A stretch of 64,000 nt of DNA, from the NCBI GenBank assembly GCA_965602855.1, contig CBFCZV010000012.1, positions 1,332-65,331 on the forward strand, in the 5' to 3' direction. Shown here piece after piece: positions 1 to 64,000 of this stretch (position 1 is its first letter; each line of letters starts with the position of its first letter). A program made the translations under genes and the position numbers. Source of the DNA: an uncultured Gammaproteobacteria bacterium. GTDB taxonomy: Bacteria; Pseudomonadota; Gammaproteobacteria; SZUA-229. The notes under the pieces are model-generated. The model did no database searches. It was given only the letters and a program-made list of their open reading frames with translations, and was not told where the DNA came from.

Positions 1-91
1 CCCGGATGTAGTGCAACGAAATCCGGGGAGTGGCCTGAAAATATCGTGGTGAAGTTTTCTGGATTATGCAGGGTTTATCTGAGCAGATTTG

Positions 92-847
92 CTACCTTTG
101 ACTTTTAAGAATACCTATTTCTTCGCTTAGATTATTCAAATCATTTTTATCTCGTAAGTAATTATATTTTTTAAAAGTCTTGATTATAGTTTTCTTAGCC
201 ATTTCAACCCTATGTTTATCCATATCTTCATAAGAGTTTATGTATTCACTACAATATTCAGACATTAGATCCATCATTTGTTTATGTGTATGCGCTATGA
301 TATTTTTTAGATCTATTATTTTTACATTAATATCAGCATCACTCATACTTTTCATATTTTCGATTGCATCAGCAATATCTTGTGTCAATATGTGTATATA
401 CACCATCTTTGATGCTGTAGATTCAGGCACAAAATGTTCCATATTGTAATAATCTTCAGCACACTTCTTAAAAACATACAGATCATATGAACTAAACTTT
501 GTATTACTAATTTTGCCCCTAACTTGGGCAGGACTTCCTTTTAATTTTTCTTCTAGATGTGGCTTTATTCTTCCAAACCATCTAAATAAAATTTCGTCAC
601 CTAATAATGCGATATAAAGCTTCTTCTTCCTTTTGATTTTTTCATTATATCTTTTTTTCTTAATTCTTAACGTGAGGCAATGTCCAAACATAACTGCAAT
701 TATTGTTGTGACCATCCCGACAATATAAGCAACAATATTATCTGAAATAAAAAAATCACTACCATTGCCAGCACATGACTCATTATGAATTTTACATAAT
801 ATGTTTTTTATCTTTTCTACATCTTCTATGAGATAATTATCACCCAT
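92..847 (-). CDS. hypothetical membrane protein with one N-proximal TM helix followed by a K/R-rich stretch; last gene of the AT-rich islet
   Basis: Intact 251-aa ORF. Hydrophobic segment IVAYIVGMVTTIIAVMFGHCL is followed by RIKKKRYNEKIKRKKK. Extremely AT-rich codon usage, like the neighbouring island genes. No motif I can name. Confidence 0.45.
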   Translation of the reverse strand: MGDNYLIEDVEKIKNILCKIHNESCAGNGSDFFISDNIVAYIVGMVTTIIAVMFGHCLTLRIKKKRYNEKIKRKKKLYIALLGDEILFRWFGRIKPHLEEKLKGSPAQVRGKISNTKFSSYDLYVFKKCAEDYYNMEHFVPESTASKMVYIHILTQDIADAIENMKSMSDADINVKIIDLKNIIAHTHKQMMDLMSEYCSEYINSYEDMDKHRVEMAKKTIIKTFKKYNYLRDKNDLNNLSEEIGILKSQR

Positions 848-1023
848 TGTACTGCCCTATTTAACCTGTTCATCTCGTGCATTATTTATTTGAAAATAAT
901 ACAAATAATGATTAGTGATTTCTTTCTAATTAATCTTTATCATTTAATTGTTCTATCAAAGCTAGTAGACATGCAGCGCAATGAATTGCGACCTACGAAC
1001 TGACCCATGGTCTATACGCTATC

Positions 1024-1950
1024 TTACATCTCAAAAAATATCTTTCGATAGTCATCATCATGTAGATTATGCTTAGCAATGTGGTAATTCGATACTGCAA
1101 CAGACTCAGAAAATAATTTAAAAGGTAGTTCATCAATACATATTTCAGCTATAACTGCTGCAAAATCCTTTTCATAACAATCTTGTAGTATTTTCAAGTT
1201 TGTCGATGGGAAGCTATTTTTAAATTCTTTATTAAATGGAGGAGAGAAATATCGAATAAGTGATGCTTCATATAACGCTATTCTCTCTTGCTCGGTAGTC
1301 CCATATAATTTATCAAGCCCTGACCTAATACGAGATGAATCTTCATCTTTATTTTTTGCATGTGGATTAAATACAGTAAGCATTCGATTAAACGGCTGCA
1401 CTTCAAGCAAAAGAAGCGTAAGTCTATATCCTTCAGGAATACCTTTTAGGGCAATTTTTTGCAATGTTTCATGCTTTAAGAGACGGTCAATAGCATTTCT
1501 TGATCCATCTTTACCATATGCTTGACCGATATATTGGACGTCAAGATTTACTACATTTGATTCATGACATAGGCGCGTTTGAATTTGTTGTTCATCAGGA
1601 AAGAACCTTTCGCCTTGCTCATTGCTTAAATAGGCAAATTCATCATCCTGATTTAACTTTAGCCCATCAGGCATATCTGACTCTAGGATATATTTATTAT
1701 CAAGTATGGAAAATATTAAGGATAGTTTGTTTGAATTTTGTTCGGCACCAGTAAAATCTATTTTAGGTAGAAGCCCAATAATATAGATATGACAAGTATC
1801 AATAACACTCATCAAAGGGGCTAAGACTTCCTTGTCGTATATCCCTTCCGCTGGAATTGTGCAAAAACTAGTAGCATACATGTCAAGTGCATGCTCCACA
1901 TCGAACAAGGCATTACCAAATAATTCGTGTTTTTTTGATTTGTCTCCCAA
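1024..1950 (-). CDS. hypothetical protein encoded in the AT-rich defence-like islet
   Basis: Intact 308-aa ORF on the same strand, 54 bp downstream of the SbcC-like ATPase gene. AT-rich. No recognisable catalytic motif from sequence alone. Confidence 0.45.
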   Translation of the reverse strand: MGDKSKKHELFGNALFDVEHALDMYATSFCTIPAEGIYDKEVLAPLMSVIDTCHIYIIGLLPKIDFTGAEQNSNKLSLIFSILDNKYILESDMPDGLKLNQDDEFAYLSNEQGERFFPDEQQIQTRLCHESNVVNLDVQYIGQAYGKDGSRNAIDRLLKHETLQKIALKGIPEGYRLTLLLLEVQPFNRMLTVFNPHAKNKDEDSSRIRSGLDKLYGTTEQERIALYEASLIRYFSPPFNKEFKNSFPSTNLKILQDCYEKDFAAVIAEICIDELPFKLFSESVAVSNYHIAKHNLHDDDYRKIFFEM

Positions 1951-2004
1951 CTCTATTTACCCCCCTTAAGCACGGCAACAACCATTTGTTACATTTATTT
2001 CAGT

Positions 2005-3993
2005 TTATTTTCTTGGCGTAGTATCCCAATCATCTATTAGTCCGATAGGAAGACCATTCACGCCGTTTGATCTATAGTGCGCTATTTCAAATCCTTGGCT
2101 TTCGTAAGCAACATCACGCGGAATATCGTTATCAACCAAAACAATTTGACAGAGCTTATTCTTCTCGTCAAATTCTTCGGCAACACTAATTAATGCCTCG
2201 AATAAGTTTTTGTATTTCTCTGGATCTGCTACTCCATCAATGTCATCGATATCTTCAAGCTGAGGCACCTTAGAATCCTCAGGTGTTTTCCCCAGAAATT
2301 TTCCTACGGTGTCAATCATAAGCAAGCCCGGGATATTGGTTTCCTTGCGTAACTTTTGCGACAGAATAGAAGCCAGATATCCGATAGAAACTATGGTTCT
2401 AAGCCCACCTGAGTTGATTTTCCTGTATTCGACATTTCGCACAAGGGGGAAAAATGTTCTTTCATCAATCCCTATTCCATGCTGATTTTTTATCTTAACC
2501 TGTTGAATGAATTTGTTAAGATCTGTACCAAGGTCAGATATAACATCGTCCAATGATGGTGAATTATCTTTAAGCTCGTCTAAATTAATCTTTATTTTTT
2601 CAATAGTACTTTCTAGGCGGCCGATCTGATCGGCAATACCACCTTGTTTGTTTCTGACTCGTAACGAATGAACTGTTTTTTCTCTGCGTTCATCAAGTTG
2701 CGCCGACTCTTTAATTATGGCATCCCGTTCAGCTAAGTAGGGCGATATCGAGCTTTCAAGTTCTTCATCCATGATCTCCCTAGCCTTGATTTTTTCAGCA
2801 TACAATTCGGTGAGGTATGAGTTTGCTATTTCTAAATCAGCTCTATTGTCAGATATCAACTGCTTAAGATCTTTTGTTCTTCTGGAAATCGAGGTTAACT
2901 CCCCTTTTAAACGAGTATCACTCGGAATATCAAATTTTCCAGATACATCACCGATGTCGATTAACGTTTCACATATTGGACAATTCGTTTTTTCTTGTAT
3001 GTCCCTGCCGATAATTTCTTTAGATGAAAGACTGGCTTTAATTTTATTAATGTCATTCTGATAGTCATTGTGAAGCCGAGTAAATCTTTCAATATTTCTT
3101 AGGGCGGTATTTTTTGCTTCTTCCTGGTGTTCAATGTTCAAGTTGATAGTATTTAGCGCATCTTTAAGTCCATCGTATAGTTCGCTATCACTCGTCATTC
3201 GACCATTCAAGTCAGAGAGTCGGCTTTGAACCTCAACTTTCATGCTATCAATATTGCTTATTTCCTCATCTAAATCCTTAGAGTTCTTAAATTCTGTCTG
3301 AGTCAGGAAGTTAGTTACTGCCGTATATTGATTAGTTAGCTGCGTCTTTTCTTGAGTTTTCCTGACTATGTCTACTTCCAGCTCAGAAATGTTAGAATCT
3401 AGCACACTGAAAATGTACTTTAAAACCTCTCTATTTTTAGTTTCCAATACAGCGTTGCCAATATTCATCATGTGTGCACTTCCTACATCATCCTGATCCA
3501 AGTACATGAACTTGAATAAATCGAGGAAGCTTAACCTACCTGTTTTTGATGAATCTTTTGTTGGTGCCTGTTTTAATCGAACCGTAGGAAACCCAAGTGC
3601 TTCAAGTAGAAAGTCGGACAGACTTTTGTTTTGATCGTCCCCTTTGGGAACGCTTGACTTGTATTTCTCCGGGAATGAATTGGACATTTCCGAATATTCA
3701 CAAGAATAGACATCTATATCTCTTGATGAATTAAATATATCCCGACTTATACAGTAGGTGAAACCATTAATGCTTATTTCAAGAATGGCATATTTTACAG
3801 ATGAAGCTATCTCTTCATCTAGCTTGATCTGCTTCCCACCAAGAAGGTAATAAACCAGTCTTAAAATACTAGACTTTCCAGTATCGGCATCACCATAGAT
3901 GATGTTGATTCCGGGATAAAAAGGAACTTGGTAGTCCTTCCGATGCCCATGGAGGATTAAGTTTTTTAGAAGCAAGCCTTGAGAAAGATCCAT
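2005..3993 (-). CDS. SMC/SbcC/Rad50-like ABC ATPase with long coiled-coil insert and central CPxC zinc-hook motif (LmuB / ABC-3C ATPase-like)
   Basis: N-terminal Walker A GDADTGKSS. About 300 aa of heptad-like, charged, low-complexity coiled-coil sequence follows. KTNCPICE (CPxC) sits mid-coil, as the Rad50/SbcC hook does. The C-terminal region has an ABC-signature-like NSGGLRT and a Walker-B-like LLMIDT. The start codon overlaps the stop of the upstream small gene (TAATG at 3991-3995). Confidence 0.75.
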   Translation of the reverse strand: MDLSQGLLLKNLILHGHRKDYQVPFYPGINIIYGDADTGKSSILRLVYYLLGGKQIKLDEEIASSVKYAILEISINGFTYCISRDIFNSSRDIDVYSCEYSEMSNSFPEKYKSSVPKGDDQNKSLSDFLLEALGFPTVRLKQAPTKDSSKTGRLSFLDLFKFMYLDQDDVGSAHMMNIGNAVLETKNREVLKYIFSVLDSNISELEVDIVRKTQEKTQLTNQYTAVTNFLTQTEFKNSKDLDEEISNIDSMKVEVQSRLSDLNGRMTSDSELYDGLKDALNTINLNIEHQEEAKNTALRNIERFTRLHNDYQNDINKIKASLSSKEIIGRDIQEKTNCPICETLIDIGDVSGKFDIPSDTRLKGELTSISRRTKDLKQLISDNRADLEIANSYLTELYAEKIKAREIMDEELESSISPYLAERDAIIKESAQLDERREKTVHSLRVRNKQGGIADQIGRLESTIEKIKINLDELKDNSPSLDDVISDLGTDLNKFIQQVKIKNQHGIGIDERTFFPLVRNVEYRKINSGGLRTIVSIGYLASILSQKLRKETNIPGLLMIDTVGKFLGKTPEDSKVPQLEDIDDIDGVADPEKYKNLFEALISVAEEFDEKNKLCQIVLVDNDIPRDVAYESQGFEIAHYRSNGVNGLPIGLIDDWDTTPRK

Positions 3994-4508
3994 TATACCC
4001 CCTGTTTTAAAGCAATATTTAAAAACCCATTTAACTTGGATGGGCTCTGTGATTGCAGTGAAGAAAGCTGCTTAAGAAACTGCCTTATCTTTCGAAAATA
4101 CCCTTCCTGCATTTGCTTCGCCTTAGACTTTCCTGCTTCGCTTAGGTCAAAAAGAAAGCCTGCAGAGTCAGCGTATTCCACTGAAAGATATTTTTTGGCA
4201 GAAAGTATTTTAATCATTATCAGAAGTCGCTCTCTATCAAAAAGCTCATCGACATTCACTGATAATGTATCAACTGTGTAGTAGTCGGTTTCCTCTATAT
4301 CAATTTGGCTTTTATCTGCAAGGCTTAAAACCCTATTCAGGAATGCAGGTCTTGTTACAAGAAAGTAAAATGTCTGAATCTTATCAATGGTTAATACTTT
4401 TTTGTGGCGTTTTGTTTTCGCTAGATTATCTAGTATTAGCAGTAAGACACCAAGGTTATAGTGAATCTCTCGCTCTGGCTGGATGTACGGTAATTTAATC
4501 ACTATCAT
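3993..4508 (-). CDS. small predicted all-helical protein (candidate middle component / LmuC-like), translationally coupled on both sides
   Basis: 171-aa ORF. Its 3' stop overlaps the ATPase start (TAATG). Its 5' end overlaps the 3' end of the hydrolase gene by 14 nt (4495..4508). No enzymatic motif. Size and position fit the middle component of three-gene ABC-3C/Lamassu cassettes. Confidence 0.5.
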   Translation of the reverse strand: MIVIKLPYIQPEREIHYNLGVLLLILDNLAKTKRHKKVLTIDKIQTFYFLVTRPAFLNRVLSLADKSQIDIEETDYYTVDTLSVNVDELFDRERLLIMIKILSAKKYLSVEYADSAGFLFDLSEAGKSKAKQMQEGYFRKIRQFLKQLSSLQSQSPSKLNGFLNIALKQGV

Positions 4509-5727
4509 CTTCCTTTAATAGGTTGCGTAATGAATCTTTTGATCCGTCTTTAATCCACCAAATATTTTCATCTTCTGAGTTGGCGAGTTGGTGCAACATT
4601 CCCTGCTTGTGGATAGCATTAATAAAGGGGATAAACGTATTTAAAAAATTTTTATCCTCCTTTAGAATTGTTTCGTGAACATCAGCTAATAGCAGCCCCG
4701 AGTTTGGTATCCCATCATGAACATACTTTGAGTAGCTATTCTGATAGACTTTTCGTATTTTTGAATACAACTCTGACAGGCGTTTTTGATCCGAGGCGCT
4801 GCTGAATATTTTTCTTATATACTCGGCATTAAGAAAAACTTCTTTGGCATCTCGGATTGAGGTCTTGTGAATATCTGCAGAAATTAACTTTAATACAAAC
4901 AATTCGTCATCAAAGTCTGACTCGTCTTCAAGCTGCAGAATTTCTAAATTTGATATTCCTGGATCATTTTTCTCAAAGTCTAAAATTATCTGCCTTATGG
5001 CCATATAAGTTGTGCTGGCAGGGCTTTCAGGCTTCGCAATACTAGTGTGATCTTCGTCCACAGGTATGATGTCTGATTTTTCTTTATCTACAGGTGCGGC
5101 ACTTGTTTTAGGGACGAGCGAATCATGAACTCCATAAAAATATTTTGTAGTTGGTCTTAAGCTAGTCTTTAGCCACTCGTCATTAATTTTGTGTATGAAT
5201 TGGTTTAGTGGAGAAAGATCTTCGATCTGGAGGTTGTCGCTGATCAGCTTTCCAAAAGTTGCAGCTTCAACTCCCTGGTGAGGTACTGCTAAGGAAACAA
5301 AAAGTTTGATTTTTGATGGAATATTTTCTTCTATGTCCTTTGCTATCGCACTTTTGGTTACTAGTCCACCCATGCTGTGGGCAATAATTATTATATTATC
5401 GTAGGCTTGTAGTCTGAATCGAATTTCGGTTCTAAGCAAGTTTCCGATTTCTTCAATACTTATGTTTTTGGTAAGTTTCCCATGAGATGTTCCAAACATT
5501 CGTTTAACAAGTGTCGAAACCTTACCAGCTTTAGCAAACAGGTTTAGTAACTTGGTAAAATACGAGAACTGAACTATGTCATAGTTCTCAGATACTTCTG
5601 AATCTTTAGAAAATAGCTCAGGGAACGAACTTGCTTCCCCATTGCGCCAAGTTAACTCCCCACCACAGAACCCATGGACAAATATAATCAGACTCTTTTT
5701 ATTGTTCTTAGAAATGAATTCAATCAC
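4495..5727 (-). CDS. alpha/beta-hydrolase fold protein (lipase/esterase-like, DUF676/PGAP1-like nucleophile elbow) with extra C-terminal helical domain; candidate effector (LmuA-like)
   Basis: Oxyanion-hole motif IIFVHGFCGG lies near the N-terminus. Nucleophile elbow IIAHSMGG (GxSxG) follows. Asp/His candidates occur further downstream. A ~180-aa C-terminal region has no hydrolase motifs. This is the first gene of the coupled three-gene cassette. Confidence 0.65.
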   Translation of the reverse strand: MIEFISKNNKKSLIIFVHGFCGGELTWRNGEASSFPELFSKDSEVSENYDIVQFSYFTKLLNLFAKAGKVSTLVKRMFGTSHGKLTKNISIEEIGNLLRTEIRFRLQAYDNIIIIAHSMGGLVTKSAIAKDIEENIPSKIKLFVSLAVPHQGVEAATFGKLISDNLQIEDLSPLNQFIHKINDEWLKTSLRPTTKYFYGVHDSLVPKTSAAPVDKEKSDIIPVDEDHTSIAKPESPASTTYMAIRQIILDFEKNDPGISNLEILQLEDESDFDDELFVLKLISADIHKTSIRDAKEVFLNAEYIRKIFSSASDQKRLSELYSKIRKVYQNSYSKYVHDGIPNSGLLLADVHETILKEDKNFLNTFIPFINAIHKQGMLHQLANSEDENIWWIKDGSKDSLRNLLKEDDSD

Positions 5728-5929
5728 GCTTAAACGCCTTATTTCTATATATCACCACTTTTATACCAATGAGCTCAGACTCAATTGATTGTTCGATTAG
5801 GATAATTCTAGATATAACCAACTCCGCACCCTCCCCAATAGCCCTGTGCTTCTCAACGAACAACCATTTTGTCTTCATAACCACAAAAAATGCAAGCACT
5901 TATTCGTTTTTGATCTTTGCTTTAGTTTA

Positions 5930-6260
5930 GCTTCACCCTCCCCTCTGCAACCTGCCTCAGATTTCAGCTTTGGTAGCGACAATTCGCCATGGACGGCGAA
6001 TTGAGGTTGGTTAGCCCGGACGGCTAATCCAACCGACGCGTAGGCAAAGTTGGAAGCTGAGGTGACCCGTAGGGGCAGGTTGTAGGGTGGCGGCATTTTT
6101 TTCGTTAGTCTTTTGTTGCTGTAGACAAAAGAGTAACCCGTGCCAGCAAGCACGGAAAAGTCAGTTATGGATTAGCACAGCAATTCAGTAAACAAAATAA
6201 CCACAACTCGACGCAGGAGCGTCTAAAACTGCATTCCCACGCAGAGCGTGGGAACGATAA
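5930..6260. repeat. hairpin-dense non-coding region between the AT-rich islet and hrpB (REP-like / structured RNA candidate)
   Basis: Several perfect or near-perfect short stem-loops. CAATTCGCC-atggac-GGCGAATTG lies at about 5975-6000. TTAGCC-cggac-GGCTAA lies at about 6010-6030. GACGC-agga-GCGTC lies at 6210-6223. TCCCACGC-aga-GCGTGGGA lies at 6235-6253. The last two are each followed by ...TAAAAC. No convincing ORF: the 92-aa ORF at 5875..6153 is probably spurious. Confidence 0.3.
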
Positions 6261-6290
6261 AACTCTATTACATTCCGCTATAATCCCCCC

Positions 6291-8888
6291 ATGCCAACCC
6301 TCCCAATAAACACCGTCCTCCCAGAAATAAAAACCACCCTAACCACCCACCCCCGTCTGGTCCTCCAGGCACCCCCAGGCGCAGGCAAAACCACCGCCGT
6401 CCCCATTGCCCTGCTCGACCAGCCCTGGCTAAAAAACAAACAGATCATTCTACTCGAACCCCGACGTCTCGCCGCACGTAACGCTGCCGCACGTATGGCC
6501 TATCTGTTAAATGAAAAAGTGGGCGAAACCGTGGGCTTCCAGATTCGTCAGGACAACTGCTTTAGTGACAAAACAAAAATACTGGTGGTCACAGAAGGCA
6601 TTTTAACGCGCAAGTTACAGGCTGATCCGGAGCTTAAAAAAACTGCGCTGGTTATTTTTGATGAATTTCACGAGCGTAGCCTGCACGCTGATTTATCACT
6701 GGCTTTGTGTTTGCAGAGCCAGCAGGTTTTACGCGAGGATTTGAAAATTCTGGTGATGTCGGCGACGCTCAATACCGATGCCGTCTCTACCCTGCTCGAT
6801 AACGCGCCCATTATTCAGAGCGAAGGCCGCAGTTTTCCGGTTGAGGTTAAATATCTCGATAAAGCCATCAACCAGAACAGCAATTTAAGTCCACAGCAGC
6901 AACTACTTTCAGGTTTGACGAATACCGTCAAAAAAGTCATTCATGATCACGACGGCAACTGCCTGGTTTTTCTGCCCGGTGTGAAAGAAATTAATCAGCT
7001 TGCTAATAAGATAAAACAGCACCTTGAAACTGAATCGATCAAAAATATTTTAATTGCTCCACTGCACGGCAGCCTGAATAAACAGCAACAGGATTTGGCT
7101 ATCGCATCACCCAATGATAAAGCCATGCGTAAAATTGTATTAGCCACCAATATCGCAGAAACCAGTATCACCATTGAAGGCATTAGCTGTGTGATTGATT
7201 CGGGTCTGGAGCGCCTGCTGGACTACAGTCCCGCCTCTGGTATGAACCGTTTAATAACACAGTCGATCTCTCAGGATTCAGCCGAGCAACGCGCTGGTCG
7301 CGCCGGAAGATTATCTGCCGGTGTCTGTTACCGTTTATGGACGGCGCAACAACAGCCACGTTTACTCAAACATGCATTGGCTGAAATTTTACACAGCGAC
7401 CTGTCATCACTGGTACTGGAGCTGGCCAACTGGGGCGTGACTCAGGCTGATGAAATGCAGTGGATGGATGCACCGCCAGGCAGTGCCAGCGAGCAGGCAA
7501 AAACATTACTGCAACAACTAAACGCCATTGATGATCAGGGCAAGATAAAATTGCATGGTCGTGACATGCTGAGACTGGGCACGCACCCACGGCTGGCGCA
7601 CATGATGTTATCTGCGATCAAACTGGATCAGGCTTATCACGCCTGCCTCATCGCCAGCCTGCTCACCGAGAAAGATTTATTTCTGGCCAGTGCCGATAAA
7701 AGCGCCGACATTCATGACCGGCTTAATGTTCTTGTGCATGGCCGATCAAATCATCACGGCATAGATAACCAGCAACGCAAACGCATAGTTCAAACCGCTG
7801 ATGATTTTTTTAAGCGGCTTAAACGTTGCAGCAAAGAAAACATAAATAAAGAGACACCAGACAATAATTATAGCGGCGTGCTTCTGGCCTATGCTTACCC
7901 CGATAGAATCGCCAAACAACGCAGCAGCAACGAAGCACGTTATTTACTCAGCAATGGCAAAGGTGCGGTTATTCCACCCTATTTACAACAGCACCTTCAT
8001 GAATACATCGTAGTCGCCAACCTTGATGCCAGACAGGGCGAAGCCTGCATTTATCTGGCCGCCGATATCACTGCCCAGCAGCTACAGGATTATTTTCAGG
8101 ATAACATTGAACAGAAAGAAAATATTGAATGGAATGAAACCCTACAACGCGTCGAAGCAAAACAGACCAGCCGCATTGGTAAAATAGTTCTACAGGAATC
8201 GCTTATTAATGATGGCAAAAAATCCGAGACCAGAGAAGCGGTACAGCAATGCCTGATACAGGCGATCAAAAACACAGGACTGCAATGTTTGAACTGGTCA
8301 GATCAGGCAGAACATCTTAAACAACGGGTGCAATTTATTAATCATCAGATTGATAACGAGCCAACGTTAAAAGATAAATTTAGTGATAGTGACCTGCCAG
8401 ACTTTGCAGATGAGACGCTGATTAATAAGCTCGACGAATGGTTACAACCACACCTGAGCAATGAAAACAGCATTAAACACTGCCAGAAACTGGATTTACA
8501 CAGCCTGCTCATAAGCCAGCTCAGCTGGGACCAGCAACAATTAATCAAACAATTAGCACCTGAAAAAATTAGCGTGCCCAGTGGCTCTGCCGTAACCATT
8601 GATTACACCGATCCCGTCCAGCCCATTCTCGCCGTCCGGCTTCAGGAAGTTTTTGGTTTATATGAAACACCGACCGTTTTAAATGGCCACTGCAAGCTCA
8701 TGATGCATTTGTTATCACCGGCGCGACACCCCATGCAGGTAACGCAGGATTTGAACAGCTTCTGGCAAACCACCTATCATGATGTAAAAAAAGATCTGCG
8801 TGGAAAATACAAAAGACACTACTGGCCGGATGATCCATTTACCGCACAGGCAACCAGTAAAACCAAAAAACAAATGAATCGACAATGA
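6291..8888 (+). CDS. hrpB: ATP-dependent RNA helicase HrpB (DEAH-box)
   Basis: Motif I QAPPGAGKTT near the N-terminus. DEFHERS (DEAH-box variant). SATL motif. HA2/OB and HrpB-specific C-terminal domain give a length of 865 aa. Confidence 0.9.
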   Translation: MPTLPINTVLPEIKTTLTTHPRLVLQAPPGAGKTTAVPIALLDQPWLKNKQIILLEPRRLAARNAAARMAYLLNEKVGETVGFQIRQDNCFSDKTKILVVTEGILTRKLQADPELKKTALVIFDEFHERSLHADLSLALCLQSQQVLREDLKILVMSATLNTDAVSTLLDNAPIIQSEGRSFPVEVKYLDKAINQNSNLSPQQQLLSGLTNTVKKVIHDHDGNCLVFLPGVKEINQLANKIKQHLETESIKNILIAPLHGSLNKQQQDLAIASPNDKAMRKIVLATNIAETSITIEGISCVIDSGLERLLDYSPASGMNRLITQSISQDSAEQRAGRAGRLSAGVCYRLWTAQQQPRLLKHALAEILHSDLSSLVLELANWGVTQADEMQWMDAPPGSASEQAKTLLQQLNAIDDQGKIKLHGRDMLRLGTHPRLAHMMLSAIKLDQAYHACLIASLLTEKDLFLASADKSADIHDRLNVLVHGRSNHHGIDNQQRKRIVQTADDFFKRLKRCSKENINKETPDNNYSGVLLAYAYPDRIAKQRSSNEARYLLSNGKGAVIPPYLQQHLHEYIVVANLDARQGEACIYLAADITAQQLQDYFQDNIEQKENIEWNETLQRVEAKQTSRIGKIVLQESLINDGKKSETREAVQQCLIQAIKNTGLQCLNWSDQAEHLKQRVQFINHQIDNEPTLKDKFSDSDLPDFADETLINKLDEWLQPHLSNENSIKHCQKLDLHSLLISQLSWDQQQLIKQLAPEKISVPSGSAVTIDYTDPVQPILAVRLQEVFGLYETPTVLNGHCKLMMHLLSPARHPMQVTQDLNSFWQTTYHDVKKDLRGKYKRHYWPDDPFTAQATSKTKKQMNRQ

Positions 8889-9679
8889 ATTTATTTACGA
8901 CATTATTACGCAAGTATGAAAACTGGCGCGTACTGTCTGCACTGAAAGAATACCCCCTTCCCTTTTCCAGATGGCAGGTGGTCAGGCAGCTCGCCTGCAT
9001 TCGCCACCTTAGTCCTGTCGAAAAAGCACGTTTGCACGTGCTCTGCTCTGTGCTGCTAACACAAAAATCTTTCATTGGTCAGCAGGGATTAGATCTTAGC
9101 GATGAAATGAAACTAATCATCGCTGCCCAGGCCTGTGTGCCAATATTAAAACTGGGACTCAATTACTATTCAGGTTTCGTCCAGGTCAGCGTCTATCCCG
9201 CTGCATTCTGGGTAGAGCATGAAGAAAGAGACGAAGCCGGAATTGTGCACCGTAAAAGAAAACTGCTTTCGGGTGAAGCCTGGTCACGTGGCCCGCTGAT
9301 TCTTTCGTGGGATGATATTCAACGGGATATAGAGCGAGGCCGTGAGGGACATAACGTCATCATCCATGAGTTTGCGCACAAGATCGATATGTTAAATACA
9401 GGCGCCAATGGTGTACCACCGATTTCTACCGACAGTAGAAAAAAATGGACAAAGACATTTCAGCGCGCCTACCAACATCTCATCGGGCGCATGCAGCACC
9501 ACCATAAAACCTGCATCAACGCATACGGTGGAACATCACCGACAGAATTTTTTGCTGTGTCGAGTGAATATTTTTTTACTGCTCCTGATCTTCTTGAGCG
9601 GTGTTACCCCAATGTTTATAAAGAATTGAAACTGTTTTATCGACAAGATCCACTTGGACGTTTGAGTAAAGCAGAATAA
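8885..9679 (+). CDS. mtfA: MtfA-like zinc-dependent peptidase (DUF980 / M90 family)
   Basis: 264-aa ORF with HEFAH zinc-binding motif (IIHEFAHKID) and overall MtfA-like layout. The start overlaps the hrpB stop (ATGA), suggesting translational coupling. Confidence 0.75.
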   Translation: MNLFTTLLRKYENWRVLSALKEYPLPFSRWQVVRQLACIRHLSPVEKARLHVLCSVLLTQKSFIGQQGLDLSDEMKLIIAAQACVPILKLGLNYYSGFVQVSVYPAAFWVEHEERDEAGIVHRKRKLLSGEAWSRGPLILSWDDIQRDIERGREGHNVIIHEFAHKIDMLNTGANGVPPISTDSRKKWTKTFQRAYQHLIGRMQHHHKTCINAYGGTSPTEFFAVSSEYFFTAPDLLERCYPNVYKELKLFYRQDPLGRLSKAE

Positions 9680-9855
9680 TCAAAACCATTCCATTATTTA
9701 GTTTAGCGACTATTACTGGGTATTCCCCAACGCTCCCAGACGAAGACCAGCAACGATAAATTGTGAAATATTTTAAAATGTCGAATTGACATGAATCAAG
9801 ACTGAGTCTAGTTCAACCAAATAAACTCCAAATACAAAATAAAGAGGATTATGTG

Positions 9856-9987
9856 ATGGAAGTATTTGGTGATTTATTCAATGATTTGACGGGCTGGTTA
9901 ACCATAGGAATACTAATCTTTATGATTGGCATGATGGCCTTTCTGACTAATATGATTATTAAAAAATCCAGGGGTGATGGAAGCTAA
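9856..9987 (+). CDS. possible 43-aa small hydrophobic membrane protein
   Basis: ATG preceded by AAAGAGGA with 7-nt spacing. Encodes MEVFGDLFNDLTGWLTIGILIFMIGMMAFLTNMIIKKSRGDGS. Too short for the supplied ORF track. No homology assessed. Confidence 0.3.
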   Translation: MEVFGDLFNDLTGWLTIGILIFMIGMMAFLTNMIIKKSRGDGS

Positions 9988-10027
9988 TACATCAATGTTT
10001 TAAAGCCCCCCCAATCAGTTATAGGTC

Positions 10028-10080
10028 GGGAACCCTTTCCCGACGTTTCAGATCTTGTCGGCATGGGGATGCCGACCTAC
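10028..10080. terminator. pair of perfect 8-bp-stem hairpins (REP-like / bidirectional terminator candidates) between the small ORF and pfaE
   Basis: GTCGGGAA-ccct-TTCCCGAC and GTCGGCAT-gggg-ATGCCGAC are two related GTCGG...CCGAC palindromes 20 bp apart. A further AT-rich perfect inverted repeat ATAAAAAGG-tgt-CCTTTTTAT at about 10180-10200 lies immediately 3' of the pfaE stop. Confidence 0.35.
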
Positions 10081-10217
10081 TGGCTAACAAAGCTGTCATT
10101 CTGAGCGTAGCGAAGAATCTTATACAGCTCTTTATGCTATCACTCCTCTACACCAGATCCTTCACTCTGTTCAGGATGACATAAAAAGGTGTCCTTTTTA
10201 TATGGCTCGGTAATATA

Positions 10218-10970
10218 TCAAGTATATTGATAACAACGATAGTCACGAATAGATAACTCTGCCGCCAACGTCGCACGATAATCATCCAATACATCTGGCA
10301 ATTCAATATCAACAAACTCAATCTGCACAGAAGGTTGGTATTTTTTTGAGTGGTGTTCAATTAGTGCAGGCGACTGAGGTGGAACTGTTAAAGTAAAGCC
10401 CGTCGGAGGAAGTGATAATCCACTGCCCAGCACTTTCATGTAGGCCTCTTTACGGGTCCAGAGCTGATAAAACGCTGACTTCTGGTTTTCTTTCGCTAAT
10501 GCAAATAGCGCCTGTTTCTCAGGTTCTGTATAAAATCGCTGACAAATTTCAGCCCATTCTGTTTTTCGATCCATGTATTCAATATCAATACCCAGCTCTG
10601 TGCCTCTGCTGACTGCAAGTAATGTTATATCCTGTGTATGGCTTAGATTGAATTTTATATCCTGCTGATTATCTTCTGCAGCAACGAGTGAGGGCTTGCC
10701 CTTATCACCAGACTGAAACTGGATATGGGCTGGCTCTATGAATAAGTATTTTGCCAGCACTGAACGTTTAAAGCCGTGCGACATGATGAAACGATTTCGA
10801 TGAATATCTAGCTTGAAGCGTTGCGCTCTGGCCTGTTCTTCGGCTGACAAGAGAGTGCTGAAATAACCGAATTTATCCTTAACGGTCTCTGCTTTGCATA
10901 ACCAGATATCGACAACACCCTGCTGCAATTTGAAATCTGGATTTTTATTCCACTGGTGGGCAGTACCCAT
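10218..10970 (-). CDS. pfaE: Sfp-type 4'-phosphopantetheinyl transferase PfaE
   Basis: PPTase motifs LGIDIEY (G-x-D-x-E) and WTRKEAYMKVLG (W-x-x-KEA-x-x-K). 250 aa. Directly downstream of pfaD in the same operon. Confidence 0.85.
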   Translation of the reverse strand: MGTAHQWNKNPDFKLQQGVVDIWLCKAETVKDKFGYFSTLLSAEEQARAQRFKLDIHRNRFIMSHGFKRSVLAKYLFIEPAHIQFQSGDKGKPSLVAAEDNQQDIKFNLSHTQDITLLAVSRGTELGIDIEYMDRKTEWAEICQRFYTEPEKQALFALAKENQKSAFYQLWTRKEAYMKVLGSGLSLPPTGFTLTVPPQSPALIEHHSKKYQPSVQIEFVDIELPDVLDDYRATLAAELSIRDYRCYQYT

Positions 10971-10971
10971 T

Positions 10972-12498
10972 TTATCTCGGCGCTGTTGGGATATACCGCT
11001 GGTATTTTGCCGGTAGATACAAGCCCTGACTTTTTAATACCTGAATTCGATGCTGATAGGCTGCGCCATACATCAACTGTTCGGCAACATCGACTACTTT
11101 ACGATTTTGGTAATCATTCAAATAAGTTGAAGCCACCCAGTCATTAAAGGCACCCATCGCAGGGCCGCTCCATATTTGGTAGTCAAATTCACGGCCTTTT
11201 ACACCGGCGTTTGACCAGCGCGATGAAAGCCCCAGATACCAACGAAAAACTAATGCCATTTGTTTCTTTGGATTATCTTTTGCTTTTTCAATAATGGATG
11301 GATCGCGTTTCTGGAAAAATTCTACGGTCTGCTGCCAGATAGTATCAACACTATTTTGCAAAATCTGCTTCTCTACTTTTTCCAGCTCAGTAGGTGGAAT
11401 TTCAGAGAGGCTATTATAAGTTGAGTACAACTCATATAATTTCTGCGCACGCATCGGAAACAGTGTGCCCTTTTTCAGTACCTGTAGTTTAATGCCGCGT
11501 TCAAACATGTCGGATGCCGGTGCCATCACCACATCAGCCATGCCTGCTTCTGCTAATAATTTACGAGTATGCTCTGACGCGCCCGCCTCCACGCAGCTCT
11601 GGTTAACCGAACCGGTAACGACATAAGCCGCACCCATGATATAACAGGCCAGTGCGGCATCGGGTGTACCGACACCACCACCCGCTCCCACTCTAATTTC
11701 AACAGGATAATTATTCTGCTGCTGAATTTCATCCCGCAATGCAATCACCGACGGCAATAAAGATATCAAAGGACGATTATCGGTATGTCCACCTGAATCG
11801 GCCTCGACAGTAATATCATCGGCCATGGGTACTCGCAGCGCCAGTTGCGCCTGCTGTTCGCTGAGCAAACCATCAGCGACTAATTTGTTGAGCACATTTT
11901 CTGGCGCAGGCTGCATAAACACAGTCGCCACTTCTCGTCTGGAAACTTTGGCGATAATTTTATTATTGATCTGGATGTTGCCCTGTGAATCCTGTTGCAA
12001 ACCCTTGGCACGATAATAAACCAGCGAAGGTGTCAGATTAAAAAAGGCCGCAGCCTCTATCACATTGACACCGTACTTCAGGTATAAATCGATGGTGCCC
12101 TGCTCAATCGCAGGTTCGGATGGGTTATGGATAAAATTGAAAACATAAGGCCCATTGGGTAGCGCCTGCTGAATATTTTTAATCGCCAGTTCAACGCGGT
12201 TAAGGTCGAGACCACCAGCGCCAAAAGAAGCCAGGATGTTCTGTTTTCCCAGCGCAATAACCATCTCTTCCGAGGAAATACCATTGGCCATGGCACCAGT
12301 CATATAAGCGTACTTCACGCCATAAAATGCCTTAAACGCGGGATCACCCAACTGCTCTGCCTGCATCGGTGGAACAAAGGCGCTAATTTTTGCGACATCT
12401 TCACAACCTTCATTATTGATAACGAGCTGATCGTTATCCTGAATAACGTAACACGGTTTATCTAATTGCTGTAAAGACTCCAGACCCTGAATCGACAT
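10972..12498 (-). CDS. pfaD: PfaD-family trans-enoyl reductase (FMN-dependent, 2-nitropropane-dioxygenase-like) of PUFA synthase
   Basis: 508 aa. TIM-barrel NPD-like core with the glycine-rich stretch VGAGGGVGTPDAALA. Position immediately after pfaC is as in known pfa clusters. Confidence 0.88.
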   Translation of the reverse strand: MSIQGLESLQQLDKPCYVIQDNDQLVINNEGCEDVAKISAFVPPMQAEQLGDPAFKAFYGVKYAYMTGAMANGISSEEMVIALGKQNILASFGAGGLDLNRVELAIKNIQQALPNGPYVFNFIHNPSEPAIEQGTIDLYLKYGVNVIEAAAFFNLTPSLVYYRAKGLQQDSQGNIQINNKIIAKVSRREVATVFMQPAPENVLNKLVADGLLSEQQAQLALRVPMADDITVEADSGGHTDNRPLISLLPSVIALRDEIQQQNNYPVEIRVGAGGGVGTPDAALACYIMGAAYVVTGSVNQSCVEAGASEHTRKLLAEAGMADVVMAPASDMFERGIKLQVLKKGTLFPMRAQKLYELYSTYNSLSEIPPTELEKVEKQILQNSVDTIWQQTVEFFQKRDPSIIEKAKDNPKKQMALVFRWYLGLSSRWSNAGVKGREFDYQIWSGPAMGAFNDWVASTYLNDYQNRKVVDVAEQLMYGAAYQHRIQVLKSQGLYLPAKYQRYIPTAPR

Positions 12499-15400
12499 TT
12501 ATTCGGCCTCCTTAATACTCAGGCCAATATTTTCTACGGAGTAAATTCGCAGGCCATCTTTCCACAAGTTTCCATCGACAAGAATATCAATGCGACCGAC
12601 ATTATTTCTAATCTCTTTAACATGAACCTCAAGTGTCATCACTTTATTATCAGGAATAATCTGTCCTCGATAACACCAGCTGGCTTCATCTTCTACCGGA
12701 CCAAAGCGTGGGTTTTTAAAATCTTTACCCAGGTTCTGTTGCAGCGCAAAAACCTGTATCGATTGAATCATCGCCTCGACTCCCAATGAACCCGGCATCA
12801 CCGGATCCAGATAGAAGTGACAGGGATAGAACCAGTCAGTGGCATCGATCACATTCATGGAGTGGACATAACCCTTGCCATATTTGCCACCATCAGCAAC
12901 CACGATAGATTCATCGATAAAGTCCAGCATACCACCGGCCAGGTGGTAATAAGGTTTATCCTGTTTCGCCGCGTACAGATCCTGTCTGACCTGTTCAGAG
13001 TGAAGATCAAGCTTGATTAATCTATCATCAGAAATCGCTTCTTCTTTATACCAGGGCAGTAATTTTTTACCCTTATCCATACCCACCTGATTAGACAGCG
13101 AATCGGCGGTAAAGAAACCGAATACCGCATCACCCTCGTAGAAAGTTTCACCATCGCAAATTAATTCAAAGGTGAACTTTTGAATAATATTGTTCATCAC
13201 CGCGGAGGTAGAATACATGGTCGATTTATTGACGATGGTCTTGCCACGAAGATCAACTTCTTTTATTAATCGTCCGGTTCCATCCAGATTACGGAAATAA
13301 AGATTTGAATCTGGATAGAGCAAGGTGCTGCCAATATGCGAAGTCAAAAACCCATTCGGCTGTAACGCAATCTCCATTAACATCGAGTAAGGCGTAAACG
13401 AGGGGTAAGAATTCTCAGTACAGAACCAGACGTCTTCGGCAACATCATATTCGGCGGTACAGCCGGTGGTGTTATCAAAATCATGACGTTCACCCTCCAC
13501 GCTCATCACCCGATCCATTAACTGTAAATAACCATTGGGGGTACGTGGTGGTCGTCTGGCAGGATCACCGGCTTTCGCTGGCGGCTGTTTATAAATAGCG
13601 AACTCAGGACCAAAACAGGCTTCGATATCACCCGTGGCAAAGTGCACTATCTGCTCTTCGGTAAATAGCGGTGCTTTTTTGCTGCTTGGCACAACTGCCA
13701 GTGCTGGTGGTGTTGATTGCACTGGTGCTGGAGCTGGCTGCTGATTAATATCTGCCGCGCCACCTTTTAGCAACAGTTTTTCTGCGGCACTCTTTTCAGA
13801 TAGTTCAAGACAAACATTTCTAAAGTCGACCACCACTTTTCCATCTAGCAAAATATCGACGTTACCTTTGGCATAAGGTTTTGGACTCAGACCGATTTCG
13901 GTCACTTCCAGTCGGTAGGTCATCAATCGATCTTTGGGTAGAGCCTGACCCCGGCATCGAATAGGCTGGGGTATGTTCTGTATCGTCTGGAAGCGCGCAT
14001 CTTCTGTTTTGGTGTGCAGGCCTAAATAGAGCATGAAAAATTGCAGTAACTGAACACAACCTTCAGACATCAAGGAACCAGCCAGCACAGGATCATCGCG
14101 GAAGTGACTGGTAAAGTACCACTCATCCGGCAACAGGTCTTTTTCAGCTTCGATAAATCCAAGACCCCACAGGCCACCAGCAGGATCAACCGAAGTGATA
14201 CGATCCAGCATCAGAATTTTTTCTAATGGGAAATGCAAAGAAGGATTTTTGCCCATTTTGTCGTAAGCCGGATTGGCATAACAGGCGGCTAAATCACCCG
14301 TGGTCAACGAATGCATATCATTCTTATCAAAAGATGTTTTGCTGCATTGCAACAAAGGAGTAAACGATGACTTTGTCACGCGTCCCCGCTCAGCAGTTTC
14401 CTCATTGGTGCGAATAACACCCTTGCCAACGGCGAGCTCCTCTTCCGAGAAGAAACCGGCACAACCCTCATCCATTTTCAGGATCATTTTATCGCCGATA
14501 AAACACTCGTAAGAGAAAAAGAACAGCAGGTTATTTTTATGCTGGGCGAAAGAGTTGATGGAAATTTCATAACGCAGCGTCTGACCTTCTTTGGGCTGGT
14601 CATCCAGGAAGGTCAAAGTGCAATCGAGCAAACGGTACAGATATTTGCCTTTGTTATTAAAATCGATACCCATGTAGCTGATCAACAACAAATCACATTG
14701 ACCCGATTCGATACAGATACAGGTGGGGATCTGACCATCGGTTGAATACCAGGCATTGTGCGGAATATCATATTCCGTGGTCATTTTAGAAGGTTTAAAC
14801 TCACCACGTTCACCCTGCATTTCAGTAACACGCGTCACCAGCAAATAAGGATCCATCGGTAACATTACCCGTTTAGGATAACTATCGATGATGTCATATT
14901 CAGAGCCAAACACCTTGCCAATTTTTCCATAGGCAAATTCGCGTAAATCTTCTTCGCTGAAAATTATTTTCTCAGGCGTGCTGTATTCAGACGGGAACAA
15001 TTGTTTTGTCGCGACATTCTCATTAGAAGCAGTTGCTGCCGGTGTAAGCGAAGCCGTCTGAGTTGTACGTACTATATTTCCTGAACCCGGCGAGTGGATA
15101 CTATCAATAATCGATGCCGTTAAAGCCTGCAAGCCCTGATGGCGTGAAGCCATAAATCCTGCGTGCATTTTGCTGATGTTAATATTGTGCTGTAACATTT
15201 TTTGCAGCATTTCACTTTGATAAGTAGTTGAACCTCCGGTGACATAACCGGGCGTACCATTGGCAACTATTTTTCTCTCTGACATGTTTTGTCTCTGTTT
15301 ATCTATGCTTGCTGAATGCAGTTTATTTTCAACTGGCTCAGGATTTGTTTTAGTTACCACCGCTGGCTTGGCTGGAGGCATTTTAACTACTTCTGCTTTT

Positions 15401-18400
15401 TTAATTACCGGAGCCACTGGCTGTACTTTTTCAGGCAAAAATCTTGTCCTGTTTTGCTCAGCAAGAATGACTTCTGAAAATGGCTGCTTACCTAATACAA
15501 CCGGTTTGACCAAACTTGGCTTTTTGCTTTGCGCTTCATTCACAGCAGGATAAAGTTTATCCAGATCCATGGCTACGCCATGACAGGTCAGTTTGGCGGC
15601 CAAACGCAGTAAGGAGGTATAGTCATCCACACCCTTGCGATTAATGTTCACCGCAAGATGCTGTTTGCCTTTCAGGCTTTCACCAATCCATTTTGTACAG
15701 CTGCCCTGAGGCCCCAGTTCAATAAAGATGCGCGCACCATCGTCATACACCTTATTAACCAGCTTTGGAAAATCGACCATGTGCGTATAGAAAGTCGCGA
15801 TATTGTGACCAATAACATCATCTTTGATTTCAGTTTTCTGGTAGTCGGCCGCGGTATAAAAATCAACACCTTCAATTTGGGTGGTTGGCATGGTGTGCAA
15901 TTCTTTAAGCGCATCAAACTCTGCTTTCACCAGTTCATTGTGAACAACATCTTTAATCGGAACAGGGAACAATTTCCATTTTAATTTTTTGACAACACGT
16001 CGACAGGCTTCATCATCACCAGCGATAACAATTTCATTGGGTGCGTTAATAATGATGAGGAACACCCTGTCCTCTTCAGCAATTATTGGCTCTGCTTTTT
16101 CTGGCGAGGTTCGCAAAGTATAAGTGCCCCAGATGGGCTTATCACCCTCTTTAGCCGGCGGCAGATTCCAGGCCTGCCTGACCACATCCATCTCACCGAC
16201 CAGGCGATTATGGAAGGTAGCGGTTGAGTGCAGAGTCTCACTCATGTAGTCGGTATTACCCCAGGCACCCGATGAGAACAGCATGGATAACTCGCCCATA
16301 CTGTGACCAAAAGCAGCACCAGGCTTAACGCCCAATAAATCCTGAATCACCTTGGTGTAGACAACAGAAGTCATAATGCCAGACTCAAACATGGCAATAG
16401 CATCTTCACCCATGACTTCCTCTAATTGTTTAAGCGCCTTTTTATCAGCTGCTGAAACAGTTTCAGGATAGACATAATGAGTGCGCATCATGGTTTTTAA
16501 ATTGGAGCTGGCGTTTGCAACCAGTTCTATGGTCTCGGGGAACATATGAAATATGTCCCTGGCCATACCAATATAAGAATTAAAACCACCAGGATAAACG
16601 AAAGCGATCTTGCCTTTTTCAGCCTGTGGTGTCGGTGTGAAGTAACTGCCTAACGGCGTTGACCACTCCTGTGCATTTTCCATGGCTACGGGCAGGCCTT
16701 TTTGAGCTGCAAGAATTTCACGCTGCAATTCTTCAGATGAATGCGCCAGTACTGTGATACGAAATTTTGCAGTCGTATTTTTCTTAAACTGCTGGTATTT
16801 ATCCAGCGAAAGTTGTTTTAAAGAAATCGTCTGTGCGGATTCTACTTGCAGTGAATCCAGCTCCTGCAATAACGTTTTTTCTGACTGGGCGCTAAGCGGG
16901 AACATAAAGAAGGACAGATTTTCAAAAAAATCATTCTTCGGTGTTTGAGCCTTATCGGCTTCAGATAAAATCAAATGATAGCAGCTGTCATCCTGACCCA
17001 GACTATTGATCGCCGCATAACGTTTTTTATGATCACTGTTAATCAACCAGGGGCGGGACTGCTCGGGAAAATAAAAATTATTTTCATCCCAGCTGGATAA
17101 ATCTTTTGGTTTATCCCAGCCGGGAATGCCCGGAATAAAACGCTGATGAATGCACAGCGCTGTTTTTACCAGACTGGCAATACCGGAAGCGGCAAAAGTG
17201 TGACCAATATTGGCTTTCACACTTCCTAGTGCACAAGTTTGTTTCTGGTAGGTTTTTTTCAGGGCCACAATTTCGGCATCATCCTGATTCTGGATACCAC
17301 TGCCGTTTAATTCAATATAATCAATCTGATCTTTGTCAACGCCAGCCTGTTGCAGGGCGTCGGCAGATGCCTGTTGTAAACTATCAGCAGAAACATTACG
17401 TTTACCTGCCAGCGCTTCAATCGTCGCGTAAACCCGCTCACTATTTTCCAGCTGATCATTACGCTTTAAAACAACGGCACCAGCACCTTCACCGATGCTC
17501 CAGCCTGTGCTGCCCTGATCAAAACTCAAACCAGCGTCATCATTTGAATCAAGTGGATTGCGCTGATTTTGAAGATAGACGTGTTCAAAACCACCCGCCA
17601 GATCCACCGCACCAACTACCATGGCATCGACTTCACCAGAATCTAAAAATAACTTAGCCACTTCCAGCGCTTTGAATACGGAATTTTCTTCTGAAGAAAT
17701 AGTAAAAGCCGGGCCGGAGAAATCCCACAGGGAACAAATACGACAGGGAATAATATTGCCGATAAAACTGGTGAACTGATTGATCTCAACCGCATTGTGC
17801 AGGCTATCTTTCAGTAGATCGGTGAGCTGTTCCTGCTGCACATCGCTCAATTCAATATTGCTGTTACGCAGGCTCTCCTGCAGTTGCCAGGCAACATCAA
17901 TACGCCCACGGAACTGATGAATCCCCAGGTCCATTTCCATCGCTACAATAACACCAACATTGCCACATTTAGGCAGGGTGGAATCTTGCAGCGCTTCATC
18001 CAGCACTTTCATCATCAGCAACTGTTGCGGTAATAAAGGCGCCTGTTCTTCCGGTGGGATTTTGAAATACAGGTAATCAAAATCAAACTGATCTATGTAG
18101 TTTCCCTGTGGTGCTTTTTCATCAAGACCAAATTTTTTCAATAACGGGCTATCGTTTTCAATACCCTGCCAGCGATCTTTAGGTAAAGATCGTTGCAAAC
18201 GTCTGGAGTTGTAGATGGTCTCTTCCAGTTCAGACAACGATTTACTCTGCCCGAAGTAAGCACTCATACCAACGATAGAAATCGCCTGCTCCGTGATTTC
18301 AGTCGGTTTCTGTTTTGCTATTTTCTCCTGCTGTTTTTTAGTCAACGGAAGATGCTCTTCCATCACCAGATGTGCATTAGTTCCACCAAAACCAAAAGCG

Positions 18401-19719
18401 CTGATAGCGGCGACTTTTTTATTCTTACCAGAACCTTTAGCCTGCGGCCAGGGACTATTTTCAGTTAAAATTTTATCGTCGGCAATCTTGTCACTGTCAC
18501 AACTTAGCGGTTTTTGAACATTAATGGTTGCCGGTAGTAAATCATTTTTCATCGCCAAAATAATTTTTAGCATACCCGCCATGCCAGCCGAAGTCAGCAG
18601 ATGACCAAAGTTAGATTTGGCTGTGCCCATGCTGAAGTGAATATTTTTATCGCCGAAGAAACCCTGCATCGATTGAATTTCAGTTTCATCACCCAGCGGT
18701 GTTCCGGTGGCATGACATTCAACATAGTCGACATCTTCCGGTTTTATTTCAGTATCGTTATAAGCTCGCTCATAACATCTTTCCTGACCGGCCTGATTGG
18801 GGCTTAAAACAAATTTTCCTTTACCGTCATTGGAGAGGCCAATGCCACTGATGACGCCTTGTATAGCATCACCATCACGTACTGCATCTTCATAACGTTT
18901 TAAAACAAACATACCGGCACCCTCGCCGGTATTTAAACCACTGGAATTTTTATCCAGCGGTCGGCTTATCACATTTTCAGGAAAAGCTTTAAAAGTTGAA
19001 AAACCCATGGAGACAAACCAGGGGTCAGCGGCACTAACCGCACCGGCCAGCATCATGTCTGCCTTATGCGACAGCAGATAGGAACAGGCGAGCTTCATAC
19101 TATAGAGCGATGATGCGCAGGCGGCATCCAGCGCCATTGATACCTCACCTAATGCTAGCGCCTGATTGATGGTGCTAGCCGGGTGACCGCCAACGCTACC
19201 ATTAGTTAAATCAGCAGCCGACTCGCCACCCATTTCAAGACTCTGATCATTGAGTAATTTTTTTAGTGGCGTAGCCAGGGCCTGATGATAGAGCGGCAAA
19301 AAAAGCTGGTTCGATTTTTTTGTGGGGAAAGAAAGATTGCCAAGGATTACACCGCAACGTTTCAATTTATCAGACTGATTGCTATAACCTGAATCTTTCA
19401 GCGCCTCGCGACTAACGTGCAAGGCCCACTGGAAAGTATTATCCAGATCATTTAGCTGCTCAGCACCTACTGCATAACCTTCACTATCAAACTGAAAGTT
19501 CTGAATATAACCACCGGTGGTGCAGTAGTATTTATCCTTGATCTCTTTGGCTGGCCCGTCTTTCGCTGGATTAAAATAATCAGCAGGTTCACGCCCCATT
19601 TGTTCTGCATCAGCAGCAACCCGTGAGTCTTTATTAGCAAGCAGATTCTGCCAGTATTCTTCAGGTGTCTCCGCTCCGGGAAACAGGCAGGAGGAACCTA
19701 TAATAGCAATCTTATTCAT
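12499..19719 (-). CDS. pfaC: PfaC-like multidomain subunit of PUFA/secondary-lipid synthase with embedded acyltransferase: KS - CLF - AT - FabA-like DH - FabA-like DH
   Basis: KS active site DAACASSLYSMKLA with HATGT and GHL motifs. A second KS-like chain-length-factor domain follows. AT domain with AFGHSMGELS (encoded about 16284-16313). Two FabA-type dehydratase signatures: YFTSHFRDDPVLAGSL and FYPCHFYLDPVMPGSLGVEA. Length is 2406 aa. Confidence 0.9.
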   Translation of the reverse strand: MNKIAIIGSSCLFPGAETPEEYWQNLLANKDSRVAADAEQMGREPADYFNPAKDGPAKEIKDKYYCTTGGYIQNFQFDSEGYAVGAEQLNDLDNTFQWALHVSREALKDSGYSNQSDKLKRCGVILGNLSFPTKKSNQLFLPLYHQALATPLKKLLNDQSLEMGGESAADLTNGSVGGHPASTINQALALGEVSMALDAACASSLYSMKLACSYLLSHKADMMLAGAVSAADPWFVSMGFSTFKAFPENVISRPLDKNSSGLNTGEGAGMFVLKRYEDAVRDGDAIQGVISGIGLSNDGKGKFVLSPNQAGQERCYERAYNDTEIKPEDVDYVECHATGTPLGDETEIQSMQGFFGDKNIHFSMGTAKSNFGHLLTSAGMAGMLKIILAMKNDLLPATINVQKPLSCDSDKIADDKILTENSPWPQAKGSGKNKKVAAISAFGFGGTNAHLVMEEHLPLTKKQQEKIAKQKPTEITEQAISIVGMSAYFGQSKSLSELEETIYNSRRLQRSLPKDRWQGIENDSPLLKKFGLDEKAPQGNYIDQFDFDYLYFKIPPEEQAPLLPQQLLMMKVLDEALQDSTLPKCGNVGVIVAMEMDLGIHQFRGRIDVAWQLQESLRNSNIELSDVQQEQLTDLLKDSLHNAVEINQFTSFIGNIIPCRICSLWDFSGPAFTISSEENSVFKALEVAKLFLDSGEVDAMVVGAVDLAGGFEHVYLQNQRNPLDSNDDAGLSFDQGSTGWSIGEGAGAVVLKRNDQLENSERVYATIEALAGKRNVSADSLQQASADALQQAGVDKDQIDYIELNGSGIQNQDDAEIVALKKTYQKQTCALGSVKANIGHTFAASGIASLVKTALCIHQRFIPGIPGWDKPKDLSSWDENNFYFPEQSRPWLINSDHKKRYAAINSLGQDDSCYHLILSEADKAQTPKNDFFENLSFFMFPLSAQSEKTLLQELDSLQVESAQTISLKQLSLDKYQQFKKNTTAKFRITVLAHSSEELQREILAAQKGLPVAMENAQEWSTPLGSYFTPTPQAEKGKIAFVYPGGFNSYIGMARDIFHMFPETIELVANASSNLKTMMRTHYVYPETVSAADKKALKQLEEVMGEDAIAMFESGIMTSVVYTKVIQDLLGVKPGAAFGHSMGELSMLFSSGAWGNTDYMSETLHSTATFHNRLVGEMDVVRQAWNLPPAKEGDKPIWGTYTLRTSPEKAEPIIAEEDRVFLIIINAPNEIVIAGDDEACRRVVKKLKWKLFPVPIKDVVHNELVKAEFDALKELHTMPTTQIEGVDFYTAADYQKTEIKDDVIGHNIATFYTHMVDFPKLVNKVYDDGARIFIELGPQGSCTKWIGESLKGKQHLAVNINRKGVDDYTSLLRLAAKLTCHGVAMDLDKLYPAVNEAQSKKPSLVKPVVLGKQPFSEVILAEQNRTRFLPEKVQPVAPVIKKAEVVKMPPAKPAVVTKTNPEPVENKLHSASIDKQRQNMSERKIVANGTPGYVTGGSTTYQSEMLQKMLQHNINISKMHAGFMASRHQGLQALTASIIDSIHSPGSGNIVRTTQTASLTPAATASNENVATKQLFPSEYSTPEKIIFSEEDLREFAYGKIGKVFGSEYDIIDSYPKRVMLPMDPYLLVTRVTEMQGERGEFKPSKMTTEYDIPHNAWYSTDGQIPTCICIESGQCDLLLISYMGIDFNNKGKYLYRLLDCTLTFLDDQPKEGQTLRYEISINSFAQHKNNLLFFFSYECFIGDKMILKMDEGCAGFFSEEELAVGKGVIRTNEETAERGRVTKSSFTPLLQCSKTSFDKNDMHSLTTGDLAACYANPAYDKMGKNPSLHFPLEKILMLDRITSVDPAGGLWGLGFIEAEKDLLPDEWYFTSHFRDDPVLAGSLMSEGCVQLLQFFMLYLGLHTKTEDARFQTIQNIPQPIRCRGQALPKDRLMTYRLEVTEIGLSPKPYAKGNVDILLDGKVVVDFRNVCLELSEKSAAEKLLLKGGAADINQQPAPAPVQSTPPALAVVPSSKKAPLFTEEQIVHFATGDIEACFGPEFAIYKQPPAKAGDPARRPPRTPNGYLQLMDRVMSVEGERHDFDNTTGCTAEYDVAEDVWFCTENSYPSFTPYSMLMEIALQPNGFLTSHIGSTLLYPDSNLYFRNLDGTGRLIKEVDLRGKTIVNKSTMYSTSAVMNNIIQKFTFELICDGETFYEGDAVFGFFTADSLSNQVGMDKGKKLLPWYKEEAISDDRLIKLDLHSEQVRQDLYAAKQDKPYYHLAGGMLDFIDESIVVADGGKYGKGYVHSMNVIDATDWFYPCHFYLDPVMPGSLGVEAMIQSIQVFALQQNLGKDFKNPRFGPVEDEASWCYRGQIIPDNKVMTLEVHVKEIRNNVGRIDILVDGNLWKDGLRIYSVENIGLSIKEAE

Positions 19720-19745
19720 ACGAAAAATCTCAAATACTTCTGACC

Positions 19746-22700
19746 TTATTTCTTTTTAAACATAGAGTTCAAACTTGGGCTCACGGTAACTTCTGCACCA
19801 AAGGCTCTTGAGTAAATATTTCCGCTTTGATCATGAATTACGACATCAGCTGTCATATTGGTCTCAGAGGTTGAATCCACATCCAGTGATATATAGAAGT
19901 CTTTATGATCCGGTATCAATTTATAGTTAACTACCTTGAGGAACTTCAGCGGCAGACTGCCCAGATGACGGTGCTCTCTCACCCAGACCAGCATTGCCTG
20001 GAACATCAGGTCAGTGGCAAACGGGTTAAGCGAACTAATTGGGAACTGGCCCTGTTCACGATCTTTAATTTTATCCAGGTTACAAAGCAGGGTTAATTTC
20101 TTCATCGAAGTGTTGACCACTTTCTCGATTCCCTGAAATAGTGATCCATGGAACAGTGTGCCATTTTTGTACAAGGTCTCCCCTGTCGTGGTTTCTGTTT
20201 CATTCAAATCAGATTGTGTATACATAGGGACTTCAGGGATTTCTTTCACAATCAGTATGTTGGCCTTGTAATGCCAAACCTGTTTACCCTTGCTATTTTT
20301 TGATGAAATGGTTACCTGAGAACAACTAATGTTTTCATCATTAGAAATGCCTTTGACATCAACCTGATACGAATCGGCCTGACTCTCATCAAACACGATG
20401 CCCTTGAGCACCTGAAACTCATCGCATTCAAAGAAACTATAAGAAGGATTCAGTCGCTCACAAATATTAGACATCCACGAAAGCGCGGTGGCCGATGGCA
20501 ACACTGGGCTTTCACCAATGACATGATCATTTAAAAATGGATTGTCCTGCAACAACAACTTGGTATTGATCTGGAAGGTACGCAACGGTGTGTTGGTGTT
20601 ATCGACATCCGAGCGCATTGAACTACCGACCAATAACTGAATGGTCTCACCTCTATCCTGATGCAATTCATTGCTAAAGATTTCTACACCTTCCTGCATG
20701 GGAATAATTTCAACATTCCTTTCCTTAAAGTAACGTTTCAATTCAGGCGTTACCATACCGCCATCCCAGGGTCCCCAGTTGAAGGAAACTACATGACAAT
20801 CTGGATAGTAATGTTTAAATTGATAAGCTGTTTTGTTGAGAATTTCATTGGCAACAGAATAATCAGACTGACCATTGTTACCGTAAAAACCCGCCGCCGA
20901 AGAGAACAGCGCCAAATATTTCAGATCTTCCTTTTTGACCAGCGACAACATCGCTTCCAGGCCATCTATTTTAGTATTTAATACCGCATTAAAATCAGCT
21001 TCAGTTTTCTTCTGAATTGGTTTATCGGCCAGCACGCCCGCGCCATGAATCAGGCCGGTAATTTTTCCAAGTTTGGCAACCGCAGGTGCTGATTTTTCTT
21101 TTAAGGCTGCACTATCGGTGACATCTGCACTGATATATTCAGCCTTACCACCCAGCGCCGCAATTTGATTTAAAGTTTCACTAATCTCACGATCAGATTT
21201 AATTGCGCGTAAACGTTTGTTGACGATAACAGGTGTTGGTTTTTCACCTTCATCCTGTAATACCTGCATAATTTTACGTTTCAGCTCAGCCTCATCTTCA
21301 CAGCCTTTTGCCCATTCAGGTTCAATCCCGTTATAAGGCGCACGACCTGCCAGTACAAAACCACAGTTATATTGCTTGGCCAATGGCATAAGGCAGGCAG
21401 CGGTAACACCCTTGGCACCACCACTAACTAAAAATACCGAGTTTTCGTTGATATTGTCATGCGCTGATGCAACTGGCTCGTGCGCTCTCACTTCACCAGA
21501 TAAAGTCATACGACCTTTTGCAGAGTTGCCCACCTCAACAATAGAAAGATCAGGATCAAATAACTCATCCATCAATATTTGAGCACCCTGTTTATCTTTT
21601 GTATCTGGACTCAGGTCAATGGCACGGCAGAAAATCTCATCCCATTCAAGATTTAACGTTTTCACCAAACCATTCAAACCGCCCTGACTTAATTCAAAAC
21701 GATTGTGACCCGCAGTACCAATCTCGCCATCCATATAAGATGCAGTGACAAAGAAATTACGTCCGTGCAGCGGTTTAGTCGTTAATGCATTTTGCAAATA
21801 TTTAGCAGTAAAGAAAACCATTTTCAGCATGCTTTGTTCGCGCTTGCTAAATTTGATCTTGCTGCCCTTATCCGCAGGCTTGGCACTGAGATGAATAAAT
21901 CCATTCAGCGGCTGAGCGGCGGTAACAGTACTCAATGTTTTTTCCAGCTCGGCATCTGTCGCCTTTGCCAGCTTAACGGTTTGAGTTCCTTTGGGTAGTG
22001 AACTCGGTTTGGCTATCAGCGATGTCGGGAACTGCATCACCGTCACATTCCAGCCCAAATCCTGCAATGCTTTTGCAGTGTTGTAAGTGAGCTTGTCACC
22101 ATTATCGGTGATTAAACAATTGCGCCCCGTAACGCTGATTTCTGATTCCAGTACATCAGGACGGGGAAGATACTTTTTTACAACGACACTTTCGGTAGTC
22201 GAAAAAGAACCATCATTAACGGTGCTAGCGGCCTCTTCTGCTGGCTCTGATAAAGCCCTGCTGATACTGCTATCCTGTGGCACCAGACTTTTAACGTACT
22301 CCACAATTTCAGCCAGTGTTCCCATTTCGGAAAGTGCATTCTGATCCATTTCAGGTAGTTCAGGGAACTTGCTAGTCATCGCGCCAAGAATCTCAACTCG
22401 CTTAATCGAATCGATACCCAGATCCGCTTCAAGATTCATAGTCAAGTCGAGCATTTCTACAGGGTAACCGGTTTTTTCATTTACGATTTCCAGCATGCTC
22501 TGCTGAATAGCGGCTTCATCTAACACCGATGACGCTGAAATGATTTCAACTTCTGTAGTTGTAGTCACTTCACCTGCACCTGACTGAGTTTCTACGTATT
22601 CAACAATTTCTTTTAACGTCTGCATTTCTGCCAGTGCATTTTGATCCAGCTCGGGCAGTTCAGGGAACTTGCTGGTCATGGCACCGAGAATTTCAACGCG

Positions 22701-25700
22701 TTTAATCGAGTCGATACCAAGATCAGCTTCCATGTTCATATTGAGATCAAGCATCTCAACCGGGTAACCGGTTTTCTCGTGAACGATTTCCAACATGCCT
22801 TTTTGGATGCTGGCAGAATCCAGTCCTGAATTAACCGCAACTGGCGCAGCTACCGATGCACTAGCACCGGATTGCTGTTCAACGTATTCAACAATTTCCA
22901 ATAGCGTTTGCATTTCTGCCAGTGCGTTTTGATCCAACTCTGGCAGCTCAGGGAATTTACTGGTCATAGCACCGAGAATTTCAACGCGTTTAATTGAATC
23001 AATACCGAGGTCAGCTTCCATATTCATATTTAAATCGAGCATCTCAACCGGATAACCGGTTTTCTCGTGAACGATTTCTAACATGCCTTTTTGAATGCTG
23101 GCTGAATCAAGTCCTGAATTAACCGCAACTGGCGCAGCCGCTGATGAACTCGCACCGGATTGTTGTTCAACATATTCAACAATTTCTAATAGCGTCTGCA
23201 TTTCCGCCAGTGCATTTTGATCCAGCTCTGGCAGTTCAGGGAATTTACTGGTCATAGCACCGAGAATCTCAACGCGCTTAATTGAGTCGATACCTAAGTC
23301 AGCTTCCATGTTCATATTGAGATCAAGCATCTCAACCGGATAACCGGTTTTCTCGTGAACAATTTCTAACATGCCTTTTTGAATTGCCGCTGAATCGAGA
23401 CCCGATGAGGCTGGCGCTGAAACTGCGGCAACCGGTGCTGCAGCAGCTGCAGCGATAACAGGCGCTACTGCACCTGCCTGCTCTTCTACGTACTCAACAA
23501 TTTCTTTAAGCGTCTGCATTTCTGCCAGTGCATTTTGATCCAGCTCGGGCAGTTCAGGGAACTTGCTGGTCATGGCACCCAAAATTTCAACGCGTTTGAT
23601 CGAGTCAATACCGAGATCGGCTTCCATGTTCATATTGAGATCAAGCATCTCAACCGGGTAACCGGTTTTATCCTGAACAATTTCCAGCATGCCATCCTGA
23701 ATTTGTTTTGTATCCAGAGCCGAAGTCTGCACAGGTGCCTGGACTGGTGCAGCAGCAATTGGAGCAGCAGCAATCGGCGCTGGCGCAGGTGCCGCTACTG
23801 GTTCAGCAACGGCTTGCTGGACCGGCGCAGCAGTTTTAACCACTGGTGAAGGCGCGGCTACAGCTGGCTGATAATTAGCAACAGCTTCTCCACCCATCAT
23901 TTGATGAGTAGATTTGTTGAATTCTATTTGACCCTGCAAATAACTTTGATGAACCTTGAGCGTATCCTGCTGGTACTGATGCAAATCAGAAATACTCTGG
24001 CTGATATTATCTGGAACAGCTTGGTTCTTTGCACCAAATTCATCCACTAAATGGTGCATCATGTTAAAGAAACCCTGTGAATAATCCTGCTGATTTTGCA
24101 GATAGGTTTCATGGGCACTCATGGTGGCAGACTGAGCCTGCAACCATTCTGACTGATTAACGCCCTGAGCTACCGTACTTACCTGAGCAACCTCAGTAGC
24201 CTGCGTTGTACTAGCTGTCGACTGAGCTATTTCCTGAGCAACTGCTGGACTGGCCTGCACCGGAGCTGACTCGCTTTGTGGTGCGCCCAGTTTTTGAGGC
24301 AATGTCAGCTGATAATCATCATTTAGCGTATCTTCAAACGCCTGCTTAGTCGCATCACTGACATAGTTAGCACCATTGAGCTTGATGTTCATGCCCGCTT
24401 TTTTGATGACGGGTTGTTCAACATCACGCTGGTAAATATCTTTTAGATTAAGCTCAACGCCGGCCACTTTCAGCTGAACCATAGCATCACGATAGAGCGC
24501 ATCACTATTGCCTTTAGGTGAACTATTCATGGCAATGGCAACATGAGGTCGATCGGCCAGAATAGTATTAACCAGACGGCTCAGTACATTCTTGGGGCCA
24601 AACTCAACAAAGATAGTGCCACCCTGATCAGCCATGGCATTGATCTGCTGAGTAAAGTGCACAGAATTAAGCATATTTGACTTAAAGCTCTGTTTAATTT
24701 CTTTCGCGGTTTTTGGATACGGCTTCGCAGTCACATTAGAGAAAATACTGGTATGTGGTTTTTTGAACGTCTGTTTTTCAATCGCATCGGAGAAAGGCTT
24801 ATCTGCGTAACCTACCAACGGTGAGTGGAAAGCGGCCGAAACCGGCAAGGCAACAACTGAGAAACCATCACTTTTCAGAGACGTAGCGGCATCTGCGATA
24901 GCCTGGCTTGGCCCGGCAACCACCACCTGTTTGGGTGAGTTGTAATTGGCGATAGAAACCTGATCCAGTTGATTAATTTTCTGCTCAATTTCTGTGGCAT
25001 CACCCATAACTGCCAGCATGGAACCTGCGTCATAACCTTCTTCGGGGGATGTGCCCATAGCGATACAACGAGAACGTGACAGACTGTAGAAGCCATCATC
25101 ATCGATCACACCCGCTGCCCACAATGCGGTTAATTCACCATAGCTGTGACCAGCAACCATATCGGCCTTAAAGCCACTCTGCTGCATCATTTTAAATAGA
25201 CCAACACTGACAGAACCAATCGCTGGCTGAATGTACTGCGTCAGTTTTAATTTCTCTTCCTGGGCTTTTTTGCCGGCTGCATCAAAGGCGCGTTCCGGGA
25301 AGACTGCACTCGAAAGTTCAGTGTCATTATCATCCAGTAAAAGCTGACCCATTTTGGCAAAACTTTCACGCATCGGTGGGAAGTTGAGGGTCAGATCCTT
25401 ACACATGTTGAGATACTGAGAACCCTGACCGGAGAACAGTGCGACCACTTTTGAACCGCTAGGTAATGCCTGAGCACGGTAGTGAACACCACCCGGATGT
25501 TCCCAGACTTCTTCACCCTGCGTTTTTTTCAATTGATCCTGAGCGGTTATTAAAAGCTCAATCACCGTGGCCTGATCCTCGGCGACAAAACCCAGGCGTG
25601 CATCGCTTGAAGGAACCGTGGCATTTTCTGCTTCGACGACAAAATTATAATATTCCTGCCCGCTATCATCGTTTTGCAGTGCTGCCAACCAGAACTGGCA

Positions 25701-27236
25701 CTTGCTGGCCAATGCCTCTGGATTGCCCGCATGTAATACAAAAGCGCGTGACATACCATGTTCGCGGTATCCCTTTGCGGAAATTTGATCCGCATCAGAC
25801 TGATATTCTTCCAGCACAAAATGGTAGTTACTGCCACCGAAACCAAAAGAGCTGACACCGGCACGACGTGGCGTTAGCGCATTATTGATCCAGGGACGAG
25901 TATCGGTATTCAGGTAAAAAGATGAATCTTCAATATTTAATTTAGGATTAGGGTTATCGACATTAATCGTTGGTGGCAATACCTTATGGTACAGAGCCAT
26001 CGCCGCCTTGATCAGTCCGGCAGAACCTGCGGCGGTTTTGGTGTGACCAATCTGAGACTTCACACTACCCAAAGCAATATGCTGCTTTTCATGATCTTCG
26101 CTATCAAAAGCCAGTTTTAGTCCATCAAACTCAGCGGCATCACCAGCCTTGGTGCCAGTACCATGTGCTTCAACTAATTTAACAGTGCTCTTATCAAAAC
26201 CGGCATCCTCGTAGGCGCGATTAATAGCCACACTCTGACCAGCCGCACGCGGTGCGTAAATACTCTTGAAACGACCATCGCTGGAAGTACCAACACCTTT
26301 AATGACCGCATAAATTCGGTCATTGTCCCGCTCCGCATCTTCCAGACGTTTGAGCATAACCATGCCAACACCTTCACCAATGACGATACCGTGCGAGGCT
26401 TCATCAAATGGCTTGGGCACTTCATCCGTAGTGAAAGCGGGAGTTTTACTAAAATTGAGGTACATGAAGGGTGAGTTATCGGTATCGACACCACCGGTGA
26501 TCATGGTATTGGCCTTGAATTCCAGCAGATCACTGATCGCCATCTTCATCGCGGCCAGTGAGCCAGCACAGGCAGCATCAACCACACAGTTAGTGCCACC
26601 CAGATCAAAACGATTTGCAACTCGGCCGGCGATCACATTACCCAGCATGCCCGGAAATGAGTTCTCAACCCAGGGAATGTAGGCCTTTTTCATTTTTTCA
26701 ATCAGGATCTGGATATCGTCTTCAGCAACACCACTGCTTCTGAGTACTTTTTCCCAGACCGGCCCCTGCAGGCGCGAAACCAGTGGGCTGATCAGTTTCT
26801 GACCACCACCAACGCCGAGAATGACCCCGGTATTTTCTCGATCAAATTCACCATCGGCATAACCACAATCTTTGATCAAATCACGGGCAACGACCAGAGA
26901 CAACAATTGTGATGAATCGGTGACTTCAAGAATATTGGGCGGCAGACCAAATTCCATGGGGTCAAAATCAATATCGGGTATGAAACCACCGCGCTTGCTA
27001 TAACTCTTATCGGGAGTGGCAGGATCGGCATCGTACAGGTCATTAATCTCCCAGCGATCCGATGGCACGTCGATGACGCAGTCCACCTTGCCCATAATAT
27101 TTCCCCAAAACTCGTGCAGATCCTTTGATTCTGGAAACAGAGATGCCATGCCAATAATAGCAATGGGAGTCTCCTGTAATCGAGAAGTGAGTTTTTTGTC
27201 GAGCGCTTTTGTATCTGCCATCATTAAACCTGTCAT
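19746..27236 (-). CDS. pfaA: PfaA subunit of PUFA/secondary-lipid synthase: KS - MAT - 5x tandem ACP - KR - PKS-type DH
   Basis: KS with DAACAGSLAAMKMA, EAHGTGT and GHTKTAAG. Malonyl-CoA:ACP transacylase GHSYGELTAL. Five ACP domains, each with LGIDSIKRVEILG (phosphopantetheine Ser), separated by Ala/Pro-rich linkers. KR Rossmann motif VSGGAKGVTAAC. C-terminal DH with DHVIGESPVLP (HxxxGxxxxP). Length is 2496 aa. Confidence 0.92.
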   Translation of the reverse strand: MTGLMMADTKALDKKLTSRLQETPIAIIGMASLFPESKDLHEFWGNIMGKVDCVIDVPSDRWEINDLYDADPATPDKSYSKRGGFIPDIDFDPMEFGLPPNILEVTDSSQLLSLVVARDLIKDCGYADGEFDRENTGVILGVGGGQKLISPLVSRLQGPVWEKVLRSSGVAEDDIQILIEKMKKAYIPWVENSFPGMLGNVIAGRVANRFDLGGTNCVVDAACAGSLAAMKMAISDLLEFKANTMITGGVDTDNSPFMYLNFSKTPAFTTDEVPKPFDEASHGIVIGEGVGMVMLKRLEDAERDNDRIYAVIKGVGTSSDGRFKSIYAPRAAGQSVAINRAYEDAGFDKSTVKLVEAHGTGTKAGDAAEFDGLKLAFDSEDHEKQHIALGSVKSQIGHTKTAAGSAGLIKAAMALYHKVLPPTINVDNPNPKLNIEDSSFYLNTDTRPWINNALTPRRAGVSSFGFGGSNYHFVLEEYQSDADQISAKGYREHGMSRAFVLHAGNPEALASKCQFWLAALQNDDSGQEYYNFVVEAENATVPSSDARLGFVAEDQATVIELLITAQDQLKKTQGEEVWEHPGGVHYRAQALPSGSKVVALFSGQGSQYLNMCKDLTLNFPPMRESFAKMGQLLLDDNDTELSSAVFPERAFDAAGKKAQEEKLKLTQYIQPAIGSVSVGLFKMMQQSGFKADMVAGHSYGELTALWAAGVIDDDGFYSLSRSRCIAMGTSPEEGYDAGSMLAVMGDATEIEQKINQLDQVSIANYNSPKQVVVAGPSQAIADAATSLKSDGFSVVALPVSAAFHSPLVGYADKPFSDAIEKQTFKKPHTSIFSNVTAKPYPKTAKEIKQSFKSNMLNSVHFTQQINAMADQGGTIFVEFGPKNVLSRLVNTILADRPHVAIAMNSSPKGNSDALYRDAMVQLKVAGVELNLKDIYQRDVEQPVIKKAGMNIKLNGANYVSDATKQAFEDTLNDDYQLTLPQKLGAPQSESAPVQASPAVAQEIAQSTASTTQATEVAQVSTVAQGVNQSEWLQAQSATMSAHETYLQNQQDYSQGFFNMMHHLVDEFGAKNQAVPDNISQSISDLHQYQQDTLKVHQSYLQGQIEFNKSTHQMMGGEAVANYQPAVAAPSPVVKTAAPVQQAVAEPVAAPAPAPIAAAPIAAAPVQAPVQTSALDTKQIQDGMLEIVQDKTGYPVEMLDLNMNMEADLGIDSIKRVEILGAMTSKFPELPELDQNALAEMQTLKEIVEYVEEQAGAVAPVIAAAAAAPVAAVSAPASSGLDSAAIQKGMLEIVHEKTGYPVEMLDLNMNMEADLGIDSIKRVEILGAMTSKFPELPELDQNALAEMQTLLEIVEYVEQQSGASSSAAAPVAVNSGLDSASIQKGMLEIVHEKTGYPVEMLDLNMNMEADLGIDSIKRVEILGAMTSKFPELPELDQNALAEMQTLLEIVEYVEQQSGASASVAAPVAVNSGLDSASIQKGMLEIVHEKTGYPVEMLDLNMNMEADLGIDSIKRVEILGAMTSKFPELPELDQNALAEMQTLKEIVEYVETQSGAGEVTTTTEVEIISASSVLDEAAIQQSMLEIVNEKTGYPVEMLDLTMNLEADLGIDSIKRVEILGAMTSKFPELPEMDQNALSEMGTLAEIVEYVKSLVPQDSSISRALSEPAEEAASTVNDGSFSTTESVVVKKYLPRPDVLESEISVTGRNCLITDNGDKLTYNTAKALQDLGWNVTVMQFPTSLIAKPSSLPKGTQTVKLAKATDAELEKTLSTVTAAQPLNGFIHLSAKPADKGSKIKFSKREQSMLKMVFFTAKYLQNALTTKPLHGRNFFVTASYMDGEIGTAGHNRFELSQGGLNGLVKTLNLEWDEIFCRAIDLSPDTKDKQGAQILMDELFDPDLSIVEVGNSAKGRMTLSGEVRAHEPVASAHDNINENSVFLVSGGAKGVTAACLMPLAKQYNCGFVLAGRAPYNGIEPEWAKGCEDEAELKRKIMQVLQDEGEKPTPVIVNKRLRAIKSDREISETLNQIAALGGKAEYISADVTDSAALKEKSAPAVAKLGKITGLIHGAGVLADKPIQKKTEADFNAVLNTKIDGLEAMLSLVKKEDLKYLALFSSAAGFYGNNGQSDYSVANEILNKTAYQFKHYYPDCHVVSFNWGPWDGGMVTPELKRYFKERNVEIIPMQEGVEIFSNELHQDRGETIQLLVGSSMRSDVDNTNTPLRTFQINTKLLLQDNPFLNDHVIGESPVLPSATALSWMSNICERLNPSYSFFECDEFQVLKGIVFDESQADSYQVDVKGISNDENISCSQVTISSKNSKGKQVWHYKANILIVKEIPEVPMYTQSDLNETETTTGETLYKNGTLFHGSLFQGIEKVVNTSMKKLTLLCNLDKIKDREQGQFPISSLNPFATDLMFQAMLVWVREHRHLGSLPLKFLKVVNYKLIPDHKDFYISLDVDSTSETNMTADVVIHDQSGNIYSRAFGAEVTVSPSLNSMFKKK
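22290..23710. repeat. five tandem near-identical ~288-318 bp DNA repeats encoding the PfaA ACP domains
   Basis: The 47-nt core gcaccgagaatttcaacgcgtttaatcgagtcgataccaagatcagc recurs at 22381, 22681, 22969, 23257 and 23575 with only a few substitutions. The supplied antisense ORFs 22641..22829 and 23535..23849 have almost identical translations because of this repeat. Confidence 0.9.
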
Positions 27237-27626
27237 GCCAATTAAATTGAATTCTTTAAATTACTGCACATTTGAACTGGTTGATTATAGCGTTTTAGAC
27301 ACCTTCTTGCACGGCTGAGAGTACGGCCATAAAAGATGCTGTAGTTCAAACAACTTAACCCAAATATTTCATGAAGTTTCGAGAATTACAGGTTATTTAG
27401 CTTTAGATCTTTTCCAAAAATGAGCGCATACCCATGAAAGATTCAGAATAATGGTTAAATATCTGAAAAGAAGGACACGAACAGGTTGTAGAAATTACAA
27501 CCTATAAAGATTAAGAAACACAGATATAGCCAGTATTACAATGACTTAAGAGAACTGCTTAGAGCGCAATCCAGCTATAACGGCAGGCGCGGGCTTTAGT
27601 CAATATTGCCCACGCCTTAAATACAA

Positions 27627-27833
27627 TTAACCTAAAAGCACTTTTGAGATGCTATTACCCAGGTCACCTGAGCCAGCTACTCCCAAAAATACTGCCGCAG
27701 TGAATACAAGGGGAAGTATTGTGGCTGCCAGTGTTAGATAGCCCGTTAAATTAAGTAGTGATTTCTTTGCAACAGAATTCGCTTTCGTTCCCTGCTCAGT
27801 AGTTGCATCATGAGTTTCTATTGTATGATTCAT
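27627..27833 (-). CDS. small (68 aa) predicted membrane protein, candidate sigma-54/NorR-controlled gene upstream of pfaA
   Basis: ATG preceded by AGAGGAACACGAT (GAGGA RBS). The C-terminal half is hydrophobic (LTLAATILPLVFTAAVFLGVAGSG). It lies 33 nt downstream of a -24/-12-like element. Same strand as pfaA, 390 bp upstream of it. Confidence 0.4.
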   Translation of the reverse strand: MNHTIETHDATTEQGTKANSVAKKSLLNLTGYLTLAATILPLVFTAAVFLGVAGSGDLGNSISKVLLG

Positions 27834-27876
27834 ATCGTGTTCCTCTATATTGCCCTGAATTAATTTAGTTTCTATT

Positions 27877-27893
27877 TATTACTAAAGCACAAA
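27877..27893 (-). promoter_or_regulatory. candidate sigma-54 (-24/-12) promoter reading toward the 68-aa ORF (and possibly pfaA)
   Basis: The minus strand reads TGGCATGGTTTGTGCTT. GG and GC are spaced exactly as in the TGGCAC-N5-TTGC consensus, with a mismatch each in the -24 and -12 hexamers. An AT-rich putative bending region and bEBP boxes lie 40-90 bp upstream on the norR side. Confidence 0.4.
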
Positions 27894-27933
27894 CCATGCC
27901 AATTTATAAGGCGCTGTTTTTATTCATAATTAA

Positions 27934-27970
27934 ATACACGTTGTTAATATGACATCCTGTGTTATGATGT
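27934..27970. promoter_or_regulatory. two GT-N7-AC NorR-type enhancer boxes in the norR / small-ORF divergent intergenic region
   Basis: GTTAATATGAC (27934..27944) and GTCGCTTTGAC (27960..27970), 26 bp centre to centre. They lie upstream of the candidate sigma-54 promoter and just 5' of the norR start. The motif is short and degenerate, so this is suggestive only. Confidence 0.35.
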
Positions 27971-27994
27971 CGCTTTGACGACAGTGAGATCAAT

Positions 27995-29551
27995 ATGACC
28001 TCCCCCAACTTTTGTAACGCAATGACATCAATTGTCGCAGACCTCTCTCGCGACCTGCCCTCTCAGCAGCGCTATCAGCGCCTGTTGAGCGCGATGCAAA
28101 GCAGTTTTCCCTGTGATGCCGCAGCTTTACTATGCCTGGATGGCAATTACCTGATCCCACTGGCCATCGACGGATTGAGCGATGACACCATGGGGCGTCA
28201 CTTTGAAGTTGAAGATAATCCCCGACTCGCTCGTTTACTGCATTCACGTGAGCCTGTTAGATTTGCTGCCGATTCAGATTTGGCTGATCCATACGATGGC
28301 CTGGTTGAAACTGAAGACCATCTATTGCATGTACACGACTGCATGGGTTCTTCACTGTATATTGATGATCAACCTTGGGGCGTATTAACGCTTGATGCCA
28401 TGAAGCCAGGGACTTTTGACAGTATAGACCCCATTGAATTACGCAGTTTTATCAGCCTGGCCGAAGCAACAGTAAAGGCCGCTGAACGCATACATGAACT
28501 GGAAGCACGAGTTAAGCATGGTGTCATGGTGACTCGTGAGTTACTCAAAAAAGGCACTGATGTTGAAATGATCGGCAACAGCAAAGTCATGCAAAAGTTA
28601 AAAGATGAAATTGCCGTGGTTGCACAATCTGACCTCACCGTTTTGATACAGGGTGAAACAGGAGTAGGAAAAGAGTTAGTAGCCGGACAAGTGCATGCCA
28701 ATTCAGCACGCGCAGAATTCCCCATGATTTACGTAAACTGCGCCGCACTACCAGAAAACATTGCCGAGAGTGAATTGTTTGGTCATATCAAAGGTGCATT
28801 TTCCGGCGCTGTATCAGACCGTGCCGGCAAATTTGAAATTGCCGATGGTGGCACTCTATTTCTGGATGAAATTGGAGAACTCAGCCTGGCCATTCAGGCA
28901 AAAATGTTAAGAGCAATACAAAATGGCGAAATACAGCGTGTTGGCAGCGACCAATATATACAGGTCGATGTGCGCATTGTTGCAGCAACTAACCGTGACT
29001 TACAACAAGAAGTTTCAAACGGTAATTTCCGCGCTGACCTTTATCACCGTTTAACCGTTTACCCGGTACAAGTTCCTGCATTACGTGAACGAGGTAAAGA
29101 CGTCCTGTTATTAGCCGGATATTTTTTAGAAGACAATCAACGTCGTCTTAGCGTCAAAGCATTGCGTTTATCTGCTGATGCTAAAAAAGCACTGCAACAA
29201 TATTCATGGCCGGGCAACGTACGTGAACTGGGTCACCTGTTGAGCCGCGCCACACTAAAAGCAACAACAGATCAGGGAAAAAATAATGATTCGATTATTA
29301 TCGACACCTCTTACCTGGATATTAGTCACGATTATTCTGTTGAAACCAATGAACCCCACAAAGAACTCACACCAAAGCCCGATTTAATTAAAAATAACCT
29401 CACTCTTAAGGAAGCTGTTGATGAATTTCAACGAGAAGCTATAGAAGAAGCACTGAAGAGGCACAATGGAAATCTCGCTTCAGCTGGACGAGAACTGGGA
29501 GTGAACCGTAGTAATTTTTATCGATTACTCAAACGATTAAATATCAATTAA
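27995..29551 (+). CDS. norR: NorR-type sigma-54-dependent transcriptional activator (GAF sensor + AAA+ sigma-54 interaction + Fis-type HTH)
   Basis: The N-terminal GAF region aligns closely by eye with E. coli NorR ([59 protein letters not shown]). The AAA+ core has [26 protein letters not shown] (GAFTGA variant) and a GSDQ arginine-finger region. A C-terminal HTH is present. Confidence 0.85.
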
Positions 29552-29622
29552 TACGATGACCTTGTTAGTAAACGCAAACATAATAGCGAATCTATTAATT
29601 AGCTATTTTTCTTGATCATTTA

Positions 29623-30141
29623 TTACATGGCATGACAGGACATGCACAAACCACCGCGTTCCAGACCAATAGTTAACTCACCCGTTGCCCCACAAACCTG
29701 CACCGATATATCTGCAGAAGCATTCACCTGCTGCTCACCAGCTCTAATTTCATGACACGAAACACAGGTTACATTACCATTTTCAAGTTGTATTCTTGCA
29801 TCCAGATTTTGCCGACTCACATAACTAGCTGGTGATTTATTTGCATAATGACTGTAATTTAAACCAACGGGGTGATTAACATTACGATGACCACTTATCT
29901 GTAGAGGCGCTTCGGCATTCTTTAGCACAATAGCCTTAGCACTACTGCCATCATGGCACTGCATGCATTTCTGTGATTGAGTTGAATTCGTTAATGGATT
30001 ATCAATAGTAGTAGAATTTGCATCTGAACCAAGAATAAATTCATTGAATGCATCCGCAAAATCACCCGCAACAGCCAGCTCTTGAAAAAAGACTAGTGCC
30101 ACAAAGATAAAACCCTGCAACCAATAACGTATATTTTTCAC
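29623..30141 (-). CDS. secreted tri-heme c-type cytochrome (three CxxCH motifs)
   Basis: Signal-peptide-like N-terminus MKNIRYWLQGFIFVALVFFQELAVAG. Three heme-binding motifs: CMQCH, CVSCH and CMSCH. 172 aa. Convergent with norR. Confidence 0.7.
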   Translation of the reverse strand: MKNIRYWLQGFIFVALVFFQELAVAGDFADAFNEFILGSDANSTTIDNPLTNSTQSQKCMQCHDGSSAKAIVLKNAEAPLQISGHRNVNHPVGLNYSHYANKSPASYVSRQNLDARIQLENGNVTCVSCHEIRAGEQQVNASADISVQVCGATGELTIGLERGGLCMSCHAM

Positions 30142-30481
30142 AATATCTATCCGGTTGTTTACTTAGCATAAGCATGAATTTTTATGCTGGGAAACATTTC
30201 GCTACGATCTTGCAACTACCAGTAAATAAGTCTGTTAACAATCGACTCAAATATTAATATTTGCGAAAAAACTATAGCACCAGATAAACCGGTAATATCC
30301 ATGATTAAAGCAATCAAAATATAACTCGACACAGCCCATATTAAGACAGCAATATCTCAACAAAAAAGCTTAGAAAGGGATGGGTATTTTAAAAAAAACA
30401 CTCTGGATAGAATGCTGATATATTACTTGTAAACAAGCAGTGAATTACAAATAGGAAAATATTATCAAAACTCGGCCAGGA

Positions 30482-32287
30482 TTATTCCTGCTCTAACTCA
30501 CGACCTCTTTCTTCCTGCTGCAAATCCCAGAGACGTTTATACAGACCCTGTTCAGCCAATAGTTGATGATGTGCACCCTGTTCAACAATTTTGCCACCTT
30601 CAAGCACCAGAATTTTATCGGCATCAACAATAGTGGAAAGCCGGTGCGCTATAACTAGTGTTGTATGATGTTCAGCCACTGACTTTAGTGACCTCAGTAT
30701 TTGTTGTTCTGAATGCGAATCGAGTGATGAAGTCGCTTCATCAAAAACCAGGATTTTTGGATTTTTAAGTACTGTTCGAGCGATTGCCAGACGCTGCTTT
30801 TCACCACCAGATAATTTCAGGCCGCGCTCACCTACTATGGTTTTATATTTATCTGGCAAACTTTGGATAAACTTATGCAAATCGGCCATCTCCGCAGCCT
30901 GATAAACTTCTTCATCACTCGCACTTAATTTTGCATAACGAATATTGTGTTCGATGCTCTCATTAAACAGCACGGTATCCTGGGGCACTATGCCTATATT
31001 TTTTCGCAGGCTTTGCTGTGTGACTGAATTGATATTCTGGTCATCAATCAGAATAGCTCCTGCATCGGCCTCATAGAAGCGGAACAACAATCGTGCGAGC
31101 GTTGACTTACCAGCACCAGACGGACCTACAACAGCTACCTTCTGACCCGGAGGAATATCAAAAGAAACATCATCGAGGATTTTTCGATCAGGCGTATAGG
31201 AAAAAGAAATATGCTGGAACTGGATACAGGCTTTATCAACATTCAGATTCTTAGCATCACTTGGGTCGCTAATTTCTGCTTCTGTATCCAGCAGTTTTTG
31301 CATCGCATCCATATCTGCCAGTGCATATTTTAATGCCCGATAAATAATCCCCAGGAAACTCAGCGGCATGAACAACTGCAACATCATGGTATTGACCAGC
31401 ACCAGATCACCCAGCGTCATCACACCATCGACCACTCCCTGTGCGGCATAGATCATCATAAAAGTAACGCCGGTTGCAATCACCACGCCCTGACCAAAAT
31501 TCAGCGCAGACATTGAGCCCTGACTTTTTATCGCGGCCTCTTCCCAGCTGGACAAAGTTTTATCAAAACGATCAAGTTCATAGGCTTCGTTATTGAAGTA
31601 CTTCACCGTTTCATAATTCAACATACCGTCAACAGCCAGAGAATTTGACTGCGATTCCAACGTATTCATTTCATGTCGAAAATGCATGCGCCAGTTAGAA
31701 ACAGCCAGAGTAAAGACAACATAAATCGCTACTGTCAAAAAAGTAACAATCGCAAACTTGGCCTCATAGCGTCCCAGCAAGATGATAGCGACAAAGGTGA
31801 ATTCTGCAGCCGTTGGAAAAATATTAAATACAAGGTAATTAATAATAGAACTAAGACTATTTGTGCCCCGCTCCAGATCACGGGTGATGCCACCAGTTTT
31901 TCTATCCAGATGAAATCTCAATGAGAGTGAATACAAATGCTTCAATACCCGATGTGAAATCTTGCGCATTGAGCGATAACGAACCCGTGCAAAAATGGCA
32001 TCCCTTAATTCATTGAACAGGCTACTGACTAATCGTAGACCACCATAGGCCAGCAGCAGAATTAACGGCAAGACCAGCATCTGATCACCCGCCTGCCCCA
32101 GATCCAGAGTATCAACAATTTCCTTCAACACCAGAGGCATGCCAACAACGGCAACTTTGGATAGAACAAGACAGCTCAGCGCCAAAATGACACGACCTTT
32201 GAAATCCCATATATAAGGGAGCAGTCGCTTGATGTTGCTCCAGTCTTTACGGTTACTATGAGGCTTTTCAGAAAAACGATAAAACAT
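30482..32287 (-). CDS. fused ABC transporter permease/ATP-binding protein (ABCB-type exporter, ATM1/HMT1/MsbA-like)
   Basis: A six-TM N-terminal domain is followed by an NBD with Walker A GPSGAGKST, signature LSGGEKQR and Walker B ILVFDEATSSLD. 601 aa. Confidence 0.85.
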   Translation of the reverse strand: MFYRFSEKPHSNRKDWSNIKRLLPYIWDFKGRVILALSCLVLSKVAVVGMPLVLKEIVDTLDLGQAGDQMLVLPLILLLAYGGLRLVSSLFNELRDAIFARVRYRSMRKISHRVLKHLYSLSLRFHLDRKTGGITRDLERGTNSLSSIINYLVFNIFPTAAEFTFVAIILLGRYEAKFAIVTFLTVAIYVVFTLAVSNWRMHFRHEMNTLESQSNSLAVDGMLNYETVKYFNNEAYELDRFDKTLSSWEEAAIKSQGSMSALNFGQGVVIATGVTFMMIYAAQGVVDGVMTLGDLVLVNTMMLQLFMPLSFLGIIYRALKYALADMDAMQKLLDTEAEISDPSDAKNLNVDKACIQFQHISFSYTPDRKILDDVSFDIPPGQKVAVVGPSGAGKSTLARLLFRFYEADAGAILIDDQNINSVTQQSLRKNIGIVPQDTVLFNESIEHNIRYAKLSASDEEVYQAAEMADLHKFIQSLPDKYKTIVGERGLKLSGGEKQRLAIARTVLKNPKILVFDEATSSLDSHSEQQILRSLKSVAEHHTTLVIAHRLSTIVDADKILVLEGGKIVEQGAHHQLLAEQGLYKRLWDLQQEERGRELEQE

Positions 32288-32332
32288 ATGAAGATATTTG
32301 GTGTGCTTGTGGGATTGAGTTAAAGTAAGCGC

Positions 32333-33430
32333 ATGATTATATATAAAAAGATCAAACGAGTTTCATTATTACTGATACTGCCTTTGAGCGGCCTGTTATT
32401 CATCACAGCCTGCGATACTTCTGACAATGCCCCTGCCAAACATAGGAGTAAACCAGCTCATCTTGTAGAAACTAGCACTATTCAGCTTCAGTCGGTCAGC
32501 CATGAGCAAATCCTGAGCGGCACACTGGAAGCCGCCACATCGGTGAGATTGCACAATGAAGAAGCCGGTCAAATAATTCAGATTCCTTTCCACGAAGGTG
32601 ATGTAGTAAAACAGGGCACACTGTTAATTGCACTCGATAACGACATGATCAAAGCCGAACTCGACAAAACCATTGCTCAACACCAGCAGGCAGAAATCGA
32701 CTATAAACGTCTGAAAAAACTATTACCCAAAAAACTGGCCTCTGAAGAAGAAGTCGCACGCAGCCTGACCACACTCAATATTGCAAAAGCCGAAGCTCAA
32801 CTACAACGACTGCGCATGGATCGAACACAGATCAAAGCCCCTTTCGATGGCGTGATTAGCCAGCGCAATAATGAACCTGGCGATGCAGTTAATGCACACA
32901 GCCATATTTTAAGTTTAATCAAACCCGATAACCTGCTGATCAAGGTCAACGTCTCAGATCAGTGGTTATCGCTTGTCAACAAGGGCGATGCCATGCAACT
33001 GACCATCGATGCATTGGGCGACATTGAACATACCGCTTACATTGAACGCATCCACCCCGCTATTTCAACAAGCACTCGTAAAGGCACCATTGAACTTGTA
33101 CTTCAACCTGTACCCGATCATGCACGCGCAGGGCAAATGGCACGCGTGCATTTCAAATCACCCGCCGTTGAACGTCTGGTTATTCCTGCCAATGCAGTAC
33201 ACCACGATATTGACGGTACTTATACTTACATTATCGCCAATAAAGATGATGGCAAAAACATTGCGCAAAAACGCCAGTTAAAGAAAGGCCTTCAGTTTGG
33301 CGAATGGGTTGAAATAATTTCAGGCATCAAAACAGGCGACCAACTCATCACCAAAGGTTTCCTCGGTTTACGTGAAGGTAAAGTCGTAACCATCGTTGAG
33401 CCAAACAAAGATAACAACACCACTCCATGA
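32333..33430 (+). CDS. RND efflux periplasmic adaptor (membrane fusion protein, HlyD/AcrA family), lipoprotein
   Basis: Lipoprotein signal LLFITAC. Coiled-coil hairpin region and beta-barrel/lipoyl-like segments typical of MFPs. The stop overlaps the start of the downstream RND pump (ATGA at 33427). Confidence 0.8.
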   Translation: MIIYKKIKRVSLLLILPLSGLLFITACDTSDNAPAKHRSKPAHLVETSTIQLQSVSHEQILSGTLEAATSVRLHNEEAGQIIQIPFHEGDVVKQGTLLIALDNDMIKAELDKTIAQHQQAEIDYKRLKKLLPKKLASEEEVARSLTTLNIAKAEAQLQRLRMDRTQIKAPFDGVISQRNNEPGDAVNAHSHILSLIKPDNLLIKVNVSDQWLSLVNKGDAMQLTIDALGDIEHTAYIERIHPAISTSTRKGTIELVLQPVPDHARAGQMARVHFKSPAVERLVIPANAVHHDIDGTYTYIIANKDDGKNIAQKRQLKKGLQFGEWVEIISGIKTGDQLITKGFLGLREGKVVTIVEPNKDNNTTP

Positions 33431-36400
33431 AGCAAGCTCAGAACACGGGAGGCCTCGCCGCCTGGTCAATTCATAACCCTGTTGGTATCAGCATGCTCGC
33501 GCTGACCGTGGTCGTGATCGGATTTTTTTCACTGGGTAGACTCGGCGTTGATTTGTTGCCCAACATCATTTATCCAGAAATTCGTGTGCGCATTATGGAT
33601 GAAGGTGTGCCCGCAACCATCATGGAAGATCAGATCACCCGCCAGTTAGAAGAACAGTTAGCCATTACCGAAAATGCCATTCTGGTTCAGTCATTTTCCA
33701 GAGAAGGCCAAAGCCAGGTCAACCTGAGCTTCCCTTATGGCACCGATATCGACATTGCCCTGCGCGATGCCAGCACGCGGCTTGATCGAGCCAAACGTTT
33801 TCTACCAGAGACCGTCGATCCTCCAGTTATTTATAAACGTGATCCCGCACAAATCCCCATTTTTGAACTCATACTCAGTTCGAATGAACTCGATTCTGTT
33901 GAGTTGCGCAGCTGGGCCGATTACACTTTTTCAAAATGGTTTCTTAACTTGCCCGGTGTCGCCGCGGTTGAAGTCGGTGGTGGTCTGGAACGTGAAATTG
34001 CCATCATTGCCGATCAGGATAGCCTGGCCAATATTGGCATGACCGTAACCGACCTTGCTGACATTATTCAAAGCGAAAATTATGATGCACCCGGTGGTCA
34101 ACTACAAAGCTCAACCCAAACCATTAGCACCCGTAGTCAGGGACGATTTGGTTCGATTGAGGCAATACAAAATCTTCCCTTATGGATCAACGATGAGAAT
34201 CAGTCGGACAATCAACAACTCACCGACTTTGCCAACATCATTGATAGCCACGAAGAAGAACAGTTACGCATTCGTTTAAACAAAACACCCGGTGTAAAAC
34301 TCTCGATTCAGAAACAGCCAACAGCCAACACCATCGAAGTCGTCAATCTGGTCAAGCAACGCATAGACTGGTTAAAAAAACGCAGCCTGATTTCTGACGA
34401 TATTTCTCTCGATACCGTCAGCGATCAATCGGTGTTTATCAGACACTCACTGAGAAACGCCGAAATGGCTGCGCTGATTGGAACCCTGCTGGCAATGAGT
34501 GTGATTTATCTTTTTCTCGGCAGCATGCGACGCACCTTAATTATCGGTACCGCTATTCCACTGGGTGTACTCGTTACCTTTACCATCATGGCGCTCAATG
34601 GACTAACCCTGAACATTATGACATTGGGTGGTCTTGCTCTAGGACTGGGACTGCTTATCGATAGCACCATTGTCATGCTGGAAAACATTACCCGACACCA
34701 GCACGAAAGTAATCCAGATAGTGAATACGCCATACTGGCTGCTGCTGAAGTTAACAGTCCGATCATTGCATCAGCCGGCACTAACCTGGCGGCAATACTG
34801 CCCTTCCTGTTTATCGGCGGCCTCACCGGTTTATTATTTCAGGATCTAATTATCACCATTTCATCGGCCATGCTGGCCTCCGTCGTTGTTGCACTCACAC
34901 TGGTTCCGGCATTGGGCGCAAAAATTAAAAGCGGAGGACGGGAGGGCTTTGGCTTTGTAAATCACTGGCTAAATCTTTTAAAACATTATCACGCAAAACT
35001 GATTCATTATTGCATCAGACATTCATGGAAGACGCTGTTATTTTTTATCGTCATACTTTTATTTTCATTCTTCATTCTCTGGCAAAGTGGAAATTCATTA
35101 TTGCCCGCGATGGATGATGGCCGTGTTACCATTTACATCAGTGGTGATGCCGACATTCAACTTGAAGATGTTGATGCCACCACAGAAGTTATTGAAGACC
35201 TGTTACTCACAAAGCCAGAAGTCAGTACCGTGTTTACACTTTCTGGCGGACGCATCTTTGGCCGTTCACAAACCATCACCCCCAACAGAAGCACCATCGT
35301 TGCACAACTGGTATCGAGCAGCGAACGCGAGATCAGCAGTCAGGCATGGGTAGAAAAAACTCAAGAGGAAATAAAAAAACTTCAACTGACCGGGTACAAA
35401 ATAAGAATGCGCGTGAGCGGAGTTCGCGGCCTGCATATGAGCAGCGGTGAAGATGATATCAGCTTACGCATTCAGGGCGATGATTTACAGCAGCTACAGA
35501 GACTGGGCGCACTGGCGGCCGAGCAATTAGAAAACATTAAGTCGCTACAAAACATTACACACACTTATGAAGAAAGCAGTGATGAAATAAAAATCGTCAT
35601 CGACCGTCAACGCGCTTCTGATCTGGGCATCCGTGCTGATCAGTTAGGACAGGCATTACGTATCGCCGTCGACGGCATCATCGTATCCACTTATATCGAA
35701 GGTGATCGAGAATACAACATACGTCTACGACTACCTCCCGGCGTCATGTCAAACACCGAAGCACTGGAAGATATTATTATCAATTTCCGTGATTCTCAGG
35801 CAATTCGATTGGGTGAAGTTGCCAGCATAGAGCACGGCCCTACGCCGAGCGAAATCATGCACGACCAACAGCAGCGCGTAGTCGAAATCAGCGCTTCTTT
35901 ATCTGAAGGTGCAACGCTCGGTGAAGTCAGCAAGGAAATCGAAACACAAATGCAGGACTTTGATTTACCCGAAGGCTACGCCATGTACGATAGCGGCAGC
36001 AACAAAATGTTACAAAGTGGTCAGAAAGCGGGCGTTCAGGTTTTATTACTGGCTATCTTTCTGGTCTTCGCCGTCATGGCTATTCATTATGAATCACTAC
36101 GCAACCCTTTAATTATTATCAGCAGTATCCCCTTTGCGGCTATCGGTGTTGCCTTCGGTCTTGGCGTGTTTGATATGGCTATTTCCATGTCGGTCTGGCT
36201 GGGTCTGATTATGCTGGCTGGTATCGTGGTTAATAACGCCATCATGCTGGTTGAACAAATAGAAATAGAACGTAGACACATTGATGATGTACATCAGGCT
36301 ATTAAACAGGCAGCCAGTCTGCGGCTACGCCCTATTTTGATGACAACACTCACCACTGTCTTCGGTATGTTGCCACTTGCCATCGGTTTAGGTGAAGGCT

Positions 36401-36513
36401 CTGAAATGTTACAACCGCTCGCCTTTGTCATCGTCTGGGGTTTAAGCTTCTCCATGCTGGTCAGTTTAATTTTAATTCCTTCCATGTATCAGCTGTTCCA
36501 CCTCAAAAACTAA
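33427..36513 (+). CDS. RND family efflux pump inner-membrane permease (AcrB/AcrD/HAE1-like)
   Basis: 1028 aa with the 12-TM, two-large-periplasmic-loop organisation typical of AcrB-like pumps. Conserved TM4 and TM10 regions (GLALGLGLLIDSTIVMLEN ; GLIMLAGIVVNNAIMLVE). No outer-membrane factor gene is adjacent. Confidence 0.88.
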   Translation: MKQAQNTGGLAAWSIHNPVGISMLALTVVVIGFFSLGRLGVDLLPNIIYPEIRVRIMDEGVPATIMEDQITRQLEEQLAITENAILVQSFSREGQSQVNLSFPYGTDIDIALRDASTRLDRAKRFLPETVDPPVIYKRDPAQIPIFELILSSNELDSVELRSWADYTFSKWFLNLPGVAAVEVGGGLEREIAIIADQDSLANIGMTVTDLADIIQSENYDAPGGQLQSSTQTISTRSQGRFGSIEAIQNLPLWINDENQSDNQQLTDFANIIDSHEEEQLRIRLNKTPGVKLSIQKQPTANTIEVVNLVKQRIDWLKKRSLISDDISLDTVSDQSVFIRHSLRNAEMAALIGTLLAMSVIYLFLGSMRRTLIIGTAIPLGVLVTFTIMALNGLTLNIMTLGGLALGLGLLIDSTIVMLENITRHQHESNPDSEYAILAAAEVNSPIIASAGTNLAAILPFLFIGGLTGLLFQDLIITISSAMLASVVVALTLVPALGAKIKSGGREGFGFVNHWLNLLKHYHAKLIHYCIRHSWKTLLFFIVILLFSFFILWQSGNSLLPAMDDGRVTIYISGDADIQLEDVDATTEVIEDLLLTKPEVSTVFTLSGGRIFGRSQTITPNRSTIVAQLVSSSEREISSQAWVEKTQEEIKKLQLTGYKIRMRVSGVRGLHMSSGEDDISLRIQGDDLQQLQRLGALAAEQLENIKSLQNITHTYEESSDEIKIVIDRQRASDLGIRADQLGQALRIAVDGIIVSTYIEGDREYNIRLRLPPGVMSNTEALEDIIINFRDSQAIRLGEVASIEHGPTPSEIMHDQQQRVVEISASLSEGATLGEVSKEIETQMQDFDLPEGYAMYDSGSNKMLQSGQKAGVQVLLLAIFLVFAVMAIHYESLRNPLIIISSIPFAAIGVAFGLGVFDMAISMSVWLGLIMLAGIVVNNAIMLVEQIEIERRHIDDVHQAIKQAASLRLRPILMTTLTTVFGMLPLAIGLGEGSEMLQPLAFVIVWGLSFSMLVSLILIPSMYQLFHLKN

Positions 36514-36627
36514 AAACTGTATTTGATTCATTGCTTGTTCATTGCGAGCAAAACAACTATAACTACGTTGTAACCGTTAGATAAAAAATACATTTAATCT
36601 AATCTTAAACAGGCCGATAGCATAACA

Positions 36628-38046
36628 ATGACAACGAGCAACGAACCGACTTTTAGAGAAAGCGTCGACCTCATGGTTGATAGAGCAATGACCGTGATGA
36701 ACCTTGATGACGGCACCGCCTCTGCAATCAAGACCTGCAACTCACTTTTACAGGTTCAGTTCCCGGTAAAAATCCATGGAAAAATTGAAGTTTTCACTGG
36801 CTGGCGTGCCACACACAGTACACACCGATTACCTTCAAAAGGTGGTATTCGTTACGCCCCTTATGCCAGTCAGGACGAAGTTGAGGCGTTAGCGGCACTG
36901 ATGACTTATAAATGTGCCATCGTCGATGTACCTTTCGGCGGTTCTAAAGGTGCGCTTCTGATCGACCCTACACAGTATGAACGTGATGAAATGGAAATGA
37001 TCACGCGCCGTTTTGCACACGAACTCATTCGAAAAGGTTTTCTCAGTCCGTCTACCAATGTCCCCGCACCCGATGTGGGCACGGGCCAGAGAGAAATGGC
37101 GTGGATTGCCGACACTTACAAACACCTGCATCCTGAAGACATTAATTACATCGCCTGCGTCACCGGAAAACCGTTGCATCATGGTGGCATTCACGGTCGT
37201 GTCGAAGCCACCGGTCGTGGTGTACAATACGCTATTCGTGAATTTTTCCGTCATCCTGAAGATGTTAAATCCGCCAATATGACAGGGTCACTGCACGGCA
37301 AAACCTGCGTAATTCAGGGTCTGGGTAATGTAGGCTATCATGCAGCAAAATTTCTCAGCGAAGAAGATGGCGTTATTATCACCGCCGTAATCGAACGCGA
37401 TGGCGCCTTGATTAATGATGAAGGCATCAACATCGAAAGTTTATACCAACATATTATCGACCACGGCTCAATTACTAATTTCCCTGGCGCTACGCTTGAA
37501 GAAAATGGCGCAGCCGTACTCGAAAAACAATGCGACATTCTCATCCCTGCCGCACTGGAAAGTCAGATCACTCTGGAAAACGCAGACCGCATTAACGCCA
37601 AACTCATCGTCGAAGCTGCCAATGGCCCGATCACTTATGGCGCTGACGAAATACTGAATAAAAAAGGCGTTATCATTATTCCTGATGCTTACGCCAATGC
37701 TGGCGGTGTAACCGTCTCCTACTTCGAATGGATCAGAAACATCTCACACATCCGAATGGGACGCATGCAAAAACGTCATGATGAAACACACGGCTCACAA
37801 ATTGCAACCATGCTGGAAGAACTAACGGGTAACACCATCTCCGAAAATTTAAAGAAATCTGTCGCCCACGGAGCCGATGAACTGGATTTAGTACGCTCAG
37901 GCCTGGATGACACTATGCGCACCGCCTACCAGCAAATTCGTGAAACTCTAACGGGCAATGAAAACATTACCGATTTACGAACTGCCAGCTATGTGACATC
38001 GATTACCAAGATTGCGCGTTCTTATTTGGATATTGGGATTTATTGA
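36628..38046 (+). CDS. Glu/Leu/Phe/Val dehydrogenase family protein (glutamate-dehydrogenase-like)
   Basis: Catalytic-lysine region VPFGGSKGALLIDP. NAD(P)-binding GLGNVGYH Rossmann motif. 472 aa. Confidence 0.78.
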   Translation: MTTSNEPTFRESVDLMVDRAMTVMNLDDGTASAIKTCNSLLQVQFPVKIHGKIEVFTGWRATHSTHRLPSKGGIRYAPYASQDEVEALAALMTYKCAIVDVPFGGSKGALLIDPTQYERDEMEMITRRFAHELIRKGFLSPSTNVPAPDVGTGQREMAWIADTYKHLHPEDINYIACVTGKPLHHGGIHGRVEATGRGVQYAIREFFRHPEDVKSANMTGSLHGKTCVIQGLGNVGYHAAKFLSEEDGVIITAVIERDGALINDEGINIESLYQHIIDHGSITNFPGATLEENGAAVLEKQCDILIPAALESQITLENADRINAKLIVEAANGPITYGADEILNKKGVIIIPDAYANAGGVTVSYFEWIRNISHIRMGRMQKRHDETHGSQIATMLEELTGNTISENLKKSVAHGADELDLVRSGLDDTMRTAYQQIRETLTGNENITDLRTASYVTSITKIARSYLDIGIY

Positions 38047-38049
38047 TTC

Positions 38050-38829
38050 TTACTTTACTTGCACGCTAAACCCTATCAGTTTCCAACCAAATCCCTCATA
38101 AGCATACTTGTGCGTAAAATGAACCTTATCTGGACTGGTATGGTAAACGCCAGAAATCGTCAAATTCGCGTCTTCATCCAGAGCTGGTTTTTCGTTAAAA
38201 ACTGGGGTGAAAGCTGACAAAACAGTAAGGTCATCACCAGCTTCAAAGAACGAACCAAAGGCATCTTCAAATTGTTCCTGTGATGCTTGTTGTCGCCAAA
38301 TATAAGAAATGTAATTATGGAATTTAGCCATACTTTTATCATTTACCGATTCAGCAAAGGACATCATTGTTTCAGAAACAAGCCTTAACTGCTCATTTTC
38401 ATTAGGCATTTCTACAGACTGAGACTCTCCTTGAAACCCTGAAGATGGTTTTTGAATAGAATATATTTCCCAACCATTCTCACTCTTTACAAAACCTAAT
38501 ACGACAGAAATAACGTCACCAGAATCCGTTGTTATAGAACCTACCAGACTTCCACGACTATCATCAAGTGAGCGTGATTCCCAGTTTACTTTCATAAGTT
38601 TATTAATAGAATGCTTTTCCATGTATTGCTTTAAATCAGACTTGCTAGCACCAGATTGAAACTCAGGAGATAAGTAGGTATATGCTTTATCCATATCTTT
38701 TGTTTTTATTGCTTCAAAAAAATCAGCAGCTGTAGTAATAAGCATGCCAGAAGTAGAATAAAAGATAGCTGCGATAGCTAGTATGAATGCGCTGGCAATT
38801 CCTAATATGATTTTGAAGAAATTTTTCAT
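38050..38829 (-). CDS. hypothetical exported/membrane-anchored protein with two tandem NTF2-like (DUF4878-like) repeats
   Basis: N-terminal TM/signal MKNFFKIILGIASAFILAIAAIF. Two similar ~110-aa halves, each beginning around ...KDMDKAYTYLSPEFQ / ...NDKSMAKFHNYISYIWRQQ. AT-rich. Confidence 0.45.
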   Translation of the reverse strand: MKNFFKIILGIASAFILAIAAIFYSTSGMLITTAADFFEAIKTKDMDKAYTYLSPEFQSGASKSDLKQYMEKHSINKLMKVNWESRSLDDSRGSLVGSITTDSGDVISVVLGFVKSENGWEIYSIQKPSSGFQGESQSVEMPNENEQLRLVSETMMSFAESVNDKSMAKFHNYISYIWRQQASQEQFEDAFGSFFEAGDDLTVLSAFTPVFNEKPALDEDANLTISGVYHTSPDKVHFTHKYAYEGFGWKLIGFSVQVK

Positions 38830-38924
38830 TTTATTTTTTTTGATTAGTGGTTTTTGGTGTGACAGTGGATATCAGGGGAAGTTCGGTGTTGAGTTGTTAA
38901 TGGAATGTAGGTGGTGAACAAAAC

Positions 38925-39089
38925 GTAGGGTGCAATAAACGCAGAGCATTGCACCATCAATCTTTCCAAGCAGCACAATTCCATTTCACAGGAAACATTC
39001 AATCAAAGAAACAAATATTTTCCTTGTTCATCGGGTGTGGTGCATGCGTTAGGCATTCGGTGCAATGCGCTTTGCTTATTGCACCCTAC
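38925..39089. repeat. ~165-bp element bounded by 31-bp imperfect terminal inverted repeats, each arm itself a hairpin (MITE/REP-like)
   Basis: Left arm: gtagggtgcaataaacgcagagcattgcacc (38925..38955). The right arm (39059..39089) has the reverse complement gtagggtgcaataagcaaagcgcattgcacc. Each arm contains the internal palindrome GGTGCAAT...ATTGCACC. The supplied ORF 38949..39140 lies inside the element and is probably spurious. Confidence 0.5.
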
Positions 39090-39180
39090 TTTTTAACCCT
39101 ACGGTTTCTGCATTTACCTACAAACCTGCCACCCCTTTAGGGTACTACCACAACCCCCACAACAAGCTAAAATCCCACCC

Positions 39181-41106
39181 ATGATTCAATTTAAAAATCT
39201 CAGCCTGCGACGCGGTGCTAAATTACTGTTTGAAGAGGCTAGTCTTCAGGTTCACCCTGGCCAGAAAGTCGGTATTACTGGCGCGAATGGCACGGGCAAA
39301 TCCAGTCTGTTTGCATTAATTCTTGATGAGTTACACGCTGATATTGGTGATTGCCTGTACCCAAAAGGTTGGGTGATCGCCCACGTTGCTCAGGAGACTC
39401 CCGCTGATGACCGCTCTGCGCTTGAATATGTGCTTGATGGTGACATCGAACTGCGCAAGGTTGAAGCTGATCTTGCTGCTGCTGAAGCCAGTGATAACGG
39501 TTTAGAGCTGGCCAGCCTGCACAGCCATTACGATAACATTGGTGGCTATACTGCCCGTAGCCGTGCTGGTCAATTATTATACGGACTGGGTTTTAAAGCC
39601 GGTGACGAAAACCGTAGCGTTAATGAATACTCCGGTGGCTGGCGCATGCGTTTAAATCTGGCCAAAGCATTAATGTGTCGTTCTGACTTATTGCTGCTCG
39701 ATGAGCCAACCAACCATCTCGATCTTGATGCGGTTATCTGGCTGGAAAACTGGTTGGCCAATTATCCCGGCACGCTATTGCTGATTTCACACGACCGTGA
39801 TTTTCTCAACAATGTCACCAGCCACATTGCCCAAATCGAACACCAACGGGTTACGCTCTACACGGGTAACTACACCACCTTTGAGCGCATACGAGCTGAA
39901 CATCTGGCCAACCAGCAGTCTGACTACGAAAAACAGCAACGCGAAATAAAACACATCCAGTCCTACGTCGAACGATTCCGTGCCCAGGCCACCAAAGCTA
40001 AACAGGCGCAGAGTCGATTAAAGGCGCTGGAACGTATGCAGGAAATTGCACCGGCACACGTTGATTCACCGTTTCACTTTTCATTACTGGAACCTGAAAA
40101 ACGCCCGAACACTTTAATGCGTCTGGACGAAATCTCTGCGGGTTACGATGACACCAGCATCATTACAAATGTAAACCTCAGCATTACCCCCGGTGATCGT
40201 ATCGGCCTGCTCGGCCCTAACGGTGCGGGTAAATCAACATTGATCAAACTGCTCGCCGGTGCTTCACTGGATGATTCAATCAAAATTCAAAATGGTGAAC
40301 GTGAAGTTGGCAGAGAAACTAAAATTGGTTACTTCGCCCAGCACCAGCTCGAACAACTACACCCCGAGCATTCACCGATCGATCATTTAAAACAACTCGA
40401 CCCGCAGGCACGCGAAGCTGATCTTCGAAACCACCTCGGTGGTTTTGGTTTTTCCAATGACATGGCACTGGCTCCGGTCGCACCTTTCTCTGGTGGTGAA
40501 AAATCTCGGTTGGTACTGGCAATGCTGGTTTACCAACGCCCCAACCTGTTATTACTCGATGAGCCGACCAATCATCTTGATCTGGAAATGCGGCAGGCAC
40601 TCGCCACCGCTTTGCAGGAATTCAGCGGCGCCATGATCATCGTCTCGCATGATCGTCACCTGCTGCGCGTTACCTGCGATAAGCTGCTACTGGTTCACGA
40701 TCAATGTGTTGATGAATTCCCGCTCAGTCTTGATGAATATCCAAAATGGCTAAGCGATAAGAATAAAGAAATTCAAAAAACTGATGATACCGCTGCTGAA
40801 GCACCAGGCAGCAATAATGCTACTGCTAAAAAGGACCGAAAGCGGCAGGAAGCCGAGCTGCGTAAAAAGCTCCAGCCCCTGAGTAAAAAGGTAAAAAAGG
40901 CCGAAGCCGAACTCGACAAACTCCACGCAGAACAAACCGAGCTGGAACAACAACTGGCCGACCCCGATATTTACAACGATACCAATAAACAGAAGCTGCA
41001 GGACTGCCTGCTGAAAAAAGCTGACATCGACAAACGCTGTGAGGCGACTGAAGAACAGTGGATGGAAGCCAGCGAAGCGCTGGAAGAATTAAATAACAGC
41101 CTTTGA
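39181..41106 (+). CDS. yheS: ABC-F family ATPase (YheS-like; tandem NBDs with inter-domain linker and C-terminal coiled-coil)
   Basis: Two NBDs (GANGTGKSS / GPNGAGKST; signatures SGGWRMRL / SGGEKSRL; Walker B LLLLDEPTNHLD in both). Collinear with E. coli YheS along the whole length, including the charged C-terminal tail. 641 aa. Confidence 0.85.
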   Translation: MIQFKNLSLRRGAKLLFEEASLQVHPGQKVGITGANGTGKSSLFALILDELHADIGDCLYPKGWVIAHVAQETPADDRSALEYVLDGDIELRKVEADLAAAEASDNGLELASLHSHYDNIGGYTARSRAGQLLYGLGFKAGDENRSVNEYSGGWRMRLNLAKALMCRSDLLLLDEPTNHLDLDAVIWLENWLANYPGTLLLISHDRDFLNNVTSHIAQIEHQRVTLYTGNYTTFERIRAEHLANQQSDYEKQQREIKHIQSYVERFRAQATKAKQAQSRLKALERMQEIAPAHVDSPFHFSLLEPEKRPNTLMRLDEISAGYDDTSIITNVNLSITPGDRIGLLGPNGAGKSTLIKLLAGASLDDSIKIQNGEREVGRETKIGYFAQHQLEQLHPEHSPIDHLKQLDPQAREADLRNHLGGFGFSNDMALAPVAPFSGGEKSRLVLAMLVYQRPNLLLLDEPTNHLDLEMRQALATALQEFSGAMIIVSHDRHLLRVTCDKLLLVHDQCVDEFPLSLDEYPKWLSDKNKEIQKTDDTAAEAPGSNNATAKKDRKRQEAELRKKLQPLSKKVKKAEAELDKLHAEQTELEQQLADPDIYNDTNKQKLQDCLLKKADIDKRCEATEEQWMEASEALEELNNSL

Positions 41107-41271
41107 AAGGTGCCGCTAATCACGCATAAAACAAATCAAATATCATATAGTTAAGGCAAATTTCTAATATTGAACATCATTATTAACCCCTCTACTTTAT
41201 AATCTTTTAATCATAAAATTCATGCTAAAATTACCGCATTATTTACACGAATCGCATTAGCGGAGAACAAC

Positions 41272-41637
41272 ATGTCCGACGTTCAATTCAACAATCAACT
41301 TACTGATGAAATCAACGTTTCACCAGAAGCCATCGAACAATTACTCGCCATCACCGAGTCTGAAGAAGGCGTTAACGGTGTGCGTATTTTCGTCTCCGGC
41401 GGCGGATGTAGCGGCATGACTTACGGCATGACCTTCGTCGATCGCTCAACCGATTACGACTGCGAATGGAAAAAAGACGGCCTGAACGTCTTTGTCGATG
41501 TAGTTGCTCTGGGTTACCTGAAAGGCGTTGAAATCGACTATCAAACCAAAGGCTCCAACGCCAGCTTCGTCTTCAAAAACGTCTTCGCCCAAACCGGCGG
41601 TTCAGGCGGCTGTGGTGGTTGTGGTGGTGCAAGTTAA
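41272..41637 (+). CDS. HesB/IscA/ErpA-family iron-sulfur cluster insertion protein, atypical C-terminus
   Basis: VRIFVSGGGCSGMTYGMTFVD matches the ErpA/IscA core (ITGGGCSGFQYGFTFDD). The C-terminus is FVFKNVFAQTGGSGGCGGCGGAS instead of the usual ...NPN...CGCG.SF. 121 aa. Confidence 0.7.
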   Translation: MSDVQFNNQLTDEINVSPEAIEQLLAITESEEGVNGVRIFVSGGGCSGMTYGMTFVDRSTDYDCEWKKDGLNVFVDVVALGYLKGVEIDYQTKGSNASFVFKNVFAQTGGSGGCGGCGGAS

Positions 41638-41711
41638 GCCTTTCTCATTTTGGCTTTAAATTCTGATTCCCGCCCTGTGCGGGAATCTTTGATTCTGGCT
41701 GCTAAAAACCT

Positions 41712-42950
41712 ATGAAACCACGCTTCCTTCTCATTTCCCAGCCCAATAGCTACCGCATTGCGCCTTACATCAAGGCAGCGCATCACATGGAGCTGGAAGT
41801 GCTCATCGCCTCCGCTGGCCAGCACTCGCTCATTACCGAGGTTCATGCAGGCATACACATTGATCTGGATGATATTCCTGCTTCACTCAACACCATTCTT
41901 GATGAAGCTGCAAAAAAAATATTCGCGGGTGTGCTGGGTAGCGATGATAGCACCGTTGAACTGGCAGCAACAGTTGCGGCTAAATTAGGACTTCCCCATA
42001 ACCCTTCCGAAGCTGCAAAAATTTCCCAGCGGAAAGATCTGGCGCGTGCCCATCTTTCGTTAGGTGACGCACCAGTACCCATTCACTGTTTGATTGATTT
42101 AAACCAGCCCATCGAAAAACAGATGGCTGGCCTGCCCTGGCCCTGTGTCATCAAGCCATTAAACCTGTCTGCCAGCCGTGGAGTGATTCGCGCTGACAAT
42201 GAACAGCAATTTATCGAGGCCTGTACACGCATCAAAAAAATCATCGCACACAACGCTGATGAATTTGAGCGCACGCACGTACTCATTGAAGATTACATTG
42301 ACGGCATTGAAGTCGCTTACGAAGGCTACCTGCACCATGGTGAACTCAACACTCTCACCATTTTTGACAAACCCGAACCACTCACCGGCCCCTACTTCGA
42401 AGAAACAATTTATGTCACACCATCTCAGCTAGATGACAAAATTCAACAGGACATTAAACAAATCGTACAACAGGCCTGTGAGATTTATGGATTAAAAACC
42501 GGTCCCATTCACGCAGAACTTCGCATCGACAAAAATAACAAGCCATGGATACTCGAAGTCGCCAGTCGCACCATCGGTGGCGACTGCGCACGCACACTCG
42601 ACAGCGGCAACGGTTTTAATATCGAAGAACTCAGCATTGCGCTAGCGATGGATAAATCATTTGAAATTGACAGAGACGAACAATGCCGTGGCGTAATGAT
42701 GATGCCAATAAAAAAAGGTGGAATACTACGCCGTGTTGAAGGCCTGAGCAAAGCAAGAAATATTGAGTACGTAGAAAGCGTCGATATTATTATTCGTGAA
42801 GGTAACGAACTTATTCCTTTACCCGAAGGCAACCAGTACCCTGGTTACATCTTTGCACGTGCCGAGTCGCAGCAGGAAGTGATTAGCGCATTGCAGGAAG
42901 CTTTTTCAAAACTTGAAATTGTGGTTGCTCCAGTATTTCGTCAAGAATAG
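41712..42950 (+). CDS. ATP-grasp domain protein of unknown specificity
   Basis: 412 aa with a pre-ATP-grasp N-domain and a central ATP-grasp fold (K-containing PCVIKPLNLSASRGV, E/D-rich loop, RIDKNNKPWILEVASR). No substrate assignment possible from sequence. Confidence 0.6.
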   Translation: MKPRFLLISQPNSYRIAPYIKAAHHMELEVLIASAGQHSLITEVHAGIHIDLDDIPASLNTILDEAAKKIFAGVLGSDDSTVELAATVAAKLGLPHNPSEAAKISQRKDLARAHLSLGDAPVPIHCLIDLNQPIEKQMAGLPWPCVIKPLNLSASRGVIRADNEQQFIEACTRIKKIIAHNADEFERTHVLIEDYIDGIEVAYEGYLHHGELNTLTIFDKPEPLTGPYFEETIYVTPSQLDDKIQQDIKQIVQQACEIYGLKTGPIHAELRIDKNNKPWILEVASRTIGGDCARTLDSGNGFNIEELSIALAMDKSFEIDRDEQCRGVMMMPIKKGGILRRVEGLSKARNIEYVESVDIIIREGNELIPLPEGNQYPGYIFARAESQQEVISALQEAFSKLEIVVAPVFRQE

Positions 42951-43008
42951 TTTTTTCGGAAAAAACCTAAAAGTCTGCTTTCGGCTGCGACCTCAATAAA
43001 AAATCATT

Positions 43009-43566
43009 TTAGCCACAATACTCTTCATAACAGGTAACAATCATGGGTACTTGCGAGAGCGTTGGCGCACCATCCATCAACATCACCAATGGAACTATTT
43101 CAAATATCTGTTCGATTGAAACGCCCACATCCAATGCTGCAGTCATATGCAATTTAATCTGTTTCTCATGCTGCATAACGATGGCAATCGCTAGCGCTAC
43201 CATCTCTCGTAACTGTCGCCTTTCATTCACTTTTGAATAACTGTAATCGTTCCAGTTTTCTTTCCAGTCATTCCATAGATCACTATCACCATGTGGCGTG
43301 GCACTCATAAAAAATATAATTTTTTTGACCAGACTAAATTTTAAATCTGTCGCTTCAAGTTGTGTAGCAGCATGAGTATGAATAGAAATGCATCGGTGAC
43401 AGTCTTTATATAAGGCTAGCCCAAGTGTTATCAGCTCTTTATCCAACCGGGACAGCAATCCTTTTTTGGTGCTTTCCTGTGATAATTCACCCATGATCTC
43501 CAGGAATTCCTGCAAACCATAGTTGCTGGCTTTTTTCATAAATTGTGCAATGTTATCAGTTGACAT
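43009..43566 (-). CDS. carboxymuconolactone-decarboxylase / AhpD-like family protein
   Basis: 185 aa, all-helical, with a CxxC..H-type motif (DCHRCISIH) characteristic of AhpD-like peroxidase-related proteins. Confidence 0.5.
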   Translation of the reverse strand: MSTDNIAQFMKKASNYGLQEFLEIMGELSQESTKKGLLSRLDKELITLGLALYKDCHRCISIHTHAATQLEATDLKFSLVKKIIFFMSATPHGDSDLWNDWKENWNDYSYSKVNERRQLREMVALAIAIVMQHEKQIKLHMTAALDVGVSIEQIFEIVPLVMLMDGAPTLSQVPMIVTCYEEYCG

Positions 43567-43610
43567 GATTTTTAAAGAATGTTGATGAAGTTAATATGGA
43601 ATAATCTGAA

Positions 43611-43638
43611 TTATTCAAATAAAAAAGGCCGCATAAGC
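43611..43638. terminator. bidirectional rho-independent terminator downstream of yggX
   Basis: aaaaaa-GGCCGC-ataa-GCGGCC-tttttt: a perfect 6-bp GC stem flanked by an A-run and a T-run, 26 nt after the yggX stop. Confidence 0.7.
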
Positions 43639-43663
43639 GGCCTTTTTTAATTCGAGGTGGTTA

Positions 43664-43945
43664 CTACTTTCCACCGCCAGCATTAAAGCCTGCGGGCGCA
43701 TGTCCATAATCGCCTTCTTCGAAAAAGAAACCCACCATGTGTTTTTCTATTAATTCGAGATTTTTTACATCAGCGGTGTTTAAGCCATTTTCATTGATGA
43801 TGGCCGCTAAACGAGTCAGCCATTGTGTCCAGCCTTCTTTGGAAACATTTTCATAAATGCGTATTCCAATTTCACCAGGATAAGTAGGCACGTCCATACC
43901 TTCGGCTTCTGTTTTTAATACCACACATTGTACTGTTCTAGTCAT
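43664..43945 (-). CDS. yggX: Fe(2+)-trafficking / oxidative-damage protection protein YggX
   Basis: 93 aa. MTRTVQCVVLKTEAEGMDVPTYPGEIGIRIYENVSKEGWTQW aligns with E. coli YggX ([42 protein letters not shown]). Confidence 0.8.
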   Translation of the reverse strand: MTRTVQCVVLKTEAEGMDVPTYPGEIGIRIYENVSKEGWTQWLTRLAAIINENGLNTADVKNLELIEKHMVGFFFEEGDYGHAPAGFNAGGGK

Positions 43946-44012
43946 GTTTTCCTCTTACTGCTTATACTCTAAATTCTAAGCTCTATATTTAAAATTCTGT
44001 TTGCTGTGTCTA

Positions 44013-45068
44013 TTAAGATTTTTCGTATTTTTTCAACAATACACCCTCATCACCGCAGCAGCTGGCTGCGCATTTTTTGGTCTGGTGTAGTTCTTCAGTG
44101 CTAGCGTTCAGATAGAAATCGACTGATACGTTCTCTTCAGCACAATCACAACCCTTGTCATTATACACGTAAATGTTTTTCAACCCTGCCCGCTCGGCTT
44201 CATCCCGCGCCTTAAATAGCATGGTCTCAGGCGTTGCCGGCACATCACTCAATTTATAGGCCGGGAAAAAACGGGTGATATGCCATGGGCTATCTGCGCC
44301 CAGATTATCGCGTATCCAGCAGGCAATTTCGTAGTGTTCATCGGGGCTATCGTTCTTGCCCGGAATAATGTTGGTGCGGGTTTCGACGTGTATGCCCAGA
44401 TCATGGGCTTTTTTGATGGAATGCAGCACCTGCTCAACTTTGGCGGGTTTACAGATATCAGCATAAAAATCATCGCGCATACTTTTGATATCTGAACACA
44501 TAACATCGATATTTGGCGCAATCAGTTCAAGCGCTTCATCAGTGATAAAACTGTTTGAGACATAAACAGTATAAAGCCCTGCCTCATGCGCCAGCTCACA
44601 GACATCTAACACGTATTCCAGCCAGACGGCGGGTTCTGAATAAGTGAAAGCAATGCCCTGCACACCAGCTCGTAGCGCTGCATCAACTAATGATTGTGCT
44701 GGCACCCAGACTTCTTTAGATTCACCTTTAGCTAGCTCATCCAGCGCCTCAACACCCCATGAAATTTCCAGATTATGGCAACCGCCACAACGGAAGCTAC
44801 AACCGTAGCTGCCGACGGACATGACCTGTGTACCAGGCTGATAGTGCTTCACCGGTTTGTCTTCAATGGCATCGATACTGATCGATGAAATAATGCCGTA
44901 GGACAGATTGTAGAGCGTGCCGTTGCGGTTAACGTGCGCCTGACAGAATCCACGTTGACCGTGACCAAGTTTGCAGCGCCATAAACACAAATTACAGCGC
45001 GTGGTGCCGTTATCCAGCTTTTCCTGCAAGCGGGTTTCGATCAATTGATATTGTGTGACTTCACTCAT
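44013..45068 (-). CDS. radical SAM enzyme (PflA/AmmeMemoRadiSam-like activase-type) with extra N- and C-terminal Cys clusters
   Basis: CxxxCxxC radical SAM motif in GSYGCSFRCGGCHN. The N-terminal segment has CNLCLWRC...FC. The C-terminus has GCDC and KKCAASCC. 351 aa. The start lies 5 bp after the M16 peptidase stop. Confidence 0.6.
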   Translation of the reverse strand: MSEVTQYQLIETRLQEKLDNGTTRCNLCLWRCKLGHGQRGFCQAHVNRNGTLYNLSYGIISSISIDAIEDKPVKHYQPGTQVMSVGSYGCSFRCGGCHNLEISWGVEALDELAKGESKEVWVPAQSLVDAALRAGVQGIAFTYSEPAVWLEYVLDVCELAHEAGLYTVYVSNSFITDEALELIAPNIDVMCSDIKSMRDDFYADICKPAKVEQVLHSIKKAHDLGIHVETRTNIIPGKNDSPDEHYEIACWIRDNLGADSPWHITRFFPAYKLSDVPATPETMLFKARDEAERAGLKNIYVYNDKGCDCAEENVSVDFYLNASTEELHQTKKCAASCCGDEGVLLKKYEKS

Positions 45069-45073
45069 CAGAC

Positions 45074-48037
45074 TTACAGATTTATAACTTCCAGCCCTAA
45101 ATCACCGACCTGCTCGTGCGTTGCCGCGCTGGTGATCACCGCAGTGCTAGCCTTATCGATTTGCAGATAAGTTTCAGTCACACGTTTCAGATCATCCAAC
45201 GTCACTGCGAGTACACGTTGTCTTATTAACTGTAGCTTTTCGCGTGTTCTGCCATGCAGATTATTATGGAAAGTGTGACGCGCTTCACCTGAAGGAGACC
45301 CCGGCTTGTCCATGGCACCGACGACTCCCAAAATCGCTTCTTCAACCTGTCGCCATTCGTGATTATTATTCAGCATCCAGTCGATGGATTTATCAAAGTC
45401 ATCCAGTGTTTCAGTTAAACGTGGATCACGATAGGAATAGAATTTGAAAGCCGCGTTGCTGGAATCGTGCGTCGCACCACCACCATAAGCACCACCTTTT
45501 TCACGAATAGATGTGTGCAGATAACCATTACGCAGGAAACCGCCCAGCACAGCCAGTGCGGCAGAATCTTCATGATCCATGGGCACGGTAGCAAAAGCTT
45601 TGGCACAGAAATTCACCTGTGTATTGGCCACCCACATTTGTTTGACCTGCTGATGATTTTCTTCCAGAGAGAAAGCTGCAAATGAGCTGCCTGCTGTTTC
45701 AGGTGTCCAGACTTTTTCAAACTGTTTGACCAGTGAATCGAGTTTATCCGATTCCGCCGTCATCATATAGCGGCGCGGTGAAGTGATCACCTGCGAGTGA
45801 ATATCAGAAAGTCCCTGTGCCAGATCTGCAATAGATTGCGCCGCGTTATCACCATTGTTAGCATCATCAAGCTGCTTGATAAAACGAATACCTTCCAGGC
45901 CACCAAAACGATGTGACAGCGCCGCCACGGGACTCATGCCACTAGCTGCGGCTGTCATCGCCAATGTATGACCACTACCGGTAACACTGCGCTCACGACT
46001 TGCACGTTTCTGGGAAACTAAATCCTTAATGCGGTCATGCTCATCAAATCGGACGGTATTCATAGTTTCATGCATCAATGTTGCAAGCTTGCTGTTATTT
46101 CTATCCAGTGCCTTACCCATGAACATAAAATAAGCCTTAGTCGATTGAACGTCATCCAGTTCAGCCTGAATACTTGTGTGAGCCTGAATGCCACCACTAA
46201 TACTGGATTGCAGTTCCTGCATTTTTAAATAATCACTTTCACCACAACCCAACTCGGTTAGACATGATGAGTAATAAGGGATCAAGTTGATCTGAGCATC
46301 AGTCAGCGCAGGCATATCAATGGCTAGTTCATGATAAACAAGCCCATTAGTACCCTGTGCATATAACGAAGAATCAGTACCTGCTATTTTTCTATCCTGT
46401 GATTCAGGAATTGATAAATCAGCGGGCACATCGTCAAGACCCACCTTGGGTAAAATTTCAGGATCATCAATCTGCTGCTGACGTTCTGCAAGTTCAGCCG
46501 CTCGCATAATGACCAGCTGCCTGTCTTCATCAGACAACGCGGCTTTCATCGCAGCCAGTCTTTCTTTTTCAGCAACTTCTTTGCGTTGACTGAGTTCGGT
46601 ATCAGGGCGCATAGTCAGGCGCACGCGATGAGGATTATCCAGCAGATATTTTTTAACCAGTTGTTTGATAAATTCAGGATCTTTAATATCTTCACGCAAG
46701 GATTCTATTACCGGATCAAGATCCAGCAATGCCGTTGGATCGCTGCGATGAATTGCAGCAGTTAGTCCGCCAAGAATTAATTGCAGACCAAACGGGTAAC
46801 CATCACCACCGATTTCACGCTGGCCAATTTCAAGTTGATGTAATACGGATTCGAGTTTATCGTGTGCAACACCATTGGCTGCAACATCTTCCAGAACATC
46901 TAGCACCAGTTTTTCAAAATCAACCGCGTGTTCGACTTCACTACCTTCAAGGCCACAGACAAAACACATTTCGTAATTGGAATCTTCCAGACCACACAGA
47001 GGAGATGGCGAAGTGCCAAGATCTGTTTTTTCCAGGGCAAAACGCAATGGCGATGAACTGTTGTCCAGCAAAACCTGTGACAACAAATTTGCTTTCATCA
47101 TTTCATCCAGCGAAGTACAAGGTCCGAGTAACCATGACAATACATGATGAGTTTTTTCATCGGTATTTTCATCAGCTGTTAAATCAAAAGCATAAGCTTC
47201 TTCAACAGAAATCGGAGCCAGGTATCTTTTCTCAGGATCAACTGAAATATGCACATCAAGTTTATCGAATTCAGATAATGCATGTTCTTCAAAACGTTGC
47301 TGATGATCAGCAGCCGCAATATCACCAAAGGTCATGAATATCGAATTACTGGGATGATAATGGGTTTTGTGAAAATCTTTTAACTGCTGATAAGTCAGGT
47401 CGGGGATATCTGCAGGCTCACCACCGCTATTAAAATGGTAAGTCGTTCCAGGATAAAGATACTTGCTCAATGTTTGCCAGAGCACGCTCACGGGTGAACT
47501 CATCGCGCCTTTCATTTCATTAAAGACAACGCCTTTAAATTCAAGATCCGATTCAGCATTATCTGCTTCTGCAAATTCAACGCGATGACCTTCCTGTAAA
47601 AAATCTAGCTCATCGAGACGAGTAAAGAAAACCGCATCGAGATAAACGTCTAATAAATTATTAAAATCTTTTTTGTTTTTACTGGCGAAGGGATATGCTG
47701 TCCAGTCACTACTGGTGAACGCATTCATGAATGTATTCAGAGAACGACGAATCATCATAAAGAAGGGATCACGTACAGGATAGTTTTTACTGCCACACAA
47801 AGCAGTATGCTCAAGAATATGTGCGACACCCGTCGAATCCATCGGTACAGTTCTAAAACCTACCAGAAAAACATTTTCTGTATTTTCAGAAGCCAGATGA
47901 TAGTGAAGCGCACCGGTTTTCTTATGGCGGTATTCTTCAACTGTAATATTCAATGAATCGATCCGTCGTTGACCGATACTTTCGAAGGCATCGTGGCTTT
48001 TCATTGAATCAATATCCGATTTCTGATTTATTTGCAT
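45074..48037 (-). CDS. M16-family (insulinase/pitrilysin-like, M16C PreP-type) zinc metallopeptidase
   Basis: Inverted zinc motif HxxEH (GVAHILEHTALCGS) near the N-terminus with a downstream Glu-containing region. ~990 aa four-domain clamshell size typical of M16C. Confidence 0.85.
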   Translation of the reverse strand: MQINQKSDIDSMKSHDAFESIGQRRIDSLNITVEEYRHKKTGALHYHLASENTENVFLVGFRTVPMDSTGVAHILEHTALCGSKNYPVRDPFFMMIRRSLNTFMNAFTSSDWTAYPFASKNKKDFNNLLDVYLDAVFFTRLDELDFLQEGHRVEFAEADNAESDLEFKGVVFNEMKGAMSSPVSVLWQTLSKYLYPGTTYHFNSGGEPADIPDLTYQQLKDFHKTHYHPSNSIFMTFGDIAAADHQQRFEEHALSEFDKLDVHISVDPEKRYLAPISVEEAYAFDLTADENTDEKTHHVLSWLLGPCTSLDEMMKANLLSQVLLDNSSSPLRFALEKTDLGTSPSPLCGLEDSNYEMCFVCGLEGSEVEHAVDFEKLVLDVLEDVAANGVAHDKLESVLHQLEIGQREIGGDGYPFGLQLILGGLTAAIHRSDPTALLDLDPVIESLREDIKDPEFIKQLVKKYLLDNPHRVRLTMRPDTELSQRKEVAEKERLAAMKAALSDEDRQLVIMRAAELAERQQQIDDPEILPKVGLDDVPADLSIPESQDRKIAGTDSSLYAQGTNGLVYHELAIDMPALTDAQINLIPYYSSCLTELGCGESDYLKMQELQSSISGGIQAHTSIQAELDDVQSTKAYFMFMGKALDRNNSKLATLMHETMNTVRFDEHDRIKDLVSQKRASRERSVTGSGHTLAMTAAASGMSPVAALSHRFGGLEGIRFIKQLDDANNGDNAAQSIADLAQGLSDIHSQVITSPRRYMMTAESDKLDSLVKQFEKVWTPETAGSSFAAFSLEENHQQVKQMWVANTQVNFCAKAFATVPMDHEDSAALAVLGGFLRNGYLHTSIREKGGAYGGGATHDSSNAAFKFYSYRDPRLTETLDDFDKSIDWMLNNNHEWRQVEEAILGVVGAMDKPGSPSGEARHTFHNNLHGRTREKLQLIRQRVLAVTLDDLKRVTETYLQIDKASTAVITSAATHEQVGDLGLEVINL

Positions 48038-48061
48038 ACTGCTCTCTATTGTTTTGTGAAA

Positions 48062-48751
48062 TTAATTACGCGTTAATTTATAGGCGGATTCAAGCAACGA
48101 ACTAACACCTCGTTTCTGAAAACTTGGCTCATCGTCAAGAATGTTTTTAGCCAACAACTTATCTATCTTAAAATTCTCGCCATAATATTCATTGACTTCT
48201 TCTTCTGAAATCGAAAATGGTGGTCCTTCCATTTCGCCATCTGGATAAGTCAGAGTAATCAATAAGGCACGAATGCCTGAAGACTGCAACTCTGTTAGTT
48301 TTGTTGCGTAGTCCTGTCGCATGTCTTTGGGTAAAGCAATCATCGAGGCGCGATCATAAATATCAGTAACACCTTGAAGATCGTCAGACTCAAGGTCAAA
48401 GAAATCACCCAGAAGAATTTCAATGCGGATATGGCCTTCTGCATCAGCTTCAGAAATGTAGCGTGTAAAAGGTTTATCTACAACAATCTTATATTCAAGA
48501 TTATGATTTTCAAAAAAATCTTTGACCGCAATCTCGCTGCACTCGATGCCTAATACTTCGTAGCCGTTCTGAGACAGCCAGAGCATATCCAGTGATTTAC
48601 CACACAGGGGAACAAATACCTTGAGTGCCTGACGCTTTTCAAGCGCAGGGCCTTTCTCGCCATAAAAATAGCCAAGATAAGGATTCAACTCTTCCTGATG
48701 AAAACCGGTTTCACCTTTCTGCCAACGCTGCAGCCAGAAATCCTGATCCAT
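48062..48751 (-). CDS. tpm: thiopurine S-methyltransferase (Tpm)
   Basis: MDQDFWLQRWQKGETGFHQEE matches the TPMT N-terminus (DFWxxRWQ.G.TGFH). SAM-MTase motif I-like VFVPLCGKSLD. The start is moved to the internal ATG at 48751: the longer ORF extension (to 48811) would overlap the upstream small ORF. Confidence 0.78.
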   Translation of the reverse strand: MDQDFWLQRWQKGETGFHQEELNPYLGYFYGEKGPALEKRQALKVFVPLCGKSLDMLWLSQNGYEVLGIECSEIAVKDFFENHNLEYKIVVDKPFTRYISEADAEGHIRIEILLGDFFDLESDDLQGVTDIYDRASMIALPKDMRQDYATKLTELQSSGIRALLITLTYPDGEMEGPPFSISEEEVNEYYGENFKIDKLLAKNILDDEPSFQKRGVSSLLESAYKLTRN

Positions 48752-48755
48752 CTTA

Positions 48756-49028
48756 TTAAGGCTTCCAGATGCCGAAAGCATCTTCCTGTGCTGGCTGTGG
48801 TTTATTATCACCTTCGACCTGCTGCATCACCTGTCCAATGAAAGCCGATAGGTCAGCGACAAATTCCTGCTTATCGAGGCCGGGCTGCCCCTGATTCGCC
48901 ATAACAAATCCAGTGACGGCTGAAAGATATTGCATAAAAAGCATGTCATTTTCAGCGTCTGCATCGTGTTCAACGACAACTGCTTTAAGTTTAGAGGCCA
49001 GTTCTGATGATAATTGGATACCGCTCAT
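48756..49028 (-). CDS. small conserved hypothetical protein (90 aa), first gene of the tpm operon
   Basis: Intact ORF ending 4 nt before the tpm start. Acidic and helical. Possibly UPF0352/YejL-like by pattern (L..VL.KH.A..D..LM.LGN.VT.L motif), but this is uncertain. Confidence 0.4.
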   Translation of the reverse strand: MSGIQLSSELASKLKAVVVEHDADAENDMLFMQYLSAVTGFVMANQGQPGLDKQEFVADLSAFIGQVMQQVEGDNKPQPAQEDAFGIWKP

Positions 49029-49101
49029 TTTATGTTCGCTCGTGTTATATTAAAAAACGTTAAATTCTAATTGATTCTGAGCAATTATTCTTGAGTATCA
49101 T

Positions 49102-49413
49102 ATGTACAAACTCTGTTTTTATGTCCCTGAAAACGCTACGGATTTAGTCAAAAACGCCGTTTTTGAGGCAGGTGCCGGGAAAATAGGTAATTATGACTCG
49201 TGTTGCTGGCAAATACTGGGCAATGGTCAGTTCCGTCCACTCGATAACAGCCAGCCTTATATCGGGCAACAAGGGCAACTTGAGACCATAGCCGAGTTCA
49301 AGGTTGAGATGGTTTGTGCTGATGAACACATCAAAGCGGTGATTTCAGCATTAAAAAAGGCGCACCCTTATGAAGAGCCCGCCTTTGAAGTCTGGAAACT
49401 AGAAGAGTTGTAG
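49102..49413 (+). CDS. conserved hypothetical small protein (103 aa)
   Basis: Intact ORF convergent with lpxA, with only 7 bp between their stops. No motif I can name with confidence. Confidence 0.45.
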   Translation: MYKLCFYVPENATDLVKNAVFEAGAGKIGNYDSCCWQILGNGQFRPLDNSQPYIGQQGQLETIAEFKVEMVCADEHIKAVISALKKAHPYEEPAFEVWKLEEL

Positions 49414-49420
49414 CAAAGAG

Positions 49421-50191
49421 CTAACGCACCCAGCCTCGCTCACTGCCCGCTAGAAAATCCATCAAGTACTGAACATCTTCATGCTCTATAGCCAGCTCAT
49501 TGGCTTTCTCTATTGCGTCTTTATGCGAGCATTTGGATTTAACCAGAATTTTAAAAGCTGACTGCAAAGCACGAATCGATTCTTTGCTAAAGCCGCGACG
49601 TTTCAAGCCTTCCTTATTGATACCAAAAGCGCGGGCGCGATTTCCCGCGATGGTAAAGAAAGGCAGCACATCACGATCAATTGCAGTAGCAAAGCCCGAG
49701 AAGCTGTGCGCTCCGATTCTGGCAAATTGATGCACGGTTGTATAACCACCTAAAATAGCATGATCTCCAATACGCACATGTCCGGCTAAAGCTACTGCAT
49801 TGGCGAGAATAATATTGTTACCCAGACGACAGTCGTGTGCTACGTGTGCAGAGACCATCAGCAAATTGTCATTACCAATTGAAGTGATGCCTTCATCATC
49901 AACCGTGCCTCGATTCAGGTTCGCATACTCACGAATGGTATTGCGATCACCAATCTCTAAACGCGTCGGTTCGCCTGCATACTTTAAATCCTGTGGTTGC
50001 TCGCCGATTGAAGCGAACTGAAAAATATGATTGTCCTTACCAATTTTAGTCGGGCCTTTGATCACCACATGAGATTCGATCACGGTGCCTGAATCAATTT
50101 CTACATCAGCACCGATTACGCTAAACGGACCGATGGAAACGTCATCAGCAATGACGGCAGAAGGATCAACAATGGCGTGAGAATGGATCAA
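49421..50191 (-). CDS. lpxA: acyl-ACP--UDP-N-acetylglucosamine O-acyltransferase LpxA
   Basis: Left-handed beta-helix hexapeptide repeats over the first ~190 aa plus the C-terminal helical domain. Collinear with LpxA. Follows fabZ as in the conserved cluster. Confidence 0.92.
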   Translation of the reverse strand: MIHSHAIVDPSAVIADDVSIGPFSVIGADVEIDSGTVIESHVVIKGPTKIGKDNHIFQFASIGEQPQDLKYAGEPTRLEIGDRNTIREYANLNRGTVDDEGITSIGNDNLLMVSAHVAHDCRLGNNIILANAVALAGHVRIGDHAILGGYTTVHQFARIGAHSFSGFATAIDRDVLPFFTIAGNRARAFGINKEGLKRRGFSKESIRALQSAFKILVKSKCSHKDAIEKANELAIEHEDVQYLMDFLAGSERGWVR

Positions 50192-50197
50192 TCTTAG

Positions 50198-50644
50198 TTA
50201 TTCCTTTTCCTTTGCCGCACACAGCAAATCAGCAGTTGTGACAATTTCACCATCAACGCTAGCTTCAGCAGTGAATTTCCAGATAACTTTTGAACGACGT
50301 CTTATCTTAACTTTCAGCGTTAACTGATCACCCGGTACAACCTGACGCTTAAGACGTACGTTATCAACACCGACTAGCATGTAAAGTAGATCATCACTTG
50401 GCTCTTCACTCATGGTTTTAAAACCGAGCAAGCCCGTTGCCTGCGCCAACGCTTCGATAATCAACACGCCTGGCATGATTGGCGTTTCAGGGAAGTGACC
50501 TGTGAAAAAAGGTTCATTAACCGAAACATTTTTTATTGCAGTTAGGGTTTCACCAGGCACACAATCCAGCACACGGTCAATCAACAAAAAAGGATAACGG
50601 TGCGGAAGGAAACGCCGAATTTCTTCTATATACATTTCACTCAC
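50198..50644 (-). CDS. fabZ: 3-hydroxyacyl-ACP dehydratase FabZ
   Basis: 148 aa hot-dog fold. [13 protein letters not shown] and catalytic His in FFTGHFP. Conserved lpxD-fabZ-lpxA order. Confidence 0.93.
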
Positions 50645-50683
50645 AATTTATCTCCAATCTAATAAGTAATTTATCAACCAATT

Positions 50684-51703
50684 TTAATCAGTCGATTTGT
50701 TTATTTTTTCCAGTTTAGCTACACGTTTGGCTAATTCATCAAGTCGTCGGAAGCGTGCACTATTTTTACGCCAGTTTTTAGTTGTGTCCATTGGAGTACT
50801 TGATGAATATGAACCTGATTGAGTAATCGACCTAGTCACCATAGTACGACCAGTTATCATAACATTGTCAGCAATAGTTAGATGTTCAACAATACCGACA
50901 ACACCGCCAATCAAACAACTACGACCAATATGCGTACTGCCAGCAATTGCTGTTGCGGCGGATATTACCGTGTTATCGCCGACGCTAACACCATGTGCAA
51001 TCTGAATCTGGTTATCAAGTTTAACACCGTTACCAATAATCGTATTTTCCAGTGCACCACGATCTATAGTGGTGTTGGCGCCAATTTCTACATTGTTACC
51101 AATATGCACACTGCCAATCTGAGGGATTTTTAAATAACTATCACCATCTTTCACAAAACCAAAACCATCGGCACCCAGAACAACACCAGAATGGATAATA
51201 CAATCGTTACCGATTTTACAATCATAGCCAACGGTTACATTTGCGTTTATACGCGTGTTTGAACCTATAACCACATTATCTTCAATCACACAACCTGCAC
51301 CTATCTGCACATCACAACCTACAACCACACCATCCGAAATAACCGCACCAGCAGCAATCGAAGCTGATTCACTAACGTTGGCCAATTCAGAAACAATAGC
51401 GCTATCGCTAATACCTGCCGCTAATTTCTTAGTTGGATACAGCAGATTCGCAACTTTTGCATAAATCAGCCTGGGATCATCAGCCACTAAAGCTGGCACT
51501 GGGCACTGCTCCAGAAACTCAGCTTTTATAATTAGAGCTGAAGCATTCGTTGTAGATAAATATTCTATATATTTAGGATTCGAAATAAATGCAATATCAC
51601 CAGAACCCGCTGAACTTATCTCAGCGATGCTTTCAATCAGACAATCTTCTCCCTCAAGCTTCGAGCCTGTTTGCTGAGCCAGCGCTGATAACTGATAGCC
51701 CAT
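50684..51703 (-). CDS. lpxD: UDP-3-O-(3-hydroxyacyl)glucosamine N-acyltransferase LpxD
   Basis: 339 aa. N-terminal uridine-binding domain, then long hexapeptide-repeat beta-helix and C-terminal helix. Conserved position. Confidence 0.92.
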   Translation of the reverse strand: MGYQLSALAQQTGSKLEGEDCLIESIAEISSAGSGDIAFISNPKYIEYLSTTNASALIIKAEFLEQCPVPALVADDPRLIYAKVANLLYPTKKLAAGISDSAIVSELANVSESASIAAGAVISDGVVVGCDVQIGAGCVIEDNVVIGSNTRINANVTVGYDCKIGNDCIIHSGVVLGADGFGFVKDGDSYLKIPQIGSVHIGNNVEIGANTTIDRGALENTIIGNGVKLDNQIQIAHGVSVGDNTVISAATAIAGSTHIGRSCLIGGVVGIVEHLTIADNVMITGRTMVTRSITQSGSYSSSTPMDTTKNWRKNSARFRRLDELAKRVAKLEKINKSTD

Positions 51704-51712
51704 TAGTTCTTA

Positions 51713-52228
51713 CTATTTCTTAAAATCTTTTTTCATGCGTTCTAAAACGACATTAGTGATATCTAGCTTGTCAGATGCAAACACAACACCATCGCTAAGG
51801 ATCAGATCGTAGTTCTCTTTTTTAGCTATTTCATCGATAATATCGCGAACAGATTTCTGTAATACAGCTAACTCCTGATTACGCACTGTAGCAACTTCCT
51901 GGCCAAGGATCTTTTCTTTTTGCTTAAAAACCTGAACTTTGTTATATAACTTTGTTTTAAGCTCAGTCAACTTATCTTCTGTCATTACAAGTTCATTACG
52001 CTTGTAATTTTCCTGTATCGCCTTTATTTCAGCTTCCATCTCTACTAGCTCATTTTTCTTATTACCAAATCGTTCTTTCATTGATGCATTAACTGCCTCA
52101 ACCTGCGGTGCTTGAGTTAACAGTTTTTCAACACTAACAAAACCAACCTTAAGACCACTACCAGCTATTGCATTACTACAAATTGCTAACATAAAAAACG
52201 CTATTACTATATTTTTTTTCATTACCAT
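51713..52228 (-). CDS. skp: periplasmic chaperone Skp (OmpH)
   Basis: 171 aa, signal peptide, then a lysine/glutamate-rich coiled-coil typical of Skp. Located between bamA and lpxD. Confidence 0.85.
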   Translation of the reverse strand: MVMKKNIVIAFFMLAICSNAIAGSGLKVGFVSVEKLLTQAPQVEAVNASMKERFGNKKNELVEMEAEIKAIQENYKRNELVMTEDKLTELKTKLYNKVQVFKQKEKILGQEVATVRNQELAVLQKSVRDIIDEIAKKENYDLILSDGVVFASDKLDITNVVLERMKKDFKK

Positions 52229-52232
52229 CTCC

Positions 52233-54569
52233 TTAAAAGAAAGAACCTATACTAAATTGAAATACTCTTAAATCATCACCTTCTACATTATTCAATGCCT
52301 TTGCCCAGCTAAAGCGCAAAGGTCCAATGGGTGCCAACCAGACGAATGAAAGCCCTGTTGATGTCCTCAACTCCTCTAATGCAAAACCATCCTCCGTTGA
52401 ATTATAGGTCGGCGCAGTATCAAGGAACACATTACCAATATCATAAAACGCACTAAACCTTACTGAGGATGGCGGCTTATCAACAAATGGTATCGGAAAA
52501 ATAAGATCCGCACCAGCGGTGATTCGCATATTACCACCTATTGGATCCCCGTAATCATTGCGGGGCCCCAAAGAATTAGAGTCGAAACCCCGTACAGTAC
52601 TCAGCCCACCTGCGAAATAGCGCTCATAAAACGGCAACGTATCCAGATCAGCATAGCCTCCACCATAAGCCAAATTAGTTCTGGCCAACAATGTAAGACT
52701 ATCCGATAGACCAAAGTAAAATTTTGTTTGATATGAAAGTTTATAAAACTCTAAATCACTAGTTGGTGCTGACAAATTTAAAGCTACTGTTTGCGAACTA
52801 CCTCTTGTAGCGAACACTGTTCTATTGCGCGTGTCATAAGTATAACTGGCATTAAGTAAAAGATTACTATAAGCATCACCGTACTCTTCAACAAAGGAAC
52901 TAGCTTCCAATGATGGATTAATACTTGATAAATTCAAATCAATATGACTTAACCCATAACCAAGATTTAATGTTGAGTATTCTGTTAACGGTATACCGTA
53001 ATTTATGCTGGCATTGTACGAATCAGTTTGAAAATCATTAATATCCTCTTCTGCTGCATCTCTTTTCGCAAATGATAAACTCATGGTTCTACTGATGCCG
53101 TCAATAGTGTAATAAGGATCAGTAAAAGAAACGCTATAAACAGTGTTTGCTGAGTCTGTATTAACACTAACTGCAAGGCGCTGTCCTGTTCCCAGAAGAT
53201 TTTCCTGGGTTAAACCGACATTGAAGAGAAAACCCTCTGTTTGTGAAAAACCTGCGCCAATATTAAAGCTACCGGATAATCGCTCATCCACATTAATCTC
53301 AAGATCAACCGTATCATCGGTACCAGGTACTAATTTTGTATCTACTTCTACGTTTTCCAGATAGCTCAATCGCTGCAATCTTATTTTTGAGCGATCTAAT
53401 TTATCACTCGCAAGAATAGAACCTTCCATTAAACGCATTTCTCGTCTCAACACTTTCTCATGCGTTCTAAAATTACCATGAAAATTTATATTTCTGACGT
53501 GTGTTTTATTACCCGGCACCAACTGATAGACCAAATCAATAATCTGACTCTGCTCATCAATTTCTGGCTCCAGCTTAACTTTGGCAAAAGCATAACCCAC
53601 TTTTCCAAGACGGTCTTCCAGCCGATTTTGTGTGGTTGTCATTTTCTTTCTTGAAAATATTTCACCCGACTTAGTTAGAACCAATGCTTGCAGAATTTCT
53701 TTATCAACCACCATGGGACCAATAATATCAACCTTGCCAATTGAGAACTGCTCACCTTCTTCTAAATTGATAGTGACATAAATATCTTTTTTATCAGGCG
53801 TAATCGACACCTGAGTTGAGTCTGCTGAAAACTTGATATAACCGCGATCAAGATAATAAGAGCGCAATGTCTCCAGATCGGCATTCAACTTCGGCTTCGA
53901 GTACTCATCAGAATCTGACATTGATAAAGCACCCGGAACACCCAACTCAAGTTCATCCAGCAAGGTGTCATCATCAAAAATCTTATTTCCAATCACATTA
54001 ATTTGCTTAATCAGTGCTATCTGTCCTTCTGATATCTCAATATCAATATCAACACGATTCTGATCAAGCTCGGTAATCTCAGTTTCTATTCGAATACCAT
54101 ACTTTCCCTGACTAAAATAAACCCGTTCAAGTTCCTGAGTCAATTTTTCCAGTAGCGAACGATTATAGATACGTCCCTTAACAATACCGATATCTTCTAA
54201 GGCACCTTCTAAAGTCTCACTATCGATAGCTGAATTACCAGAAAAGTTAACCTCAGAAATTGAAGGACGCTCTTTAACCTTAACAATCAATGCATCACCG
54301 TCTCTAAACAACTGAACGTCGGTAAAGAAACCTGTTTTGTACAACTCCTTAATAGAGAAAACAATCTGCTTACTATCTAGTGGATCACCTACCTGTACAG
54401 GAAGATAATTCAAAAGTGTGCCATCGGGCAGGCGCTTGAGTCCTTCGATTCGAATATCACTAACGATAAAGCTTTCAGCAGACCAGACAAAACCTGACAT
54501 CAGCATTAAGTGAGCCAGCAACAAAACTCTGGATAATTTCGAACAAAAATTAAATGTAACTGACATCAT
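52233..54569 (-). CDS. bamA: outer membrane protein assembly factor BamA
   Basis: 778 aa. Signal peptide, five POTRA-length repeats, C-terminal 16-strand barrel ending in aromatic ...SIGSFF. Conserved position after rseP. Confidence 0.93.
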   Translation of the reverse strand: MMSVTFNFCSKLSRVLLLAHLMLMSGFVWSAESFIVSDIRIEGLKRLPDGTLLNYLPVQVGDPLDSKQIVFSIKELYKTGFFTDVQLFRDGDALIVKVKERPSISEVNFSGNSAIDSETLEGALEDIGIVKGRIYNRSLLEKLTQELERVYFSQGKYGIRIETEITELDQNRVDIDIEISEGQIALIKQINVIGNKIFDDDTLLDELELGVPGALSMSDSDEYSKPKLNADLETLRSYYLDRGYIKFSADSTQVSITPDKKDIYVTINLEEGEQFSIGKVDIIGPMVVDKEILQALVLTKSGEIFSRKKMTTTQNRLEDRLGKVGYAFAKVKLEPEIDEQSQIIDLVYQLVPGNKTHVRNINFHGNFRTHEKVLRREMRLMEGSILASDKLDRSKIRLQRLSYLENVEVDTKLVPGTDDTVDLEINVDERLSGSFNIGAGFSQTEGFLFNVGLTQENLLGTGQRLAVSVNTDSANTVYSVSFTDPYYTIDGISRTMSLSFAKRDAAEEDINDFQTDSYNASINYGIPLTEYSTLNLGYGLSHIDLNLSSINPSLEASSFVEEYGDAYSNLLLNASYTYDTRNRTVFATRGSSQTVALNLSAPTSDLEFYKLSYQTKFYFGLSDSLTLLARTNLAYGGGYADLDTLPFYERYFAGGLSTVRGFDSNSLGPRNDYGDPIGGNMRITAGADLIFPIPFVDKPPSSVRFSAFYDIGNVFLDTAPTYNSTEDGFALEELRTSTGLSFVWLAPIGPLRFSWAKALNNVEGDDLRVFQFSIGSFF

Positions 54570-55933
54570 TGTACAAACCGCTGAAAATCATTATAGAAGG
54601 CAATAAACATTAACGCCCCAAGTATTGCAATACCGATCTGCTGCCCACGCAATTCAAAACCTTCTGAAACAGGCGAACCTTTAATCGCTTCGATAAGATA
54701 ATAAAATAAGTGACCACCATCAAGTACGGGGATGGGTAATAAATTCAGAACACCCAGACTCACAGAAATAATCGCCAAAAACCCGATAAATGTAGTCAAA
54801 CCAATTTCTGCTGTAATACCCGCGTATTTAGCAATAGTCACTGGCCCTGATATATTGCTTAATGAAGCCTCACCAACAATCATCTTCCATATAACACGTA
54901 AAGTAAGTTTTGACATATCCCATGTTTTGGTAATAGCCGCGGGGATTGCCTCAAACACACCGTATTCAATATCAACAAACAATTTGTCTTTTAATTCTTG
55001 CGGCACTTCCTGATAAGCACCGATAAAGCCTTTAACTTCGCCCTGCTTTTCCCTTGAACCTGGAATAACAACAATAGAAACTTCTTGCTGATCACGAAGA
55101 ATAATGAAATTAATCGGCTTAGCCTGACTATTTTCTACTAATTTAACCAGCTCATCCCAACGCTCAATTTTTTCATCATTAAGCTTGAGCAGCTGATCAC
55201 CTTCCTGCAAACCAGCCTGTTCTGCCGGACCATCTTTTATCACGCCACCTATAACTGCGGGCAAATCTGGCCACCAGTGCCTGAAGCCCAGTTCAGCCAT
55301 GATATCAGATTCTTTTTCTAGTAATCGAGTCGAACCTAAATCAAGACGTCTGCTTTCAATCATTCCATCGGCATTTCTGACTTCCAATTCAAGAGTACCG
55401 CCATCAAGTCCCTGATCAAGCACGAGCAAATTCAAATCAGACCAGGACTTCACGTCTGCTTCACCAACTTTCAGCACTTCATCATTATTTTCGAAACCAG
55501 ATAGTGCCGCTATAGATTCTTCCGCAGGCGCGCCCAGCAAAGCTCTTTCAACCGTAATACCGGATAAAAAAACGATCCAGTAAAGAATGACAGCAAGCAC
55601 AAGATTAAACACCGGACCTGCTGCAACGATAGCTGCGCGTTTTAAAAGTGGTTGGGTATTAAATGCATAGGGCAGATCTTTATCAGCAACTTCGCCTTCA
55701 CGCTGATCCAGCATTTTCACATAACCACCCAGTGGAATAGCCGCGATAACGTACTCGATGACATTGCCATTATCTGCGCGCGTCCAGGTATACAAAGGTT
55801 TACCAAAACCAATAGAAAAACGCAGCACTCGCACACCCAGTTTACGTGCCACCCAGTAATGCCCGAACTCGTGGAAAGCCACCAAAATAGCGATAGCTAT
55901 AATAAAAAATAAAAGATTATGTAAGATGCCCAT
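54566..55933 (-). CDS. rseP: sigma-E protease RseP (site-2 zinc metalloprotease)
   Basis: HEFGHYWVAR (HExxH) in TM1. Two PDZ domains. LDGGH motif near the C-terminus. 455 aa. Confidence 0.9.
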   Translation of the reverse strand: MGILHNLLFFIIAIAILVAFHEFGHYWVARKLGVRVLRFSIGFGKPLYTWTRADNGNVIEYVIAAIPLGGYVKMLDQREGEVADKDLPYAFNTQPLLKRAAIVAAGPVFNLVLAVILYWIVFLSGITVERALLGAPAEESIAALSGFENNDEVLKVGEADVKSWSDLNLLVLDQGLDGGTLELEVRNADGMIESRRLDLGSTRLLEKESDIMAELGFRHWWPDLPAVIGGVIKDGPAEQAGLQEGDQLLKLNDEKIERWDELVKLVENSQAKPINFIILRDQQEVSIVVIPGSREKQGEVKGFIGAYQEVPQELKDKLFVDIEYGVFEAIPAAITKTWDMSKLTLRVIWKMIVGEASLSNISGPVTIAKYAGITAEIGLTTFIGFLAIISVSLGVLNLLPIPVLDGGHLFYYLIEAIKGSPVSEGFELRGQQIGIAILGALMFIAFYNDFQRFVQ

Positions 55934-55941
55934 ATTTATAA

Positions 55942-57126
55942 TTATTGTTTTCTAGCTATAGATTCATTAACGGTGTTTCTTGCCTGATTATCTACCGCCA
56001 AAATATTTTCAATGCTTGCCACATCCTCGTCGATAGTCATGCTTTCAAGTGTCTGCTCAATCAGGCTTGAGATATCCATATAGGCAATTTTATTATCCAA
56101 AAATGCAGCGACCGCAATTTCATTGGCTGCGTTTAAAATAATGCTCGCCGCGCCACCCATGCGTATAGCTTCATAACAAAGTTTCAAACACGGAAAGCGC
56201 TGAAAATCAGGTTTTTCAAATTCCAGTTTTGCGACCTCAAAAACATCAAGAGGTTCAACACCCGAGACAATACGATCAGGGTACGCCAACGCGTGAGCGA
56301 TGGGTGTACGCATATCTGGATTACCCAATTGCGCCAGAACTGAACCATCAAGGTATGAAACCATTGAATGAATAACACTCTGTGGATGCACAACAACTTC
56401 GATATCATCCAGCCCCACCCCAAATAACCAGTGAGCTTCGATGACTTCCAGTCCTTTATTCATCATGGTCGCTGAATCAACCGATATTTTTGGCCCCATC
56501 TCCCAGTTAGGATGATTGATCGCCTGCTCCGGTGTCACCGACGCTAATTGCTCATTTGAGAAAGTACGAAATGGACCACCACTGGCCGTCAACAAAATTT
56601 TGTTAATGCCTGAATCATTGGCAGCATTTGTATTTCCTGCGGGTAGACACTGAAAAATCGCATTGTGTTCGCTATCAACAGGCAATAGTTCGGCATTATT
56701 TTTTTTCACCGCATCCATGAACAACTGCCCAGACATTACCAGCGCTTCCTTGTTAGCCAGTAAAATTCGTTTACCTGCTTCAGCCGCTGACATACTCGGC
56801 AACAAACCCGCCGCCCCAACTATACCTGCAACTACAGTATCAACATCATCAAGGCTAGCTACCTGGCACAGCCCCTTAACGCCAGATAACACCTGCGTAT
56901 CGGAACCTTGTTTACGTAAAGCATCCTCTAACTGCTGAGCGGCTGACTCATCACACATGACAGCAAACTTCGGACACCACTGCTGACATTGCTGAGCCAT
57001 TGCTTCAACATCGGTGTTAGCAGTCAAAGCCCTGACCTCATATTGATCGCCATGGCGACTCAATACATCCAGCGTACTCTTACCAATACTGCCCGTAGAG
57101 CCAAGGATAGTGACAACTCTAGGCAT
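55942..57126 (-). CDS. dxr: 1-deoxy-D-xylulose 5-phosphate reductoisomerase
   Basis: NADPH motif ILGSTGSIG at the N-terminus. 394 aa. Conserved position upstream of rseP. Confidence 0.93.
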
Positions 57127-57953
57127 TAATGCAATCCTTCAATCGGAACGATCAGCCAGTCATAAAATACAACGAACAAAGGCATCACTGGTAACAACCC
57201 ATCAACCCGATCCAGAATACCGCCATGACCTGGCAGAATACGACCACTATCTTTAATGCCCGCTTCACGCTTTAAGAAACTTTCGTATAAATCCCCAACC
57301 ACAGACATAATGGTCAGCATTAGTGACAGCCCCATTAACAATAAAAATTGCTGATTCGGAAGATTAAAATAATAAGCAGCCAGCGCTGAATAGATACTGC
57401 TAGCCAATAAAGCACCCCAGAGTCCTTCAATCGTTTTTCCGGGACTCACATTCGGGGCCAGTTTGTTTTTGCCAAATTTCTTACCGCTAAAATAAGCACC
57501 CGTATCCGCGATCCAGACCAGCATCATGCTGTACAGCAACCACTCAGCACCTCGATCCATACCGTGAATGACATACATGGCAATCATTGACGATGGCACT
57601 ACCCAGAAAGCAACCAGTAACTTGGCCGGCGAAAAAAGAGACTGTTTCAATTCTGGCTTTGCTTTTTTCAGGAAAAATAAAATTGCAAACCACCACACAG
57701 AGGCCAGCAGCAGCAGAATATAAACGTACTGATACAGGTAACTAACACAAAGCCAGGAAAACACAGCAAGTAACACTGCATAGATAAGCTGCATCAAAGC
57801 AGATTGCACCCCCGCAAGGCGCGCCCACTCATGACCACAGACAAAAGAAACTGGGAGTAAAACAAATAGCAGATTCGATGAAGGCTGATACAGAATCAAC
57901 CAGATGACTGCCAGTGCTAATGGTACAGCCGTTAAAACACGATGCAGTAACAT
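57126..57953 (-). CDS. cdsA: phosphatidate cytidylyltransferase CdsA
   Basis: Polytopic membrane protein with the C-terminal signature SPGKTIEG...[11 protein letters not shown]. Confidence 0.88.
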
Positions 57954-58718
57954 TTACTTAGCCGCTGCCTTCTTATTTTTAACCTGATCAGGTGTTTTAC
58001 CAAAACGACGCTGTCTTGTTCCATACCACTCGATAGCTTTTTCTAATGATGCATCATTAAAGTCAGGCCACAATGTTTCGGTGAAGTAGAGTTCTGCGTA
58101 AGCCATCTGCCATAATAAAAAATTACTGACACGGCTTTCACCACCTGTCCTGATAAAAAGATCAATTTCAGGTAAATCTGACAGGCACATTTCTTCTGAC
58201 ACTAATGATTCGTCAATCTCATCTGCAGATAATTCACCTGAAGAAACTTTTTGCGCCAAATGCTTGCAGGCCTGGGTAATATCCCAGCGACCACCATAAT
58301 TTGCTGCAATAGTTAAGGCCAGCCCGTTATTATCAGCAGTCAGGATTTCAGTTTCGTTAATAACAGATTGCAGATCCTGAGGAAAAGCCGTGCGATCACC
58401 GATGAATTTAACGCAGACATTCTGCTTCTTCAACTTCATCATTTCATTCTTAAGTGTCGAAATAAATATCGACATCAGCGCACTCACTTCCTTTTCAGGC
58501 CTTTTCCAGTTTTCACTACTAAAAGCAAAAACGGTTAACGCCTTGATACCCCGCTGATCACAATTTTCAACGATTTCTCGCGTTGCATTTACACCAGCGT
58601 GATGCCCCGCAGTTCTTGGTAAGAAACGCTTCTTTGCCCATCGACCATTGCCATCCATAACGACAGCAACATGTTTGGGTATTAAAGGAGAATGATCACT
58701 TTCGCTCATCAATAGCAC
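57954..58718 (-). CDS. uppS: ditrans,polycis-undecaprenyl-diphosphate synthase UppS
   Basis: HVAVVMDGNGRWAKKR motif at the N-terminus. 254 aa. Confidence 0.92.
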   Translation of the reverse strand: MLLMSESDHSPLIPKHVAVVMDGNGRWAKKRFLPRTAGHHAGVNATREIVENCDQRGIKALTVFAFSSENWKRPEKEVSALMSIFISTLKNEMMKLKKQNVCVKFIGDRTAFPQDLQSVINETEILTADNNGLALTIAANYGGRWDITQACKHLAQKVSSGELSADEIDESLVSEEMCLSDLPEIDLFIRTGGESRVSNFLLWQMAYAELYFTETLWPDFNDASLEKAIEWYGTRQRRFGKTPDQVKNKKAAAK

Positions 58719-58735
58719 TTTACAATAAACTCGAT

Positions 58736-59293
58736 TTATACTTCCATTAACTCGGCTTCTTTTGTCGCCAGCATTTCATCTACTTTAGCAACAAAACTAT
58801 CAGTCAATTTTTGCACACTATCTTCTGACTGCCTGGTTTCATCTTCGGTAATTTCTTTTTCTTTTAATAAATCTTTGAAATCACTGTTCGCATCACGACG
58901 AATATTTCTAATCGAAGTACGACCACTTTCAGCTTCTTTTCTTACCACGCGCACCAGATCGTGACGACGCTCCTCAGTTAACTGAGGCATAGGAATTCGA
59001 ATAAGCGTACCAGCAGTAGCCGGATTCAAACCCAAATCAGATTTCATGATTGCTTTTTCAATGGCTTTCACCATATCTTTTTCCCATGGTGAAATCATCA
59101 ACGTTCTGGCATCTTCAACAGAGACATTGGCAACCTGCGACAAAGGTGTTTGCGCACCATAATATTCAACGGTAATGTGATCAAGCAAACTTGGATGTGC
59201 ACGACCAGTACGAATTTTTGTTAATTCGGTACGTAAAGACTCAACGCTTTTACCCATACGCATTTCAGCATCTTCAATAATCTCGTCGATCAT
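58736..59293 (-). CDS. frr: ribosome recycling factor
   Basis: 185 aa, collinear with Frr. Conserved pyrH-frr order. Confidence 0.93.
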
Positions 59294-60025
59294 TTACTTA
59301 TCTCCCATCACAACTTCAGTCCCAACAGACTGATTGACTAAAGCTTCAGGCAAAGCGCCTGCATCGTTTAAATTAAATATACGCAGCGGCAGCTTATTAT
59401 CACGACATAGCACCACTGCTGTTGCATCCATGACCTGTAAATTTTTATCCAGCACTTCGTCATAGCTCAGCTTTTCGAAGCGTTTGGCATCAGGATTCTT
59501 CACAGGATCAGAATCAAAAACGCCATTGACCTTGGTCGCCTTCATTATAACATCGGCCTTGATCTCAATGGCGCGCAAACAACCGGCTGTATCGGTAGTA
59601 AAATAGGGATTTCCGGTACCCGCTGCACAGATAACCACTGTTGAGTTCTCAAGATGCGCTATCGCATCGCGTTGAGTGAACTCATCGCAAACACGTGGCA
59701 TTGCCAGGCCAGACATCACAACCGCTGACTGCCCCAGCTTATCCAGCGCATCCTGCATCGCCAGACTGTTCATCACCGTCGCCAGCATACCCATGCTGTC
59801 ACCCGTGACACGATTCATACCTGACTCGGCCAAACCCACTCCGCGGAAAATATTACCGCCGCCGATGACCACACCAACCTCAACACCCATTGCAACAACT
59901 TCTGCAATTTCTTTGGCAACGCGATTAATCATCGCAGGATCAATGCCATAATCCATTTTACCCATCAGCGCTTCGCCGCTGAGCTTAATTAGTACTCTTT
60001 TATATAAAGTCGATTTTGACGTCAT
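59294..60025 (-). CDS. pyrH: UMP kinase PyrH
   Basis: YKRVLIKLSGEAL N-terminal motif. The start is placed at the internal MTSKS ATG (60025): the longer ORF (to 60064) would run through the intergenic terminator hairpin. Confidence 0.9.
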   Translation of the reverse strand: MTSKSTLYKRVLIKLSGEALMGKMDYGIDPAMINRVAKEIAEVVAMGVEVGVVIGGGNIFRGVGLAESGMNRVTGDSMGMLATVMNSLAMQDALDKLGQSAVVMSGLAMPRVCDEFTQRDAIAHLENSTVVICAAGTGNPYFTTDTAGCLRAIEIKADVIMKATKVNGVFDSDPVKNPDAKRFEKLSYDEVLDKNLQVMDATAVVLCRDNKLPLRIFNLNDAGALPEALVNQSVGTEVVMGDK

Positions 60026-60047
60026 AACATGTCCAAAGGGTTTACAC

Positions 60048-60077
60048 AAAAAACCGGGTATCAATTCCCGGTTTTTT
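60048..60077. terminator. rho-independent terminator between tsf and pyrH
   Basis: aaaaaa-CCGGG-tatcaattc-CCGG-tttttt: a GC stem flanked by an A-run and a T-run, 23 nt after the tsf stop. Confidence 0.6.
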
Positions 60078-60099
60078 GTATTACATCATTTCCTGTAAC

Positions 60100-60987
60100 T
60101 TAACTAGCGCCTACTTGCGCCATGACTTCGTCAGCGAAGTTTTCCACTTTCTTCTCGATGCCCTCACCCACTTCATATCGAATGAAGCGAGCAACTGTAG
60201 CACCGGCTTCGCCCAACAAGCCACCAACAGTTTTGTCTGGATCTTTAACAAATGGCTGACCTACTAAGGTGATCTCTGCCAGATATTTGCGGATACGACC
60301 CGCCAGCATTTTTTCTACGATTTCTGCAGGCTTGCCACTTTCCAGTGCCTGAGCGCGAAGAATCTCTTTTTCTTTTTCTAGTACGTCAGCAGAAACATCT
60401 GCTTCTGAAACACACATAGGATTACTGGCAGCAATATGCATAGCAACATCTTTAATGAGATCATCGTTACCATTTTCCATTTCAACCAGTACACTCATAC
60501 GCAAACCATGTGCATAGCTACCGAAAGAACCATTCGCAGTTTCAAGCAATTCAAAACGACGAATCTGAATGTTCTCACCAATTCTGGCAACCATAGCCTG
60601 ACGAGTTTCTTCAATCGAACCTTCACCACCTTCCATTGGAAGAGCTACAAGCGCTTCAACAGAAGCAGATTGATTCGCCAATGCCGCTTTTGCAACTGAA
60701 GAAACGAATGACATAAAGTCATCGCCACCTGATACAAAATCAGTTTCACAGTTAGCTTCAAGAATAACGGCTTTTTTACCGTCTTCGCTGATCTCAATCG
60801 CAACACGACCTTCAGCAGCAACACGACCTGATTTCTTGTCAGCCTTGGCAAGACCAGACTTACGCATGTTTTCGATTGCGGTTTCAATATTACCTTCTGC
60901 TTCCTGCAGTGCTTTTTTACATTCCATCATGCCTGAGCCAGTACGCTCACGCAGTTCTTTAACCATAGACGCTGTAATCTGCATCAT
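60100..60987 (-). CDS. tsf: translation elongation factor Ts
   Basis: ITASMVKELRERTGSGMMECKKAL N-terminal UBA-like motif. ~290 aa. Confidence 0.93.
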   Translation of the reverse strand: MMQITASMVKELRERTGSGMMECKKALQEAEGNIETAIENMRKSGLAKADKKSGRVAAEGRVAIEISEDGKKAVILEANCETDFVSGGDDFMSFVSSVAKAALANQSASVEALVALPMEGGEGSIEETRQAMVARIGENIQIRRFELLETANGSFGSYAHGLRMSVLVEMENGNDDLIKDVAMHIAASNPMCVSEADVSADVLEKEKEILRAQALESGKPAEIVEKMLAGRIRKYLAEITLVGQPFVKDPDKTVGGLLGEAGATVARFIRYEVGEGIEKKVENFADEVMAQVGAS

Positions 60988-61031
60988 TTCACCTCTTTAA
61001 AAAAATTAATAATCAGGGATTCGAATAATGA

Positions 61032-61946
61032 CTATTCGTCATCCTTTTTAGCGGCCTTTTTCTTAGGGGCTGCTTTCTTTTTAGGAGCTGCTTTCTTTTT
61101 AGGTGCGGCTTTCTTCTTAGGTGCTGCTTCTTTCTCAGGAGCGGGTGCCTCTTCAGTCTTAGCTTCTACTGCCTCAGCAGCTTCGGCTTTAGGAGCGGCC
61201 TTCTTCTTAGGCGCAGCTTTTTTCTTAGGCGCAGCTTTTGGCTCTTCAGCTTTCTGAATAACCGCAGCGGCACGACCTTCAATCACAGCATCTGCAACAC
61301 CCTGTGTGTACAGACGAAGCGCTTTAATCGCATCATCGTTACCAGGAATAATGTAGTCGATACCGTCAGGTGAGTTATTAGAATCAACGATACCAAATAC
61401 AGGAATACCCAGTGTTTTAGCTTCCAGCACAGCGATATCTTCATGACCTACATCGATAACGAAAATCGCATCAGGTAGACCCTTCATGTTCTTAATACCG
61501 CCAAGAACTTTCTCTTTCTTTTCCATTTCACGAGTCAGACCCAGCGCTTCTTTCTTGATCAAACGATCAAAAGAGCCATTAGTTGACATTTCTTCCAGGT
61601 CTATCAAACGTTTGATAGATTGGCGAATAGTCGCAAAGTTGGTCAACATGCCACCCAACCAACGATGATTAACATAAGGCATACCACAACGCTCTGCTTC
61701 TTCGCCGACAATCTGACGGGCTGCGCGTTTAGTACCAACGAAAAGGATGGTGCCTCTGTTTGATGCAATCTTGCCCAGAGCATTTACCGCATCGTTATAC
61801 ATGGGTAAAGTCTTCTCAAGATTGATAATATGGATTTTGTTACGAGCACCAAAAATGAATTCAGACATTTTTGGATTCCAGAAACGAGTTTGGTGACCGA
61901 AGTGAACGCCAGCTTCAAGCATTAAGCGCATAGATACGTTAGACAT
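61032..61946 (-). CDS. rpsB: 30S ribosomal protein S2 with ~70-aa Lys/Ala/Pro-rich C-terminal extension
   Basis: [28 protein letters not shown]2 N-terminus (start moved to the MSNVSM ATG). The canonical S2 body runs to about residue 235. The tail is [16 protein letters not shown]...[29 protein letters not shown]. Confidence 0.9.
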
Positions 61947-62214
61947 AATATTCTCCAATATAAGGGTTAGGCCTCCATATACCCCATGAAATAACCGTTT
62001 TTTAAAACGGCACCCAATTACATGTGACGGTATATGTGCGAAGTAAAATTAGATATAGTCTGCCCTCAGGCAATGGTTATATCCGGTTAAGTCTCAAGGA
62101 AACCTTGAGCGCGGCGGCTTTATACCATATTGAGAATGAAGAAACAACATTTGACGTCACACAAAGAGTGGCTCAATGCAACGATAACCGATTGATTAAC
62201 AAAGAAATTATACC

Positions 62215-62982
62215 GTGACTATACTGATAAAAAATAAACAGGAAATTGAAAAAATGCGCATTGCTGGCCGATTGGCCGGTGAAGTCCTGCAGATGATCCG
62301 CCCCCACGTCAAAGCGGGGATAACAACGGACGAACTCGATAAAATCTGCCATGACTATATCGTTAACGAACAAAAAGCCATTCCAGCCCCTTTGAATTAT
62401 CACGGTTTCCCGAAATCCATCTGTACCTCGGTCAACCATCAGGTCTGCCACGGCATCCCCAGTGATAAAAAACTCAAAAATGGCGACATCATCAATATCG
62501 ACATCACCGTGATAAAAGATGAATTCCACGGAGACACCAGCAAGATGTTTTATATAGGCGAGCCACCGGTTAAGGCCGTAAACGCCTCAGAAGTCGCTCT
62601 AGAGTGTCTAAAGCTCGGTATCGAACTGGTTAAACCCGGTGCTCACTTCGGTGATATCGGCCATGTAATTCAGCAATATGCCGAATCACATCGTTGCTCC
62701 GTGGTCAGAGAGTATTGTGGCCATGGTATTGGACGTGGTTTTCATGAAGAACCGCAGGTTCTGCATTACGGTAAGGCCGGTACTGGCGCTCAGATTGAAG
62801 CGGGTATGATTTTCACCATCGAACCAATGATTAATGCAGGCAAGCCCAAGGTAAAACTACTCAGCGATAACTGGACCGTCGTCACCAAAGACCACAGCCC
62901 TTCTGCTCAATGGGAACACACCATACTGGTCACAGAAACCGGACATGACATCCTGACACAATGCCCAGGTGATGAAATCTAA
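62215..62982 (+). CDS. map: type I methionine aminopeptidase
   Basis: 255 aa. Metal-binding residues in the conserved contexts (D in INIDITV, H in GHGIG, E in FTIEPM and WEHT). Conserved rpsB-divergent position. Confidence 0.93.
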   Translation: MTILIKNKQEIEKMRIAGRLAGEVLQMIRPHVKAGITTDELDKICHDYIVNEQKAIPAPLNYHGFPKSICTSVNHQVCHGIPSDKKLKNGDIINIDITVIKDEFHGDTSKMFYIGEPPVKAVNASEVALECLKLGIELVKPGAHFGDIGHVIQQYAESHRCSVVREYCGHGIGRGFHEEPQVLHYGKAGTGAQIEAGMIFTIEPMINAGKPKVKLLSDNWTVVTKDHSPSAQWEHTILVTETGHDILTQCPGDEI

Positions 62983-62990
62983 GCTAAACC

Positions 62991-64000
62991 ATGCAAGACA
63001 ATCAACACAAACCATCTCAGGAAATCGAACAGCTACTCGATTTAAGCGGGCTTGAAAGAGCCTTTGCCGAGAACAATGATGACATCCTTAGTCAGCTCAA
63101 AGCCGCTGTTTCACAAATCAATGACGGTTTAAAAAAATGCTACCAGACAGGCACTGATGTAGGGACCATTGTTTTTGGTCGATCTCACCTGATTGATCGT
63201 TTACTGGTTTCTGCGTTCAAGCATTTATTTCGTAATGTAGAACAAAAAGTATCATTGATCGCCGTCGGCGGCTACGGTCGTGGTGAACTTCACCCTGCTT
63301 CTGATATTGATCTCATGCTGCTGCTAGGCGAAGAAGAAAACGAACAAACTAAGGACGCACTGGAACGCTACTTAACATTACTCTGGGACAGTCGACTTGA
63401 AATTGGACACAGCGTAAGAACAGTCGATGAGTGCATTAGTGAAGCAGAGAAAGATATTACCGTTGTCACCAATATTATGGAGGCACGTTTACTCAGTGGG
63501 GATTTGGGTCTTTTTGAAAAAATGAAAACCCAGACCGGCCCCGATGCAATATGGGACAACCAGTCTTACTTTCAGGCAAAACTGGAAGAGCAAGTACAGC
63601 GCAGCGGAAAATTCAACGATACTGCATACAGCCTGGAACCCAACATCAAAGAGAGTCGTGGCGGTCTGCGCGACATTCAAATGATCGGCTGGGTCGCCAA
63701 ACGTCACTTCAATGCAGAAAACATGCACGACCTCGTTGAAAAAAACTTTCTGCATCAAGATGAACTCAATACGCTATTAAAAGGGCAAAACTTACTCTGG
63801 CGAATTCGTTGCAGCCTGCACTATCTGGCAGGTCGCCGTGAAGACCGTTTACTGTTCGATTACCAACGTGATCTTGCTGATGAATTTGGTTTTGAAGACG
63901 ATGAAGGCAATCGCAATAACCAGGCCATTGAACAGTTCATGCAACAGTATTATCGAACTGTTATGGAACTGGAACGCCTCAATGAAATGCTGTTGCAATT
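62991..64000 (+). CDS. glnD: bifunctional uridylyltransferase/uridylyl-removing enzyme GlnD (N-terminal part; runs off the window end)
   Basis: ATG at 62991, 8 nt after the map stop. Nucleotidyltransferase motif IAVGGYGRGELHPASDIDLMLL. The open frame continues to position 64000 without a stop. Confidence 0.85.
   Translation, partial: MQDNQHKPSQEIEQLLDLSGLERAFAENNDDILSQLKAAVSQINDGLKKCYQTGTDVGTIVFGRSHLIDRLLVSAFKHLFRNVEQKVSLIAVGGYGRGELHPASDIDLMLLLGEEENEQTKDALERYLTLLWDSRLEIGHSVRTVDECISEAEKDITVVTNIMEARLLSGDLGLFEKMKTQTGPDAIWDNQSYFQAKLEEQVQRSGKFNDTAYSLEPNIKESRGGLRDIQMIGWVAKRHFNAENMHDLVEKNFLHQDELNTLLKGQNLLWRIRCSLHYLAGRREDRLLFDYQRDLADEFGFEDDEGNRNNQAIEQFMQQYYRTVMELERLNEMLLQ

Follow-up and report, generated by a model that had tools for sequence, protein, structure and literature searches.

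Lamassu shows an abortive-infection phenotype and all three of its genes are needed (10.1101/2022.05.11.491447). Cryo-EM of nuclease-type systems revealed a LmuA1:LmuB2:LmuC1 complex which senses DNA ends and releases LmuA, and LmuA was described as passing through sequestration, liberation and oligomerisation (10.1101/2025.03.14.643221; 10.1101/2025.06.23.660979). The LmuB protein is about 600 aa long in short Lamassu and about 800 aa in long Lamassu. According to PMC12663957, the Walker B of short Lamassu reads hhhhD[Q/S/T/E] and that of long Lamassu hhhhDD, and short Lamassu of the lipase type, which have a zinc hook, are a named clade, clade H. The same paper describes the Ec-Lipase Lamassu, which guards E. 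coli against Lambda-vir (PMC12663957; Proc Natl Acad Sci USA 2025;122:e2519643122); both the Walker A lysine of LmuB and the catalytic histidine of LmuA are required for this protection, and the system also showed toxicity. Lipase-type LmuAs are reported to carry CTD8 or CTD9 (bioRxiv 10.1101/2025.03.14.643221).

The window analysed in this study, i.e., the whole stretch of 64,000 nucleotides, carries at 2005-5727 what we consider, with a probability of about 0.88, an intact defence operon: type II 'short' Lamassu (ABC-3C, LmuACB), lipase-effector subtype. Its three components are identified and intact, with their motifs, the predicted folds of LmuA and LmuB and a conserved linkage. A sequence-only reading had proposed a Lamassu/ABC-3C cassette whose effector is of the hydrolase or lipase type, and the profile searches, fold search and synteny agreed with this call; its suggestions of an uncharacterised subtype and of a peculiar LLMIDT segment were not sustained. 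On our reading, the cassette is an ordinary copy of a catalogued anti-phage system in its lipase-type form, one member of which has been experimentally shown to be protective in E. coli.

Gene layout and component identity

The ORF listing gave three ORFs on the minus strand of the window, which are co-directional and tightly packed in the order A-C-B:

4495-5727, minus strand: lmuA, effector, 410 aa with a GTG start; N-terminal alpha/beta serine hydrolase and C-terminal ABC-3C CTD8
3993-4508, minus strand: lmuC, middle component, 171 aa (169 aa from GTG 4502); MC4
2005-3993, minus strand: lmuB, SMC/Rad50-like ABC ATPase, a 'short' LmuB, 662 aa

The overlaps noticed earlier were confirmed by the ORFs and the junctions: lmuA and lmuC share 14 nt (ATGATAGTGATTAA), and lmuC and lmuB share 1 nt in a TAATG (GTATAATGG). 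Public gene calls take as the lmuC start the alternative GTG at 4502, which lies two codons downstream and shortens the protein to 169 aa and the overlap with lmuA to 8 nt, and the lmuA/lmuC overlap is kept whichever start is used (14 or 8 nt). The GTG start of lmuA is supported because residues M1/I2 are nearly invariant among its homologues. Neither a promoter nor a terminator was assignable at the cassette. The cassette lies in a low-GC islet of ~5.9 kb (GC 36% vs 44%) which adjoins hrpB. The host is a marine-type gammaproteobacterium carrying a pfa gene cluster.

The profile searches assigned each protein to a Lamassu component, and the PADLOC matches were full-length for all three. LmuA matched the PADLOC LmuA profile PDLC03851 over aa 1-406 (5.2e-95) and LmuB the PADLOC LmuB profile PDLC03862 over aa 2-657 (2.9e-208), while LmuC matched the PADLOC LmuC profile PDLC03869 (3.4e-47) and Pfam PF20290 MC4 over profile positions 1-132 of 133 (4.2e-47). 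Pfam matches of LmuA were CTD8 (3.2e-46) and the hydrolase families PGAP1 (1.5e-10) and DUF676 (2.8e-9), with further matches to Palm_thioest, LCAT and Lipase_2, and close homologues bear the NCBI name 'ABC-three component system protein'. The A-C-B order was found in 53 of the 55 related loci with upstream DNA, which had been retrieved by a peptide pattern including the Walker B and are not independent evidence for its conservation; in 51 related loci, lmuC occupies the position between the other two genes. The three-gene arrangement is not due to chance, because the profile E-values range from 3e-47 to 3e-208 and the order recurs in these 53 loci. The cassette fits the ABC-3C systems (Pfam CTD1-12 / MC1-8) exactly, with a CTD8 effector, MC4 and a coiled-coil ABC ATPase in the same order; no difference from them was found, and it is a standard CTD8/MC4 instance.

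LmuB compared with Lamassu and Rad50 ATPases

LmuB has a split ABC head (Walker A, Q-loop, signature, Walker B) parted by an antiparallel coiled coil, with the following elements:

3871-3894, minus strand: Walker A GDADTGKS (aa 34-41, with K40); G34, D35, T38, G39, K40 and S41 invariant in 19 homologues
3484-3504, minus strand: Q-loop YLDQDDV (with Q167); Q167 and D168 invariant in homologues
2497-3399, minus strand: the two arms of the antiparallel coiled coil (aa 199-327; aa 359-499), which flank the hook, from DSSP on the AlphaFold model
2965-2988, minus strand: zinc-hook motif TNCPICET (aa 336-343), a single CxxC; C338, P339 and C341 invariant
2398-2418, minus strand: ABC signature INSGGLR (aa 526-532); S528 and G529 invariant
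2305-2328, minus strand: variant Walker B GLLMIDTV (aa 556-563), in which D-T replaces D-E; D561 and T562 invariant in 19 homologues

The AlphaFold model (pLDDT 81) showed a Rad50-like head, an antiparallel coiled coil and an apical hook, with C338-P-I-C341 lying at the apex between the helical arms as a predicted zinc hook. A coiled coil of about 300 aa had been expected, and the DSSP assignment bore this out with long helices at 199-231, 238-266 and 271-327 in one arm and 359-477 and 481-499 in the other. The motif appears to be the CxxC hook of short lipase Lamassu. In the profile-to-PDB sequence search, in which the Salmonella LmuB chain 9hqu_A ranked first, the hook aligned with the CPMC and the Walker B with the LILDQ of this chain. 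The PDB fold search returned Lamassu LmuB chains for all of the top 8 matches, ahead of Rad50, SMC and JetC, including 9uxh_F, 9hqx_B, 9hqu_A, 9ux7_A and 9nyg_B (E 1e-19 to 1e-14).

The sequence-only reading singled out LLMIDT as differing from hhhhDE, but it is no peculiarity of this locus: LLMID-T (aa 557-562) is a Walker B of the short-Lamassu type, falling within the hhhhD[Q/S/T/E] consensus of PMC12663957, and the motif is invariant across the clade of the present LmuB. With 662 aa, LmuB also has the length of a short LmuB, and we infer from its effector type, hook and Walker B motif that it probably belongs to clade H.

LmuB might be taken for a housekeeping SbcC/RecN-type repair ATPase which lies beside an unrelated lipase gene by chance, and some database homologues are indeed named 'Exonuclease SbcC' and weak NCBIfam/Pfam matches to SMC/Rad50 heads were found. 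SbcCD/Rad50-Mre11, which has been proposed as the evolutionary ancestor of Lamassu, shares the ABC head, the antiparallel coiled coil and the CxxC zinc hook with LmuB. However, the present coiled coil is far shorter, threonine stands in place of the Walker B glutamate, the H-loop position reads VDND, and an SbcD/Mre11 partner is absent, the partners being LmuC (MC4) and a hydrolase bearing CTD8. Both the size of 662 aa and the D-T Walker B are unlike SbcC, and LmuB structures outrank Rad50/SMC among the fold matches rather than the ATPase grouping with SbcC/RecN. The linkage to the hydrolase in 53/55 loci, the presence of CTD8 on all hydrolase homologues among the matches listed (at least 120) and the location in a low-GC islet also speak against a chance neighbourhood. 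Contradicted by Pfam, PADLOC, synteny and the fold search, the housekeeping explanation is extremely improbable. Wadjet (JetABCD) was rejected as well; the JetC match was marginal (E 0.0089, 140 coiled-coil residues), and ORFs and profile search found no JetA, JetB or JetD gene near the cassette.

Among Lamassu, the solved nuclease-type systems are Salmonella LmuACB (9hqu/9hqx), V. cholerae DdmABC / Vc-Cap4 (9nyg, 9uxh) and Bacillus LmuAB (9ux7). They are similar to the present cassette in LmuB fold and operon logic, and the mechanism of sequestration and release is presumed common to both. Their effector is a Cap4 nuclease, whereas here it is a serine hydrolase, and their CTD and MC families are other than CTD8 and MC4. 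The Walker B is D-Q in Salmonella LmuB and D-T here, the LmuB of Vc-Cap4 lacks the zinc hook of which LmuB here carries the motif, and the nuclease-type LmuBs share ~15% identity with LmuB here in the structural alignment. The Ec-Lipase Lamassu is alike in its three components, lipase-type LmuA, short LmuB, one CxxC hook and a Walker B of the hhhhD[Q/S/T/E] type, like LLMIDT here. Its essential Walker A lysine is K42, the counterpart of K40 here, and its essential H215 would, judged by position, correspond to H227; its host is different. The combination of effector and partner had been thought a possible uncharacterised subtype, but lipase-type short Lamassu are already a named clade with an experimentally validated member in E. 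coli (PMC12663957), and CTD8/CTD9 have already been reported on lipase-type LmuAs (10.1101/2025.03.14.643221).

The LmuA hydrolase and its proposed action

LmuA is composed of a hydrolase domain (Pfam matches at aa 8-157 or beyond) fused to ABC-3C CTD8:

4957-5706, minus strand: hydrolase ('lipase') domain, aa ~8-257; oxyanion H18-G19, elbow A116-H-S118-M-G-G121, acid D202, base H227
4549-4926, minus strand: CTD8, non-catalytic and helical, aa 268-393; Pfam PF20284, 3.2e-46, profile positions 1-126 of 127

The oxyanion and elbow motifs lie in FVHGFCG (aa 16-22) and IIAHSMGGL (aa 114-122), and all motifs quoted in the earlier reading (HG, AHSMGG, Walker A, NCPICE, the signature-like and Walker-B-like segments) were present, with verified coordinates. 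Across two LmuA sets, one of 51 locus-derived sequences and one of 26 database homologues, H18-G19, S118 and H227 never vary; D202 is likewise fixed among the database sequences and reaches a conservation of at least 90% among those from the loci. LmuA carries an intact predicted Ser-Asp-His triad, S118-D202-H227. The AlphaFold model of LmuA has a pLDDT of 65 overall, 80-93 in the hydrolase core and 40-65 in the CTD, where CTD8 is modelled as helices with low confidence. The alpha/beta hydrolase fold was confirmed in the predicted structure; this fold, the coiled coil and the apical CPIC hook all appeared in the models as anticipated.

A secreted bacterial lipase was rejected for LmuA, which has no signal peptide and is always fused to CTD8; CTD8 was present in all LmuA homologues among the matches listed (at least 120), and these are not ordinary secreted lipases. 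The hydropathy and sequence check found neither a transmembrane segment nor a signal peptide in LmuA, LmuB or LmuC. The maximum 19-residue hydropathy of LmuA, 1.27, is located in the nucleophile-elbow strand, and strand beta-1 already starts at residue 2-6 of the model.

Foldseek matched LmuA to serine hydrolases and monoacylglycerol lipases at ~1e-6. The fold matches are generic (esterases, thioesterases, monoacylglycerol lipases), so 'lipase' is a label rather than a demonstrated activity. It is reasonable to suppose that the effector acts on membranes or lipids, since the best-scoring Pfam relatives (PGAP1, DUF676, LCAT, Lipase_2) act on lipid acyl esters, the domain is called lipase in the field, and membranes are among the predicted Lamassu targets (review, PMC10586767). 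The same Lamassu may instead hydrolyse another ester, a thioester or an amide, such as acyl-carrier/acyl-CoA thioesters, lipoprotein or cell-wall precursors, or a protein acyl modification, in which case death or arrest would arise from chemistry other than membrane breakdown. The Foldseek neighbours include thioesterases, esterases, formamidase and karrikin-type hydrolases with E-values similar to those of the monoacylglycerol lipases; PGAP1, DUF676, Palm_thioest and LCAT are deacylases/thioesterases as much as true lipases; and the Ec-Lipase work, in the accessible part of PMC12663957, gave toxicity and histidine dependence and no substrate. A target other than membrane lipids is a possibility to be kept in mind, which we hold to be the less probable one.

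By analogy with the nuclease-type systems, a lipase-type Lamassu at this locus would form the 1:2:1 complex, sense DNA ends and release LmuA, which would then oligomerise. Two LmuB joined at the CPIC hook and one LmuC would keep the LmuA monomer inactive, with CTD8 sequestered. When an invading phage or plasmid presents DNA ends or replication intermediates, the ATP-bound LmuB heads would bind them, the complex would open, and LmuA would be set free and self-associate via its CTD. The Ser118-Asp202-His227 hydrolase would then be switched on and the infected cell killed or arrested (abortive infection), most likely because ester bonds of membrane lipids are hydrolysed. With its D-T Walker B, LmuB would turn over ATP slowly, so that the switch may be close to one-way.

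Spread of the cassette

The A-C-B loci span Gamma-, Beta- and Alphaproteobacteria, Campylobacterota, Geobacter, Bacillota and Bacteroidota, and identity is 75-89% among cassettes of unrelated genera; the cassette is spread by horizontal transfer. Relatives sit on plasmids and, in Klebsiella, beside type IV secretion/mobilisation genes. Such spread and such neighbours would also suit a cassette which acts mainly against plasmids and mobile DNA, like V. cholerae DdmABC, which restricts plasmids and phage (10.1101/2022.05.11.491447; PMC10586767), or which serves its own islet as an addiction module, rather than an anti-phage system. But the anti-plasmid and anti-phage roles are compatible, and the single lipase-type system assayed guards against Lambda-vir (PMC12663957). 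All three proteins matched PHROG families and relatives were found on two IMG/VR viral contigs, which fits phage-host conflict. A mainly anti-plasmid or addiction role is unlikely, and the anti-phage reading is preferred. With the cassette as query, blastn gave no match in 5,426 complete E. coli genomes, and the nearest enterobacterial relative found was a Klebsiella record, the LmuA of which is 41% identical.

Gene layout and component identities

Three overlapping genes on the minus strand of the window can be named with high confidence as lmuA (lipase type, with the C-terminal domain CTD8), lmuC (middle component MC4) and lmuB.

4495-5727, minus strand: lmuA, 410 aa, GTG start
3993-4508, minus strand: lmuC, 171 aa
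2005-3993, minus strand: lmuB, 662 aa

The end of lmuA and the start of lmuC both lie inside ATGATAGTGATTAA, giving a 14-nt overlap, and the end of lmuC and the start of lmuB share TAATG, giving a 1-nt overlap. An alternative start of lmuC, a GTG two codons on which was chosen by public gene calls, gives a protein of 169 aa and an 8-nt overlap. The PADLOC profiles covered approximately the whole of each protein, i.e., PDLC03851 for LmuA (5.2e-95), PDLC03869 for LmuC (3.4e-47) and PDLC03862 for LmuB (2.9e-208). The Pfam analysis showed that the first protein contains an N-terminal PGAP1/DUF676-type alpha/beta hydrolase domain, followed at aa 268-393 by the C-terminal domain 8 of ABC-3C systems (3.2e-46), and that the second is ABC-3C middle component 4 (4.2e-47); the third had only AAA_15/SMC_N matches, all of them sub-threshold. 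No NCBIfam model was found for the product of lmuA, lmuC or lmuB, only SMC-like matches below threshold, and all three proteins matched PHROG families of unknown function. A single-sequence phmmer search with each of the three proteins gave no match in the PDB, where the Lamassu structures were reached only with profile search and fold search. In a promoter and terminator scan, promoter-like sites were fewer than in shuffled controls, and no usable operon boundaries were obtained. Our results show that the operon is intact, as are its catalytic and nucleotide-binding motifs, and they establish the predicted folds and the conserved linkage. The sequence-only reading had already named a Lamassu system, correctly, as the PADLOC, Pfam, fold and linkage results concur, and every overlap and motif that it quoted was found where expected when the coordinates were rechecked.

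The Lamassu family has been widened to LmuA domains of the nuclease, SIR2, hydrolase, protease and monooxygenase types, and the ATPase, the effector and LmuC are all needed for defence, the phenotype of which is abortive infection (10.1101/2022.05.11.491447; PMC10586767). In PMC12663957, the family is split into a long type (LmuB of about 800 aa) and a short type (about 600 aa), 'Lipase' is listed as a short-type effector, and the short-type Walker B is given as hhhhD[Q/S/T/E]. According to the same paper, an E. coli system of the lipase type, which carries a zinc hook and belongs to clade H, protects against Lambda-vir, and this protection needs K42 of LmuB and the catalytic H215 of LmuA (PMC12663957). 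The lipase-type LmuAs carry CTD8 or CTD9, as described in a structural study of the Salmonella system (10.1101/2025.03.14.643221). In every defining feature examined, the cassette in the window agrees with the short, lipase-type Lamassu: the identities and order of its components, the triad and CTD type of LmuA, and the length, Walker B class and hook of LmuB. The Walker B segment LLMIDT, earlier taken as an anomaly, falls within the published short-type consensus, and the suggestion of an uncharacterised subtype does not hold, the combination of CTD8, MC4 and lipase being already catalogued and experimentally represented. The cassette is thus an ordinary member of a catalogued subtype with one validated representative; it adds one intact, horizontally spread member to that subtype and opens no new question. 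A blastn search ('distant' mode) in the full set of complete E. coli genomes, with the cassette as query, returned no match.

The LmuA effector and the LmuB ATPase

LmuA was compared with 51 sequences from related loci and with 26 from the protein database. No variation was seen in either set at the oxyanion residues H18-G19, at the nucleophile elbow A116-H-S118-M-G-G121 or at H227. D202 did not vary among the 26 database homologues and was conserved in at least 90% of the 51 locus-derived sequences. A Ser118-Asp202-His227 triad was assigned from this conservation. In the AlphaFold model (overall pLDDT 64.8), the hydrolase core was confident (80-93) and the CTD poor (40-65). Neither a signal peptide nor a transmembrane segment was found in LmuA. 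The hydrolase plus CTD8 architecture was present in all 120 database homologues listed, many of which carry the NCBI name 'ABC-three component system protein'. No GenBank phage was matched by LmuA in a tblastn search.

The Foldseek matches of LmuA in the PDB (about 1e-6) were FphH, monoacylglycerol lipases, type II thioesterases, esterases and a B. subtilis lipase, all generic serine hydrolases, so the fold is confirmed and the substrate is not. We found no report on the substrate of a lipase-type LmuA for any Lamassu system. A membrane lipid is most likely the target, judging from sequence, because the relatives of LmuA are PGAP1, DUF676 and LCAT proteins; given the thioesterases and esterases among the fold matches, LmuA may, with lower probability, have thioesterase or esterase chemistry in place of membrane-lipid cleavage. 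Relatives of the LmuA hydrolase domain (aa ~11-246), about 29% identical, were also seen within NACHT-annotated genes on Bacillus thuringiensis and B. cereus plasmids (matches H27 and H28), which suggests that STAND-type proteins make use of the same effector module.

The conservation of LmuB was assessed in 19 database homologues of 48-88% identity, which are independent of the loci retrieved by peptide pattern. The invariant residues were G34, K40 and S41 of Walker A, Q167 of the Q-loop, C338, P339 and C341 of the CxxC pair, S528 and G529 of the signature, D561-T562 of Walker B, and V620-D-N-D623, which occupies the position of the H-loop histidine of ABC ATPases. The segment at aa 616-623 (2125-2148, minus strand) reads Q-I/V-x-L-V-D-N-D throughout the clade, with no histidine, on the usual H-loop strand. 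The D-T Walker B and the missing H-loop histidine together suggest very weak ATP hydrolysis.

The AlphaFold model of LmuB (pLDDT 81) begins with the N-terminal half of the head (aa 1-195); helices then ascend (199-327) to a short hook that contains CPIC and descend again (359-499) to the C-terminal half of the head. The best PDB matches in the fold search were all Lamassu LmuB chains (9uxh_F, 9hqx_B, 9hqu_A, 9ux7_A and 9nyg_B, E 8e-19 to 3e-14), followed by one YydD model, with Rad50, SMC, JetC and MukB ranking lower. The LmuB-family sequence profile gave as its top PDB match the Salmonella LmuB 9hqu_A, deposited as 'DUF3732 domain-containing protein', and in this alignment the CPMC hook and LILDQ of the Salmonella protein pair with CPIC and LMIDT, respectively. 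In neither search did the ATPase group with housekeeping SbcC/RecN, since LmuB chains came first in both.

The cryo-EM studies concur that LmuB2-LmuC sequesters monomeric LmuA and that DNA ends lead to its release and oligomerisation, and this 'liberation and oligomerisation' model has been extended to the lipase-type LmuAs (10.1101/2025.03.14.643221). By analogy, the CTD8 domain would be held captive in an LmuA1:LmuB2:LmuC1 complex, ATP-engaged LmuB heads would bind DNA ends arising from phage or plasmid replication, and the freed LmuA would then oligomerise via CTD8 and turn active; because of the D-T Walker B, LmuB would hydrolyse ATP slowly, and the switch could hardly be reversed. It seems unlikely to us that LmuA kills by cleaving a target that is not bulk membrane phospholipid (for instance an acyl-thioester or one particular lipid-linked precursor), and that the LmuB clade, through its D-T Walker B and its VDND in the H-loop position, acts as an ATP-binding, essentially non-hydrolysing single-use switch. 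If the target were a non-phospholipid, a new abortive-infection chemistry would be coupled to an SMC-like DNA sensor.

Conserved linkage and spread of the cassette

A scan with one genome per species gave 59 loci with LmuB relatives, with upstream DNA present in 55. Because a peptide pattern that itself contains the D-T pair, M[IV]DTVGK, was used to retrieve these loci, the presence of D-T in the Walker B of all of them is not independent evidence. A substantial LmuA match lay directly upstream of lmuB in 53 of the 55 loci, the two exceptions being a fragmentary locus (L048) and one with a weak partial match (L059), and LmuC was detectable between lmuA and lmuB in 51 loci. The hosts include Gamma-, Beta- and Alphaproteobacteria, Arcobacter, Sulfurimonas, Geobacter, Paenibacillus, Bacillus, Clostridium, Hymenobacter and Flavobacteriaceae. 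Copies of 75-89% identity occur in the unrelated genera Methylophaga, Marinobacter, Methylomonas, Pseudomonas (P. aeruginosa) and Halomonas, which indicates horizontal spread of the cassette. Relatives of the cassette were also found on plasmids, and LmuB relatives on two IMG/VR viral contigs. The P. aeruginosa, Marinobacter, Methylomonas and Halomonas homologues would be handier experimental models than the metagenome-derived copy.

Cassettes of 79-89% identity were also binned to Bacillota (L019, a Carnobacteriaceae MAG) and to a Syntrophaceae MAG (P0002/P0122), and these cross-phylum cases reflect either very recent transfer or mis-binned short contigs. A lipase-type Lamassu with a 41% identical LmuA is present in Klebsiella pneumoniae (L065, CP125156.1, 3308410-3311917), where the genes are annotated 'putative lipase / hypothetical protein / exonuclease SbcC'. 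This Klebsiella cassette directly adjoins genes for type IV secretion and MobC, so it rides a conjugative or integrative element. The record CP125156.1, of 5.37 Mb, is filed as a plasmid in the plasmid database and looks like a mislabelled chromosome.

The defence islet and other features of the window

The three unannotated Lamassu genes mark a small defence islet adjoining hrpB. The GC content is 36% over 1-5870 and 44% in the remainder of the window. An identical metagenomic contig (L060, 14082-14399) shows the end of a CvfB/YitL-like gene just outside the start of the window. Since the islet lies between this gene and hrpB, its length is about 5.9 kb. Its content is five genes, the Lamassu genes and the first two below.

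92-847, minus strand: 251-aa ORF at the islet edge, one probable transmembrane helix at aa ~42-60 (hydropathy 2.03)
1024-1950, minus strand: ORF308, 308 aa, also within the low-GC islet, 54 nt past the end of lmuB
6291-8888: hrpB, islet flank

No integrase was found in the islet, a repeat search over 1-7000 showed no flanking direct or inverted repeats marking integration, and no tRNA genes are present in the window. The 308-aa and 251-aa genes were rejected as parts of the system and treated as separate cargo, since neither lies near lmuB in the 59 related loci.

ORF308 had no match in Pfam, NCBIfam, PADLOC or the PDB, and its sole family match was PHROG 15714 (unknown function, 4e-26). Many polar residues are invariant among its 957 homologues. 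Copies of 60-87% identity are found in taxa as far apart as Geomonas, Idiomarina, Halomonas, Legionella, Spirochaetes and Burkholderiales, a pattern that suggests horizontal spread as a single gene. In Idiomarina abyssalis (L062), the homologue belongs to a densely packed defence island that includes putAbiC, OLD-TOPRIM/AAA_15, HEPN_AbiU2 and HipA, and in Legionella it occurs alone. ORF308 is a candidate for an uncharacterised single-gene defence or mobile-element gene. The 251-aa ORF had no match in Pfam, NCBIfam, PADLOC or PHROGs, and no similarity to the gene after the Idiomarina ORF308 homologue.

The following features were found in the rest of the window.

5949-6068, plus strand: near-threshold TwoAYGGAY RNA motif (RF01731), 42.7 bits against a gathering threshold of 43, E ~1e-5
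10218-27236, minus strand: pfa-type polyunsaturated-fatty-acid polyketide synthase cluster
10218-10970: 4'-phosphopantetheinyl transferase of the pfa cluster
10972-12498: PfaD-like enoyl reductase of the pfa cluster
27995-29551: sigma-54 activator, after the pfa cluster
61966-62058, minus strand: t44 sRNA (RF00127), 80.5 bits, the sole Rfam family above gathering threshold in the window

The TwoAYGGAY candidate consists of two hairpins with the loops AUGGAC and CGGAC, and lies in the GC-rich 560-nt spacer from the lmuA start to hrpB, in the same orientation as hrpB. The pfa cluster, whose giant ORFs encode 2406 aa (with KS/KS/AT/FabA domains) and 2496 aa, points to a marine-type gammaproteobacterium as the host.

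Follow-up and report, generated by a model that had tools for sequence, protein, structure and literature searches.

A predicted PUFA-type synthase cassette of the pfaBC-fusion class in uncultured sulfur-oxidising Gammaproteobacteria

The four co-directional genes pfaA, pfaBC, pfaD and pfaE, which occupy positions 10218-27236 on the minus strand of the window (i.e., the whole 64-kb stretch of DNA that was analysed), probably encode a self-sufficient 'Pfa' synthase (secondary-lipid or PUFA-type; iterative type I FAS/PKS) of the pfaBC-fusion class. In the same best explanation, which we hold with good confidence as a whole, the acyltransferase (AT) embedded in PfaBC would be, as judged from sequence and a structural model, the equivalent of the stand-alone PfaB, and the cassette would represent an undescribed, separate lineage in uncultured sulfur-oxidising Gammaproteobacteria that was not derived from the Shewanella/Vibrio/Photobacterium type. 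What is new here is this lineage and the clade-wide GHSMG motif of its AT; the architecture was already known.

Layout and domain content of the cassette

The initial annotation had described four genes separated by 26 bp (pfaA-pfaBC), 0 bp (pfaBC-pfaD) and 1 bp (pfaD-pfaE), and the ORF calls, all on the minus strand, reproduced both the coordinates and the gaps exactly (Table 1). With a metagenome gene caller, pfaA starts five codons later, so that a protein of 2491 aa results. The four uninterrupted long ORFs together comprise 5,660 codons, all catalytic motifs were intact across the four proteins in a motif scan, and 100% identical copies of PfaBC are found on two metagenome contigs.

Table 1. 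Coordinates of the cassette genes, domains and motifs in the window
Feature	Positions	Strand	Description
pfaA	19746-27236	-	2496 aa, KS-MAT-5xACP-KR-DH; TIGR02813, Pfam
PfaA ketosynthase (KS)	25803-27170	-	Cys in DAACAG (aa 220-225), HGTGT (358-362), QIGH (395-398)
PfaA malonyl-CoA:ACP transacylase (MAT)	24510-25451	-	GHSYG (696-700), Arg at FabD R117 position, AAFH (801-804), GQGSQ
PfaA five tandem ACPs	22197-23717	-	LGIDSI in each; Ser at aa 1212, 1318, 1414, 1510, 1610
PfaA ketoreductase (KR)	20763-21428	-	GGAKGVTAA, YSVAN
PfaA C-terminal PKS-type dehydratase (DH)	19776-20570	-	HVIGESPVLP
pfaBC fusion	12499-19719	-	2406 aa, KS-CLF-AT-DH-DH; Pfam, TIGR02816
PfaBC ketosynthase	18355-19716	-	DAACAS, HATGT, NFGH
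PfaBC chain-length factor (CLF)	17050-18294	-	SSEENS at Cys position, NGSGI replaces HGTGT, NIGH kept
PfaBC linker and PfaB-like AT	15535-17040	-	aa 894-1395; catalytic Ser1140 and His1260, partner Asn1225
AT motif II GHSMG	16294-16308	-	aa 1138-1142 of PfaBC; His1139 replaces Tyr
FabA-like dehydratase/isomerase 1	13810-14310	-	HFRDDPVLAG; Glu at FabA D84 position
FabA-like dehydratase/isomerase 2	12520-12942	-	HFYLDPVMPG; Glu at FabA D84 position
pfaD, enoyl reductase (ER)	10972-12498	-	508 aa; start abuts pfaBC stop; TIGR02814
pfaE, Sfp/HetI-type phosphopantetheinyl transferase (PPTase)	10218-10970	-	250 aa; GIDIE, WTRKEA; 1 bp after pfaD

The domain content first assigned to PfaA and to the 2406-aa protein was likewise recovered with the Pfam and TIGR profiles. 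PfaA scored 2700 bits against TIGR02813 (omega_3_PfaA; cutoff 1010), with KS, Acyl_transf_1, five PP-binding stretches, KR and PKS-type DH as its Pfam content, PfaD scored 670 bits against TIGR02814 (pfaD_fam), and PfaE carries ACPS/AASDHPPT_N domains. The E-values and bit scores of the domain matches of the cassette are far beyond chance. PfaBC has two KS-type regions, the KS (residues 2-455) and the CLF (about 476-890), followed by the PfaB-like AT and two FabA domains; the Cys is missing from the CLF, and the His is retained in both DHs. The KS-CLF region matched the structure of the Moritella PfaC KS-CLF (PDB 6riw) with an E-value of 4e-244. Hence, a PfaA homologue, a KS-CLF with two FabA-like DH/isomerases, a PfaD-type ER and a dedicated PPTase, which together characterise a Pfa or PUFA-type synthase, are all encoded in the cassette.

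The second AT does lie inside the PfaC-like subunit, as had been proposed, between the CLF and the FabA-like dehydratases, and pfaE is indeed the final gene of the operon. The predicted absence of a stand-alone pfaB also held within the 64-kb window, because the PfaA MAT and the embedded AT account for all AT-fold sequences there. A divergent NorR-like sigma-54 activator (27995-29551) was considered as a pfa regulator and rejected, since it is no neighbour of pfa in the relatives with sufficient flank. A -24/-12-like element (27886-27901) is located upstream of a 68-aa ORF, and at that stringency the motif was counted 45 times vs 43.6 expected, i.e., at chance level.

The embedded acyltransferase and its motif II

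The embedded AT (residues 894-1388) aligned with positions 6-530 of the 534 in TIGR02816, with a score of 139.7 bits (cutoff 144.3), and by sequence it matched the PfaB structure PDB 9ry8 with an E-value of 7e-36. In addition, 9ry8 was the best fold match of its AlphaFold model (pLDDT 87.9; TM 0.81, rmsd 2.3 A), 13 orders of magnitude ahead of the PKS ATs, and the embedded AT and Shewanella PfaB were reciprocal best matches (E 2e-42 vs 1e-5 for the PfaA MAT). The Ser-His dyad is kept in the site table, and the equivalents of the malonyl-binding residues Arg117 and Gln11/Gln63 are missing, with S, G and A in their place. A Ser-His dyad without the malonyl-binding Arg/Gln has been reported for long-chain PfaB (PMC12895367), and it is shared with PfaB of Shewanella baltica (9ry8) and Moritella marina. 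However, these two proteins carry Tyr in motif II where the cassette AT has His, the partner residue of EPA-type PfaB is Gln and not Asn, and the domain upstream of the AT is a degenerate KS' in PfaB and a genuine CLF in the cassette (identity 23-29%).

The initial annotation had read GHSMGELS (PfaBC residues 1138-1145) as a generic AT signature; the motif is present, but its His1139 is an unusual feature among PfaB-type ATs. GHSMG was found in 53/53 ATs of the clade, whereas Tyr occupies this position in 41/41 stand-alone PfaB, in 88 of the 96 other fused ATs and in 147 of 150 library representatives. The motif II Tyr of Moritella PfaB was reported to be critical, and its substitution by His cost activity in vitro (PMC12895367). 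Both the score slightly below the TIGR02816 cutoff and the His at this critical site count against the best explanation.

Relation to known Pfa systems and conservation of the clade

The layout had been annotated as a variant architecture, but the pfaBC fusion [KS-CLF-AT-DH2] has been known since 2011, when Shulse and Allen (2011; PMC3098273) reported it from Types C, D, H and I, and thousands of homologues with the length (about 2,300-2,500 aa) and domain set of PfaBC are present in the databases. The order and orientation of the genes are identical in the Type C locus of Desulfatibacillum alkenivorans (L032; pfaA, 3015-9989; pfaBC, 9989-17002; pfaD, 17024-18637; PPTase, 18668-19432). Identity to this reference was 43-50% for the PfaBC domains, 60% for the ER and 67% for the PfaA-KS, the latter to be read against the roughly 74% or more KS identity at which the Shulse and Allen types are defined. 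Furthermore, the Type C AT has GYSMG instead of GHSMG, and its host is no gammaproteobacterium but a sulfate-reducing deltaproteobacterium.

The canonical Type A/B pfaEABCD clusters (Shewanella, Photobacterium, Vibrio, Moritella) share with the cassette the catalytic domain inventory and the host class Gammaproteobacteria, with identities of 62-66% (PfaA-KS), 61-65% (ER), 46-52% (KS-C), 36-41% (CLF) and 25-29% (AT). In these clusters, however, pfaC is preceded by a gene of its own for PfaB, a KS'-AT protein (a 697-aa ORF in the comparison locus L062). The claim that pfaE usually lies elsewhere in canonical clusters was not upheld, since in at least 20 of the Vibrio, Photobacterium, Shewanella or Parashewanella loci sampled a pfaE homologue lies on the opposite strand immediately upstream of pfaA, in contrast to its terminal position in the cassette. 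In myxobacterial Pfa1-3 and in thraustochytrid subunit B the AT follows KS-CLF in one polypeptide, as it does here. Myxobacterial Pfa3 combines an embedded AT with a C-terminal AGPAT domain and has the ER first, and thraustochytrid subunit B has an ER in place of DH2; neither an AGPAT nor a fused ER domain was detected in PfaBC with Pfam, and the protein ends after DH2. The thraustochytrid enzyme's AT-like domain, with GLSLG as motif II, was shown by experiment to be a releasing thioesterase (PMC8003026). The Type D ARA/EPA synthase of the Bacteroidota Aureispira marina and Psychroflexus torquis, compared by description, likewise has a fused AT (KS-CLF-AT-DH2; PMC4882568, PMC3098273), but its pfaA is split, with the KR on a separate gene, and not a single gene as in the cassette. 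The embedded-AT genes of A. marina direct ARA synthesis in E. coli (PMC4882568).

The cassette falls within a tight clade (61-100% identity, next matches at 48% or less), whose members are uncultured sulfur-oxidiser gammaproteobacteria, namely Sedimenticola-like MAGs, lucinid-clam symbionts and a vent endosymbiont. Among species-representative genomes, PfaBC was matched best, at 80-85% identity, by Sedimenticola sp., Ca. Polarisedimenticolaceae and 'Thiotrichaceae' MAGs. For BamA, the relatives were from Gammaproteobacteria or Thiotrichales MAGs only. The domain phylogeny that the initial annotation had put forward as a check was built by neighbour-joining only, leaving out the Type B, D, I and myxobacterial references. 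All four trees (KS-CLF-DH, AT, ER and PfaA-KS) recovered the clade as monophyletic in 200/200 bootstraps, and it stood apart from Type A, to which it was sister in at most 4/200 bootstraps; a specific pairing with Type C was not obtained.

The four-gene order is kept in at least 12 related loci with unrelated flanks, and at least 30 lineages have retained the cassette. Against relatives 72-86% identical, dN was 0.09-0.18 and dN/dS about 0.03-0.08 for pfaA, pfaBC and pfaD, values that are rough upper-range estimates only because dS is saturated. The cassette is under strong purifying selection. Its GC content (0.43-0.47) is the same as that of its surroundings, so that composition is uninformative on horizontal transfer.

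Proposed function, product and significance

In the proposed mechanism, PfaE would phosphopantetheinylate the five ACPs of PfaA, the PfaA MAT would load the malonyl units, and chain elongation would fall to the PfaA KS together with the KS-CLF pair of PfaBC, presumably in this order. KR, PKS-type DH, both FabA-like dehydratase/isomerases and the PfaD enoyl reductase would set the cis double-bond pattern, and the embedded AT, as a putative non-malonyl, long-chain terminal acyltransferase/hydrolase, would then free the finished chain from the ACP. Our best guess for the product is a polyunsaturated acyl chain of C20-C22 that would go into membrane lipids. As the initial annotation had cautioned, the product is not readable from the domain order, and no validated sequence determinant for EPA vs DHA vs ARA applies to the divergent embedded AT.

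Two observations count against a PUFA product: sulfur-oxidising chemosynthetic bacteria are reported to make mainly 16:1/18:1, PUFA not being common in them (PMC13299295), and the products of the pfaBC-fusion types C, H, I and K are uncharacterised (PMC3098273). Both fit the possible, though less probable, reading that the synthase is functional and makes something other than classical membrane EPA/DHA/ARA, e.g., a polyene precursor for Ole-type hydrocarbons, a very-long-chain or less unsaturated chain, or a lipid for tailoring enzymes encoded elsewhere. Most pfaBC-fusion types are indeed without a known product, sulfur oxidisers do not count among the known PUFA producers, Pfa-like machinery has been reused for specialised lipids (PMC13291983), and the clade-wide Tyr-to-His change in the releasing AT may alter what is released and how, or onto what, the chain leaves. 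However, ole, AGPAT, thioesterase and NRPS/PKS genes were not found in the window, nor were genes for a type III PKS or a glycosyltransferase beside the cassette, the flanks differ in every relative so that no tailoring partner is conserved in cis, and the full PUFA-type domain set, including both FabA-like DH/isomerases, is intact.

It is improbable that the GHSMG domain has reverted to loading, as a MAT-like or starter-unit AT, with release left to another enzyme encoded elsewhere, e.g., a thioesterase or stand-alone PfaB. His beside the catalytic Ser and the Asn partner are as in malonyl transferases, and the Y-to-H mutant of Moritella PfaB showed reduced long-chain transfer; but the residues for the malonyl carboxylate are absent, PfaA already contains a complete MAT, PfaB and not a MAT is the closest match in sequence and fold, there is no other AT in the 64-kb window, and the Asn partner is common to Tyr-bearing fused ATs. 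A decaying or silent relic is a very improbable reading of the cluster: a convincing sigma-70 promoter was not seen immediately upstream of pfaA, yet the long ORFs and every catalytic motif are intact, and the low dN/dS, even as a rough value, and the retention across lineages argue against decay.

The importance of the finding is modest and twofold; the architecture itself is textbook-adjacent. On the preferred reading, a working Pfa synthase with a releasing AT, a PUFA-type synthase that is complete and strongly conserved occurs in a group of sulfur-oxidising gammaproteobacteria, animal symbionts among them. For the active site of PfaB, the clade also constitutes a natural experiment, with His at the Tyr site and a MAT-like Asn in a domain without malonyl-binding residues. 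The searchable literature yielded nothing relevant on pfa genes or PUFA in Sedimenticola(-like) bacteria, Thiodiazotropha, Gigantopelta, lucinid or other chemosynthetic symbionts, and the origin of PUFA in vent and seep animals has been raised as a question (PMC13299295). It is conceivable, if doubtful, that this clade, including the lucinid-clam symbionts and the vent endosymbiont, makes long-chain PUFA de novo with the cassette. If true, this would contradict the common assumption that nothing but 16:1/18:1 is supplied by chemosynthetic bacteria, and hosts in PUFA-poor vents and seeps could obtain essential fatty acids in-house, from their own symbionts.

Gene content, integrity and surroundings of the cassette

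The four ORFs called here coincided exactly, in coordinates and gaps, with those of the initial annotation; all are co-directional, with gaps of 26, 0 and 1 bp. In Pfam and NCBIfam scans, protein 1 was identified as PfaA (TIGR02813, 2700 bits), with a ketosynthase (KS), a malonyl transacylase (MAT), five PP-binding domains, a KR and a PKS-type DH. Protein 2 (PfaBC) comprised a KS (residues 2-455), a second KS-like region corresponding to the chain-length factor (CLF, ~476-890), a PfaB-like acyltransferase (AT) spanned by TIGR02816 (894-1388) and two FabA domains, and the GHSMGELS motif noted previously was located at residues 1138-1145. Protein 3 was PfaD (TIGR02814, 670 bits) and protein 4 a Sfp/HetI-type PPTase. 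All catalytic signatures checked across the cassette were present. The PfaA KS has Cys/His/His intact (DAACAG, HGTGT, QIGH), the MAT carries GQGSQ, GHSYG, AAFH and an Arg at the FabD R117 position, each of the five ACPs has one LGIDSI motif, and YSVAN was found in the KR. The PfaBC KS motifs are also intact (DAACAS, HATGT, NFGH), the CLF lacks the Cys as expected, the catalytic His is kept in both FabA-like domains, where Glu occupies the D84 position, and the PPTase contains WTRKEA. When compared with relatives 72-86% identical, pfaA, pfaBC and pfaD gave dN of 0.09-0.18, saturated dS and a dN/dS of roughly 0.03-0.08; strong constraint acts on these genes, and they are not relics.

Features of the window
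Feature	Position	Strand	Remark
Low-GC stretch	1-6000		GC 0.33-0.38
ABC-3C module	2005-5727	minus	three genes
pfaE	10218-10970	minus	250 aa
pfaD	10972-12498	minus	508 aa
pfaBC	12499-19719	minus	2406 aa
pfaA	19746-27236	minus	2496 aa
Predicted membrane ORF	27627-27833	minus	68 aa
-24/-12-like element	27886-27901	minus	TGGCATGGTTTGTGCT
NorR-like sigma-54 activator	27995-29551	plus	NF003451, 736 bits
ATP-grasp L-amino-acid-ligase-like gene	41712-42950
Radical SAM gene	44013-45068
PreP-like M16 peptidase	45074-48037
TPMT-family methyltransferase	48062-48811
rpsB-to-lpxA block	49421-62982
t44 RNA	61966-62058	minus	RF00127, 80.5 bits

The small predicted membrane ORF, which is preceded by the -24/-12-like element, diverges from the NorR-like activator gene. 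The start of pfaA lies 390 bp beyond this ORF, and the stretch between the two yielded no sigma-70-like site. In relatives, the activator is not a conserved neighbour of pfa. The ABC-three-component (ABC-3C) module is defence-like. Its ATPase is SMC/ABC-like and 662 aa long, its middle component is of the MC4 type (PF20290), and its effector joins a PGAP1/DUF676 lipase-like N-terminus to CTD8 (PF20284). The stretch that carries it is lower in GC than the remaining window (0.41-0.49), which suggests an island. The ATP-grasp, radical SAM, M16 and TPMT genes, which are close together, may form a small peptide-modification neighbourhood. The t44 RNA, flanked by map and the probable rpsB ORF, and the conserved rpsB-to-lpxA block with dxr-rseP-bamA-skp-lpxD-lpxA (scans covered map, dxr, rseP, bamA, skp, lpxD and lpxA, and the rpsB-to-dxr genes are assumed from the usual order) mark the window as chromosomal gammaproteobacterial DNA.

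The acyltransferase embedded in PfaBC

With canonical Shewanella PfaB as the query, the embedded AT was matched with an E of 2e-42 and the PfaA MAT with only 1e-5, and nothing else was matched in the 64-kb window. The S. baltica PfaB crystal structure 9ry8 matched the embedded AT region by sequence (E 7e-36), and it was also the best fold match (E 4.5e-36, TM 0.81, rmsd 2.3 Å) of an AlphaFold model of this AT (pLDDT 87.9, pTM 0.88), with PKS acyltransferases trailing by about 13 orders of magnitude. Aligned with E. coli FabD as the anchor, the domain keeps the Ser-His dyad (S1140/H1260), and the malonyl-carboxylate-binding positions Q11, Q63 and R117 are occupied by Gly, Ala and Ser. This agrees with the residue pattern reported for PfaB, a long-chain terminal acyltransferase (PMC12895367), and the embedded AT-like domain of thraustochytrids is a releasing thioesterase by experiment (PMC8003026). 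The evidence from sequence and modelled fold thus supports the embedded AT as the PfaB equivalent, and the matches to PfaB, the dyad without malonyl binders and both reports make a role in chain release a well-founded proposal.

A HMMER search with the AT domain also recovered many Met-starting, full-length-looking proteins of ~780-960 aa that carry GYSxG (e.g., P0253, P0257 and P0259 among the homologous proteins). They are collinear with the CLF-plus-AT part of the window protein (aa ~470-1390; 30-39% identity), so that the CLF-AT portion of the fusion and the stand-alone 'KS-prime-AT' PfaB look like homologues, a likeness that bears on the relation of split and fused forms.

Relation to known systems and predicted product

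The KS-CLF-AT-DH2 layout, which the initial annotation took for a variant architecture, is not new: pfaBC fusions of this kind have been described in Types C, D, H and I of the Shulse and Allen secondary-lipid synthases, and Type C (Desulfatibacillum alkenivorans) has pfaD at the 3′ end (PMC3098273). The cassette belongs to this class. The D. alkenivorans locus (L032) has the same four-gene order as the window, including the PPTase after pfaD, and the Type D cluster of Aureispira marina, whose AT is likewise fused to pfaC, gives rise to ARA when placed in E. coli (PMC4882568). Homologues numbered 6,547 in a database search at E <= 1e-10; almost all of the best 120 are 2,250-2,550 aa long, and many bear the annotation 'PfaB family protein'. 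The view that pfaE usually lies elsewhere did not hold either, since a pfaE homologue lies directly 5′ of pfaA, on the opposite strand, in at least 20 of the Vibrio, Photobacterium, Shewanella or Parashewanella loci sampled; the window pfaE differs from these by its position, being the operon's final gene and coupled translationally.

In the best-supported reading, the whole cassette would be a self-contained iterative Pfa synthase, in which the five PfaA ACPs would be activated by PfaE, malonate loaded by the PfaA MAT, the chain elongated by the PfaA KS together with the PfaBC KS-CLF, cis double bonds set by the KR, the DHs and the ER (PfaD), and the finished chain off-loaded by the embedded AT. 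The complete set of PUFA-type domains favours a long-chain polyunsaturated product. This prediction is tempered by several observations: Types C, H and I of the pfaBC-fusion class are uncharacterised (PMC3098273), sulfur oxidisers are reported not to make PUFA commonly (PMC13299295), and domain scans of the window revealed no tailoring genes adjacent to the cassette.

A sulfur-oxidiser lineage and its Tyr-to-His change

Database searches placed the cassette, which is carried by an uncultured gammaproteobacterium, in a tight group of 32 homologue clusters (61-100% identity), after which identity drops sharply to <=48%. This sulfur-oxidiser clade includes Sedimenticola sp. and Ca. Polarisedimenticolaceae MAGs (80-81%), 'uncultured Thiotrichaceae' MAGs (79-84% where the match is partial, and 66% in one full-length match), Thiohalomonas (71%) and gammaproteobacterial symbionts from lucinid clams (Taylorina, Bathyaustriella and Lucinoma; 72-74%). 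A 'sulfur-oxidizing endosymbiont' (GCA_016097415.1, 4.2-Mb contig) is a further member, and to judge by the taxonomy list and the accession, its host is most likely Gigantopelta aegis. The four-gene cassette is kept in at least 12 loci, with different flanks in all; the downstream pfaE is missing in a few more distant members (loci L005, L020 and L029). Fragments of pfaA and pfaBC 85-88% identical to the window were also present on a 3.6-kb contig (L031, JAUWDC010000236.1) binned as 'Desulfobia sp.', and this placement is probably a binning error, because they are far closer to the window than any deltaproteobacterial homologue.

Identity to Type C was 50% for KS, 45% for CLF, 43% for AT, 50% for DH, 60% for ER and 67% for PfaA-KS, and to the Shewanella/Vibrio/Photobacterium-like Type A it was 46-52, 36-41, 25-29, 45-47, 61-65 and 62-66%, respectively. 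Trees of KS-CLF-DH2 (1,397 columns), AT, ER and PfaA-KS were all built by neighbour-joining only, with 200 bootstraps; in these trees, which leave out Type B, D, I and myxobacterial references, the sulfur-oxidiser clade and Type A were each monophyletic in 200/200 bootstraps, and the two were sisters in at most 4/200. These identities and bootstrap results indicate that the cassette is a separate lineage among the fused forms of deltaproteobacteria, SAR324, Chloroflexi and cyanobacteria, and not a rearranged Shewanella-type cluster.

The Tyr of GYSxG is conserved in bacterial PfaB, and the Moritella PfaB variants Y607H and Y607L lose activity (PMC12895367). In our alignments, GHSMG was present in the window and in all 53 clade sequences (a count that includes some duplicates between the protein and locus sets), and Tyr at this motif II in 41/41 stand-alone PfaB and in 88 of the 96 other fused ATs. 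When 1.84 billion representative proteins were searched exhaustively by HMMER with the AT domain, the best 150 matches had Tyr in 147 cases, Phe in one and His in two, both from the sulfur-oxidiser clade. The His is accompanied by N1225, where the MAT has its His-Asn pair, and an equivalent Asn is common to Tyr-bearing fused ATs too. As judged from these sequences, the Tyr-to-His change in the embedded AT is clade-specific and the one unusual feature; speculatively, it could alter how far the chain is transferred or hydrolysed, or which acceptor is used. What is new here is an undescribed sulfur-oxidiser and symbiont lineage of the pfaBC-fusion class with this clade-specific change in its putative releasing AT, the rest being largely explained already.

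Follow-up and report, generated by a model that had tools for sequence, protein, structure and literature searches.

The 64,000-nucleotide stretch of DNA analysed here, hereafter the window, carries a norR gene and, divergent from it across 161 bp of intergenic DNA, a small open reading frame (sORF) that is followed on its own strand by a pfa gene cluster (Table 1). The norR product scores 736 bits with the NCBIfam NorR equivalog NF003451 (cut-off 476), which bears out the name given to the gene in a preliminary description of the sequence. It shows the Pfam domains GAF, Sigma54_activat, AAA_lid_14, and HTH_8 and is 49% identical to the NorR of E. coli. The iron-ligand set of the E. coli GAF domain, reportedly set out by Tucker et al. 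in 2008, is said to consist of R75, D96, D99, C113, and D131. Residues R77, D98, D101, C116, and D134 of the window's protein align with these positions and, as judged from the alignment, NorR keeps intact sensor residues. Its sigma-54 contact loop reads GAFSGA, vs. GAFTGA. The interdomain-repression residue R81 of E. coli is without a positional counterpart, the aligned residue in the window's NorR being H83, with R85 two positions further along. The preliminary description had noticed no norVW partner and, within the 64-kb window, norV, norW, hmp, norB, and norC are indeed all absent.

Table 1 Features of the norR, sORF, and pfa region (positions counted within the window)
Feature	Position	Strand	Description
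norR	27995..29551	+	518 aa; GAF - AAA+ sigma-54 activator - HTH_8 enhancer-binding protein
NorR box 1	27989..27999	.	GTCATATTGAT; imperfect (AT for AC); overlaps norR ATG
NorR box 2	27969..27979	.	GTCAAAGCGAC; perfect GT-N7-AC; conserved in relatives
NorR box 3	27943..27953	.	GTCATATTAAC; perfect GT-N7-AC
Candidate sigma-70-like norR promoter	27941..27968	+	TTGTTA-16-TATGAT, with TG; consensus scan only; overlaps boxes 2-3
IHF-like element	27907..27919	-	AAACAGCGCCTTA; 2 mismatches to WATCAANNNNTTR; in AT-rich spacer 27942..27902
Probable sigma-54 promoter	27885..27901	-	TGGCATG-N4-GTGCTT, 17-mer TGGCATGGTTTGTGCTT; GG at -25/-24, GC at -13/-12
Ribosome-binding site	27841..27846	-	AGAGGA; 7 nt before sORF ATG; 5/6 columns invariant across loci
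sORF	27627..27833	-	68 aa; N-terminus hydrophilic and variable, then KK and a single TM helix (about 26-53); GDLGNSISKVLLG conserved at C-terminus
GC-rich stem-loop	27585..27617	-	10 bp, 13-nt loop; starts 10 nt after sORF stop; possible terminator or 3'-stabilizing element
Candidate pfaA promoter	27284..27289	-	TATAAT without mismatch; pfaA ATG about 48 nt downstream; weak -35 GTGCAA at 27312..27307
pfa cluster	10218..27236	-	pfaA, KS-CLF-AT-FabA-FabA protein, pfaD, PPTase (Pfam, NCBIfam)

The sORF lies where the preliminary description had located it (27833..27627, minus strand), and the GAGGA ribosome-binding site reported there was also found, 7 nt before the ATG. Related genomes conserve it, with 13 homologues including the window's own ORF, and in all loci that extend far enough upstream it lies divergent from norR. 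Because dN/dS is 0.17–0.35, every indel is in frame with lengths that differ by multiples of three, and the ribosome-binding site is conserved, sequence comparison identifies the sORF as a real gene. Its product is a single-pass protein of 57–88 aa across the clade and is devoid of conserved Cys, His, or Met; the Kyte-Doolittle maximum is 2.29, and the AlphaFold2 model consists of only two helices (residues 8–54 and 57–67, pLDDT 67). Neither a profile search of 5.8 billion proteins nor an exhaustive HMMER search over 1.84 billion representatives returned homologues outside its own clade, and true sORF cluster representatives numbered only 7 among the 1.84 billion proteins. P0015 (1133 aa) was rejected as a homologue, being a repetitive eukaryote-like protein in which the TM segment alone matches. 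Comparison with Pfam and NCBIfam gave no family even at E ≤ 1, the best match being DUF2498 (E = 0.03, 14.6 bits, cut-off 25), and, within these profile collections, no significant match to known small-protein families such as the NorF-like small proteins of nor clusters. Similarity to NorV, NorW, NorB, NorC, or Hmp was not found. A tblastn search of the window for relics of hmp, norB, norC, norV, and norW came back empty, and the possibility that the sORF is a piece left over from a former target gene was therefore rejected. These results agree with the earlier view that the gene divergent from norR encodes a small membrane protein and not a flavorubredoxin.

All sequence elements named in the preliminary description were recovered, most of them at coordinates 8–9 nt away from those it gave. 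Three NorR boxes lie upstream of the sORF. The two GT-N7-AC boxes recognized in the preliminary description are present, at 27943..27953 and 27969..27979 and not at 27934..27944 and 27960..27970 as given there; its remark that only two boxes are clear is correct in that two are perfect, but it overlooked a third, imperfect box, GTCATATTGAT, at 27999..27989. The raw GT-N7-AC motif occurs at chance level in the window (159 observed vs. 169 expected). When 63,990 positions were scored with a weight matrix for which 36 NorR boxes, all from other taxa, had been used, box 3 ranked first, box 1 sixth, and box 2 twelfth. Together they form the best three-box cluster of the window, with a summed matrix score of 33.0 that was reached in none of 200 shuffles (21.4 ± 2.5, maximum 31.4). 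Mean column conservation of box 3 is 0.92, while 6 of the 11 columns of box 1 are invariant, a count that the overlapping norR start codon partly confounds. The offset of box 1 from the norR ATG is that of box 1 in hmp- and norCB-linked loci. Boxes 1 and 2 are 20 nt apart (20 nt in Marinobacterium, 21 nt in E. coli) and boxes 2 and 3 are 26 nt apart (24–25 nt in E. coli and Marinobacterium). In E. coli, none of the three NorR sites is dispensable (PMC2831303), and the imperfect state of box 1 is a caveat with regard to this three-site requirement.

Downstream of the boxes, the GG and GC of a sigma-54 element stand at the canonical -24/-12 spacing. The preliminary description had reported the element with this exact spacing but at 27893..27877; the 17-mer TGGCATGGTTTGTGCTT, which is unique in the window, occupies 27901..27885 on the minus strand. 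Its observation that both promoter hexamers carry a mismatch holds (TGGCAT and GTGC), whereas the 33 nt that it gave from promoter to ATG must be replaced by 51 nt from the end of the 17-mer to the ATG, and its transcription start near 27866 by a +1 predicted from the sequence at about 27874. Matches to the sigma-54 consensus with ≤2 mismatches are found at chance level in the window (45 vs. 43.6 expected). Neither the window nor any of the related contigs contains a second composite of sigma-54 promoter and GTCA-type boxes. TTGGCA is invariant in 10/10 loci, and most relatives carry TGGCACG, a better version than the TGGCATG of the window. The C at -12 has been lost in two of the ten, L015 (GA) and L016 (GT), both of them distant homologous loci. 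TGGCA is offset from the norR ATG by about 103 nt, the same as in hmp and norCB loci. Across nine related loci, 26/49 motif columns are invariant, compared with 24/111 columns in the rest of the intergenic region (Fisher P = 1e-4), and the boxes, TTGGCA, the ribosome-binding site, and the ATG have been kept among relatives although synonymous sites are saturated (dS > 1 to several).

The AT-rich spacer between boxes and promoter contains an IHF-like element, the position of which is occupied by a perfect WATCAANNNNTTR in alignments of L001, L003, and L007, and by an ATCAA element also in Marinobacterium and E. coli. At E. coli norV, IHF binds between the NorR sites and the promoter (PMC2831303), and it may bind the window's element as well. 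The overlap of the candidate sigma-70-like norR promoter with boxes 2 and 3 could allow autoregulation of norR; sigma-70-like matches in the region are no more numerous in the consensus scan than in shuffles.

This arrangement matches published NorR regions (PMC2831303; PMC1274295), in which three GT-N7-AC sites and IHF, for which the window has a candidate element, serve a sigma-54 promoter and norR usually lies in a cluster with the gene that it controls. As in E. coli norR-norVW, norR is divergent from the target, and three tandem GTCA...AC-type boxes (20–26 nt apart here, 21 and 24 nt apart there, where the norV boxes read GTCA-N4-GAC) are separated by an AT-rich spacer, with an IHF-like element in the window, from a promoter of the form TGGCAYG-N4-xTGC. 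Unlike in E. coli, the target is a 68-aa membrane protein instead of a flavorubredoxin and its reductase, the enhancer lies about 11 nt nearer the promoter, and box 1, which is imperfect here, extends over the norR start codon instead of lying 13 nt upstream as in E. coli. Close agreement is also seen with norR-hmp loci of the P. aeruginosa fhpR-fhp type in Marinobacterium, Halieaceae, and Moraxellaceae (L023–L028, L030, L033), whose NorR proteins are 53–59% identical to the window's and in which the offsets of the three boxes and TGGCAC from the norR ATG are almost identical. Counted from a segment start just inside norR, these offsets are 5, 25, and 51 with TGGCA at 103 in the window, and 5, 25, 50, and 103 in Marinobacterium norR-hmp, where the promoter-to-ATG distance of 52–57 nt also resembles that of the window (52 nt). 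The divergent gene in these loci encodes a flavohaemoglobin of about 395 aa and not the sORF product. The closest NorR relatives outside the clade (65–72% identity) come from loci of the norR-norCB or R. eutropha norR-norAB type in Neptuniibacter and Pseudomonadales MAGs (L019–L022, L031). Box and promoter layout is the same there, but the target is a membrane NO reductase, the leader of which measures 187 nt in three loci, and the sORF has no similarity to NorC or NorB.

As the layout matches that of norR-hmp, norR-norCB, and E. coli norR-norVW, and as phylogenetic footprinting, the independent matrix test, and the invariant norR-sORF synteny point in the same direction, the norR-sORF region is built like a NorR-activated sigma-54 promoter, as the preliminary description had proposed, and the stretch is very probably a genuine NO-responsive promoter of this kind. 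With good confidence, we interpret the region as a NorR/sigma-54 promoter with a novel small-protein target, the pfa cluster most likely lying outside. The 161 bp would then constitute a NorR enhancer and sigma-54 promoter of the classical norVW/hmp/norAB type, in which three NorR sites centred near -120, -100, and -74 would be followed by the AT-rich IHF-like spacer and the -24/-12 element, and the predicted start would leave a leader of about 41 nt. Nitrosylation of the GAF-domain iron by NO would relieve repression of the AAA+ domain, and the enhancer-bound NorR oligomer would remodel sigma-54 RNA polymerase and so bring about transcription. The transcript is expected to be monocistronic and to encode the 68-aa protein, which would span the inner membrane in a single pass.

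In this uncultured marine gammaproteobacterial clade, the sORF holds, at the same promoter-to-ATG distance, the slot that hmp or norCB fill beside orthologous norR genes of sister taxa, and its product is for this reason most likely an NO-induced membrane protein. At a guess, it may assist or modulate, as a small accessory protein, some membrane or respiratory complex when nitrosative stress occurs. The sORF target is not among the known NO-related NorR targets (norVW, norAB/norCB, hmp, hcp, dnrN, and nnrS), but an NO-related target is a habit of the NorR regulon and not a requirement of the mechanism. In V. cholerae, the NorR regulon comprises hmpA and the membrane protein NnrS (PMC1274295, PMC3345576), which provides a precedent for a poorly understood, nonenzymatic membrane protein as NorR target. 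NnrS differs from the sORF product in being large, multi-pass, haem/copper-associated, and widespread, whereas the latter is small, single-pass, and confined to one uncultured clade, and homology between the two was not detected.

The pfa cluster begins with pfaA (domain order KS-AT-5xACP-KR-DH), the ATG of which (27236) follows the sORF on the same strand after a gap of 390 nt, in accordance with the preliminary description. L009 carries the cluster in the same sORF-pfaA arrangement, and in L008 a PPTase alone follows the sORF. In L001, L003, L006, L012, L013, and L017, a convergent gene comes after the sORF, which is consequently monocistronic there; in L001, L006, L012, L013, and L017 this gene is an M90 peptidase, and the pfa cluster is missing between it and the sORF. 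Since the convergent M90 peptidase follows the sORF in most relatives, the pfa cluster appears as a variable 17-kb indel. The GC-rich stem-loop behind the sORF (MFE -22.7 kcal/mol, z = -1.6) is marginally better than shuffles and has no U-tract; a terminator scan did not call it and detected no canonical intrinsic terminator. L009 keeps the stem-loop with one compensatory C-G to U-A change, and at its place hairpins that differ in sequence altogether occur in other loci. Farther downstream, the perfect TATAAT sits within a conserved block, CTAAAACGCTATAATC, common to the window and L009, while the spacer is otherwise 72% identical between the two, with an 86-nt indel. This TATAAT is a candidate for a promoter of pfaA's own.

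These observations bear on an extended form of the proposal raised in the preliminary description, in which the NorR/sigma-54 transcript would read through the sORF and the 390-nt spacer into pfaA, such that NO would induce the synthesis of polyunsaturated fatty acids (PUFA) or secondary lipids in pfa-carrying strains. The shared strand and short distance of sORF and pfaA, repeated in L009, are compatible with such read-through, as are the missing U-tract and the lack of a canonical intrinsic terminator in the scan. However, the norR-sORF pair is kept regardless of pfa, with the M90 peptidase next in five loci and only a PPTase in L008, a stable GC-rich hairpin with a compensatory change comes right after the stop codon and may act in termination, and a perfect, conserved TATAAT stands in front of pfaA itself. 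A literature search for a link between NorR and pfa retrieved nothing relevant, as did one for small-protein NorR targets. We therefore consider read-through into pfaA unlikely, and control of PUFA synthesis by NO and sigma-54 was not borne out. The pfa cluster is most likely neighboring context, a lineage-variable insertion or deletion that would be transcribed from its own promoter, and not a NorR target. The small protein alone is probably a new NO-induced member of the NorR regulon that replaces hmp or norCB, which seems much likelier than read-through.

Two further readings concern the promoter and the frame themselves. The boxes might serve norR autoregulation only, with the -24/-12 element left over, in decay, from an hmp or norCB promoter that has been lost and the sORF expressed constitutively or from an unrelated sigma-70 promoter. 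Sister taxa carry hmp or norCB at this place, so a replacement event did occur, L015 and L016 lack the C at -12, the window's two hexamers are imperfect, and the sigma-70-like norR promoter overlaps boxes 2 and 3. Yet TTGGCA and its spacing to the G at -13 are invariant in 10 loci at saturated synonymous divergence, which is unexpected for a relic, the better TGGCACG prevails among relatives, the consensus scan gave no sigma-70 promoter on the sORF strand, and remnants of hmp, norB, and norC are absent from the window, all of which makes this reading improbable. It is very improbable indeed that the 68-codon frame is untranslated and that the promoter drives a noncoding RNA or a 5' leader. The ORF is very short and without family annotation, which would fit a noncoding transcript, but its dN/dS of 0.17–0.35, length differences that are all multiples of three, conserved GAGGA ribosome-binding site and ATG, and conserved C-terminal peptide motif speak for translation, and Rfam gave no match over 27100..28100.

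To our knowledge, very few genes are regarded as NorR targets, and their products are NO-detoxifying enzymes or the NO-associated proteins NnrS and DnrN. Across a whole uncultured marine clade, the loci described here pair an orthologous NorR and a textbook enhancer-promoter layout only with a single-pass membrane protein of 57–88 aa for which the searches returned no homologues elsewhere. Control of PUFA synthesis by NO was an attractive idea that is unsupported and is corrected here, with the pfa cluster to be seen as a presence/absence polymorphism at the locus. Should read-through past the hairpin nevertheless be true, nitrosative stress would increase the synthesis of polyunsaturated or secondary lipids along with that of a new small membrane protein, amounting to a membrane-level NO response. 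If the sORF protein is NO-induced, it would offer a new, tractable entry point to the protection of membranes and respiratory complexes from NO. Because the enhancer-promoter layout closely resembles that of E. coli, an E. coli reporter may work.

On the minus strand, outward from the norR start codon, the window reads GGTCATATTGATctcactgtcGTCAAAGCGACatcataacacaggatGTCATATTAACaacgtgtatttaattatgaataaaaacagcgccttataaatTGGCATGgtttGTGCTTtagtaataaatagaaactaaattaattcagggcaatatAGAGGAacacgatATG. The sigma-54 element and two perfect GT-N7-AC motifs of the preliminary description are present, but its coordinates were 8–9 nt too low when compared with the mapped positions, the promoter lies 51 nt rather than 33 nt from the ORF, and a third, imperfect box was overlooked. 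For the 68-aa ORF (sORF), its RBS and the 390 nt that separate it from pfaA, the placement given there is correct.

Positions of regulatory and neighboring features in the window
Feature	Position	Strand	Remarks
M90 peptidase/hrpB genes	6291..9679		
44-aa membrane ORF, unlisted	9853..9987	+	MMEVFGDLFNDLTGWLTIGILIFMIGMMAFLTNMIIKKSRGDGS; between M90 peptidase and PPTase
Two adjacent short perfect hairpins	10040..10110	minus	GTCGGCATccccATGCCGAC, GTCGGGAAagggTTCCCGAC; downstream of PPTase, bordering the pfa indel on one side
pfa cluster	10218..27236	minus	pfaA start at 27236
Second pfa protein, 2406 aa	12499..19719	minus	KS-CLF-AT-FabA-FabA
TATAAT, perfect	27289..27284 (with -35: 27284..27312)	minus	weak -35 GTGCAA; ~48 nt upstream of pfaA ATG
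GC-rich stem-loop, 10 bp	27617..27585		directly past sORF stop; -22.7 kcal/mol, z = -1.6
sORF	27833..27627	minus	68 aa
Sigma-54 17-mer	27901..27885	minus	TGGCATGGTTTGTGCTT; sequence search
IHF-like element	27919..27907		two mismatches
Sigma-70-like norR promoter candidate	27941..27968		overlaps boxes 2–3; consensus scan
Box 3, perfect GT-N7-AC	27943..27953		motif scan
Box 2, perfect GT-N7-AC	27969..27979		motif scan
Box 1, imperfect	27999..27989		GTCATATTGAT; overlaps norR ATG
norR	27995..29551	+	NorR equivalog NF003451, 736 bits vs cut-off 476
Small multihaem c-type cytochrome	29623..30141	minus	paired CXXCH; convergent with norR

The regulator itself has GAF, sigma-54 AAA+, lid and HTH_8 domains, is 49% identical to E. 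coli NorR in alignment, and carries GAFSGA as its sigma-54 contact loop. It retains equivalents of E. coli R75, D96, D99, C113 and D131, the residues proposed to coordinate the iron that senses NO. As had been noted, norR lacks a norVW partner: no norV, norW, hmp, norB or norC was found in the 64 kb. The divergent gene encodes not a flavorubredoxin but, as proposed, a small membrane protein; it has a single hydrophobic helix. Small multihaem cytochrome genes are convergent with norR also in the related contigs L001 (6835..8212; two genes, one with weak NapB/MtrC-like matches) and L007 (2725..3213), while an ABC transporter takes this place in L006. A functional tie between the cytochrome and NO or nitrogen-oxide chemistry is conceivable, but the gene does not lie downstream of the NorR promoter.

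Simple motif counts showed no excess across the window, either for the sigma-54 consensus with up to two mismatches (45 matches vs. 43.6 expected) or for GT-N7-AC (159 vs. 169). As these counts are at chance level, an 11-nt weight matrix was built from 36 boxes of other taxa only, taken from hmp-, norCB- and norVW-linked norR loci including that of E. coli. Scanned over all 63,990 window positions, it places the three boxes 1st, 6th and 12th, and they form the top three-site cluster, whose summed score of 33.0 was reached in 0/200 locally shuffled windows (21.4 ± 2.5, maximum 31.4). Only one place in the window combines a sigma-54-like site with two or more GTCA-type boxes located 20–130 nt upstream of it. 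In each related contig the top-scoring combination of this kind lies in the norR–sORF intergenic region, with few other, weaker matches elsewhere; in L007 the search gave no match in this region.

Using the NorR of the window as query against one genome per species returned 17 loci. The two closest (88–91% NorR identity) carry the sORF, those at 65–72% (Neptuniibacter, Pseudomonadales MAGs) are divergent from norCB, and those at 53–59% (Marinobacterium, Halieaceae, Moraxellaceae) from hmp, with almost identical intergenic geometry across all three arrangements. Offsets in the window and in Marinobacterium are 5 and 5 for box 1 (overlapping the norR ATG), 25 and 25 for box 2, 51 and about 50 for box 3, and 103 and 103–104 for TGGCA, with 52 nt and 52–57 nt (69 nt in locus L027) from promoter to target ATG. 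In the E. coli norR–norV region, boxes GTCAATTTGAC, GTCATATCGAC and GTCATTTTGAC at 21- and 24-nt spacings precede TGGCACGCAATCTGCA, and their centers lie at -131, -110 and -86, compared with -120, -100 and -74 from the predicted +1 (~27874) in the window. The E. coli layout agrees with the published three essential GT-N7-AC enhancers, IHF and sigma-54 promoter (PMC2831303; PMC1274295). Within the clade, 26/49 motif columns are invariant vs. 24/111 of the remaining intergenic columns (P = 1e-4), with the caveat that the constraint on the imperfect box 1 stems partly from the norR start codon. Most relatives carry TGGCACG, a better element than that of the window. As further caveats, L015 and L016 have lost the -12 C, and the IHF-like element, with two mismatches in the window, is perfect (WATCAANNNNTTR) only in relatives such as L001, L003 and L007. 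Sequence and spacing mark the region as a homologue of classical NorR promoters. In L006 (3925..4000) and L014 (2315..2390), a ~54-nt duplication spanning boxes 2 and 3 yields five NorR-type boxes upstream of the single promoter.

When 5.8 billion proteins were searched by sequence and by profile, 12 homologues of the sORF product (57–88 aa) were recovered, each of them from a metagenome or a Gammaproteobacteria MAG. Among 1.84 billion cluster representatives, an exhaustive HMMER search recognized only 7 true representatives. The gene is a conserved partner of norR in related genomes: it is divergent from a 518–521 aa norR wherever a contig extends far enough upstream (L001, L003, L006, L007, L009, L010, L012, L014, L017, L018), the norR-side gene being truncated in L002, L008, L011, L013 and L015. 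Comparing the window with its relatives pair by pair gives dN/dS of 0.17–0.35 (dS >1 or saturated vs. L007, L012, L015 and L016). Every difference in length preserves the frame, and the GAGGA RBS and ATG are invariant. Together these results argue that the frame is translated and the sORF a real gene. Its product has a hydrophilic, variable N-terminus, a KK pair, one hydrophobic helix (~residues 26–53, Kyte-Doolittle 2.29) and a conserved C-terminal tail, G-D/N-L-G-x-S-I-S-K-V-L-L-G; AlphaFold2 models one long and one short C-terminal helix with modest confidence. Cys, His and Met are not conserved at any position of the protein, and it matches none of the families in Pfam or NCBIfam. An in-frame internal duplication of the TM segment (~14–20 aa) in homologues P0011 (L015 918..1184) and P0013 predicts a two-helix form.

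The preliminary description further suggested possible read-through from the sORF toward pfaA, which would place PUFA synthesis, or at least the small protein, under NO/sigma-54 control. Its pfa annotation is correct by Pfam and NCBIfam: pfaA has the order KS-AT-5xACP-KR-DH, and pfaD and the PPTase come after the second gene, giving four genes (A, B/C-fusion-like, D, E) with no separate pfaB in the cluster. The cluster's linkage with the sORF is not conserved. L009 is arranged as the window, with pfaA 95% identical; in L008 an orthologous PPTase (59% identical) alone of the pfa genes follows the sORF. In five contigs (L001, L006, L012, L013, L017), convergent M90 peptidase and hrpB genes lie ~100–400 nt past the sORF and pfa is absent, so that by sequence comparison the 17.4-kb cluster is a presence/absence polymorphism between these genes and the sORF. 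The stem-loop past the sORF lacks a U-tract and the terminator scan calls none; L009 retains it with one compensatory change, and hairpins also occupy this position in other loci, though their sequences are unrelated. The TATAAT before pfaA, missed by the consensus scan owing to its -35 threshold, lies within the best-conserved block of the window/L009 spacer and is a candidate independent pfaA promoter. Given the variable linkage, the stem-loop and this TATAAT, read-through is unnecessary, not conserved and probably impeded, and we consider a link between PUFA synthesis and the NorR promoter unlikely. Near the other cluster edge, the hairpins downstream of the PPTase look REP-like, and the 44-aa ORF is DUF3149-like (22.6 bits, under the Pfam cut-off of 23.2); between sORF and peptidase, a 43-aa gene is called in L013, with similar DNA in L012 and L017.

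At the sequence level the regulatory element qualifies as a NorR-dependent sigma-54 promoter, and an ordinary NorR promoter with an unusual, uncharacterized output limited to one clade is the well-supported reading of these comparisons. NO bound by the GAF iron would allow a NorR oligomer on the enhancer, aided by a bend in the AT-rich spacer, to activate sigma-54 RNA polymerase at 27901..27886, and a short monocistronic mRNA would then yield the 68-aa membrane protein. Autoregulation would be possible through the candidate sigma-70-like norR promoter over boxes 2–3. Going by regulation, topology and slot only, we would guess that the small protein is induced by NO and assists or modulates a membrane or respiratory complex. 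Known NorR regulon members are norVW, norAB/norCB, hmp, hcp-hcr, dnrN and nnrS (PMC1274295), and the sORF falls in none of these; a literature search found no paper that ties NorR either to pfa genes or to a small protein of this kind. At the more distant locus L029 (Halopseudomonas pertucinogena, NorR 53%), the divergent neighbor (3412..3783, minus strand) encodes a secreted, glycine-zipper-like protein of 123 aa (with weak Pfam Gly-zipper matches) and no NO enzyme. A TGGCAC-N5-xTGA element lies upstream, and the locus may be another instance of NorR acting on a small target that is not an enzyme.
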